This document shows positions 1-64,000 of a stretch of 64,000 nt of DNA, one piece after another. The notes under the pieces are model-generated. The model was given only the letters and a program-made list of their open reading frames with translations. It was not told the origin of the DNA and did not search any database. The stretch lies in the IMG/VR virus record IMGVR_UViG_3300037419_001523; one strand, 5' to 3'. Position 1 is the first letter of the stretch; every line of letters begins with the position of its first letter. Made by a program: the position numbers and the translations under genes. The DNA is from an uncultured virus (IMG/VR IMGVR_UViG_3300037419_001523). Lineage: Duplodnaviria > Heunggongvirae > Uroviricota > Caudoviricetes.

Positions 1-2
1 TG

Positions 3-770
3 GCAGATGGTGACTACGCTGTTGCACAGGGAAATTACGCTAAATCCCAAGCTGATAATTTAGTTAATAAAGGAGATTACAGTTCAACAGTAGCGTATAA
101 GGCTAATAACATCGTTACATACTCAGGAGTTTCTTATATGTGTCTTATAGATGCTCCAATTGGAACACTTCCTACAGATGCAACTTATTTCTCGATAATC
201 GCACCTCAAGCAAGATTTAATTCTCAATCTTGGACTGCAACAGAAGGTCAGACTGTATTCACGATTACCAACGGAAGTTATGTAATAAATAGCAACAACA
301 TAGAAGTTTCAGTTGGAGGAGTTCCACAACAAACTGGTGTTGGATTTACAGAAACAAATTCAACATCATTCACTCTTGCTGAAGGTGTTGTTGCAGGTAC
401 AGTCATTATTAGTCGTTGGGTAGAAGGAGCATTCACAATATCCAAAACACACAATTTGTCACATCAACTTGGTGGTCAAGATGAGTTAGATGTTACTAAA
501 TTAAAAAATTATCAAGAACAAATAAGTTCGCCAATTAATGTTTTATACGGTGTGAATAATTATAGGACGGATTATACCTATACAGGAAATAAAATGGCAA
601 CTGAAACGGTTAGTGACTTGAACGGAAACGAGATAGGTAAAACAACTTATACTTATGTCAATGGTAATTTAGATACTAGTGTGTTAGTGATGAACGGACA
701 AACAATTACCTCTAAATATACTTATGATTCCAATGGAAATATTTTGAGTATTGTAAATACCAAATCTTAA
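3..770 (+). CDS. Tail fibre/baseplate-associated protein, 5' truncated by window edge
   Basis: Frame is open from position 3 (ADGDYAVAQGNYAK...) into the 138..770 ORF; beta-rich T/N/G composition; upstream of tailspike and lysis genes. Confidence 0.6.
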   Translation, partial: ADGDYAVAQGNYAKSQADNLVNKGDYSSTVAYKANNIVTYSGVSYMCLIDAPIGTLPTDATYFSIIAPQARFNSQSWTATEGQTVFTITNGSYVINSNNIEVSVGGVPQQTGVGFTETNSTSFTLAEGVVAGTVIISRWVEGAFTISKTHNLSHQLGGQDELDVTKLKNYQEQISSPINVLYGVNNYRTDYTYTGNKMATETVSDLNGNEIGKTTYTYVNGNLDTSVLVMNGQTITSKYTYDSNGNILSIVNTKS

Positions 771-788
771 AGAAATGGAAGTGGCTAA

Positions 789-2336
789 ATGAGTTTGTTT
801 AATCAAAATAATAATGCAAAAATAAATCAACTTAGTGAACAATTGGCAGATATGGCGTACAACGTAAAAAACTATGGGGCAATCGGAGACGGACTATCTC
901 ATAAAATTAGAGATGTTTTTCCGAGCGTGACATTGGCACAAGTGCAAGCGTTAAATGCAAGTGCAACATTAGACGATGAAGCTGACTGGTACGCAATACA
1001 AACTTGTTTCAATGCATCAAAAAGTAAAGCGTATATTCCAGATGGAACGTATATGATTTCAAAACCTATAGTAGTTCCGACTTACTTAAGTATTGACTTA
1101 TTGCCTTATAAAACGAAATTAAAAGCAACGTCAGCCATTACTGTCATGATTGTGGATGATATAGGCGGAGGGGCATATGGCAACAGATATGGATATTTAA
1201 AAAACCTGACCATTGATGGAAACAACATAGCGACTACTGGCTTATACGTTGGAATCATTAACTGTAAACTATTTGAAAATATCTATGTTTCTGATTGTGT
1301 TGGAACCGGAATGATATGTGATACAAGTCAAAACAGTGTTTTTAATAATGTTACTTTAGAGAAAAACGGTGTCAACTTAAAAATGTTAAATGGTGTTGGA
1401 AACAATGTCTTTAACGGCTTATTTGTTGGATTAAGTACAAATGAAGGAGTTATTTTTGCGGAGGATTCGACTGTAAGAGGGTACTCTTACGCTATATTTC
1501 AAAATAACCCTACGAATAATTATTTCAATAAGTTTCTAATTGAAGAAGTAGCAACATTTGCCGTAAAAATCAATAAGGGCAACCAAAATACATTCATGGG
1601 ATTTGATAACGCAAAAGGTCAGGTATACATTGAGAGCGGAGCCAATAACAACCGATTTGTTAATGTGGGTTTTTCGTATAATGGAAATCCCGATCCTGCT
1701 ATTATCAACAATGGATACCAAACTGTATTTGAAAATGTTACATTTACAAGTTATCCATCAGGATTTGAAGTGGGACATATTTACAATCAAATCATCATTT
1801 CTAATATTCTGTTTGGAAACAACACTGTTTTTGTTAATAAATCAGGGCAGATTGCAACAAACATTATTAACAAAGATATATTTACATTTTCTGATACAAC
1901 CAATGATGTATATAGCCCTTATCCAAATGGTTTTGGTTACAACGCCAATAACTTCTTATTCTTTAAAGGTAAGAATAACACCACAACGCAGTTATTAACG
2001 GGCAAGCAGTTAATTCAAACGCAAGTATTTACGGGAGCAACTGCGTTATCAGTGCCGTTTACCTTAACAGAGGGTATGTGGTTAGTAAGTGTTGATTATT
2101 ATACGAACGATAAAAACCACATGCGTTCCAATTCATTTTTATGTTGGTATGTCCCTAACAAGGTTGGAACATCTTCAAAGTTATCAGCTAACGACTTTAA
2201 TGTAGGAGCTTCCTTTTCGGCAAGTACATTAGCTGTTAACATCACGGCTGCTACAGGAGCTTCAACTGCAACTGTTACAGCGGATTCATCTAGCAACACA
2301 TATAACGGAGTAGTTACAGCAATTAAACTTTTATAA
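789..2336 (+). CDS. Tailspike / polysaccharide depolymerase with right-handed beta-helix (pectate-lyase-3-like)
   Basis: YNVKNYGAIGDG and YIPDGTYMIS motifs followed by N/G-rich beta-helix repeats. Confidence 0.8.
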   Translation: MSLFNQNNNAKINQLSEQLADMAYNVKNYGAIGDGLSHKIRDVFPSVTLAQVQALNASATLDDEADWYAIQTCFNASKSKAYIPDGTYMISKPIVVPTYLSIDLLPYKTKLKATSAITVMIVDDIGGGAYGNRYGYLKNLTIDGNNIATTGLYVGIINCKLFENIYVSDCVGTGMICDTSQNSVFNNVTLEKNGVNLKMLNGVGNNVFNGLFVGLSTNEGVIFAEDSTVRGYSYAIFQNNPTNNYFNKFLIEEVATFAVKINKGNQNTFMGFDNAKGQVYIESGANNNRFVNVGFSYNGNPDPAIINNGYQTVFENVTFTSYPSGFEVGHIYNQIIISNILFGNNTVFVNKSGQIATNIINKDIFTFSDTTNDVYSPYPNGFGYNANNFLFFKGKNNTTTQLLTGKQLIQTQVFTGATALSVPFTLTEGMWLVSVDYYTNDKNHMRSNSFLCWYVPNKVGTSSKLSANDFNVGASFSASTLAVNITAATGASTATVTADSSSNTYNGVVTAIKLL

Positions 2337-2338
2337 AT

Positions 2339-2371
2339 AAAAAGGGAGCTTAGAATAAAGGCTCCCTTTTT
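2339..2371. terminator. Bidirectional intrinsic terminator
   Basis: AAAAAGGGAGCT-loop-GGCTCCCTTTTT between convergent genes. Confidence 0.85.
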
Positions 2372-2376
2372 GAACG

Positions 2377-3753
2377 TTATTTCTTTTTAAATAAAGCAAT
2401 TGATTTATCAATAATTTTTGGAAAGAACCAAACAGAGAATAACGATGCGATAAAGAATGATCCAGAACTGATTAAATCTCCTCTTAAGAACAACATCATC
2501 TGAAAACTTATATAAATGCCTATAAATTTTGCATACGAATTAGAGTTAATCATTTTAAAAGTTAATTTTCCGAGATACGCAAGGAAAGCAGCGTATAAAA
2601 TTATGCCAATTAAACCAAATTCAATAAAACCTTCGGACTGAAGCGGGTTGGATAAATTGTAGAACCACATTGAGTAATTATCCATCAAATACTGTCCTAC
2701 CAGTTGTCCTGTTCCATTTGGTTTTGTAATCCATAGGCTTCTAGGTACAAAGAAAAATACACTACCGAGTAATTGTTGACCTAATGTATGACCATATCTT
2801 TCAACATATTCAATGGTAGCCATAAAGTTAGACCACGCATCATAGTCTAGACGTTGAAATTCTGTTGTAAAAGTTTCATTAAAAGTCTCAAGTATGTTTA
2901 CATTTCCCTCCAAATAATCCACGAGATTATATGGACTGTGAACAAACATATCTGTTAATGGAAATAGTACCAACAAGACACTTAACAAAAAAATAAAATA
3001 CTTAAAACTGTTTAACTTTTCAATAAAAAAGAAAGCAAATAATGCCAAGTATATCGGACCCACAGTACCCCGATTTTCTACAAAGAAGTTTTTAACAAAA
3101 ACTAACAATATAAAGAAAATCAAACAATACAAAAAGCGAATATTAATAATTTTTTTCTGAAGTTTTATTTGATATACGAGATATGAAAAGATAAAAAGCG
3201 GAAAAATATAGATTACCTGTCCGATTATTAATCTTTGGGATTTTATTTGTTCACTATCACTCTCACCTGTAAGTATCGTGTTGATTAAATGTGAACTATC
3301 CCACAATAAAACTGGAATAAAAATAAACGAAAGGATGAACATAATGATTCCAAAATGATTAAAGTGTATTTCTTTGGTATTAATTATGCCTTTTTTACTC
3401 AACAAATTTCTAAACAGGATAAATGCGATTAGGAATAGAGCGTTATACAAATTAGCTTTTAAAACTAATTCATCCTTTATTGGCAAAGTATTTGGCAATG
3501 AGCCATAGGTTATTTGAAGAATTGGAGCGATAAAAAAGAACATAAGAAAAAAGAGTAAGACCGTTGCTTCAAAATAGTAAGTGGAATTATTGAGTACCAT
3601 TCGAAATAACAAAACTAACGGAATTAAAACAGAAACAAAACTTAAAGCCATTCCAAAATCATTTATTTTTGAAAATAAAAATAAGGACAATACAAGTACA
3701 AAAGCAAGTAAAAGAAAAAGGTTAATCGTAGAGCGTGTTTTCATTAATTGCAC
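2377..3753 (-). CDS. Wzy-like oligosaccharide repeat-unit polymerase (moron)
   Basis: 458 aa, about 11 hydrophobic segments, large loop with FFFVPRSLWITKP and E(G)FIEFGLIGII motifs typical of Wzy/O-antigen polymerases; antisense to the virion operon. Confidence 0.75.
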   Translation of the reverse strand: MQLMKTRSTINLFLLLAFVLVLSLFLFSKINDFGMALSFVSVLIPLVLLFRMVLNNSTYYFEATVLLFFLMFFFIAPILQITYGSLPNTLPIKDELVLKANLYNALFLIAFILFRNLLSKKGIINTKEIHFNHFGIIMFILSFIFIPVLLWDSSHLINTILTGESDSEQIKSQRLIIGQVIYIFPLFIFSYLVYQIKLQKKIINIRFLYCLIFFILLVFVKNFFVENRGTVGPIYLALFAFFFIEKLNSFKYFIFLLSVLLVLFPLTDMFVHSPYNLVDYLEGNVNILETFNETFTTEFQRLDYDAWSNFMATIEYVERYGHTLGQQLLGSVFFFVPRSLWITKPNGTGQLVGQYLMDNYSMWFYNLSNPLQSEGFIEFGLIGIILYAAFLAYLGKLTFKMINSNSYAKFIGIYISFQMMLFLRGDLISSGSFFIASLFSVWFFPKIIDKSIALFKKK

Positions 3754-3780
3754 ATCTTTCCTTTGAAAATTATTTTAAGG

Positions 3781-3993
3781 TTACTCATTTGAGTCGGTTT
3801 TCTTATGTCGATCAATCGTAAATAGCATTATAATAATTAAAATATTGACTATACCAATGACAATATTTAATAGTTTATCGTTTGTAATCCTGATTAGCAT
3901 TATTGAATTCAATATCACGACTATTGATGAAATAATTTTTCCTTGTATTGTTGAAAACAAAAAATCAAGTCTATTTGATTTGGATTCTTTCAT
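3781..3993 (-). CDS. Small two-TM membrane protein, probably co-transcribed with the Wzy-like gene
   Basis: 70 aa with two hydrophobic helices, GGAGGTG RBS, 27 bp upstream of the Wzy-like ORF. Confidence 0.7.
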   Translation of the reverse strand: MKESKSNRLDFLFSTIQGKIISSIVVILNSIMLIRITNDKLLNIVIGIVNILIIIMLFTIDRHKKTDSNE

Positions 3994-4230
3994 TAAAAAT
4001 CACCTCCACTGAACCAACATTTAACATTATAACTGATAGTGAGGTGAATATAAATGATTCCTTAATTTAACAAATAAAAGAGGTGAAGTTGTTGCGTCCT
4101 TGGACAAAAATGCGTCGTAAATTAATAGTATCATATTGTGCAGATTTTACTTAAATAAAGAAACGAAAAAGGACTCTTTAATCGGAGTCCTTTCGCATGT
4201 TAAAACATATTTTTTATCATGTTTTTTGAA

Positions 4231-4296
4231 CAAAAAAAGAGAACCGCACAAGGTTGAGTTGGTTCAAGTGCAAAGTTCTCTGACTATCTCTAGCCA
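4231..4296 (-). ncRNA. Candidate ~65-nt antisense sRNA upstream of the lysis cassette
   Basis: Minus-strand sigA promoter TTTACA-17-(TG)TATACT at 4302-4330; GAGAAC...GTTCTC stem followed by a T7 tract; no ORF. Confidence 0.55.
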
Positions 4297-4353
4297 CTTT
4301 AAGTATATCAAACTTTTAAGGTGGTGTAAACAAAAATAATTAAAATTTAGGAG

Positions 4354-4770
4354 TTGATTCTGTTGATGGAAGAAGAACTATATCAGAAAGTTGCGGTTTT
4401 AGAAAATACGGTTGATAAACATTCGAAATTATTAGATAAACAGCAAGAGCGAAATGATGTTCAAACGGAATTAAATACATTAACAAAAGTTTTTATTGAA
4501 GAAAGTAAAGAAACTAGAAAACAACTTCAAAAGTTTTCAGAAACGATTGATAGAGTTAATGAAAACCTCACACATTTAAATATCAGTCATCAACAAATGA
4601 AACAAGATATGAACGAAATTGGTAGTCGTGTTTCAGATATCGAAAAAGGACAAGAGGAAAGCAAAATTGATCCTAACGCTTTATTTAAAAGTATTTTAAG
4701 CTACGTTATGACTGGTATTGGTTCAATAGCTATAGCTTTAATTATCTACTTACTGACTGAAGGTAAATAA
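4354..4770 (+). CDS. Coiled-coil protein with C-terminal TM helix (XhlA/BhlA-like lysis accessory)
   Basis: Heptad-rich body, single C-terminal TM, immediately before the endolysin. Confidence 0.6.
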   Translation: MILLMEEELYQKVAVLENTVDKHSKLLDKQQERNDVQTELNTLTKVFIEESKETRKQLQKFSETIDRVNENLTHLNISHQQMKQDMNEIGSRVSDIEKGQEESKIDPNALFKSILSYVMTGIGSIAIALIIYLLTEGK

Positions 4771-4801
4771 AATTAATCTAACAAAATAGGAGGAGTTTTA
4801 A

Positions 4802-5566
4802 ATGAATATTTCTCAAGTTGGAATTGATTTAATCAAAAAATTTGAAGGTTGTATTTTACATGCTTATAAGGATGCTGTGGGAGTTCCTACAATTGGATAT
4901 GGTCATACAGGTGGAGTAATTGCAAATCAGACAATCACTCAAGCAGAAGCAGATACCTTACTACGACATGACTTAGATAAATTTGAAGATGGAGTTATGA
5001 ATTTAGTAAAAGTACCGATTAATCAGAATCAATTTGATGCTTTAGTTTCTTTTAGTTTCAATTTAGGATTAGGTAATCTTGGTAACTCTACCCTTCTCAA
5101 ATATGTAAATGCGAAGAATTTTACTGCGGCAGCAAAAGAATTTGCAAAGTGGAATAAAGCAGGTGGAGAAGTATTGGATGGTTTAACTAAGCGTAGGGCT
5201 GCTGAGGCTGCTTTGTTTTCTAAACCTGTACCATCTGCTCCAAAAGCACCTGTAAAAAATGGTTGGATTAAGAATAATCAATCTCAATGGAATTACTATG
5301 TAAATTCAGTTATCCAAAAAGATCGTTGGATTCAGGATAAGGGACATTGGTATTATTTAGAAGGTACAGTAATGAAAGCTAGTTCATGGGTCAAATACAA
5401 GGAAAAATGGTATCATCTTGGAAAATCAGGAGCAATGGATATTGGTTGGATTGAGGATAAAGGTAAAAAATATTTCCTTAACGCTAAAGGGGAAATGGTT
5501 GTAGGTAAGCAAACTATCAATGGTAAAGAATATACATTTGATAAAAGTGGTGCATTAGTTCAATAA
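4802..5566 (+). CDS. Endolysin: GH24 lysozyme plus cell-wall-binding repeats
   Basis: FEG...YKDAVGVPTIGYGHT catalytic region; C-terminal GW...WYY-type repeats. Confidence 0.92.
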   Translation: MNISQVGIDLIKKFEGCILHAYKDAVGVPTIGYGHTGGVIANQTITQAEADTLLRHDLDKFEDGVMNLVKVPINQNQFDALVSFSFNLGLGNLGNSTLLKYVNAKNFTAAAKEFAKWNKAGGEVLDGLTKRRAAEAALFSKPVPSAPKAPVKNGWIKNNQSQWNYYVNSVIQKDRWIQDKGHWYYLEGTVMKASSWVKYKEKWYHLGKSGAMDIGWIEDKGKKYFLNAKGEMVVGKQTINGKEYTFDKSGALVQ

Positions 5567-5595
5567 AAAATAATCAAATAAAGGAGTGTTAACAA

Positions 5596-5841
5596 ATGAA
5601 AAATTTTATTAAAAATGGTTTAAGTTTAGATGAATTTAAAGTGTCAAGTTTAATCATTGCGTTGTTGGTGTTTTCAGGTGTTGGAATTTACGCATTTTTT
5701 AAGAACGGAGACATACCGCCTAACTTTATGAGTATCCTTACTACTATTGTTGTAACTGTTGGTGGGGTGAATGCTGCTAAATTATTTACAAATTCATTTT
5801 CAAGCAAAGACGAACCGTCTAGTCCAGATAGTGAAGCATAA
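5596..5841 (+). CDS. Putative holin
   Basis: 81 aa, two TM helices, directly after the endolysin. Confidence 0.65.
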   Translation: MKNFIKNGLSLDEFKVSSLIIALLVFSGVGIYAFFKNGDIPPNFMSILTTIVVTVGGVNAAKLFTNSFSSKDEPSSPDSEA

Positions 5842-5853
5842 GGAGGATTTACA

Positions 5854-6114
5854 ATGGAATATCTTGTAATTGTATTACTGTTAGCCGTTATTGTCATATT
5901 AGCCTTCCGTCAACCGAACAAAGTAAAAGATGCTGTCATCACTTCCACATTAGATGAATTAAAAAATAAAGAATCTGAGATTGTTCAAGGAGTTTATAAT
6001 CATCTACCCCCTTCCATCAAAGAAAAAGTAGATTATAAGATTGTGGCTGATCTGACTAGTTTTGTGTTGAATGTTGGAATGGACATTGTGAAGAGTGAAT
6101 TGAAGGATAAGTAA
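5854..6114 (+). CDS. Membrane-anchored lysis-module protein (holin-like)
   Basis: N-terminal TM, AGGAGG RBS, last gene before a terminator. Confidence 0.5.
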   Translation: MEYLVIVLLLAVIVILAFRQPNKVKDAVITSTLDELKNKESEIVQGVYNHLPPSIKEKVDYKIVADLTSFVLNVGMDIVKSELKDK

Positions 6115-6125
6115 TTTGTTTTAGG

Positions 6126-6152
6126 GGGGAGATTTAATTGTCTCCCCTTTTT
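6126..6152 (+). terminator. Intrinsic terminator ending the lysis operon
   Basis: GGGGAGA-loop-TCTCCCC-TTTTT. Confidence 0.8.
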
Positions 6153-6235
6153 CTTGTGGAGGAAAATCATGATGTAACAGTAGTGTATGTAAATATTTAG
6201 GATTTATACAAAGGGATAAAAGGAGATAAATTGAT

Positions 6236-6412
6236 ATGAAAAAGGAATATGTTGTATATAACCAAAAGCTTGCAGGATTTCTTATGATGAATGGTTTTCC
6301 ATTAAAGCATATGTCTGAATCTAACACAGGATCAAATAAAAATGTATTCTTTTTCAACAAGTCAGATGAGTTATTCAAAAAGATTAAAGAATTTAAAGAA
6401 CATTTTCAATAA
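6236..6412 (+). CDS. Small DUF5659-like protein (58 aa, not in the ORF track)
   Basis: AAGGAG RBS; MKKEYVVYNQKLAGFLMMNGF...KNVFFFNKS resembles DUF5659. Confidence 0.7.
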   Translation: MKKEYVVYNQKLAGFLMMNGFPLKHMSESNTGSNKNVFFFNKSDELFKKIKEFKEHFQ

Positions 6413-6495
6413 AAATAAATCAATATGACTCACTTAGGTCTGCTATTCGGCAGTCCTTTTTTATTTGAGTTGTATTCAAAACGGAGGAATTCAAA

Positions 6496-7548
6496 ATGAA
6501 TATTAATAATATTAGCGAAGGACAAATTTTAAAAAATTATAAAGCATTGTGTGCTGAATTAAATGAACCTATTAAAACTGGAAAAGCGAAACAACTACAA
6601 TTGAAAGATTGGGAAAGATATTTTGAATATAGTAAAAGTGGTAATAGTTTTATAATTAATAAAATACACGAAATACCAATAGAAAAAGAAGATCATAGAG
6701 GTAAAAAATCTATTTACGGTAATGCAATTCAACTATTAATTACAGACTTATTAGCTAGAAGAAAAGGGTATCTAACTATAAGCAAAAATAGATTAATGTT
6801 TAGTATCGGAATGATTAGTATTAACTATGGTGAATGTAGTCAATCAGTAAAGAAACTAGCTAAATACATTGATATGAATGAGAAGATGATATACGACTTT
6901 TATAACATTAACAATAGCAATCTAACAGGTATACTTGAAACTGCATTAGATAATTTGCACGATAAAAGTATTCTCATGTACAATAGAATATTTAAAGTGG
7001 TGGAACAAGGTAGAGATATTTCACGAGTTGCAACAAAACATGAAGTGTCTAAAATATTAGAATATGAAAAAGAAACATTAGAGGAATTAGGCTTCAAGGA
7101 TAAATCAAGCGTTCGTGTATCTAATAAATGGGTACAGTTTAACAAAGAAGTAAAAAATAAGTTAAATAAATACACTGAAATACAGTATTATTTTTCAGCT
7201 TATGAAATAACCGTTAATCAAAAATATATTGAACAAGAAAGAAATCAATTGGCAGAATTACTACTTGAACAAGTTGTTAGAGATGAAACATTAAATAATT
7301 TAAACTCAACTATAATTGAGAATTTTATACATAATTCTGAAAAGAGACATTTAAATGGTTTTACTGCTGGCAAAAATGCTAAAGTTAGATTGAATGACAA
7401 ATACGTTGAAAATATGACTGAATTAGCAAGTTTACTTATTTGTAAAACAGCAACTAGCATCTTACCGTTTATAAGAAAAATTGAATTAGAAGAAGAACTT
7501 CCACTTGAACTATTGAATGATATTGAACAAGCAATGATTTTTGGGTAA
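6496..7548 (+). CDS. Hypothetical protein, possible DNA-binding/replication initiator
   Basis: 350 aa, GGAGG RBS, attenuator-like leader, followed by multiple inverted repeats. Confidence 0.55.
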   Translation: MNINNISEGQILKNYKALCAELNEPIKTGKAKQLQLKDWERYFEYSKSGNSFIINKIHEIPIEKEDHRGKKSIYGNAIQLLITDLLARRKGYLTISKNRLMFSIGMISINYGECSQSVKKLAKYIDMNEKMIYDFYNINNSNLTGILETALDNLHDKSILMYNRIFKVVEQGRDISRVATKHEVSKILEYEKETLEELGFKDKSSVRVSNKWVQFNKEVKNKLNKYTEIQYYFSAYEITVNQKYIEQERNQLAELLLEQVVRDETLNNLNSTIIENFIHNSEKRHLNGFTAGKNAKVRLNDKYVENMTELASLLICKTATSILPFIRKIELEEELPLELLNDIEQAMIFG

Positions 7549-7554
7549 GAATTA

Positions 7555-7829
7555 AAAAGTTGTCACCTTTTATCACCTATACCATAAAACTACATACATA
7601 GGATAAGAAGTGACAACTTTTCTAAACTAAAAACACTAGTAGATAAAAATGGTAAAATTTAATGTAAAATTTGTCTCTATTAATAGCATAGAAAAAGTAT
7701 CATTTTTATAAATTTAGATACGAAACGGTCTATCTCGTATCTAATAAAGGTTTTACTTTTGAATAGGTTCGTGGGGAATGGTCAATTTCGAGCAAAAAAC
7801 GCTCAAAATCGCCCTTTGGCTGTCCCCAC
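7555..7829. repeat. Cluster of three inverted repeats
   Basis: AAAAGTTGTCAC...GTGACAACTTTT (7555-7621), TTAGATACGA...TCGTATCTAA (7714-7744), GTGGGGA...TCCCCAC (7771-7829). Confidence 0.85.
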
Positions 7830-7916
7830 ACCTCAGCCTAATTATCTTCTCCCTCCCTATTGAAAATCAAAATTTCAACCTCCTTTCTTCCCTTCTCTCG
7901 TGCTTGAGGGAAGATG

Positions 7917-9641
7917 TCAATACATACTAAAATTCTTATCAACTATATCATAGCTTGTCCTCTTTCCATTTTCCCTTTCCGTATTTATCATAATATTCCC
8001 ATTGAAATTTACTCTATGATTCGTGTCTATATCACCTTGATGTTGTGTACTCAACTCATGGAGTAAATCAGCATTAAGAATCGTTGATAAATTAACACTC
8101 ATCGTACCTTCATTGTCATAGTTAACCGTAATTTCATCAATTAGTAAATTCACTATATTCCTCTTATCCGCAAAGGATAATTCACCTTTACCCATAATCT
8201 TTTTCACTTGTTCCACAGTCGTATTAAACAATTCCACTTTATCAAAAATTTCTTTTTCATCATTCAATGCAGAAGTTAAGTCTTCCAAACTTGCTTTAAT
8301 TTTTACAATATCTTCATTTACCTTTGTAATGTCATTTAACATTTCCTCTTCTTCAATAACATCATGCTTGAACATAGTTTTAACTCGTTCACGTTCTTTT
8401 TCTTTCTCAATCAACTGTTTCTCAAAAAATGTCTTTTTAATTTGTAATTCTTTTTCATTATTCTGATTCATTCCATATTCTTGTATTAGATTAGGATTTG
8501 CTACAATTTCCATAATGTATGTGTTCCAAATATGCTCATCAAAATCATTTACATTTAACAAAGGTACGTTACATTTTTTATTGCTTTCTCCGTAAGATCG
8601 TAAAACTGTTCCATTACATCTGTAACGTTTAAATGTCCATGATTTAGTTTCACCATTTTTATTAGTCTGTTTGGTTGATGTACTATATGCAGAATAACTT
8701 AACCCACAACAAGCACACTTTATTTTACCTCTAAGTAAATATTCATGTTTGAGATTGCCGGAATGTCTCCCATTATTTTCTCGTTTATCTTGTGCAAGTT
8801 TAAATAATGAGTCATCAATAATTCTCGGAACTTCAACCAACAACCAATCCTCTTTGTCACGATAAGAATATTCTCGTTTAGCATTTCCACTAGACGTTTT
8901 CTGTCCTTTTATTTTTTGTGTCTTTCTTCGGTTGTAGTAATACTTTCCGATGTAAACTTCATTTATTAAAATTTTCTGTATAGATGCAGCAGACCAATTG
9001 GAGGATTCTTTACGTTTTGGTTTAGCCCCATATTCGTACAATTTCTCTCCTATTTGTCTCATGGTTAAATTTTCATAAACATACCAATCGTATATTTTTT
9101 TAACAAATTCTACTTCTTCTTTATTGATGACTAATTTTTTATCAATGTAATCATATCCGTATGGAGGAACACGCATAGGCATGACATTTTTCTTTTCTTT
9201 AACTGAACGTATAACACCTCTTGACGTTCTCTTTTTGATCATGGCTAATTCATATTGTGCAATAGAGGATTGCATGTTGAAGAACAATTCACCTTCAGGA
9301 GTGTTTTTGTACTCTGTATCAACGAACACTAACTCCACTTCATACTTTTCAAATTCATTACACACAATCAATTTATCAACTAATTCACGACTTAAACGGT
9401 CAGGATGAGTGATGATAACACGATTAATGAGTTTATTCTTAATATCCTGTCTAAGTTGATTCATTTTAGGACGGTCAATATCCTCACCAGTAAAACCTTC
9501 TTCACGATAAACTTTAACGGTATCTTTGTTAATTTTTAAATCTTTCGCTTTCTTAAAACACATTTCCAATTGTCCATCTAAACTTGTTCCTTTTTCTGCT
9601 TGTGATTTTGTAGATACCCTAGCGTATAAAGCTGTATACAT
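7917..9641 (-). CDS. Large serine recombinase (SprA-like integrase)
   Basis: YARVST catalytic motif, DRLSR, PPYGY recombinase domain, CACCG...YRC zinc ribbon, coiled coil; likely ATG start at 9641 after AAGGAGTG. Confidence 0.93.
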   Translation of the reverse strand: MYTALYARVSTKSQAEKGTSLDGQLEMCFKKAKDLKINKDTVKVYREEGFTGEDIDRPKMNQLRQDIKNKLINRVIITHPDRLSRELVDKLIVCNEFEKYEVELVFVDTEYKNTPEGELFFNMQSSIAQYELAMIKKRTSRGVIRSVKEKKNVMPMRVPPYGYDYIDKKLVINKEEVEFVKKIYDWYVYENLTMRQIGEKLYEYGAKPKRKESSNWSAASIQKILINEVYIGKYYYNRRKTQKIKGQKTSSGNAKREYSYRDKEDWLLVEVPRIIDDSLFKLAQDKRENNGRHSGNLKHEYLLRGKIKCACCGLSYSAYSTSTKQTNKNGETKSWTFKRYRCNGTVLRSYGESNKKCNVPLLNVNDFDEHIWNTYIMEIVANPNLIQEYGMNQNNEKELQIKKTFFEKQLIEKEKERERVKTMFKHDVIEEEEMLNDITKVNEDIVKIKASLEDLTSALNDEKEIFDKVELFNTTVEQVKKIMGKGELSFADKRNIVNLLIDEITVNYDNEGTMSVNLSTILNADLLHELSTQHQGDIDTNHRVNFNGNIMINTERENGKRTSYDIVDKNFSMY

Positions 9642-9701
9642 TACTGTCACTCCTTGTACATAACAATTTTTCTTGTTGTAGACATTGTAACATAAAAAAG
9701 A

Positions 9702-9836
9702 CTAACTTGCGTTAGCCTTTGAATTTAATACAATTTGATATAACTTAGTTAGTATTGGAGCAATATCCTCTCCATTGTTTTTACTTATGACGTTGATAGT
9801 TACATTGGAATATCTGTTTTTCTTAGTTGTACTCAT
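9702..9836 (-). CDS. 44-aa ORF, candidate recombination directionality factor (SprB position)
   Basis: GAGGTGA RBS; MSTTKKNRYSNVTINVISKN...; lies between RecU and the recombinase as sprB does in circular SPbeta; ends in a terminator hairpin. Confidence 0.5.
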   Translation of the reverse strand: MSTTKKNRYSNVTINVISKNNGEDIAPILTKLYQIVLNSKANAS

Positions 9837-9893
9837 CCTCTCACCTCTAATATGTAAACTGAATATTCATTCTTATGTATGTAAAAAGTTGTC

Positions 9894-10430
9894 CTATGTC
9901 TGATATTTCTCAATTAATTGATCCAAAAGTTTATTTATGTAATATCTATACCGTACAGATTTTTTTACATTCTTAATTTCAATTCCAACCTCTTTACAAA
10001 CATCTAACCCAATACTACTTTTATTTAATTTTGTTTTAAATCTATGTTCAGTAATTTGATTTTGTGATAAGTATTGAATTTCTAAAAAGTCATTTATATG
10101 TACAAAACAAGTAAAATTATCGTATTCCCTAAAGTTGAAGATGAATCCAGCGATTAATCCGTTATGTTGAATTGCTTCTTTCAATGCGTCTACTTGATGT
10201 TTCTTAATAATCTTTTCGTCAAAACTGAATGATTTCTGTGCAGTAGACTTTAACTCTACTGGAAATAGATTAGGATATTTATAGATGAAACTATCAAAAT
10301 CATTCTTAGAAACTCGTGTATTAGGTTTAAGGAACATTGGATTTACGTCTTTTATTCTATAAAAATATACATGTTGTTCTTGTGCTGATTTTTTTAAATC
10401 GGTTTCAAACTCCTTACCTGCATTAGCCAA
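9894..10430 (-). CDS. recU: Holliday junction resolvase, RecU family
   Basis: GKEFE, D-F-D, ELKST nuclease motifs. Confidence 0.8.
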   Translation of the reverse strand: MANAGKEFETDLKKSAQEQHVYFYRIKDVNPMFLKPNTRVSKNDFDSFIYKYPNLFPVELKSTAQKSFSFDEKIIKKHQVDALKEAIQHNGLIAGFIFNFREYDNFTCFVHINDFLEIQYLSQNQITEHRFKTKLNKSSIGLDVCKEVGIEIKNVKKSVRYRYYINKLLDQLIEKYQT

Positions 10431-10730
10431 CGAATCACTCCTTTATCAAATTAATTACTATTTAAACTTTATATTTAATTTTGTTAACATCTTCTCTTAT
10501 TTCTTGTAGTTGTTTTAGAATTGATTCTAACAGAATTAACATCCTAATTTCTGTTTTATCGCTCATAATAACCCTCCTTATTTTCTAATAAAATATAACT
10601 TTTAAATACCTAGTAATAGTACCTACTACTAATTTTCCTCTGATTTATTCTTCCACAATCCAGCAGCAACACCTAATACAATTCCGACCATTACTAAAAT
10701 TTCATATGTATATGTATCCATTCGATTTAC

Positions 10731-10919
10731 CTACTTTGCTTCTACGATCTTGATTTCTTCAACTTCATGTGCAGTACGTATGTAATTATAAATTTCTTCA
10801 GCTATATGTCTTTCATGTTGATTGAACTTATATCCATTCCACTTATTTTGAACATATTCAATTGCACCATTGTATATTATCGGACTAAACGTTAATGGTT
10901 CTCTATTCATTTTTAACAC
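10731..10919 (-). CDS. Hypothetical protein
   Basis: ORF with AAGGAAGTG RBS, co-oriented. Confidence 0.5.
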   Translation of the reverse strand: MLKMNREPLTFSPIIYNGAIEYVQNKWNGYKFNQHERHIAEEIYNYIRTAHEVEEIKIVEAK

Positions 10920-10935
10920 TTCCTTGTGTATTAGT

Positions 10936-11118
10936 TTATTTATTTTTTAACTCCGAAATATGATACGTTGTAACTTCTGAACACTTAGTTTGACTATGTA
11001 TTGGGAACATTAAATCACGTTCTTTGTAATCAAAATATGAATCATCTTCATCATTCCAGTAATCACCAACAGTTCCTAAGATTCTTCCTGCACCATCTCG
11101 AACTAATTGTTGTTTCAC
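10936..11118 (-). CDS. Hypothetical protein
   Basis: GGAGGTG RBS, downstream of a promoter. Confidence 0.55.
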   Translation of the reverse strand: MKQQLVRDGAGRILGTVGDYWNDEDDSYFDYKERDLMFPIHSQTKCSEVTTYHISELKNK

Positions 11119-11170
11119 TTTATCACCTCCATTTCTATTAAAAAAGAGTAGGATTAAATTTCCTACCCCT

Positions 11171-11199
11171 ATAATATCAAATTATTTATCTTTAATCAA
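11171..11199 (-). promoter_or_regulatory. sigA-type promoter with conserved operator-like spacer
   Basis: TTGATT-AAAGATAAATAATTTGA-TATTAT (17-bp spacer). Confidence 0.7.
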
Positions 11200-11222
11200 T
11201 AACTTTATTAATTTATTTTTGT

Positions 11223-11729
11223 TTAATTTCTACGTTCGTATGTAACGAAATGATGTACATAAGGATTGTTTTCATCTGCTTCACATTTTATTCTTTCAGT
11301 TACTTTCCAATCATGGAAATCAAATGGCGGAAAATATGTATCAACTTTACTAAAATGCTTTTCAATGATTGTCATGTATATTCGATCTGCATATGGCAAA
11401 GCTTGACGATATATTTCTGCGCCACCACAAATATAGAGTTCATTTTCATTATTGTTGTATGAAATATATTCATTGATTACATCTAAAAGTGAATTGTAAA
11501 CAAATACTCCATCTGCTATTTTATAATTTGTATTACGAGTTACAATAATATTGTGTCGATTTGGAAGAGGATAACCAATGCTTTCATAAGTTTTTCTACC
11601 AAATACGCAAAATTGACCAGTTGTTTTTTCTTTAAAATATTTAAGATCGTTAGGAAGGTGACAGAGAAGTTGGTTCTTATATCCTAATTCACGATTAACA
11701 CCAATAGCAGCGATAATATTAATACTCAT
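11223..11729 (-). CDS. dfrA: Dihydrofolate reductase
   Basis: LPNDLKYFK, GRKTYESI, PLPNR, GGAEIY, DTYFP motifs. Confidence 0.95.
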   Translation of the reverse strand: MSINIIAAIGVNRELGYKNQLLCHLPNDLKYFKEKTTGQFCVFGRKTYESIGYPLPNRHNIIVTRNTNYKIADGVFVYNSLLDVINEYISYNNNENELYICGGAEIYRQALPYADRIYMTIIEKHFSKVDTYFPPFDFHDWKVTERIKCEADENNPYVHHFVTYERRN

Positions 11730-12595
11730 ATTGCAACCTCCATCGGTAATGCATCACCATGTTTATAATCAATCAGTTTAAAATCATCAATCGTAAAGTC
11801 ATAGAAATTCTTAATATCAGGATTAATCCATAATTCAGGTGCTTTGTATTGTTCACGTTCAATTTGTTGTTGTAAAGGTTCTAGGTGACGTTCATAAGCA
11901 TGAACATTATCAATATTGAAGGTTAACGTTCCTAATTCATATCTTGTAACTTGAGCAATCATGCGTTGTAAAACATAATACTGAAACACATTGAATGGAT
12001 TTCCAAGTCCAATATCATTACTGCGAACTCCAACGGTCAAATGTAATTTATTTTCTAACACTTGCCAATGAGTATTCCACACGCAAGGTTGCAATGCCAT
12101 TTCATCTAAATCATCAATATTCCATAAGGATGTAATATGTCTGCGTGAGGAAGGATTAGTTATCAAACTGTAAAGCAAATAGTCAACTTGATCAGAATAA
12201 ATGTAAGTGTCTTTCCCTTTGAGATCTTCCCCTGCATACAATTCTCTACATTTCTTACCCATCTGATAGCCGTAACTTTTACCGATACTGCCGTCAGCCT
12301 GTTTCCATTCATCCCAAATCTTAACTCCCATTTTATTCAAGTTGTCAACGTTATTATCTTTATGTTGCCAAATCCACAATAACTCCTTAATTGCTGTTTT
12401 CCATGCTACCTTTTTAGTGGTTAGAATCGGAACTTCTGAATTATCTAATTTAATTTGTTTATTTATGATTGACTTAGTGTAAGATGGAGTACCGTCTAGC
12501 CATTTCGTTCTTACTTGTTGGTCTTTATCCCAAATACCTTTGTCAACAATTTCCTTAATGATTCCGTTGTAGATTAAATCGAATTTACTCATCAA
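11726..12595 (-). CDS. thyA: Thymidylate synthase
   Basis: SRRHI, MALQPC, RSNDIGLGNPFN, HAYERH motifs. Confidence 0.96.
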   Translation of the reverse strand: MMSKFDLIYNGIIKEIVDKGIWDKDQQVRTKWLDGTPSYTKSIINKQIKLDNSEVPILTTKKVAWKTAIKELLWIWQHKDNNVDNLNKMGVKIWDEWKQADGSIGKSYGYQMGKKCRELYAGEDLKGKDTYIYSDQVDYLLYSLITNPSSRRHITSLWNIDDLDEMALQPCVWNTHWQVLENKLHLTVGVRSNDIGLGNPFNVFQYYVLQRMIAQVTRYELGTLTFNIDNVHAYERHLEPLQQQIEREQYKAPELWINPDIKNFYDFTIDDFKLIDYKHGDALPMEVAI

Positions 12596-13173
12596 ATTAC
12601 CTCCGAATAACTGGTCAATCTTAGTTTCGCTTTATTCAAATGCTCTCTAGCATTAGCAGCAGTCATATTAAGTGTCCTACTTATATCACCTGAGTTTAAC
12701 CCTTTTGCTTTCAATTCAACGACTCTTCTTTGCTTATCAGTGAGTTTAGATAATATGTAATTTTGTTCAATATCACTTAAAGCATCTATTTCTACATTTA
12801 TATCTGAAGGAATAACGTCATGGTAACTACTAAACTCATTATCTGAGTTTTGATTGAGTTCACCATCCATCGACACTAATCCAAATTTATCAATAGAATT
12901 ATATTTATTTGAATCATATTTGATAAGACTTACTTCCCTTTTCAATTTCATAGCAACAAACCAACGAACATTATTGATCAAGTGTGTTTTGATTTGTGAT
13001 TTATTAGGCACGAAACTCAAACAGCCTTTCCATAAACCTTCTAATGCGTATTGTTGTAAATCGGACATTTCAATTTTGTGTTGTCTGCATATGCCTTTCG
13101 GATCAGGGAACATACGGAGAATGGTTACTTTAGCAAGGTGCTGGTATTCATCAAAAATGTCATATGGACTCAT
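12592..13173 (-). CDS. Sigma-70 family RNA polymerase sigma factor
   Basis: Region 2 DLQQYALEGLWK and C-terminal region 4 HTH (LTDKQRRVVEL...). Confidence 0.8.
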   Translation of the reverse strand: MSPYDIFDEYQHLAKVTILRMFPDPKGICRQHKIEMSDLQQYALEGLWKGCLSFVPNKSQIKTHLINNVRWFVAMKLKREVSLIKYDSNKYNSIDKFGLVSMDGELNQNSDNEFSSYHDVIPSDINVEIDALSDIEQNYILSKLTDKQRRVVELKAKGLNSGDISRTLNMTAANAREHLNKAKLRLTSYSEVI

Positions 13174-13796
13174 ACAGTCACCTCTAAGTCATTTTGAAAT
13201 TTTGCAAACATGCGTTTAAATTTCTGTTGTACGGCTTGACGAGATACCCCTAAAACTTCAGCAATCTCTTGAAAAGTATAATCCATCATTTTCAATTTAA
13301 CCATTTGTTTTTCTTTTTCGTTTAATTTGCTTAGTAATTGGTTGAGTTTCATTGAAGCGAATACTTCTGATTCTAAGTTATCTGTACCGAAATTGTTGAT
13401 ATTATCAGTTGCAATAATTTCATAGTAATCATCAGTCTCTTCTGAATCTTTAAATGGCTTATTGCTAAGTGAAAGAAGGGTGATTTGTTTATTTTCATTC
13501 TTAGTTTTATTGAAATTCCATTTGTAGTGAGAAGTAACCATTCCTTCACGATCCATTCCACGCATGACAAACCATTTAATATTCTGAATGCAATAGTTAC
13601 GGAAAGAGCAACCTTTATTGTCTTGATATGTACGAATTGCATTTAGTAATCCTATACGTCCGTATTGCATTAAGTCGTCTTTTTCTAAATGTTTACTACT
13701 TGCTAATTTCTCATAATTTCCGAGAAATTTTTGTAATGTGATGGGAATTAAATAAGAATATTCTTCGAAAAGTTTTTCTTCTGCATTCATTATCAT
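13170..13796 (-). CDS. Sigma-70 family RNA polymerase sigma factor
   Basis: DDLMQYGRIGLLNAIRTY...SFRNY region 2; YTFQEIAEVLGVSRQAVQQ region 4; start moved to follow the AAGGAG RBS. Confidence 0.88.
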   Translation of the reverse strand: MIMNAEEKLFEEYSYLIPITLQKFLGNYEKLASSKHLEKDDLMQYGRIGLLNAIRTYQDNKGCSFRNYCIQNIKWFVMRGMDREGMVTSHYKWNFNKTKNENKQITLLSLSNKPFKDSEETDDYYEIIATDNINNFGTDNLESEVFASMKLNQLLSKLNEKEKQMVKLKMMDYTFQEIAEVLGVSRQAVQQKFKRMFAKFQNDLEVTV

Positions 13797-13863
13797 TCTC
13801 CTTTTAAAATAGGGAGAGAAATGAATCCCTCCCATTAATGTTATTTCTAATAAAAGTGTTATT

Positions 13864-14382
13864 TTACTTGTTTAATTGACGTTCAATTTCAGCTTTTAAC
13901 TTTGGTTCAGGTGCAAAGTTTTCTTCCCAATGAGGAGGTTTAGCAATCTTACCGTCACCTTCTCTAAAACGTGGTTTGCCATCTTCCCACAATTTACCCA
14001 TATTAGCATCTTGAACGATTTTGAATAAGTTAAATGGTTCTACACCTAGGATAGTAAATGATCCTTGATTGAAATATTCAACGTCAATTAATGCATCTGC
14101 TTGTGAAACAATAATGTTATCAATAGGGTCTTTTTTATCGACAATTTTTACATAAGCAGCATCTAGTCCTTGAATAAAATCACTGAAAAGGTTGCGAAAT
14201 TTTTCTAAGTCACCACCGACTGTAGCATATAAGAATTCAACTAATTCTTCACCTGTCCATACTGCACGATTTAACGCTGTTACTTCATCAATTGGAGTTG
14301 GTTTGTCAGAATATTTATGATTAAATGCTTTATGAAAATCTTTAACCATGTAGTACATTTCGTTTTGTTGTTTGTTAGTCAT
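13864..14382 (-). CDS. MazG-like NTP pyrophosphohydrolase (PRA-PH-like)
   Basis: VKDFHKAF, EELVE, ADALID, ANMGK, DGKIAKP motifs. Confidence 0.8.
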   Translation of the reverse strand: MTNKQQNEMYYMVKDFHKAFNHKYSDKPTPIDEVTALNRAVWTGEELVEFLYATVGGDLEKFRNLFSDFIQGLDAAYVKIVDKKDPIDNIIVSQADALIDVEYFNQGSFTILGVEPFNLFKIVQDANMGKLWEDGKPRFREGDGKIAKPPHWEENFAPEPKLKAEIERQLNK

Positions 14383-14448
14383 TCTTTATCACCTTTTATT
14401 TAATTATTTTTGTTTAAGGGAGATTAAATGAATAACCTCCCATCATAA

Positions 14449-14688
14449 TTACAATTGACTAATTAACTCTTCAAGTTCAGTAGGATTAAAGCCACTTGAA
14501 CGTTTTACTTCTAATCCTAGATCATCTAATAAAATTGTCACTGGTGTTGCCATAATTCCAAATTCAGCAGCAACATCAGGATTATCTGCTACATTGATTG
14601 ATTCATATTCTACACCTTTTTCTTGTAGGAAGTTATCTACAAAAACACATGGTCTGCAATTTGGTTGATAAAGTTTTAATAGTATCAT
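14449..14688 (-). CDS. Thioredoxin/NrdH-like redoxin
   Basis: CRPC active site, 79 aa, next to nrd genes. Confidence 0.88.
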   Translation of the reverse strand: MILLKLYQPNCRPCVFVDNFLQEKGVEYESINVADNPDVAAEFGIMATPVTILLDDLGLEVKRSSGFNPTELEELISQL

Positions 14689-14702
14689 ATTGTTAATCTC
14701 CT

Positions 14703-15491
14703 TTATAATTTATAGTATGAATAAGGTTTCGATGTGTCTATATCAGTGTACGCTTGGTTTTTCATTATCCTGTGTACAGTTGTAGTTGAAGTATTATACA
14801 ATTGAGATATTTCCTTTTTATCGAAACCAGCTTTAAGTAAATGTTTTATCTCATAAATTTCAATCGGAAATAATGTATTTGAACCTTGTCTTCTAAACTT
14901 ATGATTATTTTCTTCCTTAAATTTCAACCAATCTTTTACTTCTTGCAAATAAGACCATCTTTTTCCATTATGTATTGTATTAATGGTTTGTCTACCAACC
15001 CCATACATTTTAGCTAGTTCAGTATCACTTTTCTCCATTTTGTAAAAATATGATACTATCTCAATTACATCTTTTTCAGATAATATATTCATACCATTGG
15101 TTTCACCAGTTGTTCTTGAATATACATTGTTTATAAATCCATTAAGTTTAGTCTGTCTTATTTTCTCAATTTCTTCTTTAGTTTTTTCTCTACCCTGTAC
15201 TCCATCACCTCCTATTGTTTGATTAAATCCGTTTTCCATACTTTCAAATAAATCAATATAAAACATTTCTGCTTTATTTAATGTTTCTTGATCTATTTCT
15301 TTAAACTCAATCAACACACTATAGTTTAATTCATCGTATTTATCAAACGCTCTTTGCAAATGCTTATTAAAATGCTTCTTATTTTTTAGAAGTGATAAAT
15401 GGTGTTTATACCTTTTCTCTTTATCAATATGAGAGTCTTTGCCTATGTAATAAATTCCATTAATTTCTAATTTATATATACCTTGTGTCAC
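14703..15491 (-). CDS. Free-standing GIY-YIG homing endonuclease
   Basis: GIYKL...YYIG, R..HH, E..YI, GFN.T.GG; C-terminal HTH repeats. Confidence 0.88.
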   Translation of the reverse strand: MTQGIYKLEINGIYYIGKDSHIDKEKRYKHHLSLLKNKKHFNKHLQRAFDKYDELNYSVLIEFKEIDQETLNKAEMFYIDLFESMENGFNQTIGGDGVQGREKTKEEIEKIRQTKLNGFINNVYSRTTGETNGMNILSEKDVIEIVSYFYKMEKSDTELAKMYGVGRQTINTIHNGKRWSYLQEVKDWLKFKEENNHKFRRQGSNTLFPIEIYEIKHLLKAGFDKKEISQLYNTSTTTVHRIMKNQAYTDIDTSKPYSYYKL

Positions 15492-16540
15492 AAATCATCA
15501 AATCCGTTATCATCTGATACTTTTGTATATGTTCTTGGTCTGTTTTCAAAGAAATCAGTTTTACCTATGTTTGTATTTTCCTCCATATAAGCACGAATCC
15601 AAGGCATAGGATTATCATCAATGTCGTTATATAAAGGTTTGATCCTCATCATTGACAAACATTTATTAGCACGATATTTTATGTAATCAGCCATTTCAAT
15701 TAAATCAATGTCTTCTTCATCTGATAAAACACTCTTTGACCATTCAATTTCCTTATCAACAATTTCCATAAAGAATTGTTTAGCGAAATTTTCAACATGA
15801 TCAAATAAATGTGGATTTTCTTCAATAATTTGATTTAGAATATCAGTTATTACTTTTGTGTGAACGAGTTCATCTCTGTTTATGTATGAAATCATTGTTG
15901 AAGTTTTTAACATCTTCTGGTTTCTTGCAAGGTTATAAAAGTAAGCAAATGCAGAATAGAAATTAATTCCTTCTAACGTCACTGATGCCACTAATCCTTC
16001 AAGCAAATCCTTTACAGTTGCATATGGTTTTCTAAGATTTTCATATACGTCAGTAATTAATTTATTTCTTTCGTAAACTGTTTTTTCTGTTCTCGCTGTT
16101 TCAAATGCAATGTTTTGATTTTCTAATTTTTCAATTGAGGATAAAATGTATGAATAGGAATGATTATGAACTACTTCTTGTTGCCCCATAACAATTAAAG
16201 CAGCCTGAAATGCTGGATCAGATATGTATTCTAACAATGCTGAGAAGAATCTTGGTTGAACTGAATCAAGAATGGCAACTAAACTGTTTATTTTTCTGAA
16301 TGTGTTTTTATCTTTCTCTGAGAATTGATCGTATTGTTTTACATCATCAGTCATATTAATTTCAAATGGAGTCCAAAAGTTTCCTAATAACTCTTTGTAT
16401 CTACTAAATGATAATGCAATCATTACATCATTCCAGTTTAATATTCCACTTGCTAATCCACCAACAATAGCAGTTGCTCTATTTGGATTTTCTGGTTCTA
16501 GTAATGGAGATTTTTCCAGCACTTGGTTTAACTCTAACAA
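15488..16540 (-). CDS. nrdF: Ribonucleotide reductase beta subunit
   Basis: FWTP, D, EVVH..SY, EGINFY, RDELVH metal/radical ligands, DFFE tail; TTG start after AGGAGG. Confidence 0.93.
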   Translation of the reverse strand: MLELNQVLEKSPLLEPENPNRATAIVGGLASGILNWNDVMIALSFSRYKELLGNFWTPFEINMTDDVKQYDQFSEKDKNTFRKINSLVAILDSVQPRFFSALLEYISDPAFQAALIVMGQQEVVHNHSYSYILSSIEKLENQNIAFETARTEKTVYERNKLITDVYENLRKPYATVKDLLEGLVASVTLEGINFYSAFAYFYNLARNQKMLKTSTMISYINRDELVHTKVITDILNQIIEENPHLFDHVENFAKQFFMEIVDKEIEWSKSVLSDEEDIDLIEMADYIKYRANKCLSMMRIKPLYNDIDDNPMPWIRAYMEENTNIGKTDFFENRPRTYTKVSDDNGFDDL

Positions 16541-16544
16541 TGTA

Positions 16545-17012
16545 TTACCTCCTAATTGACATTTCAACAAACTTGTTTATTTTACTAATTTGATTATCAC
16601 TGATTGGATACTGTTCAATTTTAAGTTTAGTAACCACTTGAGTTTTCTTGGACAAATGATATTCCATTTCATCAACAGCTTTACAGTAATCTGCCCATTG
16701 AGTATCACCAGTTCCGAATACACTAAAAGTCGGTAAATTAAAATTATTATGTTTAATTATATATCTTAGAAATTCAATTACAGGTTCAGGTGTTTCCCCT
16801 CCACCATAAGTTGGTGATCCTAAGAAAATATGATTGTAATTTTCAACATTTATATTTTCATAGTCACTCTTCGATTGAAGAGAAAGTACGTTTAAATACT
16901 TCCCTTCAACCTCCAAATGATTTTTAATTATGTTCACTACTCCTTTAGTATTTCCACTCAGAGAATAGTAAACTATTAAATATTTATTAAGTACATGATT
17001 CACATTCATCAT
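16545..17012 (-). CDS. Flavodoxin (RNR-associated)
   Basis: YYSLSGNT, GSPTYGGG, FGTGD motifs; between RNR subunits. Confidence 0.9.
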   Translation of the reverse strand: MMNVNHVLNKYLIVYYSLSGNTKGVVNIIKNHLEVEGKYLNVLSLQSKSDYENINVENYNHIFLGSPTYGGGETPEPVIEFLRYIIKHNNFNLPTFSVFGTGDTQWADYCKAVDEMEYHLSKKTQVVTKLKIEQYPISDNQISKINKFVEMSIRR

Positions 17013-19278
17013 ACTCCCCTGATGTAGAACGAGTGTAATAAATAGTTTTCAAACGATTTTTCCAAGCTTCCATATGTAGATTTAACAAATCTTTTGCTTT
17101 AATATTGTTTTGCACATACAGATTAAAACTCTGTGATTGGTCAATGTGTTTTTGTCTTGCAGCATTTTGTTTGATACTCCACACTTGATCAAGTCTATAT
17201 GCACTTTCATAAAACCAAACTGTTCTACTGTTTAAATCAGGAGCAGTTACAGGAAGTTTATAGTTCTTCTTTTCTTCGAAAAACAATTGGCTAAAAATAG
17301 GATCAATTGATGCTGAACCATTTGCAATGACACTCGTTGAGCCGTTTGGTGCAACTGCAATCAAATATCCATTTCGCATTCCATACTTCTGAACGTTTTT
17401 CTTTAACTCAAGCCATTGTTCATTAGAAACAAATCTAGTTGTGTCATTTTGATTTCCGTAATCACGCTTATCAAAATACTCACCTGTGTGCCATTCTGAA
17501 CCATCAAATACTGGATACTTACCTTTTTGAATCGCTAGTTCATGTGAAGATTTAATAGTTAGATATGCAATCTTCTCATAAAGTTTATCTGCATATTCAA
17601 CTGCAGCGTTTGATTCCCATTTGATTCCTTTAAGTGCTAACAAATGATGCCAAGAGAATGTTCCCAACCCTACAGCACGATATTTTTTATTTGTAATTTG
17701 TGCTTGAAGTACAGGGATTGTATTCAAATCAATTACATTATCAAGCATTCTAACTTGAATTGGAATTAACTTTTCAAGTACATCATCTCGTACAGCATTG
17801 CCCAAATGAATTGAAGAAAGGTTACATACAACAAAGTCGCCTGCTTGTTTTTCGATAATAATTCTACCGTCTTCAGTAATATATTGTTTAATTACTGTCG
17901 TTGGGCTTTGGTTTTGTTCGATTTCGTGACAAAGGTTTGAAGAATAAATCATGCCAGCGTGTTTATTTGGATTTTTTCTATTTACTTCATCACGGAATTG
18001 CATAAACATTGAACCTGTTTCTAACTGTGCTTTCATGATTGCTTTTTCAATCTCAATAGCAGGAACCTTTTCTTTAGATAATTCATTACATTGAATACAT
18101 TGCTCATATTTATCTCTAAATGAACCAGAACCTTCTTTTTCATCGTAGAAATCTTCAATGCTCCATCCCATTACTGTTTTTACTTCATGAGGGTCAAACA
18201 GATACCAATCTCCACGTTTTTCAACTTGTTCCATAAAGATGTCAGGAATACTTACACTGAGGAACAAATCATGCGTTTTTAAACGTTCGTCACCATTGTT
18301 TAATTTCGCTTCAAGGAATGAAAAGATATCTTTATGCCAAACGTCTTGTGTAGCACAGATACTTCCTTGACGATTTCCTAACTGATCTACACTAACTGCT
18401 GTATTGTTTAATTGTTTCATCCAAGGTAAAACTCCACTGGATACACCTTTAAATCCTTTGATGTCAGAACCTCTAGCACGAATTTTACCTAGATAAACTC
18501 CAATTCCTCCACCATTTTTCGATAGATTGGCAATGTCAGTGTTACTGTCATAAATACCTTGAAGACTGTCTTCTACAGTATCAATGAAACAACTGGACAA
18601 TTGACCGTAACTTTTTCCTGCATTTGCAAGTGTCGGTGTAGCAACTGTCATATATAAATTAGATAATGCCCAATACGCTTCTTTTACTAAACTCATTCTC
18701 TTATCTTTTGGTTCATTGACCATCAGAGTTAAAGCAATAATAATCCATCTTTCTTGAGGTAATTCGAATGTTTTCTTATCATAATCTTTTGCTAGATAAC
18801 GGTCATATAATGTACGTAATCCAATATAGTTGAATAATTTATCTTTATCAGGATCAATGAATGATTTAGCTTCATTAATTTCTTCTTTAGAATATTCTTT
18901 GAGAATTAATTCTGAATAAATCCCTTTTTCCCCTAAATTCTTTAACAACCCAATTAGACTACCATATTTCTCATCTTGGTCATATGAGCGATTGTATGCA
19001 GATTCTTTATATAGTTTATTTAAAAATATTCTTGAAGCAACAAATGTCCATTCTGGTTCTTCTCTTGTGATATTATCCAATGCATTTAAAACTAATTTGT
19101 TTGTAATTTCTGCTGCACGATATTCTTCTTGACTTTGAATAGAACGAATAATTCTTGATTTAAACTTTGTTCCGTCTAATTTCGGGAAATCATTCATCAC
19201 AGTGTCAATGAATTTTTCGAGTCTGGATTGATCAAAAGGTAATTTTCTTCTTCCTTTATCCTTTGTAACTAAGGTCAA
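16987..19278 (-). CDS. nrdE: Ribonucleotide reductase alpha subunit
   Basis: ATPTLANAG, SSCF, SNLCHEI, VCNLSS, APNGSTS, KTIYY, C-terminal CESC. Confidence 0.96.
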   Translation of the reverse strand: MTLVTKDKGRRKLPFDQSRLEKFIDTVMNDFPKLDGTKFKSRIIRSIQSQEEYRAAEITNKLVLNALDNITREEPEWTFVASRIFLNKLYKESAYNRSYDQDEKYGSLIGLLKNLGEKGIYSELILKEYSKEEINEAKSFIDPDKDKLFNYIGLRTLYDRYLAKDYDKKTFELPQERWIIIALTLMVNEPKDKRMSLVKEAYWALSNLYMTVATPTLANAGKSYGQLSSCFIDTVEDSLQGIYDSNTDIANLSKNGGGIGVYLGKIRARGSDIKGFKGVSSGVLPWMKQLNNTAVSVDQLGNRQGSICATQDVWHKDIFSFLEAKLNNGDERLKTHDLFLSVSIPDIFMEQVEKRGDWYLFDPHEVKTVMGWSIEDFYDEKEGSGSFRDKYEQCIQCNELSKEKVPAIEIEKAIMKAQLETGSMFMQFRDEVNRKNPNKHAGMIYSSNLCHEIEQNQSPTTVIKQYITEDGRIIIEKQAGDFVVCNLSSIHLGNAVRDDVLEKLIPIQVRMLDNVIDLNTIPVLQAQITNKKYRAVGLGTFSWHHLLALKGIKWESNAAVEYADKLYEKIAYLTIKSSHELAIQKGKYPVFDGSEWHTGEYFDKRDYGNQNDTTRFVSNEQWLELKKNVQKYGMRNGYLIAVAPNGSTSVIANGSASIDPIFSQLFFEEKKNYKLPVTAPDLNSRTVWFYESAYRLDQVWSIKQNAARQKHIDQSQSFNLYVQNNIKAKDLLNLHMEAWKNRLKTIYYTRSTSGEYDECESCT

Positions 19279-19326
19279 ACTCTACACCTCTTTGCGTTAT
19301 ATTAGTTTAATTATCTTTAATTATTA

Positions 19327-19641
19327 TTAAAATGCTTTCTTTGGATCAAATATGTAATTCTCATCATTTTCATTTGATTGTTTTACAAGTTGCCCCATTT
19401 CTATGTAACCTTTTGCGTAATCCTCAATAGATTTTCTTGGTGTTTTCCCCTTTCGCAGCTTTCTAACTCCTACGAAATTCTCGTAAAAATAATTTTCAGT
19501 CAAAACAGATTGATTACCGTATTCATCAGTTGCAATCATATTCCCTTCAAAGTACGGTTGGGCAGTTTCGCCAAAATCTAAATATCCATCTGTTTCTGCT
19601 CTTTCTACTTGGACAAGGAATTTTTTGTTTGCATAGTACAT
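19327..19641 (-). CDS. Hypothetical protein
   Basis: 104-aa ORF with RBS, co-oriented. Confidence 0.6.
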   Translation of the reverse strand: MYYANKKFLVQVERAETDGYLDFGETAQPYFEGNMIATDEYGNQSVLTENYFYENFVGVRKLRKGKTPRKSIEDYAKGYIEMGQLVKQSNENDENYIFDPKKAF

Positions 19642-19668
19642 TCACATTCCCCTTTATTAAATTATTTT

Positions 19669-19902
19669 TTACTTGAAAACATGAACACCAGAAACTAATT
19701 TACCAGAATTAAGCCTAGCTTCCTCTTGGAAGTTAATTAATGCTTCTTGACGAGATTTACCAACATAATCAAATACATATTCTTTTCCATCAATTTGAAT
19801 GAAAGCATAATATTTCTTATTCGGATTAAATGGTGCATCGTTCGTCATTGATTTCCAAATGATCTGCGTTTCCTGTTGTGGTTTTTTAAATGTTTTTCTC
19901 AT
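19669..19902 (-). CDS. Hypothetical protein
   Basis: 77-aa ORF with GGGAG RBS. Confidence 0.6.
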   Translation of the reverse strand: MRKTFKKPQQETQIIWKSMTNDAPFNPNKKYYAFIQIDGKEYVFDYVGKSRQEALINFQEEARLNSGKLVSGVHVFK

Positions 19903-19986
19903 CTATGATTCTCCCTTTTGTCTATTATTATATTGGTTTATAAAACTAGTAACTGCTAGAAGATAATCACCACCTTTATAAATTTA

Positions 19987-20015
19987 ATTATATCAAGTTA
20001 TTTATTTTTAGACAA
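19987..20015 (-). promoter_or_regulatory. sigA-type promoter with operator-like spacer, upstream of the nrd/thy operon
   Basis: TTGTCT-AAAAATAAATAACTTGA-TATAAT. Confidence 0.7.
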
Positions 20016-20080
20016 CAATTATTTTCAAAAAATTAAACTAAATAAAACTCGAATTTCATAATTTGTTCGTATGGTTAACA

Positions 20081-21905
20081 TCAGTTGTTTTCATCTTTGA
20101 ATAGTTCCTTCATAACATCCACTAATTTTCTATACTTTTCATTTTCTTTGTTTACGATTTCAAAGGCTTTTTCTAATCGACTTAGCTTGGAATCATCCAC
20201 ATCCCTTTCTTTGTTTTCCTCATCAACTGGCTTTAACATTAAATCATTCTTTCTCCATTCTTCTTGTTCTTCTTTTGAATCAAACATATCGGAATTGAAG
20301 TCTTCTTCATCTTCGTCATAACTGAAATTTAATCCATAATCTTCTGTAGGAGCATCAGTTTTAAAAACACTGTTAGTAACCATAGCGTTTTTCACATTAT
20401 TTCCTATTTGAAGTGCAGTTTCACCTTGTGCGGTTTGTACACTAATACCGTTAATATGAATATTTGAAATAGATACATCCATGTTTTTTAATAATTCAGC
20501 CAAGCTATTAACGGTTTTTGTTAATTCGATTGCTACTTCTAATCTTTTATCTTCATGTGTTTCAATTAAAATTTTACTTGCTTTATTTTCCATTATTTTA
20601 AATCCCCTTTTGAATTTATTTATTATATTCTTTTTCCTCAATTGCTCACAAATCTAATTCCTTAATTACCTTCTGAACCGACTTTTTATGTAAATCCTTA
20701 ACCATCTTAATGCGATTATCCAATTCATCAATGTGATCCTTATGTCCACTAAACTCTACCTTTTCCTTTTCATCCGACAATTGCAACGTCCATACATCAT
20801 TAACAAATTCGTTACACTTGAAACAAGTTCTATTTATCATCTTGTGATTCCCATTGGATATTTTCTTGTTTTACTACTTTAACAATTGTTTTCTCAATCT
20901 CATTCAGTCTGTCCAAAACATTATGTATTGTTTCTAATTTATCATCTGAAACAATTAATTCCTTCATATATTGAAATAAAGCACTTCGCAATGACAGTCC
21001 ATGAAATCCAATTATTTCCCAAGATGACTTTGTACCACCTTCTTTTTTATTCTTAATGGTCTGAAGCTGCTCCAATTGGATGTTTTGACGAGAGGAATCA
21101 AGTGTTAATTTGTGATTATCATCTAACTGCAATAACATATTCTCACCACCTAGATTTGAATGTATGGAATTTATACGTTTTAGCATCAATACTACCTTCA
21201 TTTAAATCGTATCCGAACATCTCTGCAATTTCCCAACTTAATTCATCTCTAAAATCAAGTAAATTGTCTTTTGCTTTAGTATCCTTGATGGAATCTTTGC
21301 AAATAATGGATGTTTCAAGTAAGCATAAGAGTTTATGTAACTGGTCACTATTAAGTGTTAAATTGTTTTCTTTTTTCATTTCTTCGTCAATACGAGAATA
21401 TAAATCTTCACGAAGTTCCTCTAATTCTTGTAATTTATTTTCAACCTCAGATAATTGATCTTCAAATTCCTGTAACTTATTACCCATTTTCATTCTCCTT
21501 CAATTGTTTAATTTCGTTTTCAATTTTGATTATTTGTTTATGTAAAAGGGCTTTCTTTAATTCAAGTTGTATTAATTCAGTTTTCATTGCACAATTTATC
21601 ACTTCTTTCTTATGTAAAAGGTGACTGTGTTTGGAACAATCACCTTTATTTGATAATTTAATATTAAGTTATTTTTGTTTAATTGTCAATGCTAATTTTA
21701 TAGATTATGAGAAATAAATTTCCTCTGAAACTTGCCCGATTAAATAGAATATCTGATCTAACATTTTTTCGTAAACTCGCCATGTTTCTTCTGAGATATT
21801 TTCGTTTTCCTCGATGGAGTGATATAATGTACTAACTTCTGAATCTAGCTGCTTTATGTAATCGGATAAAACGCTTCTTTTAAATTCGCTTATGGTAGGT
21901 TTCAT
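20081..21905 (-). other. Run of small hypothetical genes (20081-20641, 20646-20840, 20830-21201, 21143-21493, 21705-21905)
   Basis: Closely packed co-oriented ORFs with RBSs; no recognisable motifs. Confidence 0.6.
21661..21689 (-). promoter_or_regulatory. sigA-type promoter with operator-like spacer
   Basis: TTGACA-ATTAAACAAAAATAACT-TAATAT. Confidence 0.7.
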
Positions 21906-21920
21906 TTAGTTAACCTCCCT

Positions 21921-23524
21921 TTAAAATTTATCGAATACACATGGTTTTGCTTGAAGAATATCCTTTATGAATTCATGGGCATTTTCCTCTGTAAGATCAA
22001 TTCCCATTACAAATTCAATTTCTTCTTTAACTTCTTTCGGTATCATTGTAATCAAAGCTTTTCCATATCCTAAACTATGTATCATACTGTTGAAAATTTT
22101 AGGATGGTTTAATCTCATCCATTGCATGTAACCGAATTTCACAGGTATTGGGCATTGCATACACATCTTATCCTATATTTCTATAGGGACGGACTATATC
22201 TTCATCTCAATGAGATGCTTTGCGCTTCGAGTGGTAGTCAGTTTCCACCCTACTCCTTACGGATAGTCTCTACATCTTCCTTATAAAAGGCTTGACACGG
22301 TATTGGCATATCTTTCGACTTAGCTTTCACCGTTAGCACAACCAATGTTGCACACCTGTTGACTAAACAGTTCACAAAGTAATTCTCTAATATATCACTA
22401 TATTAGACGGCTGCTTTCCAACCTGTACGTGGTGTAAAAATGTCATAACCTAACTTTTTCAGTAAAATTGATTGTTTACGAGATACATTGAGTAATTGTT
22501 CGTTTCTTAACTTTTCAACATCAATCTGATATTCAATTAATTTTGTTTCATTCTTATGTATAATATCCTGATTGTTTTCAGGATACTTCATGATGGTATT
22601 TTTATCGTAAAGTTCATTGTAAGGAATACTTTCCTGTTTTACATAATCCCAAATATCTTCTTCCTTCATCCACATAATCGGTCTACAAGTAAATGCTTTC
22701 CATTCTGTAGAAGAATAAAAATACTCACCATCACGTAGCCCTGCACGTAAACGTTGTGTAGATTCATCTGATCTAAGTCCATTAATAACCAAATCCCAAT
22801 TATTTTCTTTAATTGAACGTTTCATTGGCTCGTGTTTCAATGTTCCACAGCATTTTTCGCTTAGTGGTTGACCATTTCTTCTGTCACCTTTTCGAGTAAA
22901 GAAATAGGATGAATCTACTCCACCATGCTTTTCAATAACTTTTTTGAGTGGAATCTTAGGTTTGCTGATAAGTAAGTTCAAATTCCAATCTTTACGTAAT
23001 TGATTAGCGTAAATACGCACCTCTGGAAACTCATTCAATGTATCGTTCCAAATCACTTGAATATCACTTGGATCACGACCTAGTTCGACTAATGCTTTTC
23101 TAGTTATGTATAAGGTTACAATAGAATCAATTCCAAATGAGCAGCTAACAACTGGATTTGTAGACCGTTTAAGTGCTTCTTTAACTAATTCAATTCCCCA
23201 TCTTTCTTTATCAGCTAAAGATGTCTTATACCATTTCCGATAATGACCATATCTGACTGAACGAATTGCCCTTGTATGTTCTTTTGAAACTTGATCCATA
23301 TATAGAGCAACAATATTTAATCCGTTCATTTCTTCATATGCTAGTTTGTCATATTGTTCATGTTCTTGTTGATAGTATTTTGATAGTTTCTTGGATTCTT
23401 CAATTATATTCGCATCGGGTACTTCTTTTTCACGTTCTCTTTTTACAATTAAGTCATGACGTTTTTTCTCTTCAAAATGAGCAGTGGCAACTTTATCATA
23501 TTCCAACATTAATTCATAACTCAT
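21921..23524 (-). CDS. PAPS/APS-reductase-family protein, spliced (exon 1 23524-22421, exon 2 22163-21921; 448 aa)
   Basis: SCSFGIDS PP-loop, KCCGTLKHEP, GLRSDES..R; removing the intron restores RTG|CMQCP. Confidence 0.88.
22164..22420 (-). ncRNA. Group I self-splicing intron without ORF (257 nt)
   Basis: P1 GGU|UG-GAAAG-CAGCC with U.G pair at the splice site; GAGACTA and AAGATATAGTCC (R/S, P7) elements; terminal G; in-frame exon rejoining. Confidence 0.92.
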
Positions 23525-23701
23525 TTCCTCACCCTTTGTTTGATTATTTTTACTAAGCGTTTTTCAAAATCTTGATTGCTTTTTTTAATTGTTCTGCAAA
23601 TTCACCATCTTCTTCTCCATCTAATTCACAGGAATAAAGCAATTGTTTTAATTCATCAATAACTAAATGCATTTTTCATTCCTCCTTTTAAAACCTGAAT
23701 T

Positions 23702-25630
23702 TTATATTTCAATCATCCAATCTCGGAATTCCATTTGTCGTTCATATCTTGCTTCAGCAACCTCTTTATCAGGAAGATACATAAAATGTTTATTCTGGAT
23801 GACTTGTCTCGTCTTGTGCAGGGTAATTAAGTTTAATTTAATTTCCACTAGATCATCAAGTGTTTTAGCACCTAATTCTTTCGCACATTGTATGTATAAC
23901 TTATTGTCGCTGTTTCGTGTTTCTGGATATTGTTCCAACACTCGCATCACTAACTTTTTTACGCTGTTTAGTTCTGAGTTTGTGTTCATATAACACCTAC
24001 TTTCCAACAATATAGTGCTTTTATTCTTCATCATCGTAAATATTAACTAATGGTTTGTCAGGATACTGTTCTTTGATTAAACTATTTATGTAATCATAGT
24101 CGTAATAACCAGCCAATTTTACCAGTTCTTCATAAGTCTTAAATCTTAAAGTGTCCCAAGAGCCTGTTTGTTTGTAATGCTCAAATACTTTTTGCTTCTC
24201 CTCTTCATTAATAATCACACCGTAACCATCTTCCATGAATCCGTCAGGTGGATATTTAAATGTTTTAACGACACTATCTAAGCAATCATCACACAAATCA
24301 AAATCCCAATGATCCATGTCAAATCTTGAACCATACCCAAATCCTAGACTAAAATTATGTATATCATTTGCAAACAAATCTTCGTCAGAATCGAACCAAT
24401 TGCCATTTTCCTTTAGTTCCCTGGATTCGCCACATTTATTACACGTGACAATCTTGGAAGTTATTACCTTTTCAACTTTCTTAACTTCTTTTTCTTCAAA
24501 ATTTTCTCTTCTCACTTACATTCCTCCTTTAAAAGAGTTGTTTTATTAGAAAAAGATTGTGAATTTCATTTTACAAACCTTGATATAACAACATTCCTAA
24601 AATTTTATTTTCACAATCTTTTTAGTTATATCAGTTTATTTACTTATCCCACAAATAATCGAACCACTCACAACATTCATTTAATTCTTCTTCACTAAGA
24701 TGAACAAATCTTGATATTTCACTTGGTTCTCCGAATAGTTCAGCACTTTCAATACAGAATTTAATTTTCTCATCTCTGGTCATTTTGTGTCGCCACCTTG
24801 TATACTATATTCAGTTTCAATAATTTCCTTAATCCGTTCCATAGCTTCATAAGGATTATTACTTTGTTCTATCGCATCAATAATCGTATCCCTGACGCCA
24901 TCATGTTCAATAACTTCTTCCCCATAGTTTTCACTAATCCAATTTTCAAAAATGCTTTGAGTATGTCTTGCTTTTTGATGGTAATTAGCTGATTTAATGA
25001 ACGCTTCTTGTATATATTTCGGGAATCTAACTTTTGTCACTTAAATCACCCTCTTTAATATTAATTATACATATTATACCAAACGTCCTTGTAGTTTGTC
25101 AGTATTAAGTTTTTTATTATTAATTTATAATAAAGCAGACTTTAAACATCTGCCTTATCATTTTCTTTAATGTATTGAATACCTTTGACTCTTCCACCAA
25201 TAGATTCTAAGAAATCAACTAATTTGTTAACATTTCCCTTTAATTCATTGACATCTAATTGACCAATATCTTCACCATCTTCTAGGAAACAATACAACTC
25301 ATCAAACTTTGTAGTTAATGCATCTAATACTTCTTCATTTGACTTTGGTTCTATGCTCATCCCCATCTGAATACCAAATAATACACCATCATCTATTGCT
25401 ATTTGCAATAAACCGTCCGTATCATCCCATGTATATGCATCCCAAAACTCATTTAATGACCTAAATCTCCCATTGTCCACTATTTGTGTTTTTAACCATT
25501 CTTCTGGTACTGTTACATAAGCACATTCTAATTTATCAAGATAGCAGTTTTCATCCCTATCTGTCCCAATCACATTATCTACATACGCTCCGAAAGTAAC
25601 TAGTTTCTCGTTTTCCATACCATGAACCAC
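23702..25630 (-). other. Small hypothetical genes (23702-24034, 24021-24515 Cys-rich, 24780-25040, 25142-25630)
   Basis: Co-oriented ORFs with RBSs; 24021-24515 has CxxC pairs. Confidence 0.6.
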
Positions 25631-25681
25631 CTTTCTTATATTATAAATATAGCATCATACATTCTTAATTGAAACAGCAAA

Positions 25682-26341
25682 TTAAGAAATTAACCTTTCT
25701 TCAGCTACACTATGATATTCTTTATTAATCTCAAAACCTATGTATCTTCTATTCATTTCTTTACATACAACTGCGGTTGTTCCTACTCCCATAAAAGGAT
25801 CAAGTATTATGTCATTTTCTTGTGTAAAATTATGTAGTATGTATTCACATGCCTCAGGGTTCATTACGGCTCTATGTATTTGTTTATAAGGGTTATTCGA
25901 ATATACATTTGTTGTAAATAAATTCTTCGTATATGTTTGATTACTTTTGATTGAAGTGTGTACATCAGATAGGATTAAAACAAATTCGTAAGCATTTGTT
26001 ACATTATGTCCTGACGCTGGCATAGGATTACTTTTATTCCAAATGAAGATGTCAATTAATTTATCTGCATACTCACCAATCAACGAGAATACATCTGTTT
26101 TGTTGTAGTAATTTTTTTGTATATTTAAGAATACATAATCCTTTGATACACGTAAACTTTCATCAATAACTTCCTTGATGAACTGTTTATATTCCACTAA
26201 GTCATCATTGTAGAAGTTGTATTTATCGTTCCTTTTTCTGTTGTATGGTGGACTTGTGAATACATTATTTACTGAATCATCTTCCAATTGTTTAAAACCA
26301 GAAAGGCAATTTATGTTGTATATTTTATTTAACTTAAGCAA
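25682..26341 (-). CDS. Site-specific DNA methyltransferase, beta class (probably N4-C)
   Basis: TSPPY catalytic motif N-terminal to LDPFMGVGTT SAM-binding motif. Confidence 0.92.
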   Translation of the reverse strand: MLKLNKIYNINCLSGFKQLEDDSVNNVFTSPPYNRKRNDKYNFYNDDLVEYKQFIKEVIDESLRVSKDYVFLNIQKNYYNKTDVFSLIGEYADKLIDIFIWNKSNPMPASGHNVTNAYEFVLILSDVHTSIKSNQTYTKNLFTTNVYSNNPYKQIHRAVMNPEACEYILHNFTQENDIILDPFMGVGTTAVVCKEMNRRYIGFEINKEYHSVAEERLIS

Positions 26342-26370
26342 AGTAAGACTCCTCCTTTTTAATTATTTTG

Positions 26371-26586
26371 TTAATTTTTCAATTGTTCTTTCAGTCTTTT
26401 AATTTCTCGATATTTATAGAAATTAGAAATATTCACCCAAATTAACATTGTAAATACTATTACCATAAATACTCCTACCCTACTTGGTTCATGATATAAC
26501 GTTGTTATTGTAGGTATTAGAAAAGACAATGCATACAAATTTAGAACACCAGTAATTATTAACCGAACAGTATTTATTATTTTCAT
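26371..26586 (-). CDS. Small two-TM membrane protein
   Basis: 71 aa with two hydrophobic helices. Confidence 0.6.
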   Translation of the reverse strand: MKIINTVRLIITGVLNLYALSFLIPTITTLYHEPSRVGVFMVIVFTMLIWVNISNFYKYREIKRLKEQLKN

Positions 26587-26626
26587 TATAAATTTCCCCT
26601 TATTAATTTATTTTCTAACGAAACAA

Positions 26627-27049
26627 TTATTTTTTCTGCAATTGTATCTTAACCGCATTCTCAAAGTCCTCTAACGCTTCTTTATTCATATATTTTTGTA
26701 GAATCCAAATTGGATATGTAATGTTATGAATGCCTGTATATTTCCCTCTATGATGTTTTTCGCATAAAGCCATCATTTGATAACGTTGATCTACATCTGT
26801 GAAATTAGGATGGTCTTGTTTTACCTTCTCCCAATCCACTTCTGAAGCTGCTGAATATTCAATAATACTATGATGAATCTCAATATTTCCTTCACACCAA
26901 CCATTGTTAATGAAACAAGGAATATTTTCTTTATGCATTTGTTCTTTAACTTGCTTAAATAAATTTGATTCAGTTCTTTCTGGATGGGCTTCATAATGTG
27001 CTAATTCATCTAATTGCTTTATTTCATCGTGTTCTGATACAGATTTCAT
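26627..27049 (-). CDS. Hypothetical protein with HNH-like metal-binding motif
   Basis: C...C..IEIHH...LCEKHH...GIH. Confidence 0.55.
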   Translation of the reverse strand: MKSVSEHDEIKQLDELAHYEAHPERTESNLFKQVKEQMHKENIPCFINNGWCEGNIEIHHSIIEYSAASEVDWEKVKQDHPNFTDVDQRYQMMALCEKHHRGKYTGIHNITYPIWILQKYMNKEALEDFENAVKIQLQKK

Positions 27050-27072
27050 CGTTAATCTCTCCTTTTATTTGT

Positions 27073-27792
27073 TTATTTATTTTTAATATGTTCAACCATT
27101 CGCATACCCAATAAAGAATAGCCAACGTCATCTTTAAATGGATTCTCTCCCATTAAATCACCGTCAGGATTTGAAAAACGTCTATTTAATTTGTCTATTT
27201 TGCGAACATCTAGTAGCATAATCTCCAATAAACTTTCAGGAATTGTATATGTATGATTTTCTTCATTATGATAATCTTTAAGCAATACTTTCATAATCTC
27301 ATATGCCTTGGAAACACTGTCTCCATATGCTTTTTGTTTTTCATCTACAAGTTTACCAACCTCTAAACCTAGTTCTGCAAAATAACCTAGTTTTTCTTGC
27401 TCCGACTCTTTCAAAATATCAAATTCCTTCACTAATTCTCTTAAAGTATGAAAACCTATTACCATATGAACTTTATTTTTAGTTTCTACTTCTGCCTGAT
27501 GGTGTAAATAATCAGTTTTAACAATTGTTACAACTTCACCAGTTGGATTATAAAACACTTCATTTCCTTTGAATATGTATTTACTTAATTCTATTTCTAA
27601 GTCAGTAAGTTTGTTTAATTCAGATTCCTTGACTGGATTAATATCTCCATTATCCAGTTCAACCGTATAATCGTAGTTAGTGGAATTTGCATGAATGCAG
27701 TAAATTGTAACCAATTCTCCAACACGATTAGGTAATCCATATTTGACATTTTCATTAAGTATTACTAATTCATTATCTTTAAATTTTTTCAT
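27073..27792 (-). CDS. SH3-like N-terminus plus DUF1599-like (nucleotide-modification-associated) C-terminal domain
   Basis: EKQKAYGDS...DKLNR...ENPFKDDVGYSLL motif. Confidence 0.6.
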   Translation of the reverse strand: MKKFKDNELVILNENVKYGLPNRVGELVTIYCIHANSTNYDYTVELDNGDINPVKESELNKLTDLEIELSKYIFKGNEVFYNPTGEVVTIVKTDYLHHQAEVETKNKVHMVIGFHTLRELVKEFDILKESEQEKLGYFAELGLEVGKLVDEKQKAYGDSVSKAYEIMKVLLKDYHNEENHTYTIPESLLEIMLLDVRKIDKLNRRFSNPDGDLMGENPFKDDVGYSLLGMRMVEHIKNK

Positions 27793-28406
27793 TAAACATT
27801 TTCCTCCTCGACCACTTTAACTAATAATTTTTGTCTTCCAAAATCTAACGCTTCATTTACAGTGTCCATATATAAATCTATATGTCCTGATTTGATGGCT
27901 GATCCTCTGTCCTCACAGGTTCTTATTCCAACTCCTTGAATATCAACCTTTGTTCCAAATTCCATTGAAGGAGGGCAAGAAATCGTTCTACCCTCTTTAA
28001 CTTTAGTACCACTTGCTGTAATTCCATATCCTTTGTCACCTTTACGTTTTTGAGTTGATTCATATCCAGCCGAATAAGCTGTAACCTCAAAAACTTTCTT
28101 CGCCTCCTTCCTTTTATCTAATTCCTTTTTTATTTGATTATTTTCCTTTTTAACCTTATCCAATTCACTGTTTAAAAGGTCTATTTTATCTTTGAGTTGT
28201 ATAAGATCAATATCCTTTCGTTCTGTCAATTCGTGCAATTTATTGTTCTCTTGTGTCAATTGATACTTTGAAAATACCAGTTTATGAATATTGTTTTCTA
28301 ATTCGTTTGTATCTACTATGTACCTCGTACCAATTGTGACATTCACTAACAGACTAGTGATCAATCCAAAGTTGATAATATCTCTTTTATTAATCATAAG
28401 CGTCAC
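27792..28406 (-). CDS. 3D-domain cell-wall protein (YorM-like)
   Basis: N-terminal anchor, coiled coil, VTAYS...TASGT...EDRGSAIK..HIDLY 3D domain. Confidence 0.88.
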   Translation of the reverse strand: MTLMINKRDIINFGLITSLLVNVTIGTRYIVDTNELENNIHKLVFSKYQLTQENNKLHELTERKDIDLIQLKDKIDLLNSELDKVKKENNQIKKELDKRKEAKKVFEVTAYSAGYESTQKRKGDKGYGITASGTKVKEGRTISCPPSMEFGTKVDIQGVGIRTCEDRGSAIKSGHIDLYMDTVNEALDFGRQKLLVKVVEEENV

Positions 28407-28456
28407 TTCCTCGTCAGGGGAAGTCCAAACACCTACCTTTCTATGTATCTAATACT

Positions 28457-28485
28457 ATTTTATATTAGTTTATTTTTGTTTGCAA
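28457..28485 (-). promoter_or_regulatory. sigA-type promoter with operator-like spacer
   Basis: TTGCAA-ACAAAAATAAACTAATA-TAAAAT. Confidence 0.65.
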
Positions 28486-28509
28486 GTATTATTTAGGAAA
28501 ATTTTTGAA

Positions 28510-31500
28510 TTAAATTTCCGTTCTTTCTGTCTGTAAAACCAAGTTACCTTCCTGATCAATTTCCTTAATTAAAGCTACAGTATGTTGATAAATGGAATTT
28601 TTATATTTCCTTGGTGCAAATTTATTTCCCCTTCTAAATCCAGTAATCAACAATTTATTTCCTCTTGTGAACCATGAAGGTTCAATGATTTCTTTCTTAT
28701 CCTTGCTAACTGGTTTAGATATTTGCTTGCTGTAGTGTGAAAACGCACCAGCATAAAACTTAACAGTGACTACACCATTTGTTGTTAGAATAGTTACTTG
28801 GTGCTTATTTTTGTCTTTATCTAACACTGTTCCAGCAATACGATTAAGTTTAAACTCTTGTCTAGGAATACCCCTTGATACATATTCATTCACTACAATA
28901 GGTTGTTCGGGTAAATCATTAAAATTGTCTAAGTTGTATTTTTCATTATCAACTGCTGCTAATTCATGATCATGATAATAAAAGGATAAGGAATCCATTT
29001 CCCACTTACTGATTGATTCATTTTCATATTCAGCAAATGCTTGTTCAAGTAAAGCATCATTTACATATTGTAATGTTTCATCTTTGCTCAACCATTCCTT
29101 TAAATCCTCCATTTTCTTATCGTATTCCTTCTTGAATTTCTTTTCAGAAATGATAATATTGCCATCATCAATTTCAACAATGCTATCTTCTGTAAAATGC
29201 TGTTCAAAAAATGGAGTTGCAACATTGTCTAATTTAAACAATTTGTCTTTTGGTTTTGCAATTGTTTTATAAACAAACTGAGAAATGTAGTTCTTATAGT
29301 TATAGAATCTAACATTTAAAGCAAATTCCTCTGGAATAAGATTATTTTCAACTAGCATTTTCATATTTTGAAAATTTAATTGTTTCTTAGGTTCATATGT
29401 GTGTTTAATAAATTGTTTCATTACTAATTTTCTTTCGCCAAATGAATCAAAACAGCCACCTTTTATTAATTGAATCATTTGTCCGTTTTTAATAATTTTG
29501 GTATCAAACATTCTTTTCAGAAAGTCATTAAATGATTTATATGGTCTATGCTCAATGATAGTATGAACTACTTCATCCCCAATACCATTCATTCCTTTAA
29601 GACCAAACGTAATTGCATCATTTTCAATATCAGGAGAGAAACCGAACTTAGCCTTATTTATATCTGGTAAAGCAATTTTGACTCCTCTTTGACGAATGTT
29701 GCCTATTGCAGATGCAACTTTACCATAGTTAGTGGCATATTGTTTCTTTGGTTTACCATCTTCATTATCATCATCTTCATCTTCTTGTGAATCAATCCCT
29801 CCACTATTAACAGTTAAACAAGCTGTATTCCAATAAAGAGGATTGTAACGATAAATTAAGTTTAATTCCTGAAGTGCAATAATTGTGTAAGCTAGTGTGT
29901 GAAGGATTGAGAAGGAATAACCTAGTTGTCGTTTAATCTGAACATTCCATACATAATCAAGTAATTGATCACTAGCACCAATTTCTTTGCCTTTCTTAAA
30001 GAATAATTCTTGAACTTCCTTTAATACGTCTGCTTTTTTCTTTGCAATGGATTTCCTTAAATAGTTGGATTCTTTAATGTCAAAATTCGATATTTTTTCA
30101 TCCATAACCATTTGCATTACTACTTCTTGCGTATCAGCAACACCGTAAATTCCCTTCAGATACTTTTCTAAGACAAGTATCTCATCTTGTGTTAGTCCAG
30201 CCTTTTTCATTTCCTCATACCACAAGGTAATATCATTCTTATATTTTACATAAGTATCTACAGGCTGTTCTTCACCATCAGACATTAAACGCATTAGGGA
30301 GTTAGTTACTGCTGCTTCAAGTAGAGATGTAGGTTTTACTTTAATAACAGACTGTAAGCCAATATCTGTTGAAAATTGGAATAAATCCATTACTTCGCCT
30401 TTACCAACCATCTCCCATAATTTAGGGTCTTCATATTCAATTACGTCAGGATGAATATATTTTTTATATGTTTCTCTTAGGCTACCTTGCCATTTAATCT
30501 CATTATGTTCTAATAATTGGTCAAGTGTAACTCTAATCTTGTCTAATCCTTCAATTGTTAGAAGATCATATTTAATATTGCCCATTGCTTCAGCATCACC
30601 CATATTAAATTGAGTGATATATGAGCCTTTAGGTGCTTTCATTAATGCGCTTGACTTGACATAATGATCATTAAATATGAATATTCCACCTGCATGACTA
30701 GAGCGTTTATTAACTAATCCTTCAATTTTTAGGGCAGTTTCTTTAAGATTAGGATACTTTTCAACCTCTCTAATAAATTCTTTGATTGCTTTCCTTTCCT
30801 TTTCTTCATTACCAAAGAAACAATCATTTAATGACCAGTTAGAACCACGTTCAAAAGGAATCATTCCACTTAGATATAAACCTGTATCACTGTCAATTCC
30901 TAAACCTCTACACGCTGTCTGTAAGGCTGATTTACTACCTTCTGTGCCAAATGTAGCAATTTGTAATACTCGATGTTCCCCGAAATGATTCTTTAATGCG
31001 TTAAGAATCTGATTCCTCTTTGCTCCTTCTGTATCAATATCAATATCTGGAAAATCTGGTCTAGATTTATGAATATGTCTCCAATGTGGAAGATTGTACT
31101 TCATTGGATTAATTTGCGTAATATCCAATAGATATGTAATTAAGAACCCTGCTGCACTACCCCTAGCTGCACCTACAAGTGAATTACCTCCACAATCATC
31201 ATCCCAAATTATATTAATGATTTCTCTTGTAGTAACATAATAAGAGGGCATTGATTGATTTAACTTTTGACTAATTTCCCAAAGTTCTCCAAGTTCTACA
31301 TCTAACCTTGTTAGTATTTGATGGAATTGTTCTTTAGTTAAATCAGGTGTTTTTAATTTTTCTTCAAATCCATCCTCCAATAGTTTGATTAAATATTGAT
31401 CTTGCTCATTATCAGAATGTGCAACCTTTTCAATGTATCCATATTGCTCATACGCAGGCTCAAACAAATGTCTAACTTTAAATTCAGGTAAATCAGTTTT

Positions 31501-32457
31501 AGGAATAATTGGCTCATGTTCAATCGTATAATCTTTAACCATTTCACCAATTAACAGTGTATTTTGAATAGCATCGTCAATGATTTCTTTATTAATATAT
31601 TGCATCCTACCATACATTTCATCAACAGTTTGCATGAAACAAGCTTCATAGAAATCATCAACTTCCCTGTCTCCATCTTTTGAGTTAAGGAATGCTTTAT
31701 GTATTACTCTGTCTTCTGGTCTGAGAAAATGTGAATCTGTTGTAATAATTCGTTTTAATCTATAGTAATTAGCAATCTCAATTAATTTTTGATTACAATA
31801 AATTTGTTCATCTGATAAGGCTGGTTGTAGTTCAATAAAGAAATTATCTTTCCCGAATACATCAATACACCAAATAATAAATTCATGTAACTTTTCTCTA
31901 TGAACATTCGCTTTTTCACTATTTGTATGTTCATATTGTCGGATTGCTAACAAATGAATGTTAACTTCCGATCCTAAACAAGCTGTACTAGCAATTAAAT
32001 GATTAGGATTTTCTTTTATAACTCGTTCCAAGTCTGCTTTTACAGTTGGTACACGTTCCATTGTTCCAGTATAAAAACTGTTTTTCCAAGCGTCAGACGA
32101 AAGTATTCTAAGTTGCTCATGTCCAATTTCATCTTTTGCTAATAATAAGAAGTGAGGAAATTTTGTTTCCCCACTCTTATAATTATCCCTAACTTCTTCT
32201 AATGAATCTACAAGATAAATTTCATTCCCTAATATTAACTTGAAATCTTCTGCAAGTTTACCCTTCTTTTTCATATCTCTGACTGTTTTAATAGCTTCAA
32301 CATGTGCAGATAAACACTCATGATCTGTAATTGCTAAACCTTTGTATTGTAATTCTGATGCTGTTTTGAATAAATCCTGTGTTCGATTGGTGGAATCTAG
32401 TAATCTTATGTTTGATTTATCTGTGTGATTGTGACAAGAAATGCACAAAGTAATCAC
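28510..32457 (-). CDS. dnaE: DNA polymerase III alpha subunit (YorL-like)
   Basis: PHP HNHT..S/AITDH, RGSAAG, PDIDID, HAGG, KYDLL, GYSFS..H motifs; no intein-sized insertion. Confidence 0.95.
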   Translation of the reverse strand: MITLCISCHNHTDKSNIRLLDSTNRTQDLFKTASELQYKGLAITDHECLSAHVEAIKTVRDMKKKGKLAEDFKLILGNEIYLVDSLEEVRDNYKSGETKFPHFLLLAKDEIGHEQLRILSSDAWKNSFYTGTMERVPTVKADLERVIKENPNHLIASTACLGSEVNIHLLAIRQYEHTNSEKANVHREKLHEFIIWCIDVFGKDNFFIELQPALSDEQIYCNQKLIEIANYYRLKRIITTDSHFLRPEDRVIHKAFLNSKDGDREVDDFYEACFMQTVDEMYGRMQYINKEIIDDAIQNTLLIGEMVKDYTIEHEPIIPKTDLPEFKVRHLFEPAYEQYGYIEKVAHSDNEQDQYLIKLLEDGFEEKLKTPDLTKEQFHQILTRLDVELGELWEISQKLNQSMPSYYVTTREIINIIWDDDCGGNSLVGAARGSAAGFLITYLLDITQINPMKYNLPHWRHIHKSRPDFPDIDIDTEGAKRNQILNALKNHFGEHRVLQIATFGTEGSKSALQTACRGLGIDSDTGLYLSGMIPFERGSNWSLNDCFFGNEEKERKAIKEFIREVEKYPNLKETALKIEGLVNKRSSHAGGIFIFNDHYVKSSALMKAPKGSYITQFNMGDAEAMGNIKYDLLTIEGLDKIRVTLDQLLEHNEIKWQGSLRETYKKYIHPDVIEYEDPKLWEMVGKGEVMDLFQFSTDIGLQSVIKVKPTSLLEAAVTNSLMRLMSDGEEQPVDTYVKYKNDITLWYEEMKKAGLTQDEILVLEKYLKGIYGVADTQEVVMQMVMDEKISNFDIKESNYLRKSIAKKKADVLKEVQELFFKKGKEIGASDQLLDYVWNVQIKRQLGYSFSILHTLAYTIIALQELNLIYRYNPLYWNTACLTVNSGGIDSQEDEDDDNEDGKPKKQYATNYGKVASAIGNIRQRGVKIALPDINKAKFGFSPDIENDAITFGLKGMNGIGDEVVHTIIEHRPYKSFNDFLKRMFDTKIIKNGQMIQLIKGGCFDSFGERKLVMKQFIKHTYEPKKQLNFQNMKMLVENNLIPEEFALNVRFYNYKNYISQFVYKTIAKPKDKLFKLDNVATPFFEQHFTEDSIVEIDDGNIIISEKKFKKEYDKKMEDLKEWLSKDETLQYVNDALLEQAFAEYENESISKWEMDSLSFYYHDHELAAVDNEKYNLDNFNDLPEQPIVVNEYVSRGIPRQEFKLNRIAGTVLDKDKNKHQVTILTTNGVVTVKFYAGAFSHYSKQISKPVSKDKKEIIEPSWFTRGNKLLITGFRRGNKFAPRKYKNSIYQHTVALIKEIDQEGNLVLQTERTEI

Positions 32458-32478
32458 CTCTCTTTATATTATAATATA

Positions 32479-32507
32479 ATTATATCAGATTATTTATCTT
32501 TAATCAA
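32479..32507 (-). promoter_or_regulatory. sigA-type promoter with operator-like spacer
   Basis: TTGATT-AAAGATAAATAATCTGA-TATAAT. Confidence 0.75.
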
Positions 32508-32510
32508 GAA

Positions 32511-34217
32511 TTAAAACACAAATTGTTTCTTTTTTACATTAACAACTTCTAAAGCATCCATAACAATTTGAGGTGTTTTCACTCCATTGTATTCATTAAT
32601 TGAACACTTCCCAACAACATCAATGACCAATCGTTCACCTTTGCTTACAATTGATTCCCATTCTTCTTCACTACTAAAGAATTTAATAAACTCAATTCCT
32701 TTATAGATAAATTTTAATGTATTTTTCTTGCTACCGTTTATGTATATTTCATCTTTATTTACTTCAATATCCTTAATAGCAATTAATGGTTCTTCGACTT
32801 TAAACCCCCAAATATCCCTATGTTTACTTAATTCTTTTATAAAAGAATCTTTAAACTGTTTGGCAGGAACGATAAAGTCAACTTCATATATGTCAATATC
32901 AATCTGAACATCTTTTAGTTGCTCATTTATTAAATCATTAACTTCTACAAGTTTATCGGCTTCAATTGAAACACCATTTGCATTTCCATGACCTTCAACA
33001 AAGATAAACTTACCAGTGTCTCTAAGGAAATGTCTTAAATCTTTAATAGCACCTTTTTCATATCCTCTTCCTGATCCACTAAAAGTGTTTGAAGATTCAT
33101 CATACCTTAACAATAATGCTGGTCGTTTATATTTTTTAATTAGACTATTTGCCACTAGTCCGGTTAAATTTTTATCAAGAATATCTGTTACATTTACAAT
33201 TAGAATCTTATTATCTAAAAGATTCTTTTCTTCAATCCTTTGTTCAATTGCTTCAACACCTTTATCTCTAATTCTTCCTTGTCTTGCTTTGATATTTGTA
33301 AGCATACGTGCAGTTGCAACCTGAATGGATTCATGCTCTTTTTTTCTACTGTTGAATATTTGTTCTTTTGATTCCAAGAAAGCATTCATCATTTGAAGTT
33401 TTTCTTGCATATTGGCTGTTCTTACTGCTGCGTTAATTAAAGGTGCAACATAAAATTGCACATTAACACAGTTAATAATACCCTTAGTTGAGAATGAAAC
33501 CTTATCAAAAATTTCTTTAAGTAGAGTATTATTAATTCGTTTTAATCCTTTTACCATGTAGTATCTTGATTCAAGATTTCGCATATCAGCCATATCTGCA
33601 ATTAGACCACATGAAACTAAATCTAAATAATGGTCAGCATGTTTAACACCTAGAATACTATCTAATGCTTGAAGGAATTTATAGACAATTCCAGCCCCAA
33701 CCAATGTTTTGTTAGTGTATTCTGGTGACAGTTGATTATTAACAATAATTGCATGTTCAGATTCCTTTTCGCATTCATGATGATCCAATACAATTACATC
33801 AATCCCTTTATCTTTTAATGCTTTATGTTCTTTATATTGATTAGAACCAGCATCAGGGATAATAACAAGATTCACATCCGAGGGAATAGTTTCAAGGATT
33901 ATTCCATGTTGTTTTCCTTCTTGTAATCTCCATTGAATGTTAACATTCCTAAAGAAATTATCAATATAGTTAATTAGCATTGTAGAGCTTGAATAACCGT
34001 CAAAGTCAGAATCAACTTGAATATAAATTTTACTGCCTTTTTCAATATGATTTAATAAACATTTAGCAGCTTCATTTATATTTTTTAGTTTGCTCCAATG
34101 AACAATATCCTTTTCACTGGTATTTAAAAAGGATTGCATATCTACAATCCCTCTATTTGTAAGAACAGTTTCAATAGGTGCTAAAAGGTTATTCTTACCT
34201 ATTAATTCATATTTCAC
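32511..34217 (-). CDS. recJ: RecJ-like DHH ssDNA exonuclease (YorK-like)
   Basis: DSDFDG, PDAG, LDHH, GSGR, GHGNANG motifs. Confidence 0.9.
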   Translation of the reverse strand: MKYELIGKNNLLAPIETVLTNRGIVDMQSFLNTSEKDIVHWSKLKNINEAAKCLLNHIEKGSKIYIQVDSDFDGYSSSTMLINYIDNFFRNVNIQWRLQEGKQHGIILETIPSDVNLVIIPDAGSNQYKEHKALKDKGIDVIVLDHHECEKESEHAIIVNNQLSPEYTNKTLVGAGIVYKFLQALDSILGVKHADHYLDLVSCGLIADMADMRNLESRYYMVKGLKRINNTLLKEIFDKVSFSTKGIINCVNVQFYVAPLINAAVRTANMQEKLQMMNAFLESKEQIFNSRKKEHESIQVATARMLTNIKARQGRIRDKGVEAIEQRIEEKNLLDNKILIVNVTDILDKNLTGLVANSLIKKYKRPALLLRYDESSNTFSGSGRGYEKGAIKDLRHFLRDTGKFIFVEGHGNANGVSIEADKLVEVNDLINEQLKDVQIDIDIYEVDFIVPAKQFKDSFIKELSKHRDIWGFKVEEPLIAIKDIEVNKDEIYINGSKKNTLKFIYKGIEFIKFFSSEEEWESIVSKGERLVIDVVGKCSINEYNGVKTPQIVMDALEVVNVKKKQFVF

Positions 34218-35314
34218 AATTCCACCTCATCTATTGTGTTAATTTCGTATTTACATTTCATTAATTCTTCCAACACTTCTTTCCCTTTGTCTACTGGACT
34301 TTGCTTCGCATATAATAATTCAAAATCATCATAAACAATATAAGTTCGTACATAGGGAGTGAATTTTCTAGCAAGTTTTAATAATTTTTTTTGATACTCC
34401 TCTATGACTTTTTCATATTTTTCATCCGTTTCATAATCCTCTTTATCTCTGATTCTATCAAAGCAAATAATAACTTCTTCTATGTCTAGAGATAATAGTA
34501 TATCTCTATGGAAATTAGTGATGTTACTACTACAACTTGCCACACTAAAATTATTATCCCCATAGTAATCTTCACATTTTAAAACAGATTTTTCACCTTC
34601 AAAAATGGCTACCTTCTTCAATCGTTTTATTGCTTCTTTTGTTTTATGTAATCCATAAAGGTTAAACATTGTTTGATGGTTGTATAATTTGTTTTCAACG
34701 GTTACAGGAATGTATTTTTTACCTGAATCAATATCCTCTTGCTTCATTGATCTCCCACGTATTCCAACCAACCTAGAATTCAAATCATAATGAGGGATAA
34801 CAATTCGTTCTTCTCTCATGTAATAAGAAACGTCAAACTTCATTTGTGTCTGATATGATATTCCTTCATTTAACCATTCTTCATGAGGATAAGGAAGAAA
34901 AACATCCATAACCTTTGAATCGTATTCAGACAACTCAGTTATAATTTTATCCTTTTTCTTATAACGATTGATTAATTCCCAATCGTCAACAATATCATCA
35001 TTCATTTGGTTTAACATTGTTGAAAACCCAAATGTTTTACCAGTGAACTCAGCCACATATCTTACTGCTTGAGGAAAGGATATTCCTTTTGCTCTAACAG
35101 TCACTTCAAATATATCCATGTTTTCAGAGCAATCTGTATAACAATGGAATTGCTTTGTTTCATGATAATAAAATAATTTGTGTTTATGTCCACCATGACA
35201 AACAGTTTGATATTGATTACCCATTAAAGGGTCTTTACTTCCCAAATCCTTGAGAATCTTATAAATTTCCTCTTCCGTTAAACTATTCTTAATTTTATCT
35301 TTATCTAATTGCAA
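34214..35314 (-). CDS. DNA primase (YorJ-like)
   Basis: CH...CYTDC zinc finger, IPHY..GIRGR, FEGEKS Toprim. Confidence 0.88.
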   Translation of the reverse strand: MQLDKDKIKNSLTEEEIYKILKDLGSKDPLMGNQYQTVCHGGHKHKLFYYHETKQFHCYTDCSENMDIFEVTVRAKGISFPQAVRYVAEFTGKTFGFSTMLNQMNDDIVDDWELINRYKKKDKIITELSEYDSKVMDVFLPYPHEEWLNEGISYQTQMKFDVSYYMREERIVIPHYDLNSRLVGIRGRSMKQEDIDSGKKYIPVTVENKLYNHQTMFNLYGLHKTKEAIKRLKKVAIFEGEKSVLKCEDYYGDNNFSVASCSSNITNFHRDILLSLDIEEVIICFDRIRDKEDYETDEKYEKVIEEYQKKLLKLARKFTPYVRTYIVYDDFELLYAKQSPVDKGKEVLEELMKCKYEINTIDEVEL

Positions 35315-35328
35315 CAGGGTTTCACCCC

Positions 35329-36876
35329 TTAAAAGTCAAATTTCTGTGTTGTTACTTCTTCTTGTTTAGGTTTGATAATAAGTTTCTTGACAGTAATAAC
35401 TTCATTATCTGTATTGGTAACGAACAAGTCAGTTATTCTCATATTTCCCATATCAATATGTGAAAAAACTTTTGCTTTATCCACTCTGTTTCCACGATTC
35501 TTAAATATGTGAGTAACATAATTAGGCTGTTTAAAAAATCCTTTTGCAACAATTTCTTCAATATCTTTCTTTTCCATTTTGCTAATTGGGAGAATAATCA
35601 TTGCTCCATCTGCTTTATCAATAATGCTTTTCCCACCTCTAATAAAAGTGGAATCAATAACAGCACCTTTATTCCAAGCTTCTTTCCATTCTCCATTTAA
35701 CTGTGTAGCACTCATTAGATAAACAGAATACTTATTACAAATATCTTTAAGTCTAATTGACATTAATAATAAAATTTGATCTTCACGTAGTCCAATTCCA
35801 CTAGCCTTAGACATTTCTGAGAACACTTTAACTGAACTGTGAATGTAATCAAAATAAACATATTCTACACCATTTAAAATTACATTCTTTTCAATGGTTT
35901 GCTCAATATCCTTTACATTAAAGTTGGGTAATTGCTCAAACCAAATTGGAGATTTTTCTAATATTTCAGCAGCATATTCAACCGTTTCTTGTTCTTCCGG
36001 TGTCAAAGAATTATACAAAATCTTTTCTTCATTAATACCGCTTATGTAAGCAATTGCAATTGTTTGCAATTCTTCAAATAACATTTCTGTAGAAATAACG
36101 GCAGTTTTTTCTTGAAAATCGTTTTTTACCCATGTTTTCTTTTTTAAGTCATAAATATGAGTGGCACTTAATCTACAAGCATCTGCAACCATATGTCTTG
36201 TTTTACCGCCACCTGTAATACTACTTCGAATGTAATACTTCTTCTTCCTTGAACCACGGAATATAGAAGTCAATGATTCACTATTCAAAGGTACTCCAAT
36301 ATCAGGAGACTCTCTTAATCGTTTTAATAAGTCACTAGCACCTTCGCCTGCTTGTATTCCTTGGCTTTCACTATTAGTCTTAAACTTATCTTTAACTTCA
36401 ATCATTTTAGTCTCATAAACTTTTAAGATATCTTCAATACTAAGTTTGTCAAAGCTTTCCTGCATTTTTTCTTTTTCTTTAGGTTCAATAATTTCATCAT
36501 CATATAATTCTTTAATATTGAAGCCAAGTCCATCCATTTCACGAATAAGACTAAATTTTTTCAATCGTTTATAATAATAATCGAAGTTACTTTCTTCTGC
36601 TAAATCCTTGATACTTGCTAAATATTCAATACCATCATTCTTATTGAAAATTGAATACTGAATATCATATTGTGTTAAATATCCGTCAACAGTAACTTCA
36701 TTTATTACTTCTGTACCATCATCATATAGATTATAAATTGCAGCAAAAATAATTTTGTGAAACTGCTCAGGGAAATCATCATTATTTAATTCGTATTTAC
36801 TTGAATCTGCCAGCAATAAGGGATTTTTTAAAATACTCCCTAGTACCTGCATTATCGCCATCTTATCTTGATACAT
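35329..36876 (-). CDS. Replicative DnaB-like helicase (YorI-like)
   Basis: TGGGKT Walker A, STEM, FDYIH, ATQLN, KNR motifs. Confidence 0.9.
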   Translation of the reverse strand: MYQDKMAIMQVLGSILKNPLLLADSSKYELNNDDFPEQFHKIIFAAIYNLYDDGTEVINEVTVDGYLTQYDIQYSIFNKNDGIEYLASIKDLAEESNFDYYYKRLKKFSLIREMDGLGFNIKELYDDEIIEPKEKEKMQESFDKLSIEDILKVYETKMIEVKDKFKTNSESQGIQAGEGASDLLKRLRESPDIGVPLNSESLTSIFRGSRKKKYYIRSSITGGGKTRHMVADACRLSATHIYDLKKKTWVKNDFQEKTAVISTEMLFEELQTIAIAYISGINEEKILYNSLTPEEQETVEYAAEILEKSPIWFEQLPNFNVKDIEQTIEKNVILNGVEYVYFDYIHSSVKVFSEMSKASGIGLREDQILLLMSIRLKDICNKYSVYLMSATQLNGEWKEAWNKGAVIDSTFIRGGKSIIDKADGAMIILPISKMEKKDIEEIVAKGFFKQPNYVTHIFKNRGNRVDKAKVFSHIDMGNMRITDLFVTNTDNEVITVKKLIIKPKQEEVTTQKFDF

Positions 36877-36893
36877 TTATGTATTACCTCCCT

Positions 36894-37361
36894 TTAGATA
36901 GCAGTTATATCAATCTTTTTAGATTTTCTTTTGGTTCTATTTGAATCAATGTAAACAGTAATCTCTTCTTTCTTGTTTAAGTTTTGAAGAGAATCTGCAA
37001 TTTTCATCTGTTTAACGTAATGATTTTTTGCATCTTCGTATACAAAAGGGATAATACCAATCCCTGAACCTTGCTGAACCGGATTCCCTAACGTTTCATG
37101 GAAATATCGTAATGCTAATTCCATACCTTTTAATTTATATTTGTAATCAGATTGAAAGTCTTTAATCTGTTTTAATATCATTCCAGTTGGAGCATTAATT
37201 CGAAATAATTTACATATGTAATCAATTAATTGTTGCCTATGTTCTTTTTCTTGCTGCCATTCGTTGAAACAATTTACATGATAGTATTTCTTCTTATATT
37301 CATGTGCTTCTTCTTTGTGAAGTTGATTTTCACAATATGGACATTTAACCATCCTTGCCAC
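36894..37361 (-). CDS. Zinc-finger protein (YorH-like)
   Basis: CPYC...H..C, GIGIIPFVY; SPbeta synteny. Confidence 0.7.
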   Translation of the reverse strand: MARMVKCPYCENQLHKEEAHEYKKKYYHVNCFNEWQQEKEHRQQLIDYICKLFRINAPTGMILKQIKDFQSDYKYKLKGMELALRYFHETLGNPVQQGSGIGIIPFVYEDAKNHYVKQMKIADSLQNLNKKEEITVYIDSNRTKRKSKKIDITAI

Positions 37362-37419
37362 ATATCACACCCCATTTAATCAAAAGGAGAGTAAGTTTCC
37401 CTACTCCCCTATAAAGTTA

Positions 37420-38397
37420 TTATTCACTTAATAATTCTTTTAGATCGTCTAATATTAAAGCCATAATTTGTACTTGAGACTTTTTACATTCAGTTACTTT
37501 TTTACCTACTCCAAGATGTTTTTCAACAACGTCTTGCAAATCCTCAAGTTTATCTTCTTCTGCTAATTGTGATCCCACTTCTTTGATTTGTTCCATTAAA
37601 TCATCATAATTTAAAGCGTCAGACTTAAATCGTTCATTTTGCTCTGTGTAAGATACTGCTTTAATACCTTCTGCTTCTTCTTGTCGTTCAATTGCAGTAG
37701 CAATTACCTTTTCTAAATTTTCTGCTGTGAATTCAGGAAGGTATGTATCAATGTAATCAAAACGAGAACGAGCAAAGAATTCATCTGTTTCAGCAAACCA
37801 AGCAGATGATTTAATAACATTCCTGTCTTCATCTACTCCATTGCTAGTTAGGTAAACAACAATATCTGAGTTATCAATAATCGGCTTAATTGAACGCTTA
37901 TCACCTTTAGGAATAGCTTTACCTTCTTTTGTTTCTTCTTGGTGAGATATGAAAACTAATGTGTAGCCAGTGCCTAGCAATTTATCAATCTCAGCCCAGA
38001 ACTCTGTTTCATACTCTTTCCATAGACCGAAGCCACCATTGCCTTCCCCGATAGTCTCTACTCCATGTTTCTTACAAAGGAAGTCTTGGCAATATAAAGC
38101 ACTTGTGTAAACTTCGTCAAAAATAATTGTTTGGTACAATTCTTTTGCTTTGTCCAATGTTTTAGGATCAGTTAGTTGTTTATTGATTTTCTTAAAGTCT
38201 CTCCAATTGTTAATTGGTAAGAATGGAATACCACTGATAGCACGAATACCTTTTTCAAATCCTAAATAGAATGGTTTAGCCATGCGTGTAGCCTGTTTTG
38301 TTTTACCTAAGTTATTACTTCCATAGACAGTGATTACTTTGCCTTCTAAACCTTTTGCAACTACAGAAACTTGGGGATTGAAAATATCGAATGACAT
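37420..38397 (-). CDS. AAA-family ATPase (YorG-like, Sak4/AAA_24 type)
   Basis: GSNNLGKT Walker A, IIFDE Walker B. Confidence 0.85.
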   Translation of the reverse strand: MSFDIFNPQVSVVAKGLEGKVITVYGSNNLGKTKQATRMAKPFYLGFEKGIRAISGIPFLPINNWRDFKKINKQLTDPKTLDKAKELYQTIIFDEVYTSALYCQDFLCKKHGVETIGEGNGGFGLWKEYETEFWAEIDKLLGTGYTLVFISHQEETKEGKAIPKGDKRSIKPIIDNSDIVVYLTSNGVDEDRNVIKSSAWFAETDEFFARSRFDYIDTYLPEFTAENLEKVIATAIERQEEAEGIKAVSYTEQNERFKSDALNYDDLMEQIKEVGSQLAEEDKLEDLQDVVEKHLGVGKKVTECKKSQVQIMALILDDLKELLSE

Positions 38398-38478
38398 TAA
38401 ATAATTCCTCCTCTTTATCCTTAAAGGGGGAATAATACCCCCTGATATAATTTATTGTTAGTTTAATTATTTATAAAT

Positions 38479-39384
38479 TTAGAATGGAAGTGCTGGTTTT
38501 TTAGGTTTATCGCCTGTTGTTCCTTTTGAGCCAAAACCAGTTTTCTTTTCTTCTGCTGGTTTGTTGTTTCCTTTATTTTTTAATTCTACTAAATATGTTT
38601 CACGCTCAACCATCGCTTTTTGAATGGCTTCAATAGTGTATCGTTTGGCATTTTCTTCTTCATATGAATCAGTTCCACCAGTAATTAGATATTCACGAAC
38701 TGTTTTTGTTGTAATTTTCTTTTGTGGCTTACCGAATGCAACTGGAATTTCCGTTTCTTTTACTTCTTTAAAGTTCACAATGTCACCATAAACTGTAGTT
38801 GTGCAGCCAACTTCATAGTTATCTGAAACGAATTCAGCACCTTCTTCAGATACCATAAATTCAAATGGGATTACTTTTCCACCGAATACAGGAATAATAG
38901 CATTAACCTTAACTCGACCTGTTTCTTCATCATTTTTCATTTCCGGCACAACTGACTTAACAAAAATCTCAACTTCAAATTCTGCTCTTGGGTTAAAAAC
39001 ATCACTAGCACTTAACCGATTAACAAAGTTAGTGTTTAATTGTGGGAATGATTTTAACATTCCATCTTGACCATAGTATTCATTTAATCCAATCTTCCCT
39101 TGTGTGATTCTTACTTTATCAGCTTGATCTCGACCATGTTTTGCAACTGTTAGATAATCGTTAATGATAGTTTGATAACCTTTAGCATTTCCATTGTCTG
39201 ACCCATCTTTCTTTTTATAACCAGACATTCCTTTAACAGTGTGTACTTCGTTTTCAGCAACTTCAATATCTAATTCAATATTTAATCCATTTTTATTTTG
39301 CCATTCTGAGTGACGCACCTCTAATAAAGTTCCTTCGATAACTACCCGATTTTCTGCTTCTCTTAAAGTGTTTTGTTCTGTCAT
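38479..39384 (-). CDS. Putative ssDNA-binding protein (YorF-like)
   Basis: Tandem OB-like beta content, C-terminal LPF tail, synteny. Confidence 0.7.
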
Positions 39385-39404
39385 ATATATAACTTCCTCC
39401 CTTA

Positions 39405-39740
39405 TTATCCTTCAATTCCTAATTCTCTCGACAAATCAACATACTTAAATCTGTCTAATTCCCAATTTTTATAGTTGTTCTGGTTTTTATAATTCCTGAT
39501 ATGTACTATTTTGTTTCGTCTAACTACTATATGTAGATTTCCATAATGGTACATGCAATTTCCTAGTAATCTATCAATTGCATTTCTTGGAGGCACTTCT
39601 TTAGCAAGTAAAACATTCCTTGTTAACTTTCTTGCAACTTGATCTCGGCTGATATTTTCATTACCTTTGGTGTTTTTACGGTAATACTCAAATACTTTGT
39701 CCGTTAATTCTAGTATTTCCACTTCATCACTTCCTTTCAT
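39405..39740 (-). CDS. Hypothetical protein (YorE-like)
   Basis: RKLTRN...YGNLHI motif; first gene of the replication operon. Confidence 0.6.
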
Positions 39741-39755
39741 ATAGGATACTCTTTA

Positions 39756-39784
39756 ATAATATCAAGTTATTTATCTTTATGCAA
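39756..39784 (-). promoter_or_regulatory. sigA-type promoter for the replication operon with operator-like spacer
   Basis: TTGCAT-AAAGATAAATAACTTGA-TATTAT. Confidence 0.75.
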
Positions 39785-39808
39785 TAGTTTTTATTAATTT
39801 ATTTTTGT

Positions 39809-41770
39809 TTAAAGTAATTCTTTTACTTTTTGTAACAATTCAATCAATTCATTAACTTGATCTTCATAAAGATATAAAAATTCTTTTGAGTTTCCGTTTT
39901 TACTTCGTATTAAATATTGATTTAATTGACTGAACGCTCCATCAATTGTACCTTCATGACTGACAGTAAACCAATCACTTCCGATTGTTTTTAACATTTA
40001 AGTATCACCCTTTAAAAGTATATTTTGAATGAATTACTTTTTATTATTTTCTTCTTGTTTCAATTCATTTTGGTATAGAATTTCCACACACTCGTTAAAT
40101 TCTTCAGCCGAAATAATTTTGTTTAATTGCATCTAATCACCTCCTGATAAAAGGAATTTTTTAAGTCACATTTTGTTCGTAAGACGACATTACCAATATA
40201 AATCTTCTTCGATTTCGTTCCAGTCATTTCCGAAAGTACAACCAACAATTTTGATACCTTTTGCGTGGTTGTGGTTTAAATTCTCGTCATAAGTCTTTTT
40301 GTAATATTCCAGTTTAGAATCAGCATTAACTATTGGATTGATGATAACTTCTGCTTCTGGAAAGCCCTGCATTTCAATTCTTACTGCCACAAATTTTGCG
40401 TTTTCTTTCTTTGCAAGTTGAAAACTGCGTTCTAAATTTTCCATTTTTATTTCAAACATAACTATCATTCTCCTTTTAATTTTTTACTTCGCCTTTTTTC
40501 TCAAATATGTATAATTTAAAACGCAAACCTAAACACTAATGTTTTCAATAATGTCATAGTAGTTAATATTGTAACTGGAATAAATGATTCACTCATACTA
40601 GGTAATTTCAATTGAGGTTCTATTTTCCTTTTTACATCTTCAACACTCATATGTACTGGTTCACCGTTTATTTTTACAGATAATTGTTGCTGCAGATTTT
40701 CTAATTTTGAATGTTCGATATGCAGTTGATTAACTAAATTAGTATTTGTTTCATTAAGATTATGTACAGTATGTTGTAATGAATCAATGTAATTACTTTG
40801 TTGCGAAACCTTTTCAACTAAGAAATGATAATGATCTAAAAAGTCTTTTATGAAGGATATAAGTAGGAATATTAGTATAAGTATGAATAACCATTTGAAA
40901 GCAGTTTTTAACGTTTTCCAAATTTTCCCCATTTCTCTCCAATCCTTTTTCATACTTCATCCTCTCCCTTATTAAGTCTGTGAGTACCATTTCAGCACCC
41001 ACAGACTATAAATCTATTATTGTCCTTGTGTTTGCTTTGTAAATTCTTGGTCAATTTGTTGCTTGAATGATGCTAAAACTGAGGCTTGAATGTCTTTGAT
41101 TTTTTGCTCCAAAGATAAGAACTCTGGAGTGTTTGTCAAATTATTTAATTTCATAGAATAATACTCTTTCATCAATCGTTCTAATTCTGCTTGTTGTGTG
41201 TCAACATCTGAAGCGATTGCTGTATTTATTTTCGTATTAACATCTGAATCAATATTTGATACCAAGTCATTCTTTGTGGAGTTCGCTGTTTGAAGTAATT
41301 CTGAATAAGAATTATTTATTGCGTTTGTTTCCCAATCCGTACCTGCTTTACCTATGATTGATCCTGCAAAGAACACTCCGCCTAACACTAAAACTCCTGC
41401 ACCAATTATTGATAACTTTTTCTTCATCTAAACTTCATCTCCTATTATGTGTATGTAGATTTATTTTTGATTAAATTATGTAATATCATGGTGTCTAGGA
41501 ATTAGTTTCTACAGCAGTAGGCAACACTCCTTTCAATTAAAAATTGGATTTTATACGACATTACCATCTTCTTTTGTGTTGTTTATCCCATCGTTTATTA
41601 AACTCTTTATGTCCTTTTATAACTTTAACAAATACAAAGATAATAAAGGATATAACTAGGATGAAGATTACTCCGAAAAAGATCAAATATCCAATTGCAA
41701 AAGGACTAATTGTATTCCACAACTCGCTAATTGGGGTGTTAAATATGTCTTTAATGGTCACTTTTTTCAC
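39809..41770 (-). other. Small hypothetical genes including membrane-anchored coiled-coil proteins (40516-40953, 41017-41427) and a TM protein (41561-41770)
   Basis: ORF track plus RBSs; N-terminal hydrophobic segments. Confidence 0.6.
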
Positions 41771-41799
41771 CTCCTTATAAAAAACACTTTTATATTATT

Positions 41800-41828
41800 A
41801 TATTAGTTTATTTATCTTTAACCGTCAA
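41800..41828 (-). promoter_or_regulatory. sigA-type promoter with operator-like spacer
   Basis: TTGACG-GTTAAAGATAAATAAAC-TAATAT. Confidence 0.7.
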
Positions 41829-42056
41829 GAATTATTTTTTGTTCAAATACCTATCAGGAACATCATATAACCCTAATGTCTGTAATTCCAATAATAGCCT
41901 ATTGATAGCGTTAAATTCCTCACTGGTTATTCTTGTTTGCCTACATTCTCTATCTACCAAATCCTCAAGTATTTCACATTGCTTTTGAATGTCTTTATTA
42001 ACCATTTTCTAATCTCTCCCTTAAAATAACGTTTTTATTGGAATTTTATGTAATAA

Positions 42057-42752
42057 TTATGCGAGATTATGTATACGTTCATTAGAAATCTTATGATATT
42101 CCTCGTTAATTTCAAAACCTACGTACTTGCGTTGTGTATTTATACATGCGATTGCGGTAGTTCCTCCTCCCATAAATGGATCTAATATTATGTCATTTTC
42201 ATTTGAGTGTATTTTCAGTATGTATTCGATCATCTTTAAATTTTTTTGTGTAGGGTGATATCGTTTATACCCACCTCCACTTTCAGCAGGGAAACGCAAA
42301 ACACTTGATTCATACTTTTCATCTTGCCTATTGAACGTCCATTTTTCACCTTTTTTAACAAACCAGCTTGCGATTTCAATATCAGATATCCATCGCCTGT
42401 CTCTGTTCCTTGGCATGGGATTTGTTTTTTGCCATATTATTTTATCTTTCACTTCTAGTCCGTCAAGTATACTTCTGATAGTTTGATATTGTTCAAAAGC
42501 ATGGAACAATATCAAACTACCGCCTTTTTTCAATACCCTTTCTAATAATTTCAGAGATTGTTCATCAAACCCTTTGTCCCATTCTCCGAAATCAATCCCA
42601 TTTCTACCTTGTCTATCCTTCATTGTTTTAAAATTATTATCTCTTGAAACATTGTAGGGAATATCTGTAAGAATCAAATCTACACTTTCTGTTTCTAACG
42701 ACTTAATTCCTTCTAAAAAATCAACATTATATATTTTATTTAATTTTAGCAA
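42057..42752 (-). CDS. Site-specific DNA methyltransferase, beta class (probably N6-A)
   Basis: TDIPY, HPTQK, LDPFMGGGTT. Confidence 0.92.
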   Translation of the reverse strand: MLKLNKIYNVDFLEGIKSLETESVDLILTDIPYNVSRDNNFKTMKDRQGRNGIDFGEWDKGFDEQSLKLLERVLKKGGSLILFHAFEQYQTIRSILDGLEVKDKIIWQKTNPMPRNRDRRWISDIEIASWFVKKGEKWTFNRQDEKYESSVLRFPAESGGGYKRYHPTQKNLKMIEYILKIHSNENDIILDPFMGGGTTAIACINTQRKYVGFEINEEYHKISNERIHNLA

Positions 42753-42789
42753 ATCATCACTCTCCTTTTAAAATCTCCGTTTCGTAAGA

Positions 42790-44394
42790 TTAATACCTAA
42801 CCCCATACATAGTGCCATTCATTTTCCTTACTTCTTCTACTTCTTCTGGAGTTATTTTGAAATAGTTACTAACTCCTTCTGGATTAAATATCAATTTACT
42901 AAATACTTTCTTTAATACTTCATATTCAAAACGATTCATTTCTACGCTATATGTAAGATTATCTGTGTTTCTGTTAATGTACATGTGCTCATCCTACTAA
43001 TCTTTATATATTAATTTCTTCATATAATGCATCAGTTCAATTTCAATGTTAGCCTTTCGTTCTCCCTGTTCTAGTAACATATCAACATGTATCTTTAATT
43101 GATCCTTACATGACTGTAAAATTTCTTCTTTGTTCATTTATTTCTCCTAATAATATATTTCTTTTATAATATTATTTCATCATGCCTATTTTCATCAGTA
43201 ATTTGTTCACATAATTCTTTCAATCTTCGTTCACTTATTTCTGTTAAAAGCGATAATACTTTATCATTAACATCAACTTTAATAAGTGATCCCTCATCCT
43301 CCACTTCAAGAATGATTCTATCTAATTCATTAAACAATCTAATTTTTGGCTCTTTTAACATATTAAACACTCCTTTTAAAATGAGAATTTTATTCGGTAC
43401 GTTTTTTATAATTTATCTTATTTTTAAAGTCTTGAAGTATATCAATCAGTGTATCTACCTGATTTTCCCTTAAACAGACTGAAACTAAAAACTGATGGTC
43501 TTGAAATGCCGAGAAATCAACGTTATTCGACTCTGGATTTGACTTTACTTCTAAATAGATACCTTTATGTGGCAATTCAAAACAACAAGGGAATTTCATT
43601 TCCATTTCGATCATCTCCTTAAATCCTTATAAAAGGGAAATTTTATCTACTATTTATCGTAAATGTATGTTACAACAGCACAGCCAGAATTAACTAATTC
43701 TACTGCATCATTAAGAGGTAACACCAATTCATCAAATTGTTTAAAAAAGGAATCATCATAAACACGCTCTTCGAGAAATCTTATTTCAACTTTCACGCTA
43801 TCACTCCTTAATAAAAGAGAATATTTATATATCAAATTTTGCTTGGATAAATAAATCAACTAATATTTCAAATCCATTATGAAAACAAGCGTCATTAGCA
43901 TATCTTTTAAGAAACTCTTCTTCCGAAAAACCATTCATTTTCATGATAATCTTCATAACTTGTTCCTTTGCTTGCTTTGTTAATTCGTAACTTGTAATAT
44001 AATTTGGCATCAACCACACCTCCTTAAAGTTAGATAAAATAGATTTTTTATTTTGAACAATCTTTACATATAAACTTTTTATTTCTATCGTCATACTTAG
44101 CTTCAACTGTGATTTTTTTCTTACATTTAAAGCAAAGTGTTAAAACTTTACCAAACCATTCCATTGATTTCACTCCTCTTCACAGACAGTATGTTCAGTC
44201 TAAATTTAAAAATTTCAATACAAAACTTCCGCATCTTCTAAATCAACATAATATTCATTGTCCTTGTGAACCACTTGAAACCCTTTGAAATTTTCAAAAT
44301 GGTATTCTATTACTTTAATCACCTTAAATTCTTCTCCAATTTTATCTTTATACCAATAACTATCCTTTGTACTGCGTGTGATTTTAATTTTCAT
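42790..44394 (-). other. Array of short hypothetical genes
   Basis: Several 50-95 aa co-oriented ORFs, many delimited by TAAAA-N6-TTTTA. Confidence 0.6.
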
Positions 44395-44446
44395 AATGGT
44401 TCTCCTATTGCAGAATAATTACTAATATTCGATTAATTATTATTAA

Positions 44447-45166
44447 TTATACAATATTATGTATGAGACTTTCTGCTAAATTATGATATTCCTCGCTTAT
44501 TTCAAATCCTATATACGACCTATTTAATAATTTTGCAACTCTACAAGTAGTGCCACTACCAGCGAAAGGATCAAGTACAATATCCCCTTCTTTAGTACTT
44601 GCAGTAATACATCTTCTTGGAACTTCCTCATGAAATGTAGCAGGATGACCTGAAATCTTTCTAGGTACTTTCTTAACTTCCCACACATCTGTTAAACATT
44701 CATGATTATTTAATTTCAATCCTTTTTCCTTTGTTAAAACATAAATTAATTCATGCACAGGAAAGAATCTTCGTTTGTCCACGTTTGCTGTTGACTTTAA
44801 GTTCATTATGATAATTTGATTTACATTGAATTTACTTTTATGTATCCATTCCAGAGGAGATATTACAGTCCCTTTTACAATTCTATTTTTGTGATTATAG
44901 AACATTACACCATCGTCTTTAAGTACCCTATAACACTCGTTTAAGACGTTTATTTGCCATTCTTGATAATCTGATTCAGTTAGTTTATCTTTGAACCCTG
45001 AATAATCACCATATGTAACTCGTTTTCCATTTACAAAAGTGTGAAAATCTCCCCCTAAATTATAAGGAGGGCTTGTGACAATACAATTAATCTTTGAATC
45101 ATCTATTCTACTAAGCCCTTCAAGACAGTCCATATTATGTATTTTATTGATTTGCAGAAAGATCAC
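44447..45166 (-). CDS. Site-specific DNA methyltransferase, beta class (probably N4-C)
   Basis: TSPPY, HPATF, LDPFAGSGTT. Confidence 0.92.
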   Translation of the reverse strand: MIFLQINKIHNMDCLEGLSRIDDSKINCIVTSPPYNLGGDFHTFVNGKRVTYGDYSGFKDKLTESDYQEWQINVLNECYRVLKDDGVMFYNHKNRIVKGTVISPLEWIHKSKFNVNQIIIMNLKSTANVDKRRFFPVHELIYVLTKEKGLKLNNHECLTDVWEVKKVPRKISGHPATFHEEVPRRCITASTKEGDIVLDPFAGSGTTCRVAKLLNRSYIGFEISEEYHNLAESLIHNIV

Positions 45167-45819
45167 CTTCTTCAGATTTAATTAAATCGTTGAAGGCTGC
45201 ATTAAATGTGTTATATTGACTAATCTGTCCTTGGTTTTCATATTCAAAAATAGGAATATACTTTAATGTTTGTTCATCTTTATAACAATTTAACATAATA
45301 CTTTTTTCATCTAGTTCGATTAGTGACTCTCCAACATTTTCAATTTTATTACCGTTTACTTCTAAGTATTTTTCAAGTCCATCATTAATTAAGTTCTCAA
45401 ATTTTATTGTTGTTTTCATTTTTAACCCTCCATTTAATTATTTTTCTATTAAAATCAAAGTTTTATTCTCTATAATCATCGTAAATCTCGATAGATTGTA
45501 TTTCATCATTCCAAAAACACTTACCTATGATTAATTCTTGTTTAACTTCGTTCTGCAATTTTATTAAATCCTCAAGTGTTTCAATATCAATAAACCATGC
45601 TTCTTCCTCAAAATCTCGTTTTATGTAACCATCAACTACTCTATGGTTCATACCTTGTTTATACCAATTAGTTCTGTCTGAAGGGTGATTCAATTTAGAT
45701 GGATCATCTACTGTCCTTGTATCTACTCTCATATATTTATCTTTATATGCATTTTCATGAGGTTTAGTTTCAAATGAACTAGTATAACATGAAGTAGTGC
45801 TGGTGATGAAAAATTTCAT
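45144..45819 (-). other. Two hypothetical genes (45144-45419, 45463-45819)
   Basis: ORFs with GGAGG RBS; second ends EIYDDYRE. Confidence 0.6.
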
Positions 45820-46292
45820 TATTAAATTCCTCCTTTATAAAATTCACGATTTATTAAACAATTTTAAACAAAGTATCCATGTTAACACTCCAGCCACCCA
45901 AATAGGAACGAATACCATATCTTTTATGTACAAGTAATGACAACCTAACACTAAAAGCAAAACAAGCATTTGAATTACTAAGTAAAGAAATATTGCTGCA
46001 ACCACTTTTTCAAATGTTTTCAATTGATTACCTACTTTCAAAATGAAAGCTTTATTTTTTCTTTTCCCTCGTGTCTTTATAAACTGACCAGCAAAACCAT
46101 CCAAGTATTCCAATTGCAAATGCCAATCCAATACACCATTCAATTACTTTTAATGTAGCCCACAATTCCAACATTTTTAAATCACCTCCCAATTAATCCA
46201 ACTATCTACTATTTAATATTAACTTATTTTCGTTTAAAATGAAAGTATCAAGTCGAACATGACTTGAAAAAATTTTAAGGAGTGATACTTGT

Positions 46293-46478
46293 ATGAAAAA
46301 CAAATTAATCGTTCCTAACTCTGAATTAGTTATCCAACAATTGAAAGAGGAAATCGCTGCTGAATTCGGTATTCAATATGGTGCAGATATATCCGCAAGA
46401 GATAACGGACGCATTGGTGGAGAAATCACTAAGAGGTTGATTGAACTTGGAAAACAGCAGTTAATGGATCGTCAGTAA
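46293..46478 (+). CDS. Alpha/beta-type small acid-soluble spore protein
   Basis: NKLIVP...LKEEIAAEFGI...ARDNGRIGGEITKRLI signature. Confidence 0.95.
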   Translation: MKNKLIVPNSELVIQQLKEEIAAEFGIQYGADISARDNGRIGGEITKRLIELGKQQLMDRQ

Positions 46479-46481
46479 TCT

Positions 46482-46508
46482 GGAGAGGGATTATTCCCTC
46501 TCTTTTTT
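46482..46508 (+). terminator. Intrinsic terminator after the SASP gene
   Basis: GGAGAGGGA-loop-TCCCTCTCT-TTTTT. Confidence 0.8.
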
Positions 46509-47769
46509 ATAGCCACTCATTATATTCCTCTTTAGGTACTTCCCTAATCATCGTACATTTTGAAGCAGTGATATGACTACCTGCATCAAGGAAATCTTCT
46601 GGTTTAATACTTACCTCAATCAATACCCCTTCTCTTTCATTACTGTATGTAGAACTATTAATATCTAATTTTTCATTAAAGAATAACTTACCGTAATCTC
46701 TGCTCCATCCGTCTTTCTTTTTATCGTTTGCTTCAACTTCCTGACCAATTATGTATTCAAATGATTTATCATAAAAACTGAAATACTTGTCATTAACCTT
46801 TTTAACAAATTTATAAAACTTGGTTTCTTTAAAGAATTGATCTGTATCTAACATTTCGTGATATTCTGGCTTATTATTAATACTTTCCAGTAATCCATCA
46901 TAACCAATCTTAAACAACTTTCCATTTACCTCTAACACTTTTCTTGGTTTCTTTGAAATTGTATCAAGGATATCGTCTAATCCACCAAATTCAACTGATA
47001 CAGGTTTCTTGAAATAGTCTTCATCTAAAGCAATATTTGCAATTTTATCAATTGCTGCTTGAAGATCAAATTCTTCATCTTTCACATCCTCAAACAACTT
47101 ATCATAGTTAATTCCGTACATGCCTCCAAGTTGCTCTTTTAACTCGTCGTATGACTCAATGTTTAAGTTCATACATGTTAGGATGATTCTGATAAACTCA
47201 GGCTTTGAAATAGAGTAACCTTTCTTTTCATACTTTTGAACTCGTAATAATGATACAATTGGAAATGCTGTTTCACTGTTAAACTTTAGAATACGTTGTG
47301 AATTGTGTTTGAGGAAGTCTGGATGTAATGTGAATTGTTCTGTTTCAAAATCATAACAACCCATACAAGTTGTAAAATCAAATGTGTTAAATATTTCTTC
47401 TGGACTATTAAAATATTGAAAATGAATGACTTGTAAATTAATATCATCATACATTAACTGCGTTGCTTTCTTAGTGTTAGATGCAACATACCTTCCACTT
47501 CCCCAAGTTTCACTTAAAAATCCAAGAAGTGATTCTTCATCCCTAAAGTAGACATCAACATCATTGATCTCTCTGTTGCAAAATAAACTTGTAATTGTTC
47601 CACCAGCAATACAACCTTTATATTTCTTTAATGCTACAACTAAATCTTTATCTAAATAAGCGTATAACTTGTTCTTTTCGAACTGAGTATTAATGTGATC
47701 CTTCTTAAATTGCTCAATACCTTTGTCGATTTCTTTTTGTAGAAGTTCAGAAATTTCGTTATTAATCAT
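46507..47769 (-). CDS. Nucleotidyltransferase-fold protein (poly(A)-polymerase/CCA head-like)
   Basis: IAGG...DVDVYF and FDFTTC motifs. Confidence 0.65.
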   Translation of the reverse strand: MINNEISELLQKEIDKGIEQFKKDHINTQFEKNKLYAYLDKDLVVALKKYKGCIAGGTITSLFCNREINDVDVYFRDEESLLGFLSETWGSGRYVASNTKKATQLMYDDINLQVIHFQYFNSPEEIFNTFDFTTCMGCYDFETEQFTLHPDFLKHNSQRILKFNSETAFPIVSLLRVQKYEKKGYSISKPEFIRIILTCMNLNIESYDELKEQLGGMYGINYDKLFEDVKDEEFDLQAAIDKIANIALDEDYFKKPVSVEFGGLDDILDTISKKPRKVLEVNGKLFKIGYDGLLESINNKPEYHEMLDTDQFFKETKFYKFVKKVNDKYFSFYDKSFEYIIGQEVEANDKKKDGWSRDYGKLFFNEKLDINSSTYSNEREGVLIEVSIKPEDFLDAGSHITASKCTMIREVPKEEYNEWL

Positions 47770-47814
47770 CGTTTCTCTCCTTTTATTAGTTTATTTTCGT
47801 TTAAAATGTCAGTT

Positions 47815-49234
47815 TTATTGCCATCTGTAAATTTCATCATTTGATAATTTAACTTCGTTTCCGAATGGTGATATACCTATAAATATCGGTTTCCCTAAAA
47901 GTTGATGAAACTCAATTGTCTTACAAGTTGCAATCCTTAATGATCCATCAGATGTTAAATATTCAAACACTTTTCCTATATGTTTCATCTTTAAGCTCCT
48001 CATAAATTGGATGTTTTATCGTTCTTTAAACTTAGTACAAAGTGCTTCTTCTTTAACAATCGTACAGAAGTTTGTCATCATTCCTTCACCTAAGAATTCA
48101 GATTCCTTTTTCTCAGGTCTTCTTTTTAAAAATACCCAACCATCCCAAGCTTCTCTTAAACCCGATTTATACATATCATAATTTTTCATATCATCTGATT
48201 TATCATGATTACCTAATTCCTCATGATAAGCAGCGCTCCAATAAGCACATCCAACTTTACCCTCATGAGTCGTATATCTAGCATAATCACAGCTTAAACA
48301 ATTATTATTCACTCATTTTCCCTCCATTTAAAAGAAACTTTTTATTCTAATTCTTTTACTACCACAAGCACATCTCCATCTTCTGTTGTTGGATTTGCTA
48401 ATTCATCTCTAGTTATTTCATAATTTCTCCAATCAACTGTTTCATCTATCACCCTAACAGGTTCGTGTTTATAACTTGTTTTAGGAATATCATATCCAGT
48501 AAAAACAGCAGCGTTCTCTATGTAATATTTACCTTCATCATTACTAAAGAAAATTGCTACTTTTCTCCTCATAAACCCTTCTCCCCTCATAAAACAATCT
48601 TTTCATTCTGTAATTACATAACCTTCAATAATAGCAAAATGTTTTGTATGTAATCCACTAGATTTATCTACATCACATGATAAATGGAAATCATCGTATT
48701 TAAGATTATCAATTTTTACCGAATGATTTTTTGAAAATAAGAAACCTGTTTTAACCTTTTCAATAAACGATTCCCAACTTTCTTCCTCTTCTACATAAGA
48801 TTGATGATCCATAATTTTGTCATTTACAATTGATAAATTTGTTTTTATTACTTTAATCATTTTTAAATACCTCCTAAATTGACATAAAATCATTTCTCCA
48901 TGATTCCAGTTCCTTTTGCTGCTGTTCAATGTGTTCAAATAACTTGTATATGTCGTTCCTATGCCAAATTAATTCTGAATTATCACTGGATTCATCTATA
49001 TCTTCTTTAATTCTTAGCAACTCTTCTTTAGTTAACATGTTTAACCTCCTTTAAAACTTCACTGTTATGTCATGATTTGTTCATCAATTAAAATTCTTTT
49101 TCACTATCACAATTATTACAGCAAATAGTTATATCTCCATCGTAACTACTAGGAAATATTGATACATCGGTACTTCCGCACTTTTTACATTGAAGTAAAA
49201 ACAAGTCTTGTATTTCCTCTTTTGCATATCCCAT
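47815..49234 (-). other. Array of short hypothetical genes
   Basis: At least six 45-100 aa ORFs delimited by TAAAA-N6-TTTTA or variants. Confidence 0.6.
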
Positions 49235-49273
49235 AAAATCACTCCTTCTCCCTTTTCTTCTAAAATGCATCTT

Positions 49274-49954
49274 TTAATTAATTGTGCTTACCTTACCAAT
49301 AACTTTATCAAATTCAATTAATCTGCTAATCTCTGATCGCTTAATTTCTTCTAGTAATCTATTCTTAATCTCGTCAAATGTACTTGCAGCAAGACTTCTA
49401 TGTAAATCAAGATTCCATTCAGCAATTAAGTATTTAAGCAATCCTAATTTTTCCGGCAACAATCTATTAATAAAGTTAGACGATTTAAATAATAAATCTT
49501 TTTCTTGTCTGGTCATTCCTGCAAATATACTATAATTTGAAATATCAACTTCATTATCCAGAGTAAAATCAAGTTTTTCTTCATCACTCATCTCAAGTGC
49601 TAATCTTGCCTGACGCATAATCAGCCTTGATTTTTTAAGAACTTTACCATTAATATCTAACTCAACTGCAATTACTCCCCTACCATCAGTGCATACAAAC
49701 GCATATTCAATTTGAATACGTTCATGATTTTTTCTTAAATATGCTTTCTCTTTAATTCTTGTTAAGAGGGCTTGAGGTAATTTATGTAATCCAAATGCGA
49801 TATAATTAAATAAATTTTGATTAACTTTTAACAAAGGAAGTTGATCCATAAGCTGAACATTGTCGCTTTTATTCCATTCGTGAAAGTGTGGAATTAAATT
49901 TAAATTCTCCTCATCTTCGAAAAAATTAACCCAAATATCGTGTAAATAACGCAT
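49274..49954 (-). CDS. DUF3603 / YjbA (MdfA)-like protein
   Basis: YLHDIWVNFF..EEN...HFHEW.K.D...LMDQLPLL, AYLRKNHER, TDG, KKSRLI.RQ match B. subtilis YjbA as I recall it. Confidence 0.85.
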   Translation of the reverse strand: MRYLHDIWVNFFEDEENLNLIPHFHEWNKSDNVQLMDQLPLLKVNQNLFNYIAFGLHKLPQALLTRIKEKAYLRKNHERIQIEYAFVCTDGRGVIAVELDINGKVLKKSRLIMRQARLALEMSDEEKLDFTLDNEVDISNYSIFAGMTRQEKDLLFKSSNFINRLLPEKLGLLKYLIAEWNLDLHRSLAASTFDEIKNRLLEEIKRSEISRLIEFDKVIGKVSTIN

Positions 49955-49979
49955 TCTACATTTCCCCTTTATTTTAAAT

Positions 49980-50213
49980 TTAACTTACATTTTTGGTCTT
50001 TGCTAAATCCCTAAATCGTTGTTCTAAAAAGTACATATCCTCTCTTGGAATGATCAATCCTTTTTCCCATTTAGAAAGGGTAGTTCTGAAAGTTCCTACC
50101 AGTTTAGACATCTCATCTAAATTCAATCCCAATGATTTTCTAATACTCTTGAATAATTTACCTTTTTCTTTCATTTCTTCATAAGTTAATTGTTGTACGT
50201 ATGCTCTAGTCAT
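49980..50213 (-). CDS. XRE-family HTH regulator
   Basis: IRKSLGLNLDEMSKLVGTFRTTLSKWEKG. Confidence 0.85.
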   Translation of the reverse strand: MTRAYVQQLTYEEMKEKGKLFKSIRKSLGLNLDEMSKLVGTFRTTLSKWEKGLIIPREDMYFLEQRFRDLAKTKNVS

Positions 50214-50424
50214 TAAAACTTACCTTCTTCATCTTTAATTTCATTTATTAAAATCCATCTTGCAGCTACAGCATCATCTTCAATTTCATCAATCAGTCCA
50301 ACACAACGTCTTTTGTTTCCCTGATCAAGTTCTTTTAATGCCTGCTGGCAATCACGGATAATTCTTTCCAAATGTTTCTTTGCCAACATTGTCTATCCCC
50401 TCCTTAATTTGTATTTATACTATC

Positions 50425-50453
50425 ATATTAAGTTATTTATCTTTAATTGTCAA
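50425..50453 (-). promoter_or_regulatory. sigA-type promoter with operator-like spacer
   Basis: TTGACA-ATTAAAGATAAATAACT-TAATAT. Confidence 0.75.
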
Positions 50454-50565
50454 TATTAAAACTCAAAATTATTTCTAATAAATGACAAATTTTATTTAAA
50501 ATAAAAAACATTCACCTCAACTACAGTTTTCTGCTCATCTTGGCGAATGTTCAATCGTGTTATCC

Positions 50566-51102
50566 CTAAATCAGAGTCCCCAAAATAGGGATAGCTGTTG
50601 TTAAAAAAAGGACACTTTCTAATTTCTTTAGTTTTTGAATAATCGGTGACACATCAATTCCAGCATGATCTAAATTCATCAGAAACAATTCTTGGCTGCG
50701 TATATCATTATAGCCGTAATTGTATGGTGCATTTTTCCAAAATCTAGGTTCATTCACTTTGTATAAGTTTTCCTCTTTGTTTTCAGTGATTATATTCATG
50801 TCAATAAGTTTATTTAATTCTCCCCTAATATGCTTTACACTAATTCCTGCAATAGAAAAATCAATTAACTTTGGAATATAAGCCCATTCTTTCCCATAAT
50901 TGAAACTAAATGTGATGATAAATGATAAAATCGTCAATTGTCGCTTAGTGAAATCGTGCTTTAATATTTCACCACGAATAAGTAATTCTTTTACAATTAA
51001 GTCAATGTCCTTTTGATGATTGATTAGAGTATCTTCTAATACATCTTTATAGACTTTAATTGTTCTTTCATATGATTGTTTAGCCCAAGGCAATTTTACC
51101 AA
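50566..51102 (-). CDS. Winged-helix protein resembling the N-terminus of phage replication protein O
   Basis: DFTKRQLTILSFII..SF.YGKE.AYIP...GIS..HI..EL.KL...NII pattern. Confidence 0.5.
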   Translation of the reverse strand: MVKLPWAKQSYERTIKVYKDVLEDTLINHQKDIDLIVKELLIRGEILKHDFTKRQLTILSFIITFSFNYGKEWAYIPKLIDFSIAGISVKHIRGELNKLIDMNIITENKEENLYKVNEPRFWKNAPYNYGYNDIRSQELFLMNLDHAGIDVSPIIQKLKKLESVLFLTTAIPILGTLI

Positions 51103-51259
51103 CTCCTTCCACTAGGTAGTTTATCCCTAATAGAGAAAAATTAAAAGTGCCTTTTTTCATATTTTTTCATGATTTAATCTATTTTTAATACGATTGTAAT
51201 TCTCATCAACGTAAATATATGTTATTATGACTGTAATGACAGCAGTGTGAGAGTTGCTG

Positions 51260-51541
51260 TTATATAGCAATTTTGATCACTGAGGTATTCAACTTGGTGA
51301 TCTTTTCTTTTTCTTCAGATTCCCCATGAATCATTTCTTCCCCATCCACTTCGAAGCTGGTTATAAGTGCTTTTAATAATTCACAAACTTGAAAAATATG
51401 TACACTTCCATCTGATAAAGTACAATGAACTTTCATATCAATGATATTATCTTGATGAAATTTCGCCATAAATTCTTCCATACTCATATTCGTTTCATGT
51501 AGCAGATGATACATTACAGTTCCTTGTACTAAGTTTTTCAT
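51260..51541 (-). CDS. Hypothetical protein
   Basis: AGGAGG RBS, own promoter-like upstream region. Confidence 0.6.
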   Translation of the reverse strand: MKNLVQGTVMYHLLHETNMSMEEFMAKFHQDNIIDMKVHCTLSDGSVHIFQVCELLKALITSFEVDGEEMIHGESEEKEKITKLNTSVIKIAI

Positions 51542-51660
51542 TTAGGTTCCTCCTATTAATTACTATTTTCATATTACTATTATACTATATTAAAGAACAT
51601 TTTAAATGGTTTTTGCATCCATGTTGCGTATCGTATTTATTTTTATAAAATACGCAACAA

Positions 51661-52860
51661 TCAGGATAAAGCAGGTGAAAATACGTGTACTAACATCTTC
51701 TTTCTTTCAATATCCATCATGTGTTCAATTAATTCATCAGTTAATCCGGTTTTTTTAAGTTCCATTAGAGGTAATTTAGCATTGTATAAATCCCCCTCAG
51801 CAAAAAATTGATATAGTGATAACCAAAAATAATTATTGTCTTCAGTTAATACTCCTTCAATGTAAAATTGGTACGGCAATAAATCCAATGCATTTTGCTC
51901 TATTATTCTAGTTTTACATTCATCCAATAGTATTCTACTTTTTTGAGCATCACCTTCTTTAAAGTAATAATAGGATTTTATGAAATCTGGAGCATTTTCA
52001 ATATCTTTTATAAGATAATTTTTATTAGCATGAATAATCAATAAATATAAACCCTCATACTTTACATAATTAACATGTTCCTTTGATCCAATTTTTGAAT
52101 AGAAATCAATACAATCAAGATAGCACTCATAAGATTCCTTAAAATTATCCCACATATAATGCATTGCTTTTGTATGTAAACAGAAACCCATTATAAAATG
52201 ATTAGTTTTCCTTTTATTTAATTCATCTAATATTTTAAAAACTTCATCCTGATTATTGTTGTAAGCATGGTAATTCAAAAATACCCATAGAACATTATTT
52301 TGTAAAGATTCTTTAAAATACCCATCCTCAATTAAACTAAGCAGTGAATTTGCATGTTCAAATTCATTCACAATTAATTTATACACTCTTTCATGAGTAT
52401 AGAAAAACAACAAAATAATAAGATGAACAAGTTTTGATTCATTATTACTAGGAATAAATTCTGTGAGTTTTTTAATAGTACATTGATCACTGTTTTTTCT
52501 TAAACTTAAACCAATCTCGTACAAATAGATGAGTTCTTTTAAATCACCTTTAGAAATTTCTTTCTTTTGTTTAATCAGAGTTTCCAAAGATTCCATATCC
52601 CTGTTTGCATAGAAATATTCTAAAGAGCATTTGATATTACGTTTATTATTCAAATGAAGAAACGTCTCTCTGAAGGCTTTTGATTGCTCATCAAGAGGGA
52701 ATAATGATGAAATTAACTGGTGCAGTAATTCAAATTTTAATTCATGTTCGCCCTTGAGGAATTTTGATATGGTTGATTTATTCACACTAATTAAATCGGC
52801 TATTTCTTGCAGCGTTATTCCTACTTGGGCAACTTTTTCTCTTATCGTATCATGAAACAA
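51661..52860 (-). CDS. AimR-like HTH-TPR regulator (second copy, no adjacent peptide gene seen)
   Basis: N-terminal XRE HTH, helical TPR-like body, C-terminal GDLYNAKLPLMELKK.G motif similar to the AimR at 62831. Confidence 0.8.
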   Translation of the reverse strand: MFHDTIREKVAQVGITLQEIADLISVNKSTISKFLKGEHELKFELLHQLISSLFPLDEQSKAFRETFLHLNNKRNIKCSLEYFYANRDMESLETLIKQKKEISKGDLKELIYLYEIGLSLRKNSDQCTIKKLTEFIPSNNESKLVHLIILLFFYTHERVYKLIVNEFEHANSLLSLIEDGYFKESLQNNVLWVFLNYHAYNNNQDEVFKILDELNKRKTNHFIMGFCLHTKAMHYMWDNFKESYECYLDCIDFYSKIGSKEHVNYVKYEGLYLLIIHANKNYLIKDIENAPDFIKSYYYFKEGDAQKSRILLDECKTRIIEQNALDLLPYQFYIEGVLTEDNNYFWLSLYQFFAEGDLYNAKLPLMELKKTGLTDELIEHMMDIERKKMLVHVFSPALS

Positions 52861-53049
52861 TTAAGCCCTTCCTTCCCTTAAAAATAGAATATATGTTCGT
52901 ATTTTTATGTGTAACTCTATTATAAACCAGAACATAGTCTGTTTACAATCCAAAAACTAGAAATATTTTCTTGTTATTTGTTGCGTTATCGTGGTAAACT
53001 TTGGTACATTATAATTATGCTTATTTCATAAAATTGGGAGGATTTTCCG

Positions 53050-53265
53050 ATGTCTAAAGTCATATTCGGAAAATGCTTACTTCCTGACTTACTAAAACAT
53101 AAACGTATGACTTCCACTGATCTGTCAGATAAAACTGGTATAAAAATTCAACAACTGAGCAGATACATAAACAACGAAAGCACCATGTCTTTACCTACAG
53201 CCTTGTTAATTGCATGGCATTTGAAAGTTGATGTAAGTGATTTGTACGACTACAGAGTAAAGTAG
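53050..53265 (+). CDS. XRE-family HTH regulator (YopS-like position)
   Basis: GKCLLPDLL...DLSDKTGI..QQLSRY...MSL.TA..IA..L...VSDLY. Confidence 0.88.
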   Translation: MSKVIFGKCLLPDLLKHKRMTSTDLSDKTGIKIQQLSRYINNESTMSLPTALLIAWHLKVDVSDLYDYRVK

Positions 53266-53271
53266 AAGTAA

Positions 53272-53308
53272 GCTAGGTCTTAGGATTTGTTTCCTTTGAC
53301 CTAGTTTT
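53272..53308 (+). terminator. Intrinsic terminator
   Basis: CTAGGTC..AGGA...TCCT..GACCTAG-TTTT. Confidence 0.7.
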
Positions 53309-53560
53309 ATGTTAACTATATCGTTAACTTTTCGGCACATTTTACATATTACAACAATTTTACAAATATGTCATTGTCTATTCTTGTCGAATAAATTGAA
53401 ATCTTGTCGATTAATGATTAAATTTCTTGACTATTTGAAATCATTAAACCACAACATTCCAATTTTGGCGAAATGAAAAATTGGATTAAATTTATTATTT
53501 GTATATTTTTGATTTATGTAGTTCATTACCCCTAATTCGAGATAGGGATAATGGATAATA

Positions 53561-54556
53561 TTAACGTTTTTTAACTTCTATAGTAACTCCGTAAAGGTCT
53601 TGTAAGTTACCTTCCGATAAAAATTCACGAAGAAGATGAGTATTATAGTAAGAAAATCCTTCTGGGGTAGTGATCTGAGAATATTCGTATTTATCCCCGA
53701 TTTTCGCCAACTGTTCGTAATCTAAAATCATATTATTGTCTAATGCCAATAAGTAACCCATATGCAGCATCCCTGATTGTTTGATACTGTTCGGTGTCAA
53801 GTATGACCTATTCAACAATTCTTTTATGGTATGAATTCGTTTATAAATCACATTTGTTTTTACTGATTCATTTTCCTGCCCTCTAGGACTTTTTATGTTA
53901 CGAAAGACATAAGGCGATTCAAGCAATTCCTTTTCAGTAAAATCTTGTATGCTACTGTTATACTGATAATAAGTTTTTTCAAAACGTGTTTTTTCTAAAT
54001 ACTCAATACATTTATCATCTACTGGTACATGATAATCTCTTTCTTTCACATAAATTGTTTTATTTTCGAAGTCTACATCGCTAAATTTCAACTCTTTTAT
54101 TTGTGAAAATTGCTCTCCAATGATTCCATGCCACATCATAAATAATAAGGCTTTGTCACTTGAATTATAAAGGCTTTTATCTTCAATTAGTTCAATAAAC
54201 TCATCGTATGAGTAATGGATTTTCTTATTTTTATTAATAAAAGTCCCATATTGTTCTTCAGAAATTACATCTATAGGATTTAAATTTGATTTTCTTAACC
54301 CTACATCAATCGCCCATTCAATATATGCTCTAATAAATCTTCCGTGTGACTTTGCAACTGATTTTGTATGGGGATTCATATTTTTAATTACTTCTGAGAT
54401 ATTGTACTGATCGAAATCATATAAATCTTTACTTAGTCTATATTCTTCTGGATAGGAGTTAAAAAACACGTTACGAATGGTTTTTTGAGTGTCCTCATTT
54501 ATATACTTTTCAGATAAAAATCGTTCTTTAATCTCCTCATTGTATAATTTATTCAT
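53561..54556 (-). CDS. MrpR/YopR (SroF)-like master repressor with degenerate tyrosine-recombinase fold
   Basis: LYNEEIKERFL N-terminus, KDLYDF, integrase-like core lacking HxxR (PNSIKQSG); SPbeta synteny. Confidence 0.8.
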   Translation of the reverse strand: MNKLYNEEIKERFLSEKYINEDTQKTIRNVFFNSYPEEYRLSKDLYDFDQYNISEVIKNMNPHTKSVAKSHGRFIRAYIEWAIDVGLRKSNLNPIDVISEEQYGTFINKNKKIHYSYDEFIELIEDKSLYNSSDKALLFMMWHGIIGEQFSQIKELKFSDVDFENKTIYVKERDYHVPVDDKCIEYLEKTRFEKTYYQYNSSIQDFTEKELLESPYVFRNIKSPRGQENESVKTNVIYKRIHTIKELLNRSYLTPNSIKQSGMLHMGYLLALDNNMILDYEQLAKIGDKYEYSQITTPEGFSYYNTHLLREFLSEGNLQDLYGVTIEVKKR

Positions 54557-54587
54557 CTCTATTCACCCTAATTAATTATTTAATTTC

Positions 54588-55967
54588 TTATACCATAACT
54601 TTAATATCTAGTTTATCGAAATAATTTTTAATCACTTTTCTAACTTTATTGGTTTCCAATAAATTCCCTTTATCATCTACTATCGAATCCTGCCAAATCG
54701 GATTTTCTTTGCTAAAGTCAATATTTTTAATTATTTTTCTAATTTCTTTCGCTCTAATATCTGATTCAAACATTCTACGTGCTAACACAATATAACCAAT
54801 AAACATATTGTTATCATTAATCAACGAATTTTCTCTAGTTTCATTAATTTTATTTAAAAATTCATCTGGATATGATCCTAAAAGAAAGTTAAAAAATTCA
54901 ATTAAATAGTCTGCTACATCTTCAGCATCTATTCTTGTTTTAAGTTCAAACTGTTCATCTATTGCATCAGATAACACATTGTATGTTACCAATTCTTTAT
55001 TTAATGAATGTATTCTATTTGTTTGAGATATTCTACCCTGTAATTCACTTTCAGATTTTAATCTTTGCACTATTGTATCACTAAGTCTATTCGCTTCTAG
55101 TTCCATTATTCTTGTGCTAGAAATTGGAGTTGCTTTTGCTAATTGTGCTTGATATTGTTGTGCTCGTTTTGTTGAATAATTCGTTATTAACACAGCAAAG
55201 TTAAAATGTAATTCAGGGTTAGTTTGTAATGCTTGTTGAGAGGCTAAACAACGATGGTATCCATCCACAATATCTAACTTGGTACCTTTTGTTATAGTTA
55301 ATTCCATTTTTTTAGGGTCAAAAATTAATTCAGTACCGCTTTCAGAACTTCGAGTAGCAGCGTTAAATACTAATACTGTTGGAACTAACGTACCTTCTAA
55401 CAAATGATCTGTTATTTCTTCTATATTCTTTTTATTTGTAGTAGGCGAAATAGTAACAGTTTCTTTTTGTCTCTTATAGGTAGCTTCTCTTTGTAAGTCA
55501 TAATTATAATGTAAGTTCTGTGAACGAATTAACTTATCAATTGTTTGAATATCCATTGTCACCATATAAGCACTGTTTCCAACAATTGTTGAATGAGTAA
55601 AATTAACTGGAAATTCAATTATTTTTTCTTCTAATAAACCACTGAACTGTCTTGAATTTTTCATTTCCACATCTGTAAAGAAATTTTTAGGATTAATCAT
55701 TGGTAATTCATCATATTTGACATATATTTGTTCAGTAATTAAAAATATTTCACGGATGTCTAGTTTAGGTAATTCAGTAGCAGGATCATTAATAATGCTT
55801 TGTACTTTACCGGACGAAATTTCATAATTCTCAAGTAAGTGACTTTTGATTTCTTTGATGATTTTCTTTTTTGTGCCTAACTTAGAAGTCTCAATTACTT
55901 CAATTAAATTTTTTTCTAATTCTTCTCTTGGTTTTAACATAATTTCCACCTCTTCCAGCATAAACAA
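54588..55967 (-). CDS. YopQ (SroE)-like DndB/DGQHR-family protein
   Basis: YNYDLQR and IVDGYHR motifs; between YopP- and YopR-like genes. Confidence 0.8.
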   Translation of the reverse strand: MFMLEEVEIMLKPREELEKNLIEVIETSKLGTKKKIIKEIKSHLLENYEISSGKVQSIINDPATELPKLDIREIFLITEQIYVKYDELPMINPKNFFTDVEMKNSRQFSGLLEEKIIEFPVNFTHSTIVGNSAYMVTMDIQTIDKLIRSQNLHYNYDLQREATYKRQKETVTISPTTNKKNIEEITDHLLEGTLVPTVLVFNAATRSSESGTELIFDPKKMELTITKGTKLDIVDGYHRCLASQQALQTNPELHFNFAVLITNYSTKRAQQYQAQLAKATPISSTRIMELEANRLSDTIVQRLKSESELQGRISQTNRIHSLNKELVTYNVLSDAIDEQFELKTRIDAEDVADYLIEFFNFLLGSYPDEFLNKINETRENSLINDNNMFIGYIVLARRMFESDIRAKEIRKIIKNIDFSKENPIWQDSIVDDKGNLLETNKVRKVIKNYFDKLDIKVMV

Positions 55968-56071
55968 ATTTATACTTACTTTAATAATAAGATTTTTAGT
56001 ACATTTTGTAAATAATTATTTTCGTTTAATTGAGTCAATTGCTACGTTTATTCTTCACAAAGTTTTGTATT

Positions 56072-57109
56072 TTATTTCCCCTTCATAACTTCCTGTATCT
56101 TCATATTAAGTATCAATTGTAAATCCTTCTTACACATTGATATAGCTTGTAATAGTGTATCTTGATCCACTTTCTTATACAATTCCATATCTAAATTCCC
56201 TTTAGATGAAACTGCACCGATTAGTCCATAATCTTCATTCTCTAAATAAATCTGTGTAGTTGAAACTGATGAATGATTAGCTGCACGTTTAGCCTCTAAA
56301 ATGTCTCCTGTAATGCGATAACGGAATGTTACTCCGGTCTTTCTTATACTATGGAAGACAATGTTACGATCAGATGAGATTCCTATTTTAGTTTTCAATC
56401 GTTTAAAAGTATCATTTAGACTATCTGAAGAAATGTCGAATACTTTGTCGTCATCTTTTTTAATTGTTAATAACTCTTTATAGAAATCATGTGAAATTAA
56501 TTGTCTCATTTCTTTATTACCTTTATCAGTAACCTTAATCATTACTCCTTCATCACGTTCTAAAAAGTCACTCCATTTCAAGTTAAGAAGGGCATTTTTA
56601 CGTATACAACTATCTAAGGCTAAAAGAATTAAAAGTCTTTTAATTTCACCCTTCTCTCGTTCTTCTAGAGCAAGATTCGCCATCTGTAATACCTCATCCA
56701 CAGATAAAACACCGTATGAGTTTTTAGCCTCTGGCAATGAATCAATCAATTCCATATAAGAAACATCATCCACTATCTTTTTTCCTGCAAGATATCTTAA
56801 AACCCCCCTGACAGCACTAACTTTCCTGTTTATTGTCTTATTTGAATATATTCGATTTCCTTCGTCATCTATTGCTTTATATAACCTCTCAATAAAATCT
56901 TCGAAATCATCGAGTGTTATCTGTACATCTTCTCTTGTTAGGTATTGAATTTCTTTTTCTTTAATCAACTTAAAGAATAACATAATATCTTTTCTATAAG
57001 CCTCTTCCGTACAATTTGAATTATAACTGTGTTTAGTTAAATATTTTTTAATCTGATCATATACCTTTGTGTTATCCAACTTAACTAACTTATGAGCGTT
57101 TGCGTTCAT
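56072..57109 (-). CDS. Tyrosine recombinase (YopP/SroD-like)
   Basis: SAM-like N-domain; catalytic R (CIRK), K (DKGNK), HSIR, H (ANHSS), Y (TQIY). Confidence 0.9.
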   Translation of the reverse strand: MNANAHKLVKLDNTKVYDQIKKYLTKHSYNSNCTEEAYRKDIMLFFKLIKEKEIQYLTREDVQITLDDFEDFIERLYKAIDDEGNRIYSNKTINRKVSAVRGVLRYLAGKKIVDDVSYMELIDSLPEAKNSYGVLSVDEVLQMANLALEEREKGEIKRLLILLALDSCIRKNALLNLKWSDFLERDEGVMIKVTDKGNKEMRQLISHDFYKELLTIKKDDDKVFDISSDSLNDTFKRLKTKIGISSDRNIVFHSIRKTGVTFRYRITGDILEAKRAANHSSVSTTQIYLENEDYGLIGAVSSKGNLDMELYKKVDQDTLLQAISMCKKDLQLILNMKIQEVMKGK

Positions 57110-57250
57110 TTAAACCACCCCTCTCAATTTTTGTTGTAGTAATTTTTCTATCTGTTTAATTTCGTTTAATTCTTTCTTGATTTGAAACTCATTCATTTTC
57201 CGCACGTTTCGCTTGTAGTAGCCTAACAAATCTGTAAGCACTCTGATCAT
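57110..57250 (-). CDS. 46-aa hypothetical protein (not in the ORF track)
   Basis: AAGGGAG RBS; stop abuts the recombinase start. Confidence 0.55.
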   Translation of the reverse strand: MIRVLTDLLGYYKRNVRKMNEFQIKKELNEIKQIEKLLQQKLRGVV

Positions 57251-57434
57251 CTCCCTTCTTTACTATCTTATTTGTAGTTATTAATATTTATAACCTTTTA
57301 TCTATATATCTATTCTTAAATGTTTGATTAAGTTTGTTTATATTCATATTATACAACTATTAGTTTTCGTTGTAAAGAACAATTTGCATAAAAAATAGAG
57401 ATATTTTAAAAAATATCCCCATAAAAAGTGACTT

Positions 57435-58066
57435 TTAATTGTATATCTCAGTCTCAAATATAACTTCATTTGGTAATAATCCTTCTTTTTGAACCCAGTA
57501 ACCCATATAAGGATACTGTTTAGGGAAAACTCTATGCCAAGTGCCACCTTTATGTCTTCTATAAGACTTTAATTTAGATAAGTAATATTCAATTGTAAAA
57601 GTTAAATGCTCATATAACCAATACATTTATTAATCCTCCCACAATTTTGTGTCATATTCTCCTCGTTCAAGATTCCCAATCCAAATTCTTAACTCTCTAA
57701 TTTGCCCTAACTCTGTATGTAATCCTCCAGCAAAATCACGATCATTTCTATTTTCAAGTGATTTTAAGCGTTCCTTCATATTATGCAGTAGAGACTTTTT
57801 ATCAACTATATTCATATGTATTACTCCCCTTGTTTTGAATATTTTCCTTTACCTAAATAAGCGTTCCAATATTCATTAATTACTGGAAAAATTACAGTTG
57901 AATAAAAAGCGTACTGTTTCAAAAATTCACCTTTATCTGTTTGAACTAATCCTCCTGACCACTTCTCAACTTCTTTTTGATACTTTTCATATGCTTCATT
58001 AAATTCTTCATCAGTATTTTTCTTTTTATATTCTTTTAGTTTATCAATAATTTGATCAATCTCCAT
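57435..58066 (-). other. Three short hypothetical genes
   Basis: ORF track 57435-57626, 57630-57815, 57821-58066. Confidence 0.6.
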
Positions 58067-58093
58067 TATTATTCCTCCCTTAAAATCTACTTA

Positions 58094-58777
58094 TTATTGG
58101 ATTTTTATTATTATGTATGACTTATAATCCTCATTTAACCACTTGTAAATTTTCTGTAATCTTTCATAAGAGTAAACAGTACACCACAATTCATTATTTG
58201 GTTTATACCAATCCTTAAGAACCTTGTTATGCTTACTTGTATTACAACTCTTACAAGCTGGAACGCAATTGGATAAATCATTGGAACCATTATGGTCTAC
58301 ATGATCTCTATGGAAGTCTCCTAATTGTGTTTTTCCTCTGAAAACTATGTAGTGTTCTTCAATTTTTAAATCACAATACGCACATCTATAATTGAAGTAA
58401 TTCTTACAGTTTTCCCATTCTTTAGTGGTAATTTTATGTTCTTTGTTCATCTGTCTATCTTTAAACTGCTCATTTAATTTATCTTTGTTTTTTCTTTGCC
58501 ATTCTTTTTGTTTACCGTTATCTCTTCTTTTCTTAGAATTTCTTCTATCCATTTCAATTCGCCATTCAGCATTTTTAAGGTAATAATGTATTCTTTCTTT
58601 ATATTTCTCTGGATTGTCTTTCATCCATTGACTGTATCGTTGCTTTGTGCAAACTTTACATTCAGGATTATAATAAATCCATTCTCCTCGTTTCTTGCTT
58701 TGTTTCTTTTGTGAATAGAACTCAGTTAGTGGTTTTATTTCGTTGCAAACAGAACACGATTTACTTTCGATTTCCAT
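58094..58777 (-). CDS. HNH endonuclease
   Basis: CAYC...DHV...N...N.VPACKSCNTSK; N-terminal CxxC zinc finger. Confidence 0.88.
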   Translation of the reverse strand: MEIESKSCSVCNEIKPLTEFYSQKKQSKKRGEWIYYNPECKVCTKQRYSQWMKDNPEKYKERIHYYLKNAEWRIEMDRRNSKKRRDNGKQKEWQRKNKDKLNEQFKDRQMNKEHKITTKEWENCKNYFNYRCAYCDLKIEEHYIVFRGKTQLGDFHRDHVDHNGSNDLSNCVPACKSCNTSKHNKVLKDWYKPNNELWCTVYSYERLQKIYKWLNEDYKSYIIIKIQ

Positions 58778-58810
58778 ATACCAACCTCCTTTTAAGTTAA
58801 AAGAATCATT

Positions 58811-60941
58811 TTACCAGAACAAAAATCTTTTTCTGTTTATTATTTTCTCTGACTCAATTTTAGATTGTTCTGTTAATTTATCTTCGACTATTTTCACAAA
58901 ATCAGTATAATAATTAACACTTCCATCTAAATTTCTTGCCCTGTTATTAATATTTAGAGGCATGTTAGAAACATCTAGTTTTACTTTTTCGCCAAGTCCC
59001 AATAATGAATTAGGTATTTCTGCTTTTTCAATAAGAAAATAATCAACAAACTCATTAGTTTTATATAATTTAGGTTTACTGAAACAAGAAACTCCATACT
59101 TAACTCTTTTTTTAATCCCATAAAAATACGCATTATGTTTTTCCATTTTCTTAACTCCACTCCTTTGAAACTGATATTTTATTTCTTTGTAGCAACTTTA
59201 TACCACTGATCAATCAAATCTCTTCTGTCATTCTCAGCATTCAATAACTCACTTGCAAAATCAAACTTAGCCATTTTATATCCTTCTATATATTTATTTT
59301 TGTTTTGATTCTGCAATTCTGTGATTGTTCTTAGTAAAAACGGAACTGAATCAGCGACTTTACAAGGTAAATCAATATCTAAAAATTCACCTTCATATGC
59401 TGCTGAATATTTGTTATATTGCTTTTGTATCTTTGTTAACTTTACATCTAAACCTTCCATTAGTTAATCCTCCTCGTAATCTCTATTTTTCTTAATCCAA
59501 TCATACAGACGAGCAATAAAACTAATCTCCCCAAAATTAGCTATGTAAGCTGCGTTGTTTAAATAGTCTTCACGCTTTATGAGTTCCTTCTGCTCTTCAC
59601 AGATTTTTTCATATTCATCGAACATAAAATTTTCAATTTCTTTGAAAGTTCTATTCCTAATCGTAGGTAACTCGACCTTTTCTTTAGGTTTTATTCGTGA
59701 TGGTTTAATTGTTGCTATTACTTCCTCTTGTAAAGGTTCTTTTAGAGTTATTGGAGTTGTTTTCATGTTCAGATACCCAAACTTAACCTCACCCTTTACT
59801 ACTTCTAAAATGTCATTTATTAAGTGTTTAAGAATAAAATCATAATGCTGCTTATTTAGGAAATTGATATTTAATTTTCCACGTTCATCTTCAATGAAAA
59901 ACAATGAATAAAATTCACCGGAATAATTAATCTTTTCTGCAAATATTTGAGTTAGATTTTGAAATATTTCTTCCTTGTCCATATTGATCACCTTTATGTA
60001 TTATACATTGTTGTAAACAGGAAATAAAACTAACTTTTTATTTTAATTCTAGTGATTCTTTTGCTACCCTTGAACAAGTCTTTCCAAGCATATCAATACC
60101 ACCATACTCAGCAATTTCCTTCAATGATTTTTCATAACGTTCATTAGTTTCTATGTGCCACTCAAGACAACCGTTTAACTCCTTTATTACATTTTCCTTT
60201 TGTTCAATCTTCTTCTTTATTTCATAATTCTCTATCAATACTTTTTCCCGATGTTCAGTAATTTTATCAAGCAAATCTCCAAGTTGTTCGTTTTCTTGTT
60301 CTAAACGTTCAACTTTTTTATCTAAATCCATCAAATGAATACATAAGCAATCATATAAATATCTATCAGTGTGATATAAAATTTTAAGTGTTTCATTTAA
60401 TTCTGATTCAGTCATTTTTTCTCCTCCATCATCAAAGAAAATTTATCATCTTCACTAAATCCTCTTGGTTCATCAAATTCCTCGAATTCAATTTCTCTTA
60501 AATATGTTACATGCACTTTATTATCAGTTAAGGATTCTTCATACACAATCCAACCATCTGATTCCATTTCTTCATTACCTTGTTTTCTCTCTTTACTTGA
60601 GTTGTACCAAGCCTTTATCATTTCTACATATCCTTGATAAGTAATATTCATTTAATTCCTCCATTAAAATTTAGTTTTTATTTCAAATCAAAGTATTCAA
60701 TAAATTCATCAATTGTGACAACATAAGCTACCAATCCTGTAACACCTTCATTCATCTTTCCTTCGTTCACCAATGGTTGCACAACAAATTCAAGATCGTT
60801 ACTATTTAATCTTCTAACAAATTCTGTGACAACCCATGTATCGTTTAAACTAAACATAAAAGATACTGCGTTATCAGGTTTCTTATTGGCTTTTAACTTT
60901 GTTTGCCATAATTGAACTTCGTTTGCTTCGAATTTATTCAT
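58811..60941 (-). other. Array of six short hypothetical genes
   Basis: Co-oriented ORFs delimited by TAAAA-N6-TTTTA. Confidence 0.6.
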
Positions 60942-60971
60942 ACTCTCACCTCATAAAAGTTAATTTTTATT

Positions 60972-61343
60972 TTATTTTAATAACTCTCGATTTTCGTATA
61001 TATTTCCAATTACTTTCCCATTTACTGCTTCTTTCATATTAAGATGATCTTCTTCATCCCCTTTAGGATCATGACAGTAAAAACCTGAATACTCATCATC
61101 CCATTTTATTATTAAAGGGTATTCTCCGTAACTATCACCTATAATAATGTCTCCTTCATAAATTTCCTTACCGTTTTTATCTCTCAATCCTGTAAATAGC
61201 ATCAAATCATATCTGTTATCACCAATTGTTAAAATAGATGGTGGATTAACTGAAGCTGATACTGGAACTTCTGATAGTTGTTGATTATGATCAGCCCATC
61301 TATTTTCTTGTTTATCCCAAGTTCTATATTTAATTTCCCTCAT
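60972..61343 (-). CDS. yopX: YopX family protein
   Basis: MREIKYRTWD...FTGLRDKNGKEIYEGDII...VIGNIYEN. Confidence 0.92.
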   Translation of the reverse strand: MREIKYRTWDKQENRWADHNQQLSEVPVSASVNPPSILTIGDNRYDLMLFTGLRDKNGKEIYEGDIIIGDSYGEYPLIIKWDDEYSGFYCHDPKGDEEDHLNMKEAVNGKVIGNIYENRELLK

Positions 61344-61495
61344 TATTCTCCATCCTTTTTGTTAATTTCATATTTATCCTTTACATAATCCTCACCGTTA
61401 CAATGTGGAAGTTTTATATTTTTACAAAAACTATAGAAGAAACAAGTTTCACACATTTCATCCATTAACTATAATCCTCCTTTAAAACCTTCGTT

Positions 61496-61849
61496 TTATG
61501 TTAAATATACTTGATAAATTATTCCTTCTTTATCTGGATATAATTCATAATATAGTTTTAAGTCTTGTTCAGAATACTTTCTAACAAGGTAATAATAATT
61601 TCTATGAATAGGCATTCTATGATGGTTTATAATATCTTCATACACAGATTCTTCGAATCCAATTGGACTGTTTCTTTTTATGATCTTATATTGATTCAAT
61701 ATCATTTGAGCATCTTCAAATGTAACATCTGAATTGTGTTCATATTGTAATTCCTCAAACAATATTTTACTTGTATATTCAGTAAGTATTGCTTCACCAA
61801 TTTCAAATCTCAAATTTTCACCTCCAGTACACTGAATGAATTTCTTCAT
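61496..61849 (-). CDS. Hypothetical protein
   Basis: 117-aa ORF whose stop lies in the junction motif. Confidence 0.55.
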   Translation of the reverse strand: MKKFIQCTGGENLRFEIGEAILTEYTSKILFEELQYEHNSDVTFEDAQMILNQYKIIKRNSPIGFEESVYEDIINHHRMPIHRNYYYLVRKYSEQDLKLYYELYPDKEGIIYQVYLT

Positions 61850-62292
61850 TTATTATGTATTTATTTATTCTTGGTTGTTATTTCCTTCGTTACTCCAGCA
61901 AAATGAAGCCCTTTCTTTTTTAACTCTTCAAATAATTCATTGAGTATTTCTAGGTGATCATGTTCATCATATGTAGTTAATTCTCCACGAATTTCAAACA
62001 CTTTCACTGTTTTCACCTCCTATCCAATCTTAACTTTCTTAACTGTATCTGAATGAAACCAGTTAAATCTCTGGTTGCTTGAATAAAATTCTTTGTACAT
62101 CTTAATATATTGTAATTCTTTGAGCGTTATCACCTTCTCCATTGCTTTTCTCCTCCATTGTAATTAATTATTTATTATTAACTCCATTCTATCATAAATT
62201 TTCCCAAGTGTATATATTTATATTCAATTATTTTTGAATATAAAGCAGAAAATATCTAGTTGTTTAAACTAAATACTTTCTGCTTCATTAAA

Positions 62293-62490
62293 TTATACAT
62301 TATAAATTTCCTCTGCCGTAAGATTAATAAATGGATCATTCTTTACTGATGTATTTGAACCACAACCACAGTTATTTTCCCAACACAGTACACACTGGTT
62401 ATCATTATTGACTTCTTTCATACTGTAAGGAATAAAAGCCATCTGCATTTGTTTTAAAATCATTGAGTAGTTTCTTTCCATTCTCAACAT
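62293..62490 (-). CDS. Small ORF downstream of aimP (aimX position)
   Basis: GGGAG RBS; flanked by hairpins at 62551-62584 and about 62243-62285. Confidence 0.45.
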   Translation of the reverse strand: MLRMERNYSMILKQMQMAFIPYSMKEVNNDNQCVLCWENNCGCGSNTSVKNDPFINLTAEEIYNV

Positions 62491-62550
62491 CTCTCCCTTT
62501 TCGTTCCGATTTTGTGATTTTGAAAAATTGGAATTTTCTTTTTAAACTAG

Positions 62551-62584
62551 AAATGGACATTACCCCGAAGGATAACGTCCATTT
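62551..62584 (-). terminator. Stable UUCG hairpin downstream of aimP
   Basis: AAATGGACGTTATCC-TTCG-GGGTAATGTCCATTT followed by a T-rich tract. Confidence 0.7.
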
Positions 62585-62642
62585 GCTGATGTAATTTAAA
62601 TAATATGTAGTTATTTTTGATTAAAGCTTACAACGGGGAGCA

Positions 62643-62798
62643 TTATGCTCCACCGCCACCCGGATCAACGTAAGAAGGAGATACAGTTGTAATTGTAGCA
62701 ACAACTTGTGTTTCCTTGCTTACATTTGGTTTTGCAACCAACGCTCCAATCAATAACAAACCTGATAACGCAATAATAGAAATTATTTTTTTAATCAT
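62643..62798 (-). CDS. aimP: Arbitrium pro-peptide AimP (51 aa, not in the ORF track)
   Basis: AGGAGGTG RBS; MIKKIISIIALSGLLLIGALVA signal peptide; C-terminus SYVDPGGGGA; 32 bp after aimR. Confidence 0.9.
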   Translation of the reverse strand: MIKKIISIIALSGLLLIGALVAKPNVSKETQVVATITTVSPSYVDPGGGGA

Positions 62799-62830
62799 TC
62801 AGTACTCACCTCCTTTCAAAGACACCATAG

Positions 62831-63973
62831 TTAAGCACATAATACATTTATAATATAATCATTTTCACCCATTTTTTTAAGTTCCATAATTGGTAATAGT
62901 TTGTAAAACTTTTCTCCTGCTTTGATGAAATATTCAACAGATTTATAAAAATAGGATTTTTCTTGAAACAATAAACCCCGATAAAACATATTAAATGCCT
63001 TTCCATGAACGCTTAATTCATCAAAATTAATTTTGTTCAATGTTTTCTCAGCCATTCCTTTATTGCCTGATTTAATATAGTAAAAAAGTTCGTTACTCGC
63101 TGTTCCATCACTATTAAAATTTTCTAACCTATCCCATAATAAAGAAGTGAAGTTAATACTTTGTTTAATTTCATACTCAGACTTGATTGTTTTACATTCC
63201 AACGCTTTGTTAAAATAAAACATAGCTTTATCGTAATTTTTAGTCATATACGAGTTTCCGACTTGTAAATAAACCATTGTTTTTGTAGGATCAGGAGCAT
63301 TTTCAATCTGGAATAAACTTTCAATGAGTTTTCCAATCTCATCAGTGTGTAAATTAACGTCTACTTTCATTCGAAAAACTCGCCCTGTATAAGAATTTCT
63401 AATAAATTTATTCTTTATGGATTCGATTTCTTTTTCAATGTCTTCAATTCCGTAATTAATCATATTAATGTTTCTCATCATATAGTAGGAATAAATAATC
63501 CCAATTTTTGCAAATGTTCTAATTTCGATTTTACAATGAATAAAAGCATTGAGTGACTTAATTCCCTCTAATGGACTTATTTCTTTTGTTTGTACTTGTC
63601 TATGGATATCATAAACCGCTGCAAATTCTTCTGACTCCTTTTTATCACTTTCTTTTAATCTATCAGTTATTATTTTCACCAAATCATATTTATAGTATAA
63701 TGTTGCATATTCCAGTAGCATTTTAAGAGTCATTTTTTTAGGGTCTAGTTCATTGGCATACTCAACAAGTAACTCGTAACTAGTTTCAGGGAATAATTTC
63801 TCAATTACTTTTACAAATCCATCTAGTTTTTCAATATCTCGATTCTCTGTCAATGTTCGTTTGAAATTGCCACCATTTGAATATCCAGCTATTTCACCGA
63901 GTTCATTTTGAAATCCTCTAGGATTCTTTTCTAATTGATCAAGAATTTTTTTGTAAACCTTCATTAATTTCAC
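62831..63973 (-). CDS. aimR: Arbitrium receptor AimR
   Basis: 380 aa HTH plus TPR; GNSY, F..SVEYF...G.KFY..LP..EL...GEN C-terminal motif; followed by the peptide gene. Confidence 0.92.
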   Translation of the reverse strand: MKLMKVYKKILDQLEKNPRGFQNELGEIAGYSNGGNFKRTLTENRDIEKLDGFVKVIEKLFPETSYELLVEYANELDPKKMTLKMLLEYATLYYKYDLVKIITDRLKESDKKESEEFAAVYDIHRQVQTKEISPLEGIKSLNAFIHCKIEIRTFAKIGIIYSYYMMRNINMINYGIEDIEKEIESIKNKFIRNSYTGRVFRMKVDVNLHTDEIGKLIESLFQIENAPDPTKTMVYLQVGNSYMTKNYDKAMFYFNKALECKTIKSEYEIKQSINFTSLLWDRLENFNSDGTASNELFYYIKSGNKGMAEKTLNKINFDELSVHGKAFNMFYRGLLFQEKSYFYKSVEYFIKAGEKFYKLLPIMELKKMGENDYIINVLCA

Positions 63974-64000
63974 CCTTTTTAATTACTTGTTACTGTAATT

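Follow-up and report, generated by a model that had tools for sequence, protein, structure and literature searches.

Susskind and Botstein are said to have proposed, within the modular theory of phage evolution, that short conserved sequences between modules act as linkers which direct in-register recombination. This linker proposal is general and has rarely been borne out by sequence. Tyrosine recombinases use core sites (Xer/dif, Cre/lox, Flp/FRT) in which inverted arms surround an asymmetric centre of 6–8 bp; exchange is expected only where centres match, and heterospecific lox and FRT pairs serve cassette exchange. To our knowledge, no natural system has ~30 differently centred sites per genome. 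Integron attC structures span 57–141 bp. Among repeats described in phages, the promoter-early stem-loops (PeSLs) of T4-type phages are reported to pair a strong sigma70-like promoter with a terminator stem-loop and to recombine by ordinary homology (Arbiol et al. 2010, PMC2839356). The pdif sites of dif modules on Acinetobacter plasmids are described as 28-bp Xer sites for host XerC/XerD (Mindlin et al. 2019, PMC6449649). In SPbeta-like phages, SPBRE is described as an asymmetric box of 15–26 bp over early promoters and as the operator of MrpR/YopR/SroF (PMC10516654; bioRxiv 10.1101/2025.11.27.690993), with about 10 ChAP-seq peaks (PMC10516654).

The window analysed here is a stretch of 64,000 nucleotides (~30% GC) that represents one arm of an SPbeta-like prophage from soil. 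It holds 23 exact copies of TAAAA-N6-TTTTA (Table 1) compared with 1.91 expected from 100 dinucleotide shuffles, none of which reached 23; the first-pass annotation that drew attention to the motif had naively allowed for about two chance copies. All 20 exact copies in its list are present, and three were overlooked, two of them within ORFs (21867 and 28173) and one at a gene junction (41538). Its 12 further variants, given as having one or two mismatches, comprise nine with one, two with two (42769 and 46235) and one with three (26619). One-mismatch matches total 33 in the window, where a hand estimate gives ~35 by chance, and 15 of these lie at minus-strand gene junctions. Enrichment is specific to the six-base spacer, a point on which that annotation had proposed a count: across spacers from N0 to N15, N6 gave 23 copies and each other spacing 0–3, while swapped or direct arrangements of the two arms gave 0–8.

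Related phages display the same spacing. SPbeta carries 34 N6 copies against 0–4 at other spacings, and the motif is present in 29 of 33 related IMG/VR loci, which together contain 139 N6 copies and 10, 2, 7 and 4 copies at N4, N5, N7 and N8. Five distant complete genomes have 5–12 copies vs 1–5 for a backwards control. We found no published description of TAAAA-N6-TTTTA sites in SPbeta-like phages.

Table 1 Positions of the dyad sites and of candidate proteins in the window (RBS, ribosome binding site).
Feature	Position	Strand	Context
Exact site, centre CATATT (+ strand)	4201..4216	.	Divergent intergenic region 3993-4354
Exact site, 13 nt ahead of RBS	10589..10604	-	Intergenic 10430-10731
Exact site, centre TAACAC (gene strand)	13851..13866	-	Contains TAA stop of gene 13864-14382
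Exact match within ORF 21705-21905	21867..21882	-	Probably chance or relic
Exact site with stop of gene 23702-24034	23689..23704	-	RBS 3 nt further
Exact site	24530..24545	-	14 nt ahead of gene 24021-24515
Exact match within ORF 27792-28406 (3D-domain protein)	28173..28188	-	Probably chance
Exact site	40148..40163	-	Junction 39997-40190
Exact site	41538..41553	-	Junction 41427-41561; metagenome contigs break at 41527, 41553
Exact site	42022..42037	-	Junction 42005-42057; metagenome contig diverges at 42039
Exact site	43377..43392	-	Contains stop of gene 43390-43614
Exact site	43630..43645	-	Junction 43614-43650; contig joint from 43646, next small ORF skipped
Exact site	44035..44050	-	Junction 44013-44048; contig diverges at 44052
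Exact site	45450..45465	-	Contains stop of gene 45463-45819
Exact site	47802..47817	-	Contains stop of gene 47815-48003
Exact site	48329..48344	-	Contains stop of gene 48342-48590
Exact site, centre GATGCA (gene strand)	49261..49276	-	Contains stop of gene 49274-49954
Exact site	57422..57437	-	Contains stop of gene 57435-57626; then hairpin-like stretch, no RBS
Exact site	58798..58813	-	Contains stop of gene 58811-59146
Exact site	60025..60040	-	Contains stop of gene 60038-60415
Exact site	60665..60680	-	Contains stop of gene 60678-60941
Exact site	60954..60969	-	2 nt past stop of YopX-family gene 60972-61343
Exact site	61483..61498	-	Contains stop of gene 61496-61849
One-mismatch junction copy, TGA stop instead of TAA	20043..20058	-	
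One-mismatch junction copy	40013..40028	-	
One-mismatch junction copy	45838..45853	-	
One-mismatch junction copy	48003..48018	-	Contig joint at 48008
One-mismatch junction copy, TGA stop	48590..48605	-	
One-mismatch junction copy	49052..49067	-	
One-mismatch junction copy	50479..50494	-	Contig joint at 50474
One-mismatch junction copy	58081..58096	-	
One-mismatch junction copy	59166..59181	-	Contig diverges at 59189
MrpR (YopR/SroF) master-repressor homologue	53561..54556	-	
YopQ-like DndB/ParB-type protein, putative alternative arm binder	54588..55967	-	
YopP-like tyrosine recombinase, putative candidate enzyme	56072..57109	-	Pfam Phage_integrase and SAM-like N domain

Gene ends account for 21 of the 23 exact copies. 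Thirteen, including all 12 cases noted in the first pass, open with the TAA stop of the gene upstream, so that three of their ten fixed bases come from the stop codon, as had been reckoned there. The next start lies 12–42 nt past the end of the site in 17 of the 23, in keeping with the earlier description of sites just before the next RBS, and 60–380 nt away in the other six. With a site at its stop and usually another gene's RBS beyond it, RBS, ORF and stop together make a self-contained unit. After some sites comes a terminator-like hairpin (13851..13866) or a promoter-like TTTACA-N17-TATAAT with an RBS behind it (60025..60040), indicating that the site is tied to the gene end. The replication block (28.5–39.8 kb) has no exact site at any of its 8 junctions, as previously remarked, and a lone one-mismatch match at 39810, while exact sites occupy 10 of 31 junctions in 39.8–51.2 kb and 5 of 17 in 57.3–64 kb. 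These arrays are spread over several operons with separate promoters; the operon promoters sit elsewhere than the sites, and the motif itself is not a promoter.

A variable spacer had been taken to mean that the motif is not a hairpin. The logic is faulty because the arms are complementary, but the conclusion is roughly right. Eight sites folded as RNA gave 0 to -3.3 kcal/mol, with arm-to-arm pairing in only three and no fold at all (MFE 0) in three, which excludes a stable hairpin. Since folding is weak and no compensatory arm variants are enriched, it is the sequence of the dyad that is conserved and not its pairing.

The centres behave as labels of position. Among 391 sites no six-base centre recurs inside any one sequence, in agreement with the initial remark that spacers differ between sites. 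SPbeta and phi3T have 22 centres in common, all collinear, and centre order across 64 sequence pairs was concordant in 1166 cases and discordant in none. Of 60,466 site pairs compared across sequences, 235 have the same centre without flank similarity vs 23 in a reverse-orientation control; close relatives and loci of one contig that overlap inflate such pair counts. No tblastx homology was detected within 600 bp on either side in 123 of 220 tested same-centre pairs. In relatives, left and right flanks are reassorted around an unchanged 16-mer, combinatorially so around the centres GGATGA, TATCTC, AGACTG and GATGCA. The window's GATGCA 16-mer is identical in SPbeta (86074) and in seven IMG/VR loci, none of which has tblastx flank homology to the window there, and the 16-mer with centre TAACAC is found with different flanks in L025, L056 and L057. 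Of the window's 23 centres, only two recur in matching orientation in other sequences, and three in reverse. When pairs have homology on one flank alone, 59 of 85 left-only and 59 of 79 right-only pairs retain the centre; in 24 of these 164 pairs the centres differ, which a strict same-centre rule does not predict and which counts against reading the sites as joints.

Homology between relatives stops at site edges. Between SPbeta and phi3T, 11 of 79 HSP ends are no more than 15 bp away from a site (0.92 expected), and SPbeta homology in seven phages stops exactly at the end of site 116415. The first-pass annotation had proposed comparing relatives to see whether gene indels break inside the 6-bp core. 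Measured against other intergenic gaps, the excess is modest: breakpoints fall at 11 of 23 junctions with a site and at 20 of 94 without an exact one (OR 3.4, p = 0.016), or at 11 of 23 and 20 of 66 among gaps of at least 16 nt (OR 2.1, p = 0.14). For the window, whose close relatives appear only as short, low-depth metagenome contigs, 44 contig ends or joints were listed, of which 10 are no more than 12 nt away from a junction site, exact or near-exact (2.1 expected, p about 4e-5); with exact sites only, 5 of 44 listed ends lie 0–11 nt away (1.3 expected, p = 0.01).

At precisely these sites, genes without relation to one another have been exchanged between related phages, so that the sites look like built-in joints for gene exchange. 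We consider the sites to be conserved joints where SPbeta-like phages exchange gene modules, with a probability of roughly 0.55. Each joint is a strict dyad with six bases between TAAAA and TTTTA, placed at or after a stop and usually just ahead of the next RBS, and each copy is marked by its own asymmetric centre. When two related genomes meet, same-centre copies would recombine, so that the left part comes from one genome and the right part from the other; even neighbouring genes without homology would be joined in the correct register, and accessory genes would be reassorted with gene order preserved. Sequence comparison shows the pattern of reassortment, while the recombination reaction itself is an inference.

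Identical arms at some 20–35 places per genome throughout the family suggest that one phage protein reads the duplex DNA. In its layout of arm, centre and arm the dyad matches the core site of a tyrosine recombinase, and an orphan YopP-like recombinase is encoded in every genome tested, so this protein is tentatively our first choice of enzyme, a possible rather than a probable one. Aligned to XerA (5hxy), it retains the Arg, Lys, His-x-x-Arg, His and Tyr positions; with its catalytic set intact, this orphan tyrosine recombinase is a candidate for acting on the sites. It is present in 10 of 10 near-complete relatives. The source that lists yopP gives it as a core gene carrying a domain assignment only. 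Arms of 5 bp are short for a recombinase and weigh against the joint reading. A live rival to the recombinase is short-homology recombination at a protein-binding site, in which a non-recombinase protein would occupy the arms and exchange would proceed through annealing of the 16 identical bases.

Possible, if rather unlikely, are regulatory or architectural DNA sites at gene borders, at which a dimeric phage protein would bind two arms one helical turn apart. Such a site might, for instance, hold lytic genes silent by serving as a roadblock, as a silencer or for clamp loading. Candidate binders are Xre-type HTH proteins and, in the lysogeny operon, the YopQ homologue with its likeness to ParB/DndB; gene exchange would be a by-product of 16 bases identical by descent. 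Half-sites at N6 spacing, conserved in sequence and not in pairing, suit a dimer on duplex DNA. The outer flanks of SPbeta sites show a weak extended dyad, and repressor boxes often directly adjoin the sites in SPbeta and phi3T. Inside operons beside stop codons is nevertheless an odd location for an operator, and we know of no regulator for these sites. The sole publication found with the exact motif string appears to concern an archaeal transcriptional regulator. The motif is not the SPBRE/MrpR operator, which is asymmetric, phage-specific and overlaps early promoters; because its likely operator is a repeat of another kind, the MrpR homologue was rejected as binder of the dyads, and the 10 SPBRE peaks reported from master-repressor ChAP-seq do not include dyad sites (PMC10516654). 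Centre conservation in diverged orthologous pairs (0.865, n = 37 non-independent pairs) is no better than that of the flanks (0.87–0.92), so that no extra constraint on centres is seen, as a regulatory role would allow. General homologous recombination also dominates in laboratory phi3Ts-SPbeta hybrids, with 15 of 16 junctions in long homology according to the paper describing them and two mapped Hyb2 crossovers inside identical stretches of 1.4 and 4.9 kb. Yet 16 bases are short for homology-driven exchange, flanks have repeatedly been reassorted around them, and phages with DNA polymerases only 56–70% identical, and with unrelated flanks, still have exact centres in common.

An RNA-level signal appears improbable. 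A protein or nuclease would recognise UAAAA-N6-UUUUA in polycistronic early mRNAs and so govern termination-reinitiation, translation or processing between cistrons, which fits sites that are transcribed within operons, often overlap a stop and usually lie close to the next start. On RNA, however, a strict dyad of the DNA type around a free centre would be unnecessary; the marginal hairpins, the lack of compensatory changes and the terminators or promoters that replace an RBS after some sites speak against it, and centres common to unrelated contexts would be left unexplained.

The first-pass proposal of gene gain, loss and shuffling at the sites stands as far as gain, loss and replacement are concerned, given the reassorted flanks and the ends of homology, but not as integron-type cassettes. 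A true integron-type system, with excised circles, folded single-stranded attC-like sites and an IntI-like integrase, is very improbable: promoterless small ORFs in one orientation, each with a site that may hold its stop, recall such cassettes, but the 16-bp sites lack attC architecture, the IntI/attI/Pc platform is absent, several operons have their own promoters, and centres track position and not one neighbouring gene, left-only and right-only pairs keeping them equally often. A look for excised circles had been suggested as a check, and no site-to-site circle junction was seen in the metagenome contigs of window relatives. A compositional artefact of AT-rich junctions (TAA stop, A-rich stretch, T-rich leader), to which the low GC content and the shared TAA might point, is refuted by the spacing control and the shuffles, and by N6 specificity repeated in SPbeta and the 33 loci.

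Compared with described systems, the sites resemble PeSLs in being short conserved repeats between small non-essential genes, which recombination between copies shuffles, deletes or replaces in the T4-type case (PMC2839356); the dyad here is 16 bp with its own centre per copy, no promoter and no stable hairpin, and no mini-circles were seen. The pdif sites are likewise multiple recombinase-type dyads that flank accessory genes, in modules found in different replicons (PMC6449649), but they are described as resembling one another, whereas the present sites are shorter, keep a collinear order, have a centre of their own each and occur in phages of different hosts. SPBRE is also a repeated element of SPbeta-like phages, often beside the dyad sites and read by a protein reported to have a tyrosine-recombinase fold; it varies between SPbeta and phi3T, while the symmetric dyad keeps its arms unchanged in all phages and outnumbers SPBRE about threefold. 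Integron cassettes share promoterless ORFs of uniform orientation and a recombination site after each ORF, which may overlap the stop, and differ in that their site belongs to the gene, where here it is tied to position. Tyrosine-recombinase core sites share the inverted arms and asymmetric centre, and many different centres per genome would act as heterospecific sites, although only five bases per arm are strictly conserved here and centres do not always match in one-flank pairs. The linker hypothesis comes close in envisaging short conserved sequences between modules and recombination in register; in these phages the linkers would be explicit, strict and countable.

The window contains 23 exact copies of TAAAA-N6-TTTTA, a 16-bp dyad whose TAAAA and TTTTA arms enclose a 6-base centre, compared with a mean of 1.91 and a maximum of 5 in 100 dinucleotide-preserving shuffles. 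All 20 copies reported in the first-pass annotation are present, and three had been overlooked, two within ORFs (21867 and 28173) and one at a gene junction (41538). The 6-base spacing singled out there also holds, with 23 copies at N6 and 0–3 at each other spacing from N0 to N15; swapping the arms or setting them in direct arrangement yields 0–8 copies in the window. Because the spacing control preserves composition, stop codons and junction context, the enrichment is no by-product of AT-rich gene ends.

Within the window the sites concentrate in stretches of small genes (see table). The replication block was described as free of them, and exact copies indeed occur at 0 of its 8 junctions. 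The TAA stop codon of the upstream minus-strand gene supplies the first three bases of the site in 13 of 23 copies, and the next start codon lies 12–42 nt beyond the site end in 17 of them and 60–380 nt beyond it in the remaining six. Twelve further variants had been credited with one or two mismatches, which is correct for eleven (nine with one, two with two), but the variant at 26619 has three. Likewise, a position just before a ribosome-binding site is usual but not general, as a terminator-like hairpin follows the sites at 13851 and 57422 and a promoter-like sequence follows 60025. Since such elements replace the ribosome-binding site after several copies, the constant feature is the end of the upstream gene.

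Pfam matches identify the early arm of SPbeta in the window, in reverse orientation, and the DNA polymerase gene has ~72% DNA identity to yorL of Bacillus phage SPbeta. The products of two neighbouring minus-strand genes (12592–13173 and 13170–13835) are sigma-70-like, matching regions 2 and 4; the SPbeta annotation table contains no sigma factor. The public runs in which this DNA occurs derive from metagenomes of soil and rhizosphere. Megablast of window positions 40–62 kb against the phage collection returned no close relative, and scans of viral and genome contig collections with the YopP-like and YopQ-like proteins found no close relative of the window. Scans with the DNA polymerase and with 46507–47769 retrieved relatives of at most 72% identity, plus an identical 8.6-kb fragment (locus L004). 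At 53555–53985, contigs of two metagenome runs omit or replace 429 bases within the gene for the homologue of MrpR, the SPbeta master repressor, which suggests that more than one repressor allele circulates among these phages.

Features of the window, with positions in the 64,000-nt stretch
Feature	Position	Strand	Basis or detail
AimR-type arbitrium receptor homologues, two	51661-52860 and 62831-63973	-	Pfam
YopX protein	in window arm		Pfam
YopP-like tyrosine recombinase	56072-57109		Pfam
YopQ-like DndB/ParB protein	in window arm		Pfam
MrpR (YopR) repressor homologue	53561-54556		Pfam
N6/N4 methylases, three	in window arm		Pfam
Replication block; ribonucleotide reductase, ThyA, DHFR	in window arm		Pfam
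RecU-like resolvase	in window arm		Pfam
Large serine recombinase	7917-9650		Pfam
Lysis genes		opposite strand	Pfam
Small-gene stretch	39.8-51.2 kb		exact copy at 10/31 junctions, one-mismatch copy at 8 further junctions
Small-gene stretch	57.3-64 kb		exact copy at 5/17 junctions, one-mismatch copy at 2 further junctions
Second repeat, TTAAAGATAAATAA / TTAAACAAAAATAA	near 11.18-11.22, 21.67, 28.47, 32.49, 39.77-39.80, 41.81 and 50.43 kb	-	

The dyad is present throughout this phage family. SPbeta has 34 exact N6 copies compared with 0–4 at other spacings, and at least one copy was found in 29 of 33 IMG/VR loci retrieved via the polymerase, where N6 totals 139 against 10 for N4, 2 for N5, 7 for N7 and 4 for N8. 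Five distant complete genomes of 150–180 kb contain 5–12 copies, against 1–5 for the backwards control. Flanking bases weakly prolong the dyad in SPbeta (tYtrrA-TAAAA-N6-TTTTA-wwYARA), and flank positions +4 to +6 are GRA in the window. We found no description of the dyad in the literature consulted on SPbeta, its relatives, the MrpR operator SPBRE or the motif strings, although the 1999 SPbeta genome paper may mention it.

The pattern is that of a strict dyad at gene ends, with a position-specific centre and exchange of neighbouring genes at the site. No sequence carries the same centre twice, a result that covers 57 sequences and their 391 exact sites. The 22 centres common to SPbeta and phi3T stand in identical order, and in the 64 sequence pairs with at least four shared centres, pairwise orders agree 1166 times and disagree 0 times. 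Synteny alone would suffice to keep centres collinear; an identical 16-mer between unrelated genes goes beyond it. Such cases were sought in 60,466 cross-sequence site pairs, of which 235 have the same centre in the same orientation between dissimilar flanks (neither flank showing 8-mer similarity over 300 bp) compared with 23 in a reverse-orientation control, although these and the following pair counts overstate the number of events, many loci being close relatives or overlapping on one contig. No tblastx match (E 1e-3) was found within 600 bp on either side in 123 of the 220 such same-centre pairs with enough flank. In alignments around the centres GGATGA, TATCTC, AGACTG and ACGATA, left and right neighbours reassort freely and divergence begins at the edge of the 16-mer.

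Pairs with homology in one flank show what the site belongs to. The centre is kept in 118 of 164, differs by 1–2 bases in 22 and is wholly different in 24. Of the 85 left-only pairs, where the right neighbour has changed, 59 retain the centre, as do 59 of the 79 right-only pairs, where the left has changed; the site thus belongs to the position and not to one neighbouring gene, and does not travel with its gene as a cassette. Centres of diverged orthologous sites show no extra constraint (0.865 versus 0.87–0.92 for the flanks, over 37 non-independent pairs). In the window, the site at 49261 (centre GATGCA) is identical to SPbeta site 86074 and also occurs in seven IMG/VR loci, with no flank homology to the window at that site in SPbeta or these seven loci, and three loci also carry the 13851 site. 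The window shares few centres with other sequences (2 of 23 in the same orientation versus 3 in reverse) because no close relative is available.

At the site upstream of yorE (SPbeta 99498, phi3T 89340, locus L015 2572), four sequences have the centre TGATAA and four have TTATCA, its reverse complement. This tiny inversion of the centre lies in an otherwise collinear region, and the centre follows the right flank while left flanks reassort. An apparent inverted extra copy in locus L010 (17406) is a chance one-mismatch match within a cytosine-methylase motif.

Breaks in homology fall at the sites more often than at random positions. In the comparison of SPbeta with phi3T, an exact site is found no more than 15 bp from 11 of the 79 HSP ends (0.92 expected for random positions). 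Among isolated sites flanked by non-homologous DNA is one common to SPbeta (69424) and phi3T (62423). In the same comparison, yorT of SPbeta and a methylase gene of phi3T replace each other exactly between adjacent sites centred TATCTC and GATCAA; elsewhere a 16-bp island (centre TGCATA) is retained within several kilobases otherwise devoid of homology, and homology to SPbeta stops at the final base of site 116415 in seven other phages. For relatives of the window, short, low-depth contigs of four independent metagenome runs over 41500–61499, including two joints with just 27 letters on the short side, place 10 of 44 listed loose or joint ends no further than 12 nt from a junction site, exact or near-exact (2.1 expected), and 5 of 44 at exact sites (41527, 41553, 42039, 43646 and 44052; 1.3 expected). 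In SPbeta against phi3T, the excess is modest when measured against other intergenic gaps, with a breakpoint at 11 of 23 site junctions and 20 of 94 site-less junctions (p=0.016), or 20 of 66 when only gaps of at least 16 nt are counted (p=0.14).

We favour the reading that the sites are joints where recombination is focused, and put its probability at roughly 0.55. Within it, the involvement of a dedicated recombinase is tentative. The universal arms would imply a single reader protein acting on duplex DNA, and their arrangement about a 6-bp asymmetric centre corresponds to the core-site layout of tyrosine recombinases. A rule that only identical centres recombine could account for each position having its own centre, for the lack of repeats within a genome, and for in-register exchange among unrelated genes. 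We speculate, at less than even odds, that SPbeta-like phages run a natural ‘addressed’ cassette exchange, in which an orphan tyrosine recombinase (YopP/SroD-like or YomM-like) binds the arms and joins matching centres only. The ~20–35 differently centred sites of each genome would then behave like heterospecific lox sites; co-resident phages or prophages could swap non-homologous genes in register, and deletions within a genome would be barred.

The window encodes only two proteins of tyrosine-recombinase type, the MrpR homologue and the YopP-like Xer-type protein, the latter in the lysogeny operon. Aligned with XerA (5hxy), the YopP-like protein retains the Arg, Lys, His-x-x-Arg, His and Tyr residues. 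All 10 near-complete relatives examined encode a homologue (in one of them split), so that co-occurrence with the motif offers no contrast. The SPbeta literature consulted describes yopP as a core gene, probably transcribed during lysogeny, with an XerC-type domain as its sole assignment. In contig G006 (60603–61492) the match to the YopP-like recombinase is divided between two open frames (210 and 157 aa), so the gene is possibly broken; locus L015, on the same contig, nonetheless carries 10 dyads over 24 kb.

The main rival, which we consider less likely, is that the sites serve regulatory or architectural protein binding, their 16 identical bases doing no more than permit occasional exchange of an annealing type. 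Laboratory phi3Ts–SPbeta hybrids speak against the favoured reading: according to the hybrid-phage preprint, 15 of 16 junctions lie within long homology and one, ‘following yosA’, is non-homologous. In the 40.8 kb examined of Hyb2phi3Ts-SPbeta (L062), both mapped crossovers are in parent-identical stretches, at 17649–19052 (1.4 kb) and 27189–32083 (4.9 kb), and are uninformative about the sites. The modest breakpoint excess over other gaps, the centres being no better conserved than their flanks, and the one-flank pairs with wholly different centres also count against the favoured reading. Known operators do not match the site. SPBRE, the operator of MrpR, is represented by ten ChAP-seq peaks in promoter regions according to PMC10516654, and nine of the ten target genes share another, asymmetric upstream box overlapping −35/−10, which rules the dyad out as SPBRE. 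The phi3T SroF operator is likewise ruled out, the repressor box given in bioRxiv 10.1101/2025.11.27.690993 being different again. With up to 2 mismatches allowed, matches to that box (GAATAAAAATAAAAT core) number 39 in phi3T and 17 in SPbeta, against 3 weak matches in the window. It often adjoins a dyad; at the CTAATA-centred copy, phi3T carries its own box and SPbeta an SPBRE-like one in its place.

Nor is the site a promoter, as promoter-like sequences of the window are located elsewhere and have a repeat of their own. In at least seven of them this second repeat, TTAAAGATAAATAA / TTAAACAAAAATAA, separates the −35-like from the −10-like hexamer; it has additional upstream copies at 11.21 and 39.80 kb, and is probably the window phage’s SPBRE counterpart and the operator of its MrpR homologue. 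An RNA signal is unlikely, and pairing is not what preserves the site: of eight copies folded as RNA, only three paired arm with arm, folding energies ranged from 0 to −3.3 kcal/mol, and there was no enrichment of compensatory arm variants such as a hairpin kept by covariation would show.

The first-pass annotation read the copies as an integron-like cassette system. attC sites are imperfect palindromes of ~57–141 bp with R''/L''-L'/R' boxes, a structure absent from these 16-bp sites with TAAAA/TTTTA arms. No platform of an IntI-type integrase, attI and Pc heading a single array was found within the window, where the sites occur in several operons that have promoters of their own. Classification as an integron fails on attC structure, platform and site–gene association, and a true integron is unlikely. 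Short metagenome contigs contain one backward joint (57166 to 48306, in public runs X7 and X9 with the same 19 inserted letters), the nearest exact sites to its two ends being 256 and 23 nt away; it suggests a relative whose genes are ordered differently, or else a circular or tandem arrangement. A compositional artefact is also unlikely in view of the spacing control.

Mosaic phage genomes are usually attributed to random illegitimate recombination followed by selection, and to our knowledge explicit linker sequences have rarely been found in phages. The dyad provides such a linker, strict and countable, at gene borders throughout the family of SPbeta, a Bacillus subtilis model phage amenable to genetics, so that the old linker idea can be put directly to the test. 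If a dedicated recombinase reads the sites, they would represent a new natural in-register gene exchange and a set of ready-made orthogonal recombination sites; if none does, they still reveal a DNA-binding function at ~30 places in a well-studied phage.

Among known systems, the closest in function are the promoter-early stem-loops (PeSLs) of T4-type phages, regulatory cassettes that recombine by homology (PMC2839356), and the dif modules of Acinetobacter plasmids (PMC6449649). Modules of the latter kind are defined by XerC-XerD sites of 28 bp with resemblance to the dif site of the host. Like PeSLs, copies of the dyad flank places where related phages differ by insertion, deletion or replacement. 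Unlike PeSLs, the dyad is not an early promoter with a terminator stem-loop, its hairpins amounting to 0 to −3.3 kcal/mol and promoter-like sequences being located elsewhere. The closest known system in form is that of recombinase core sites with heterospecific centres, as tyrosine-recombinase core-type sites have inverted arms about an asymmetric centre of 6–8 bp, which is 6 bp in the dyad.
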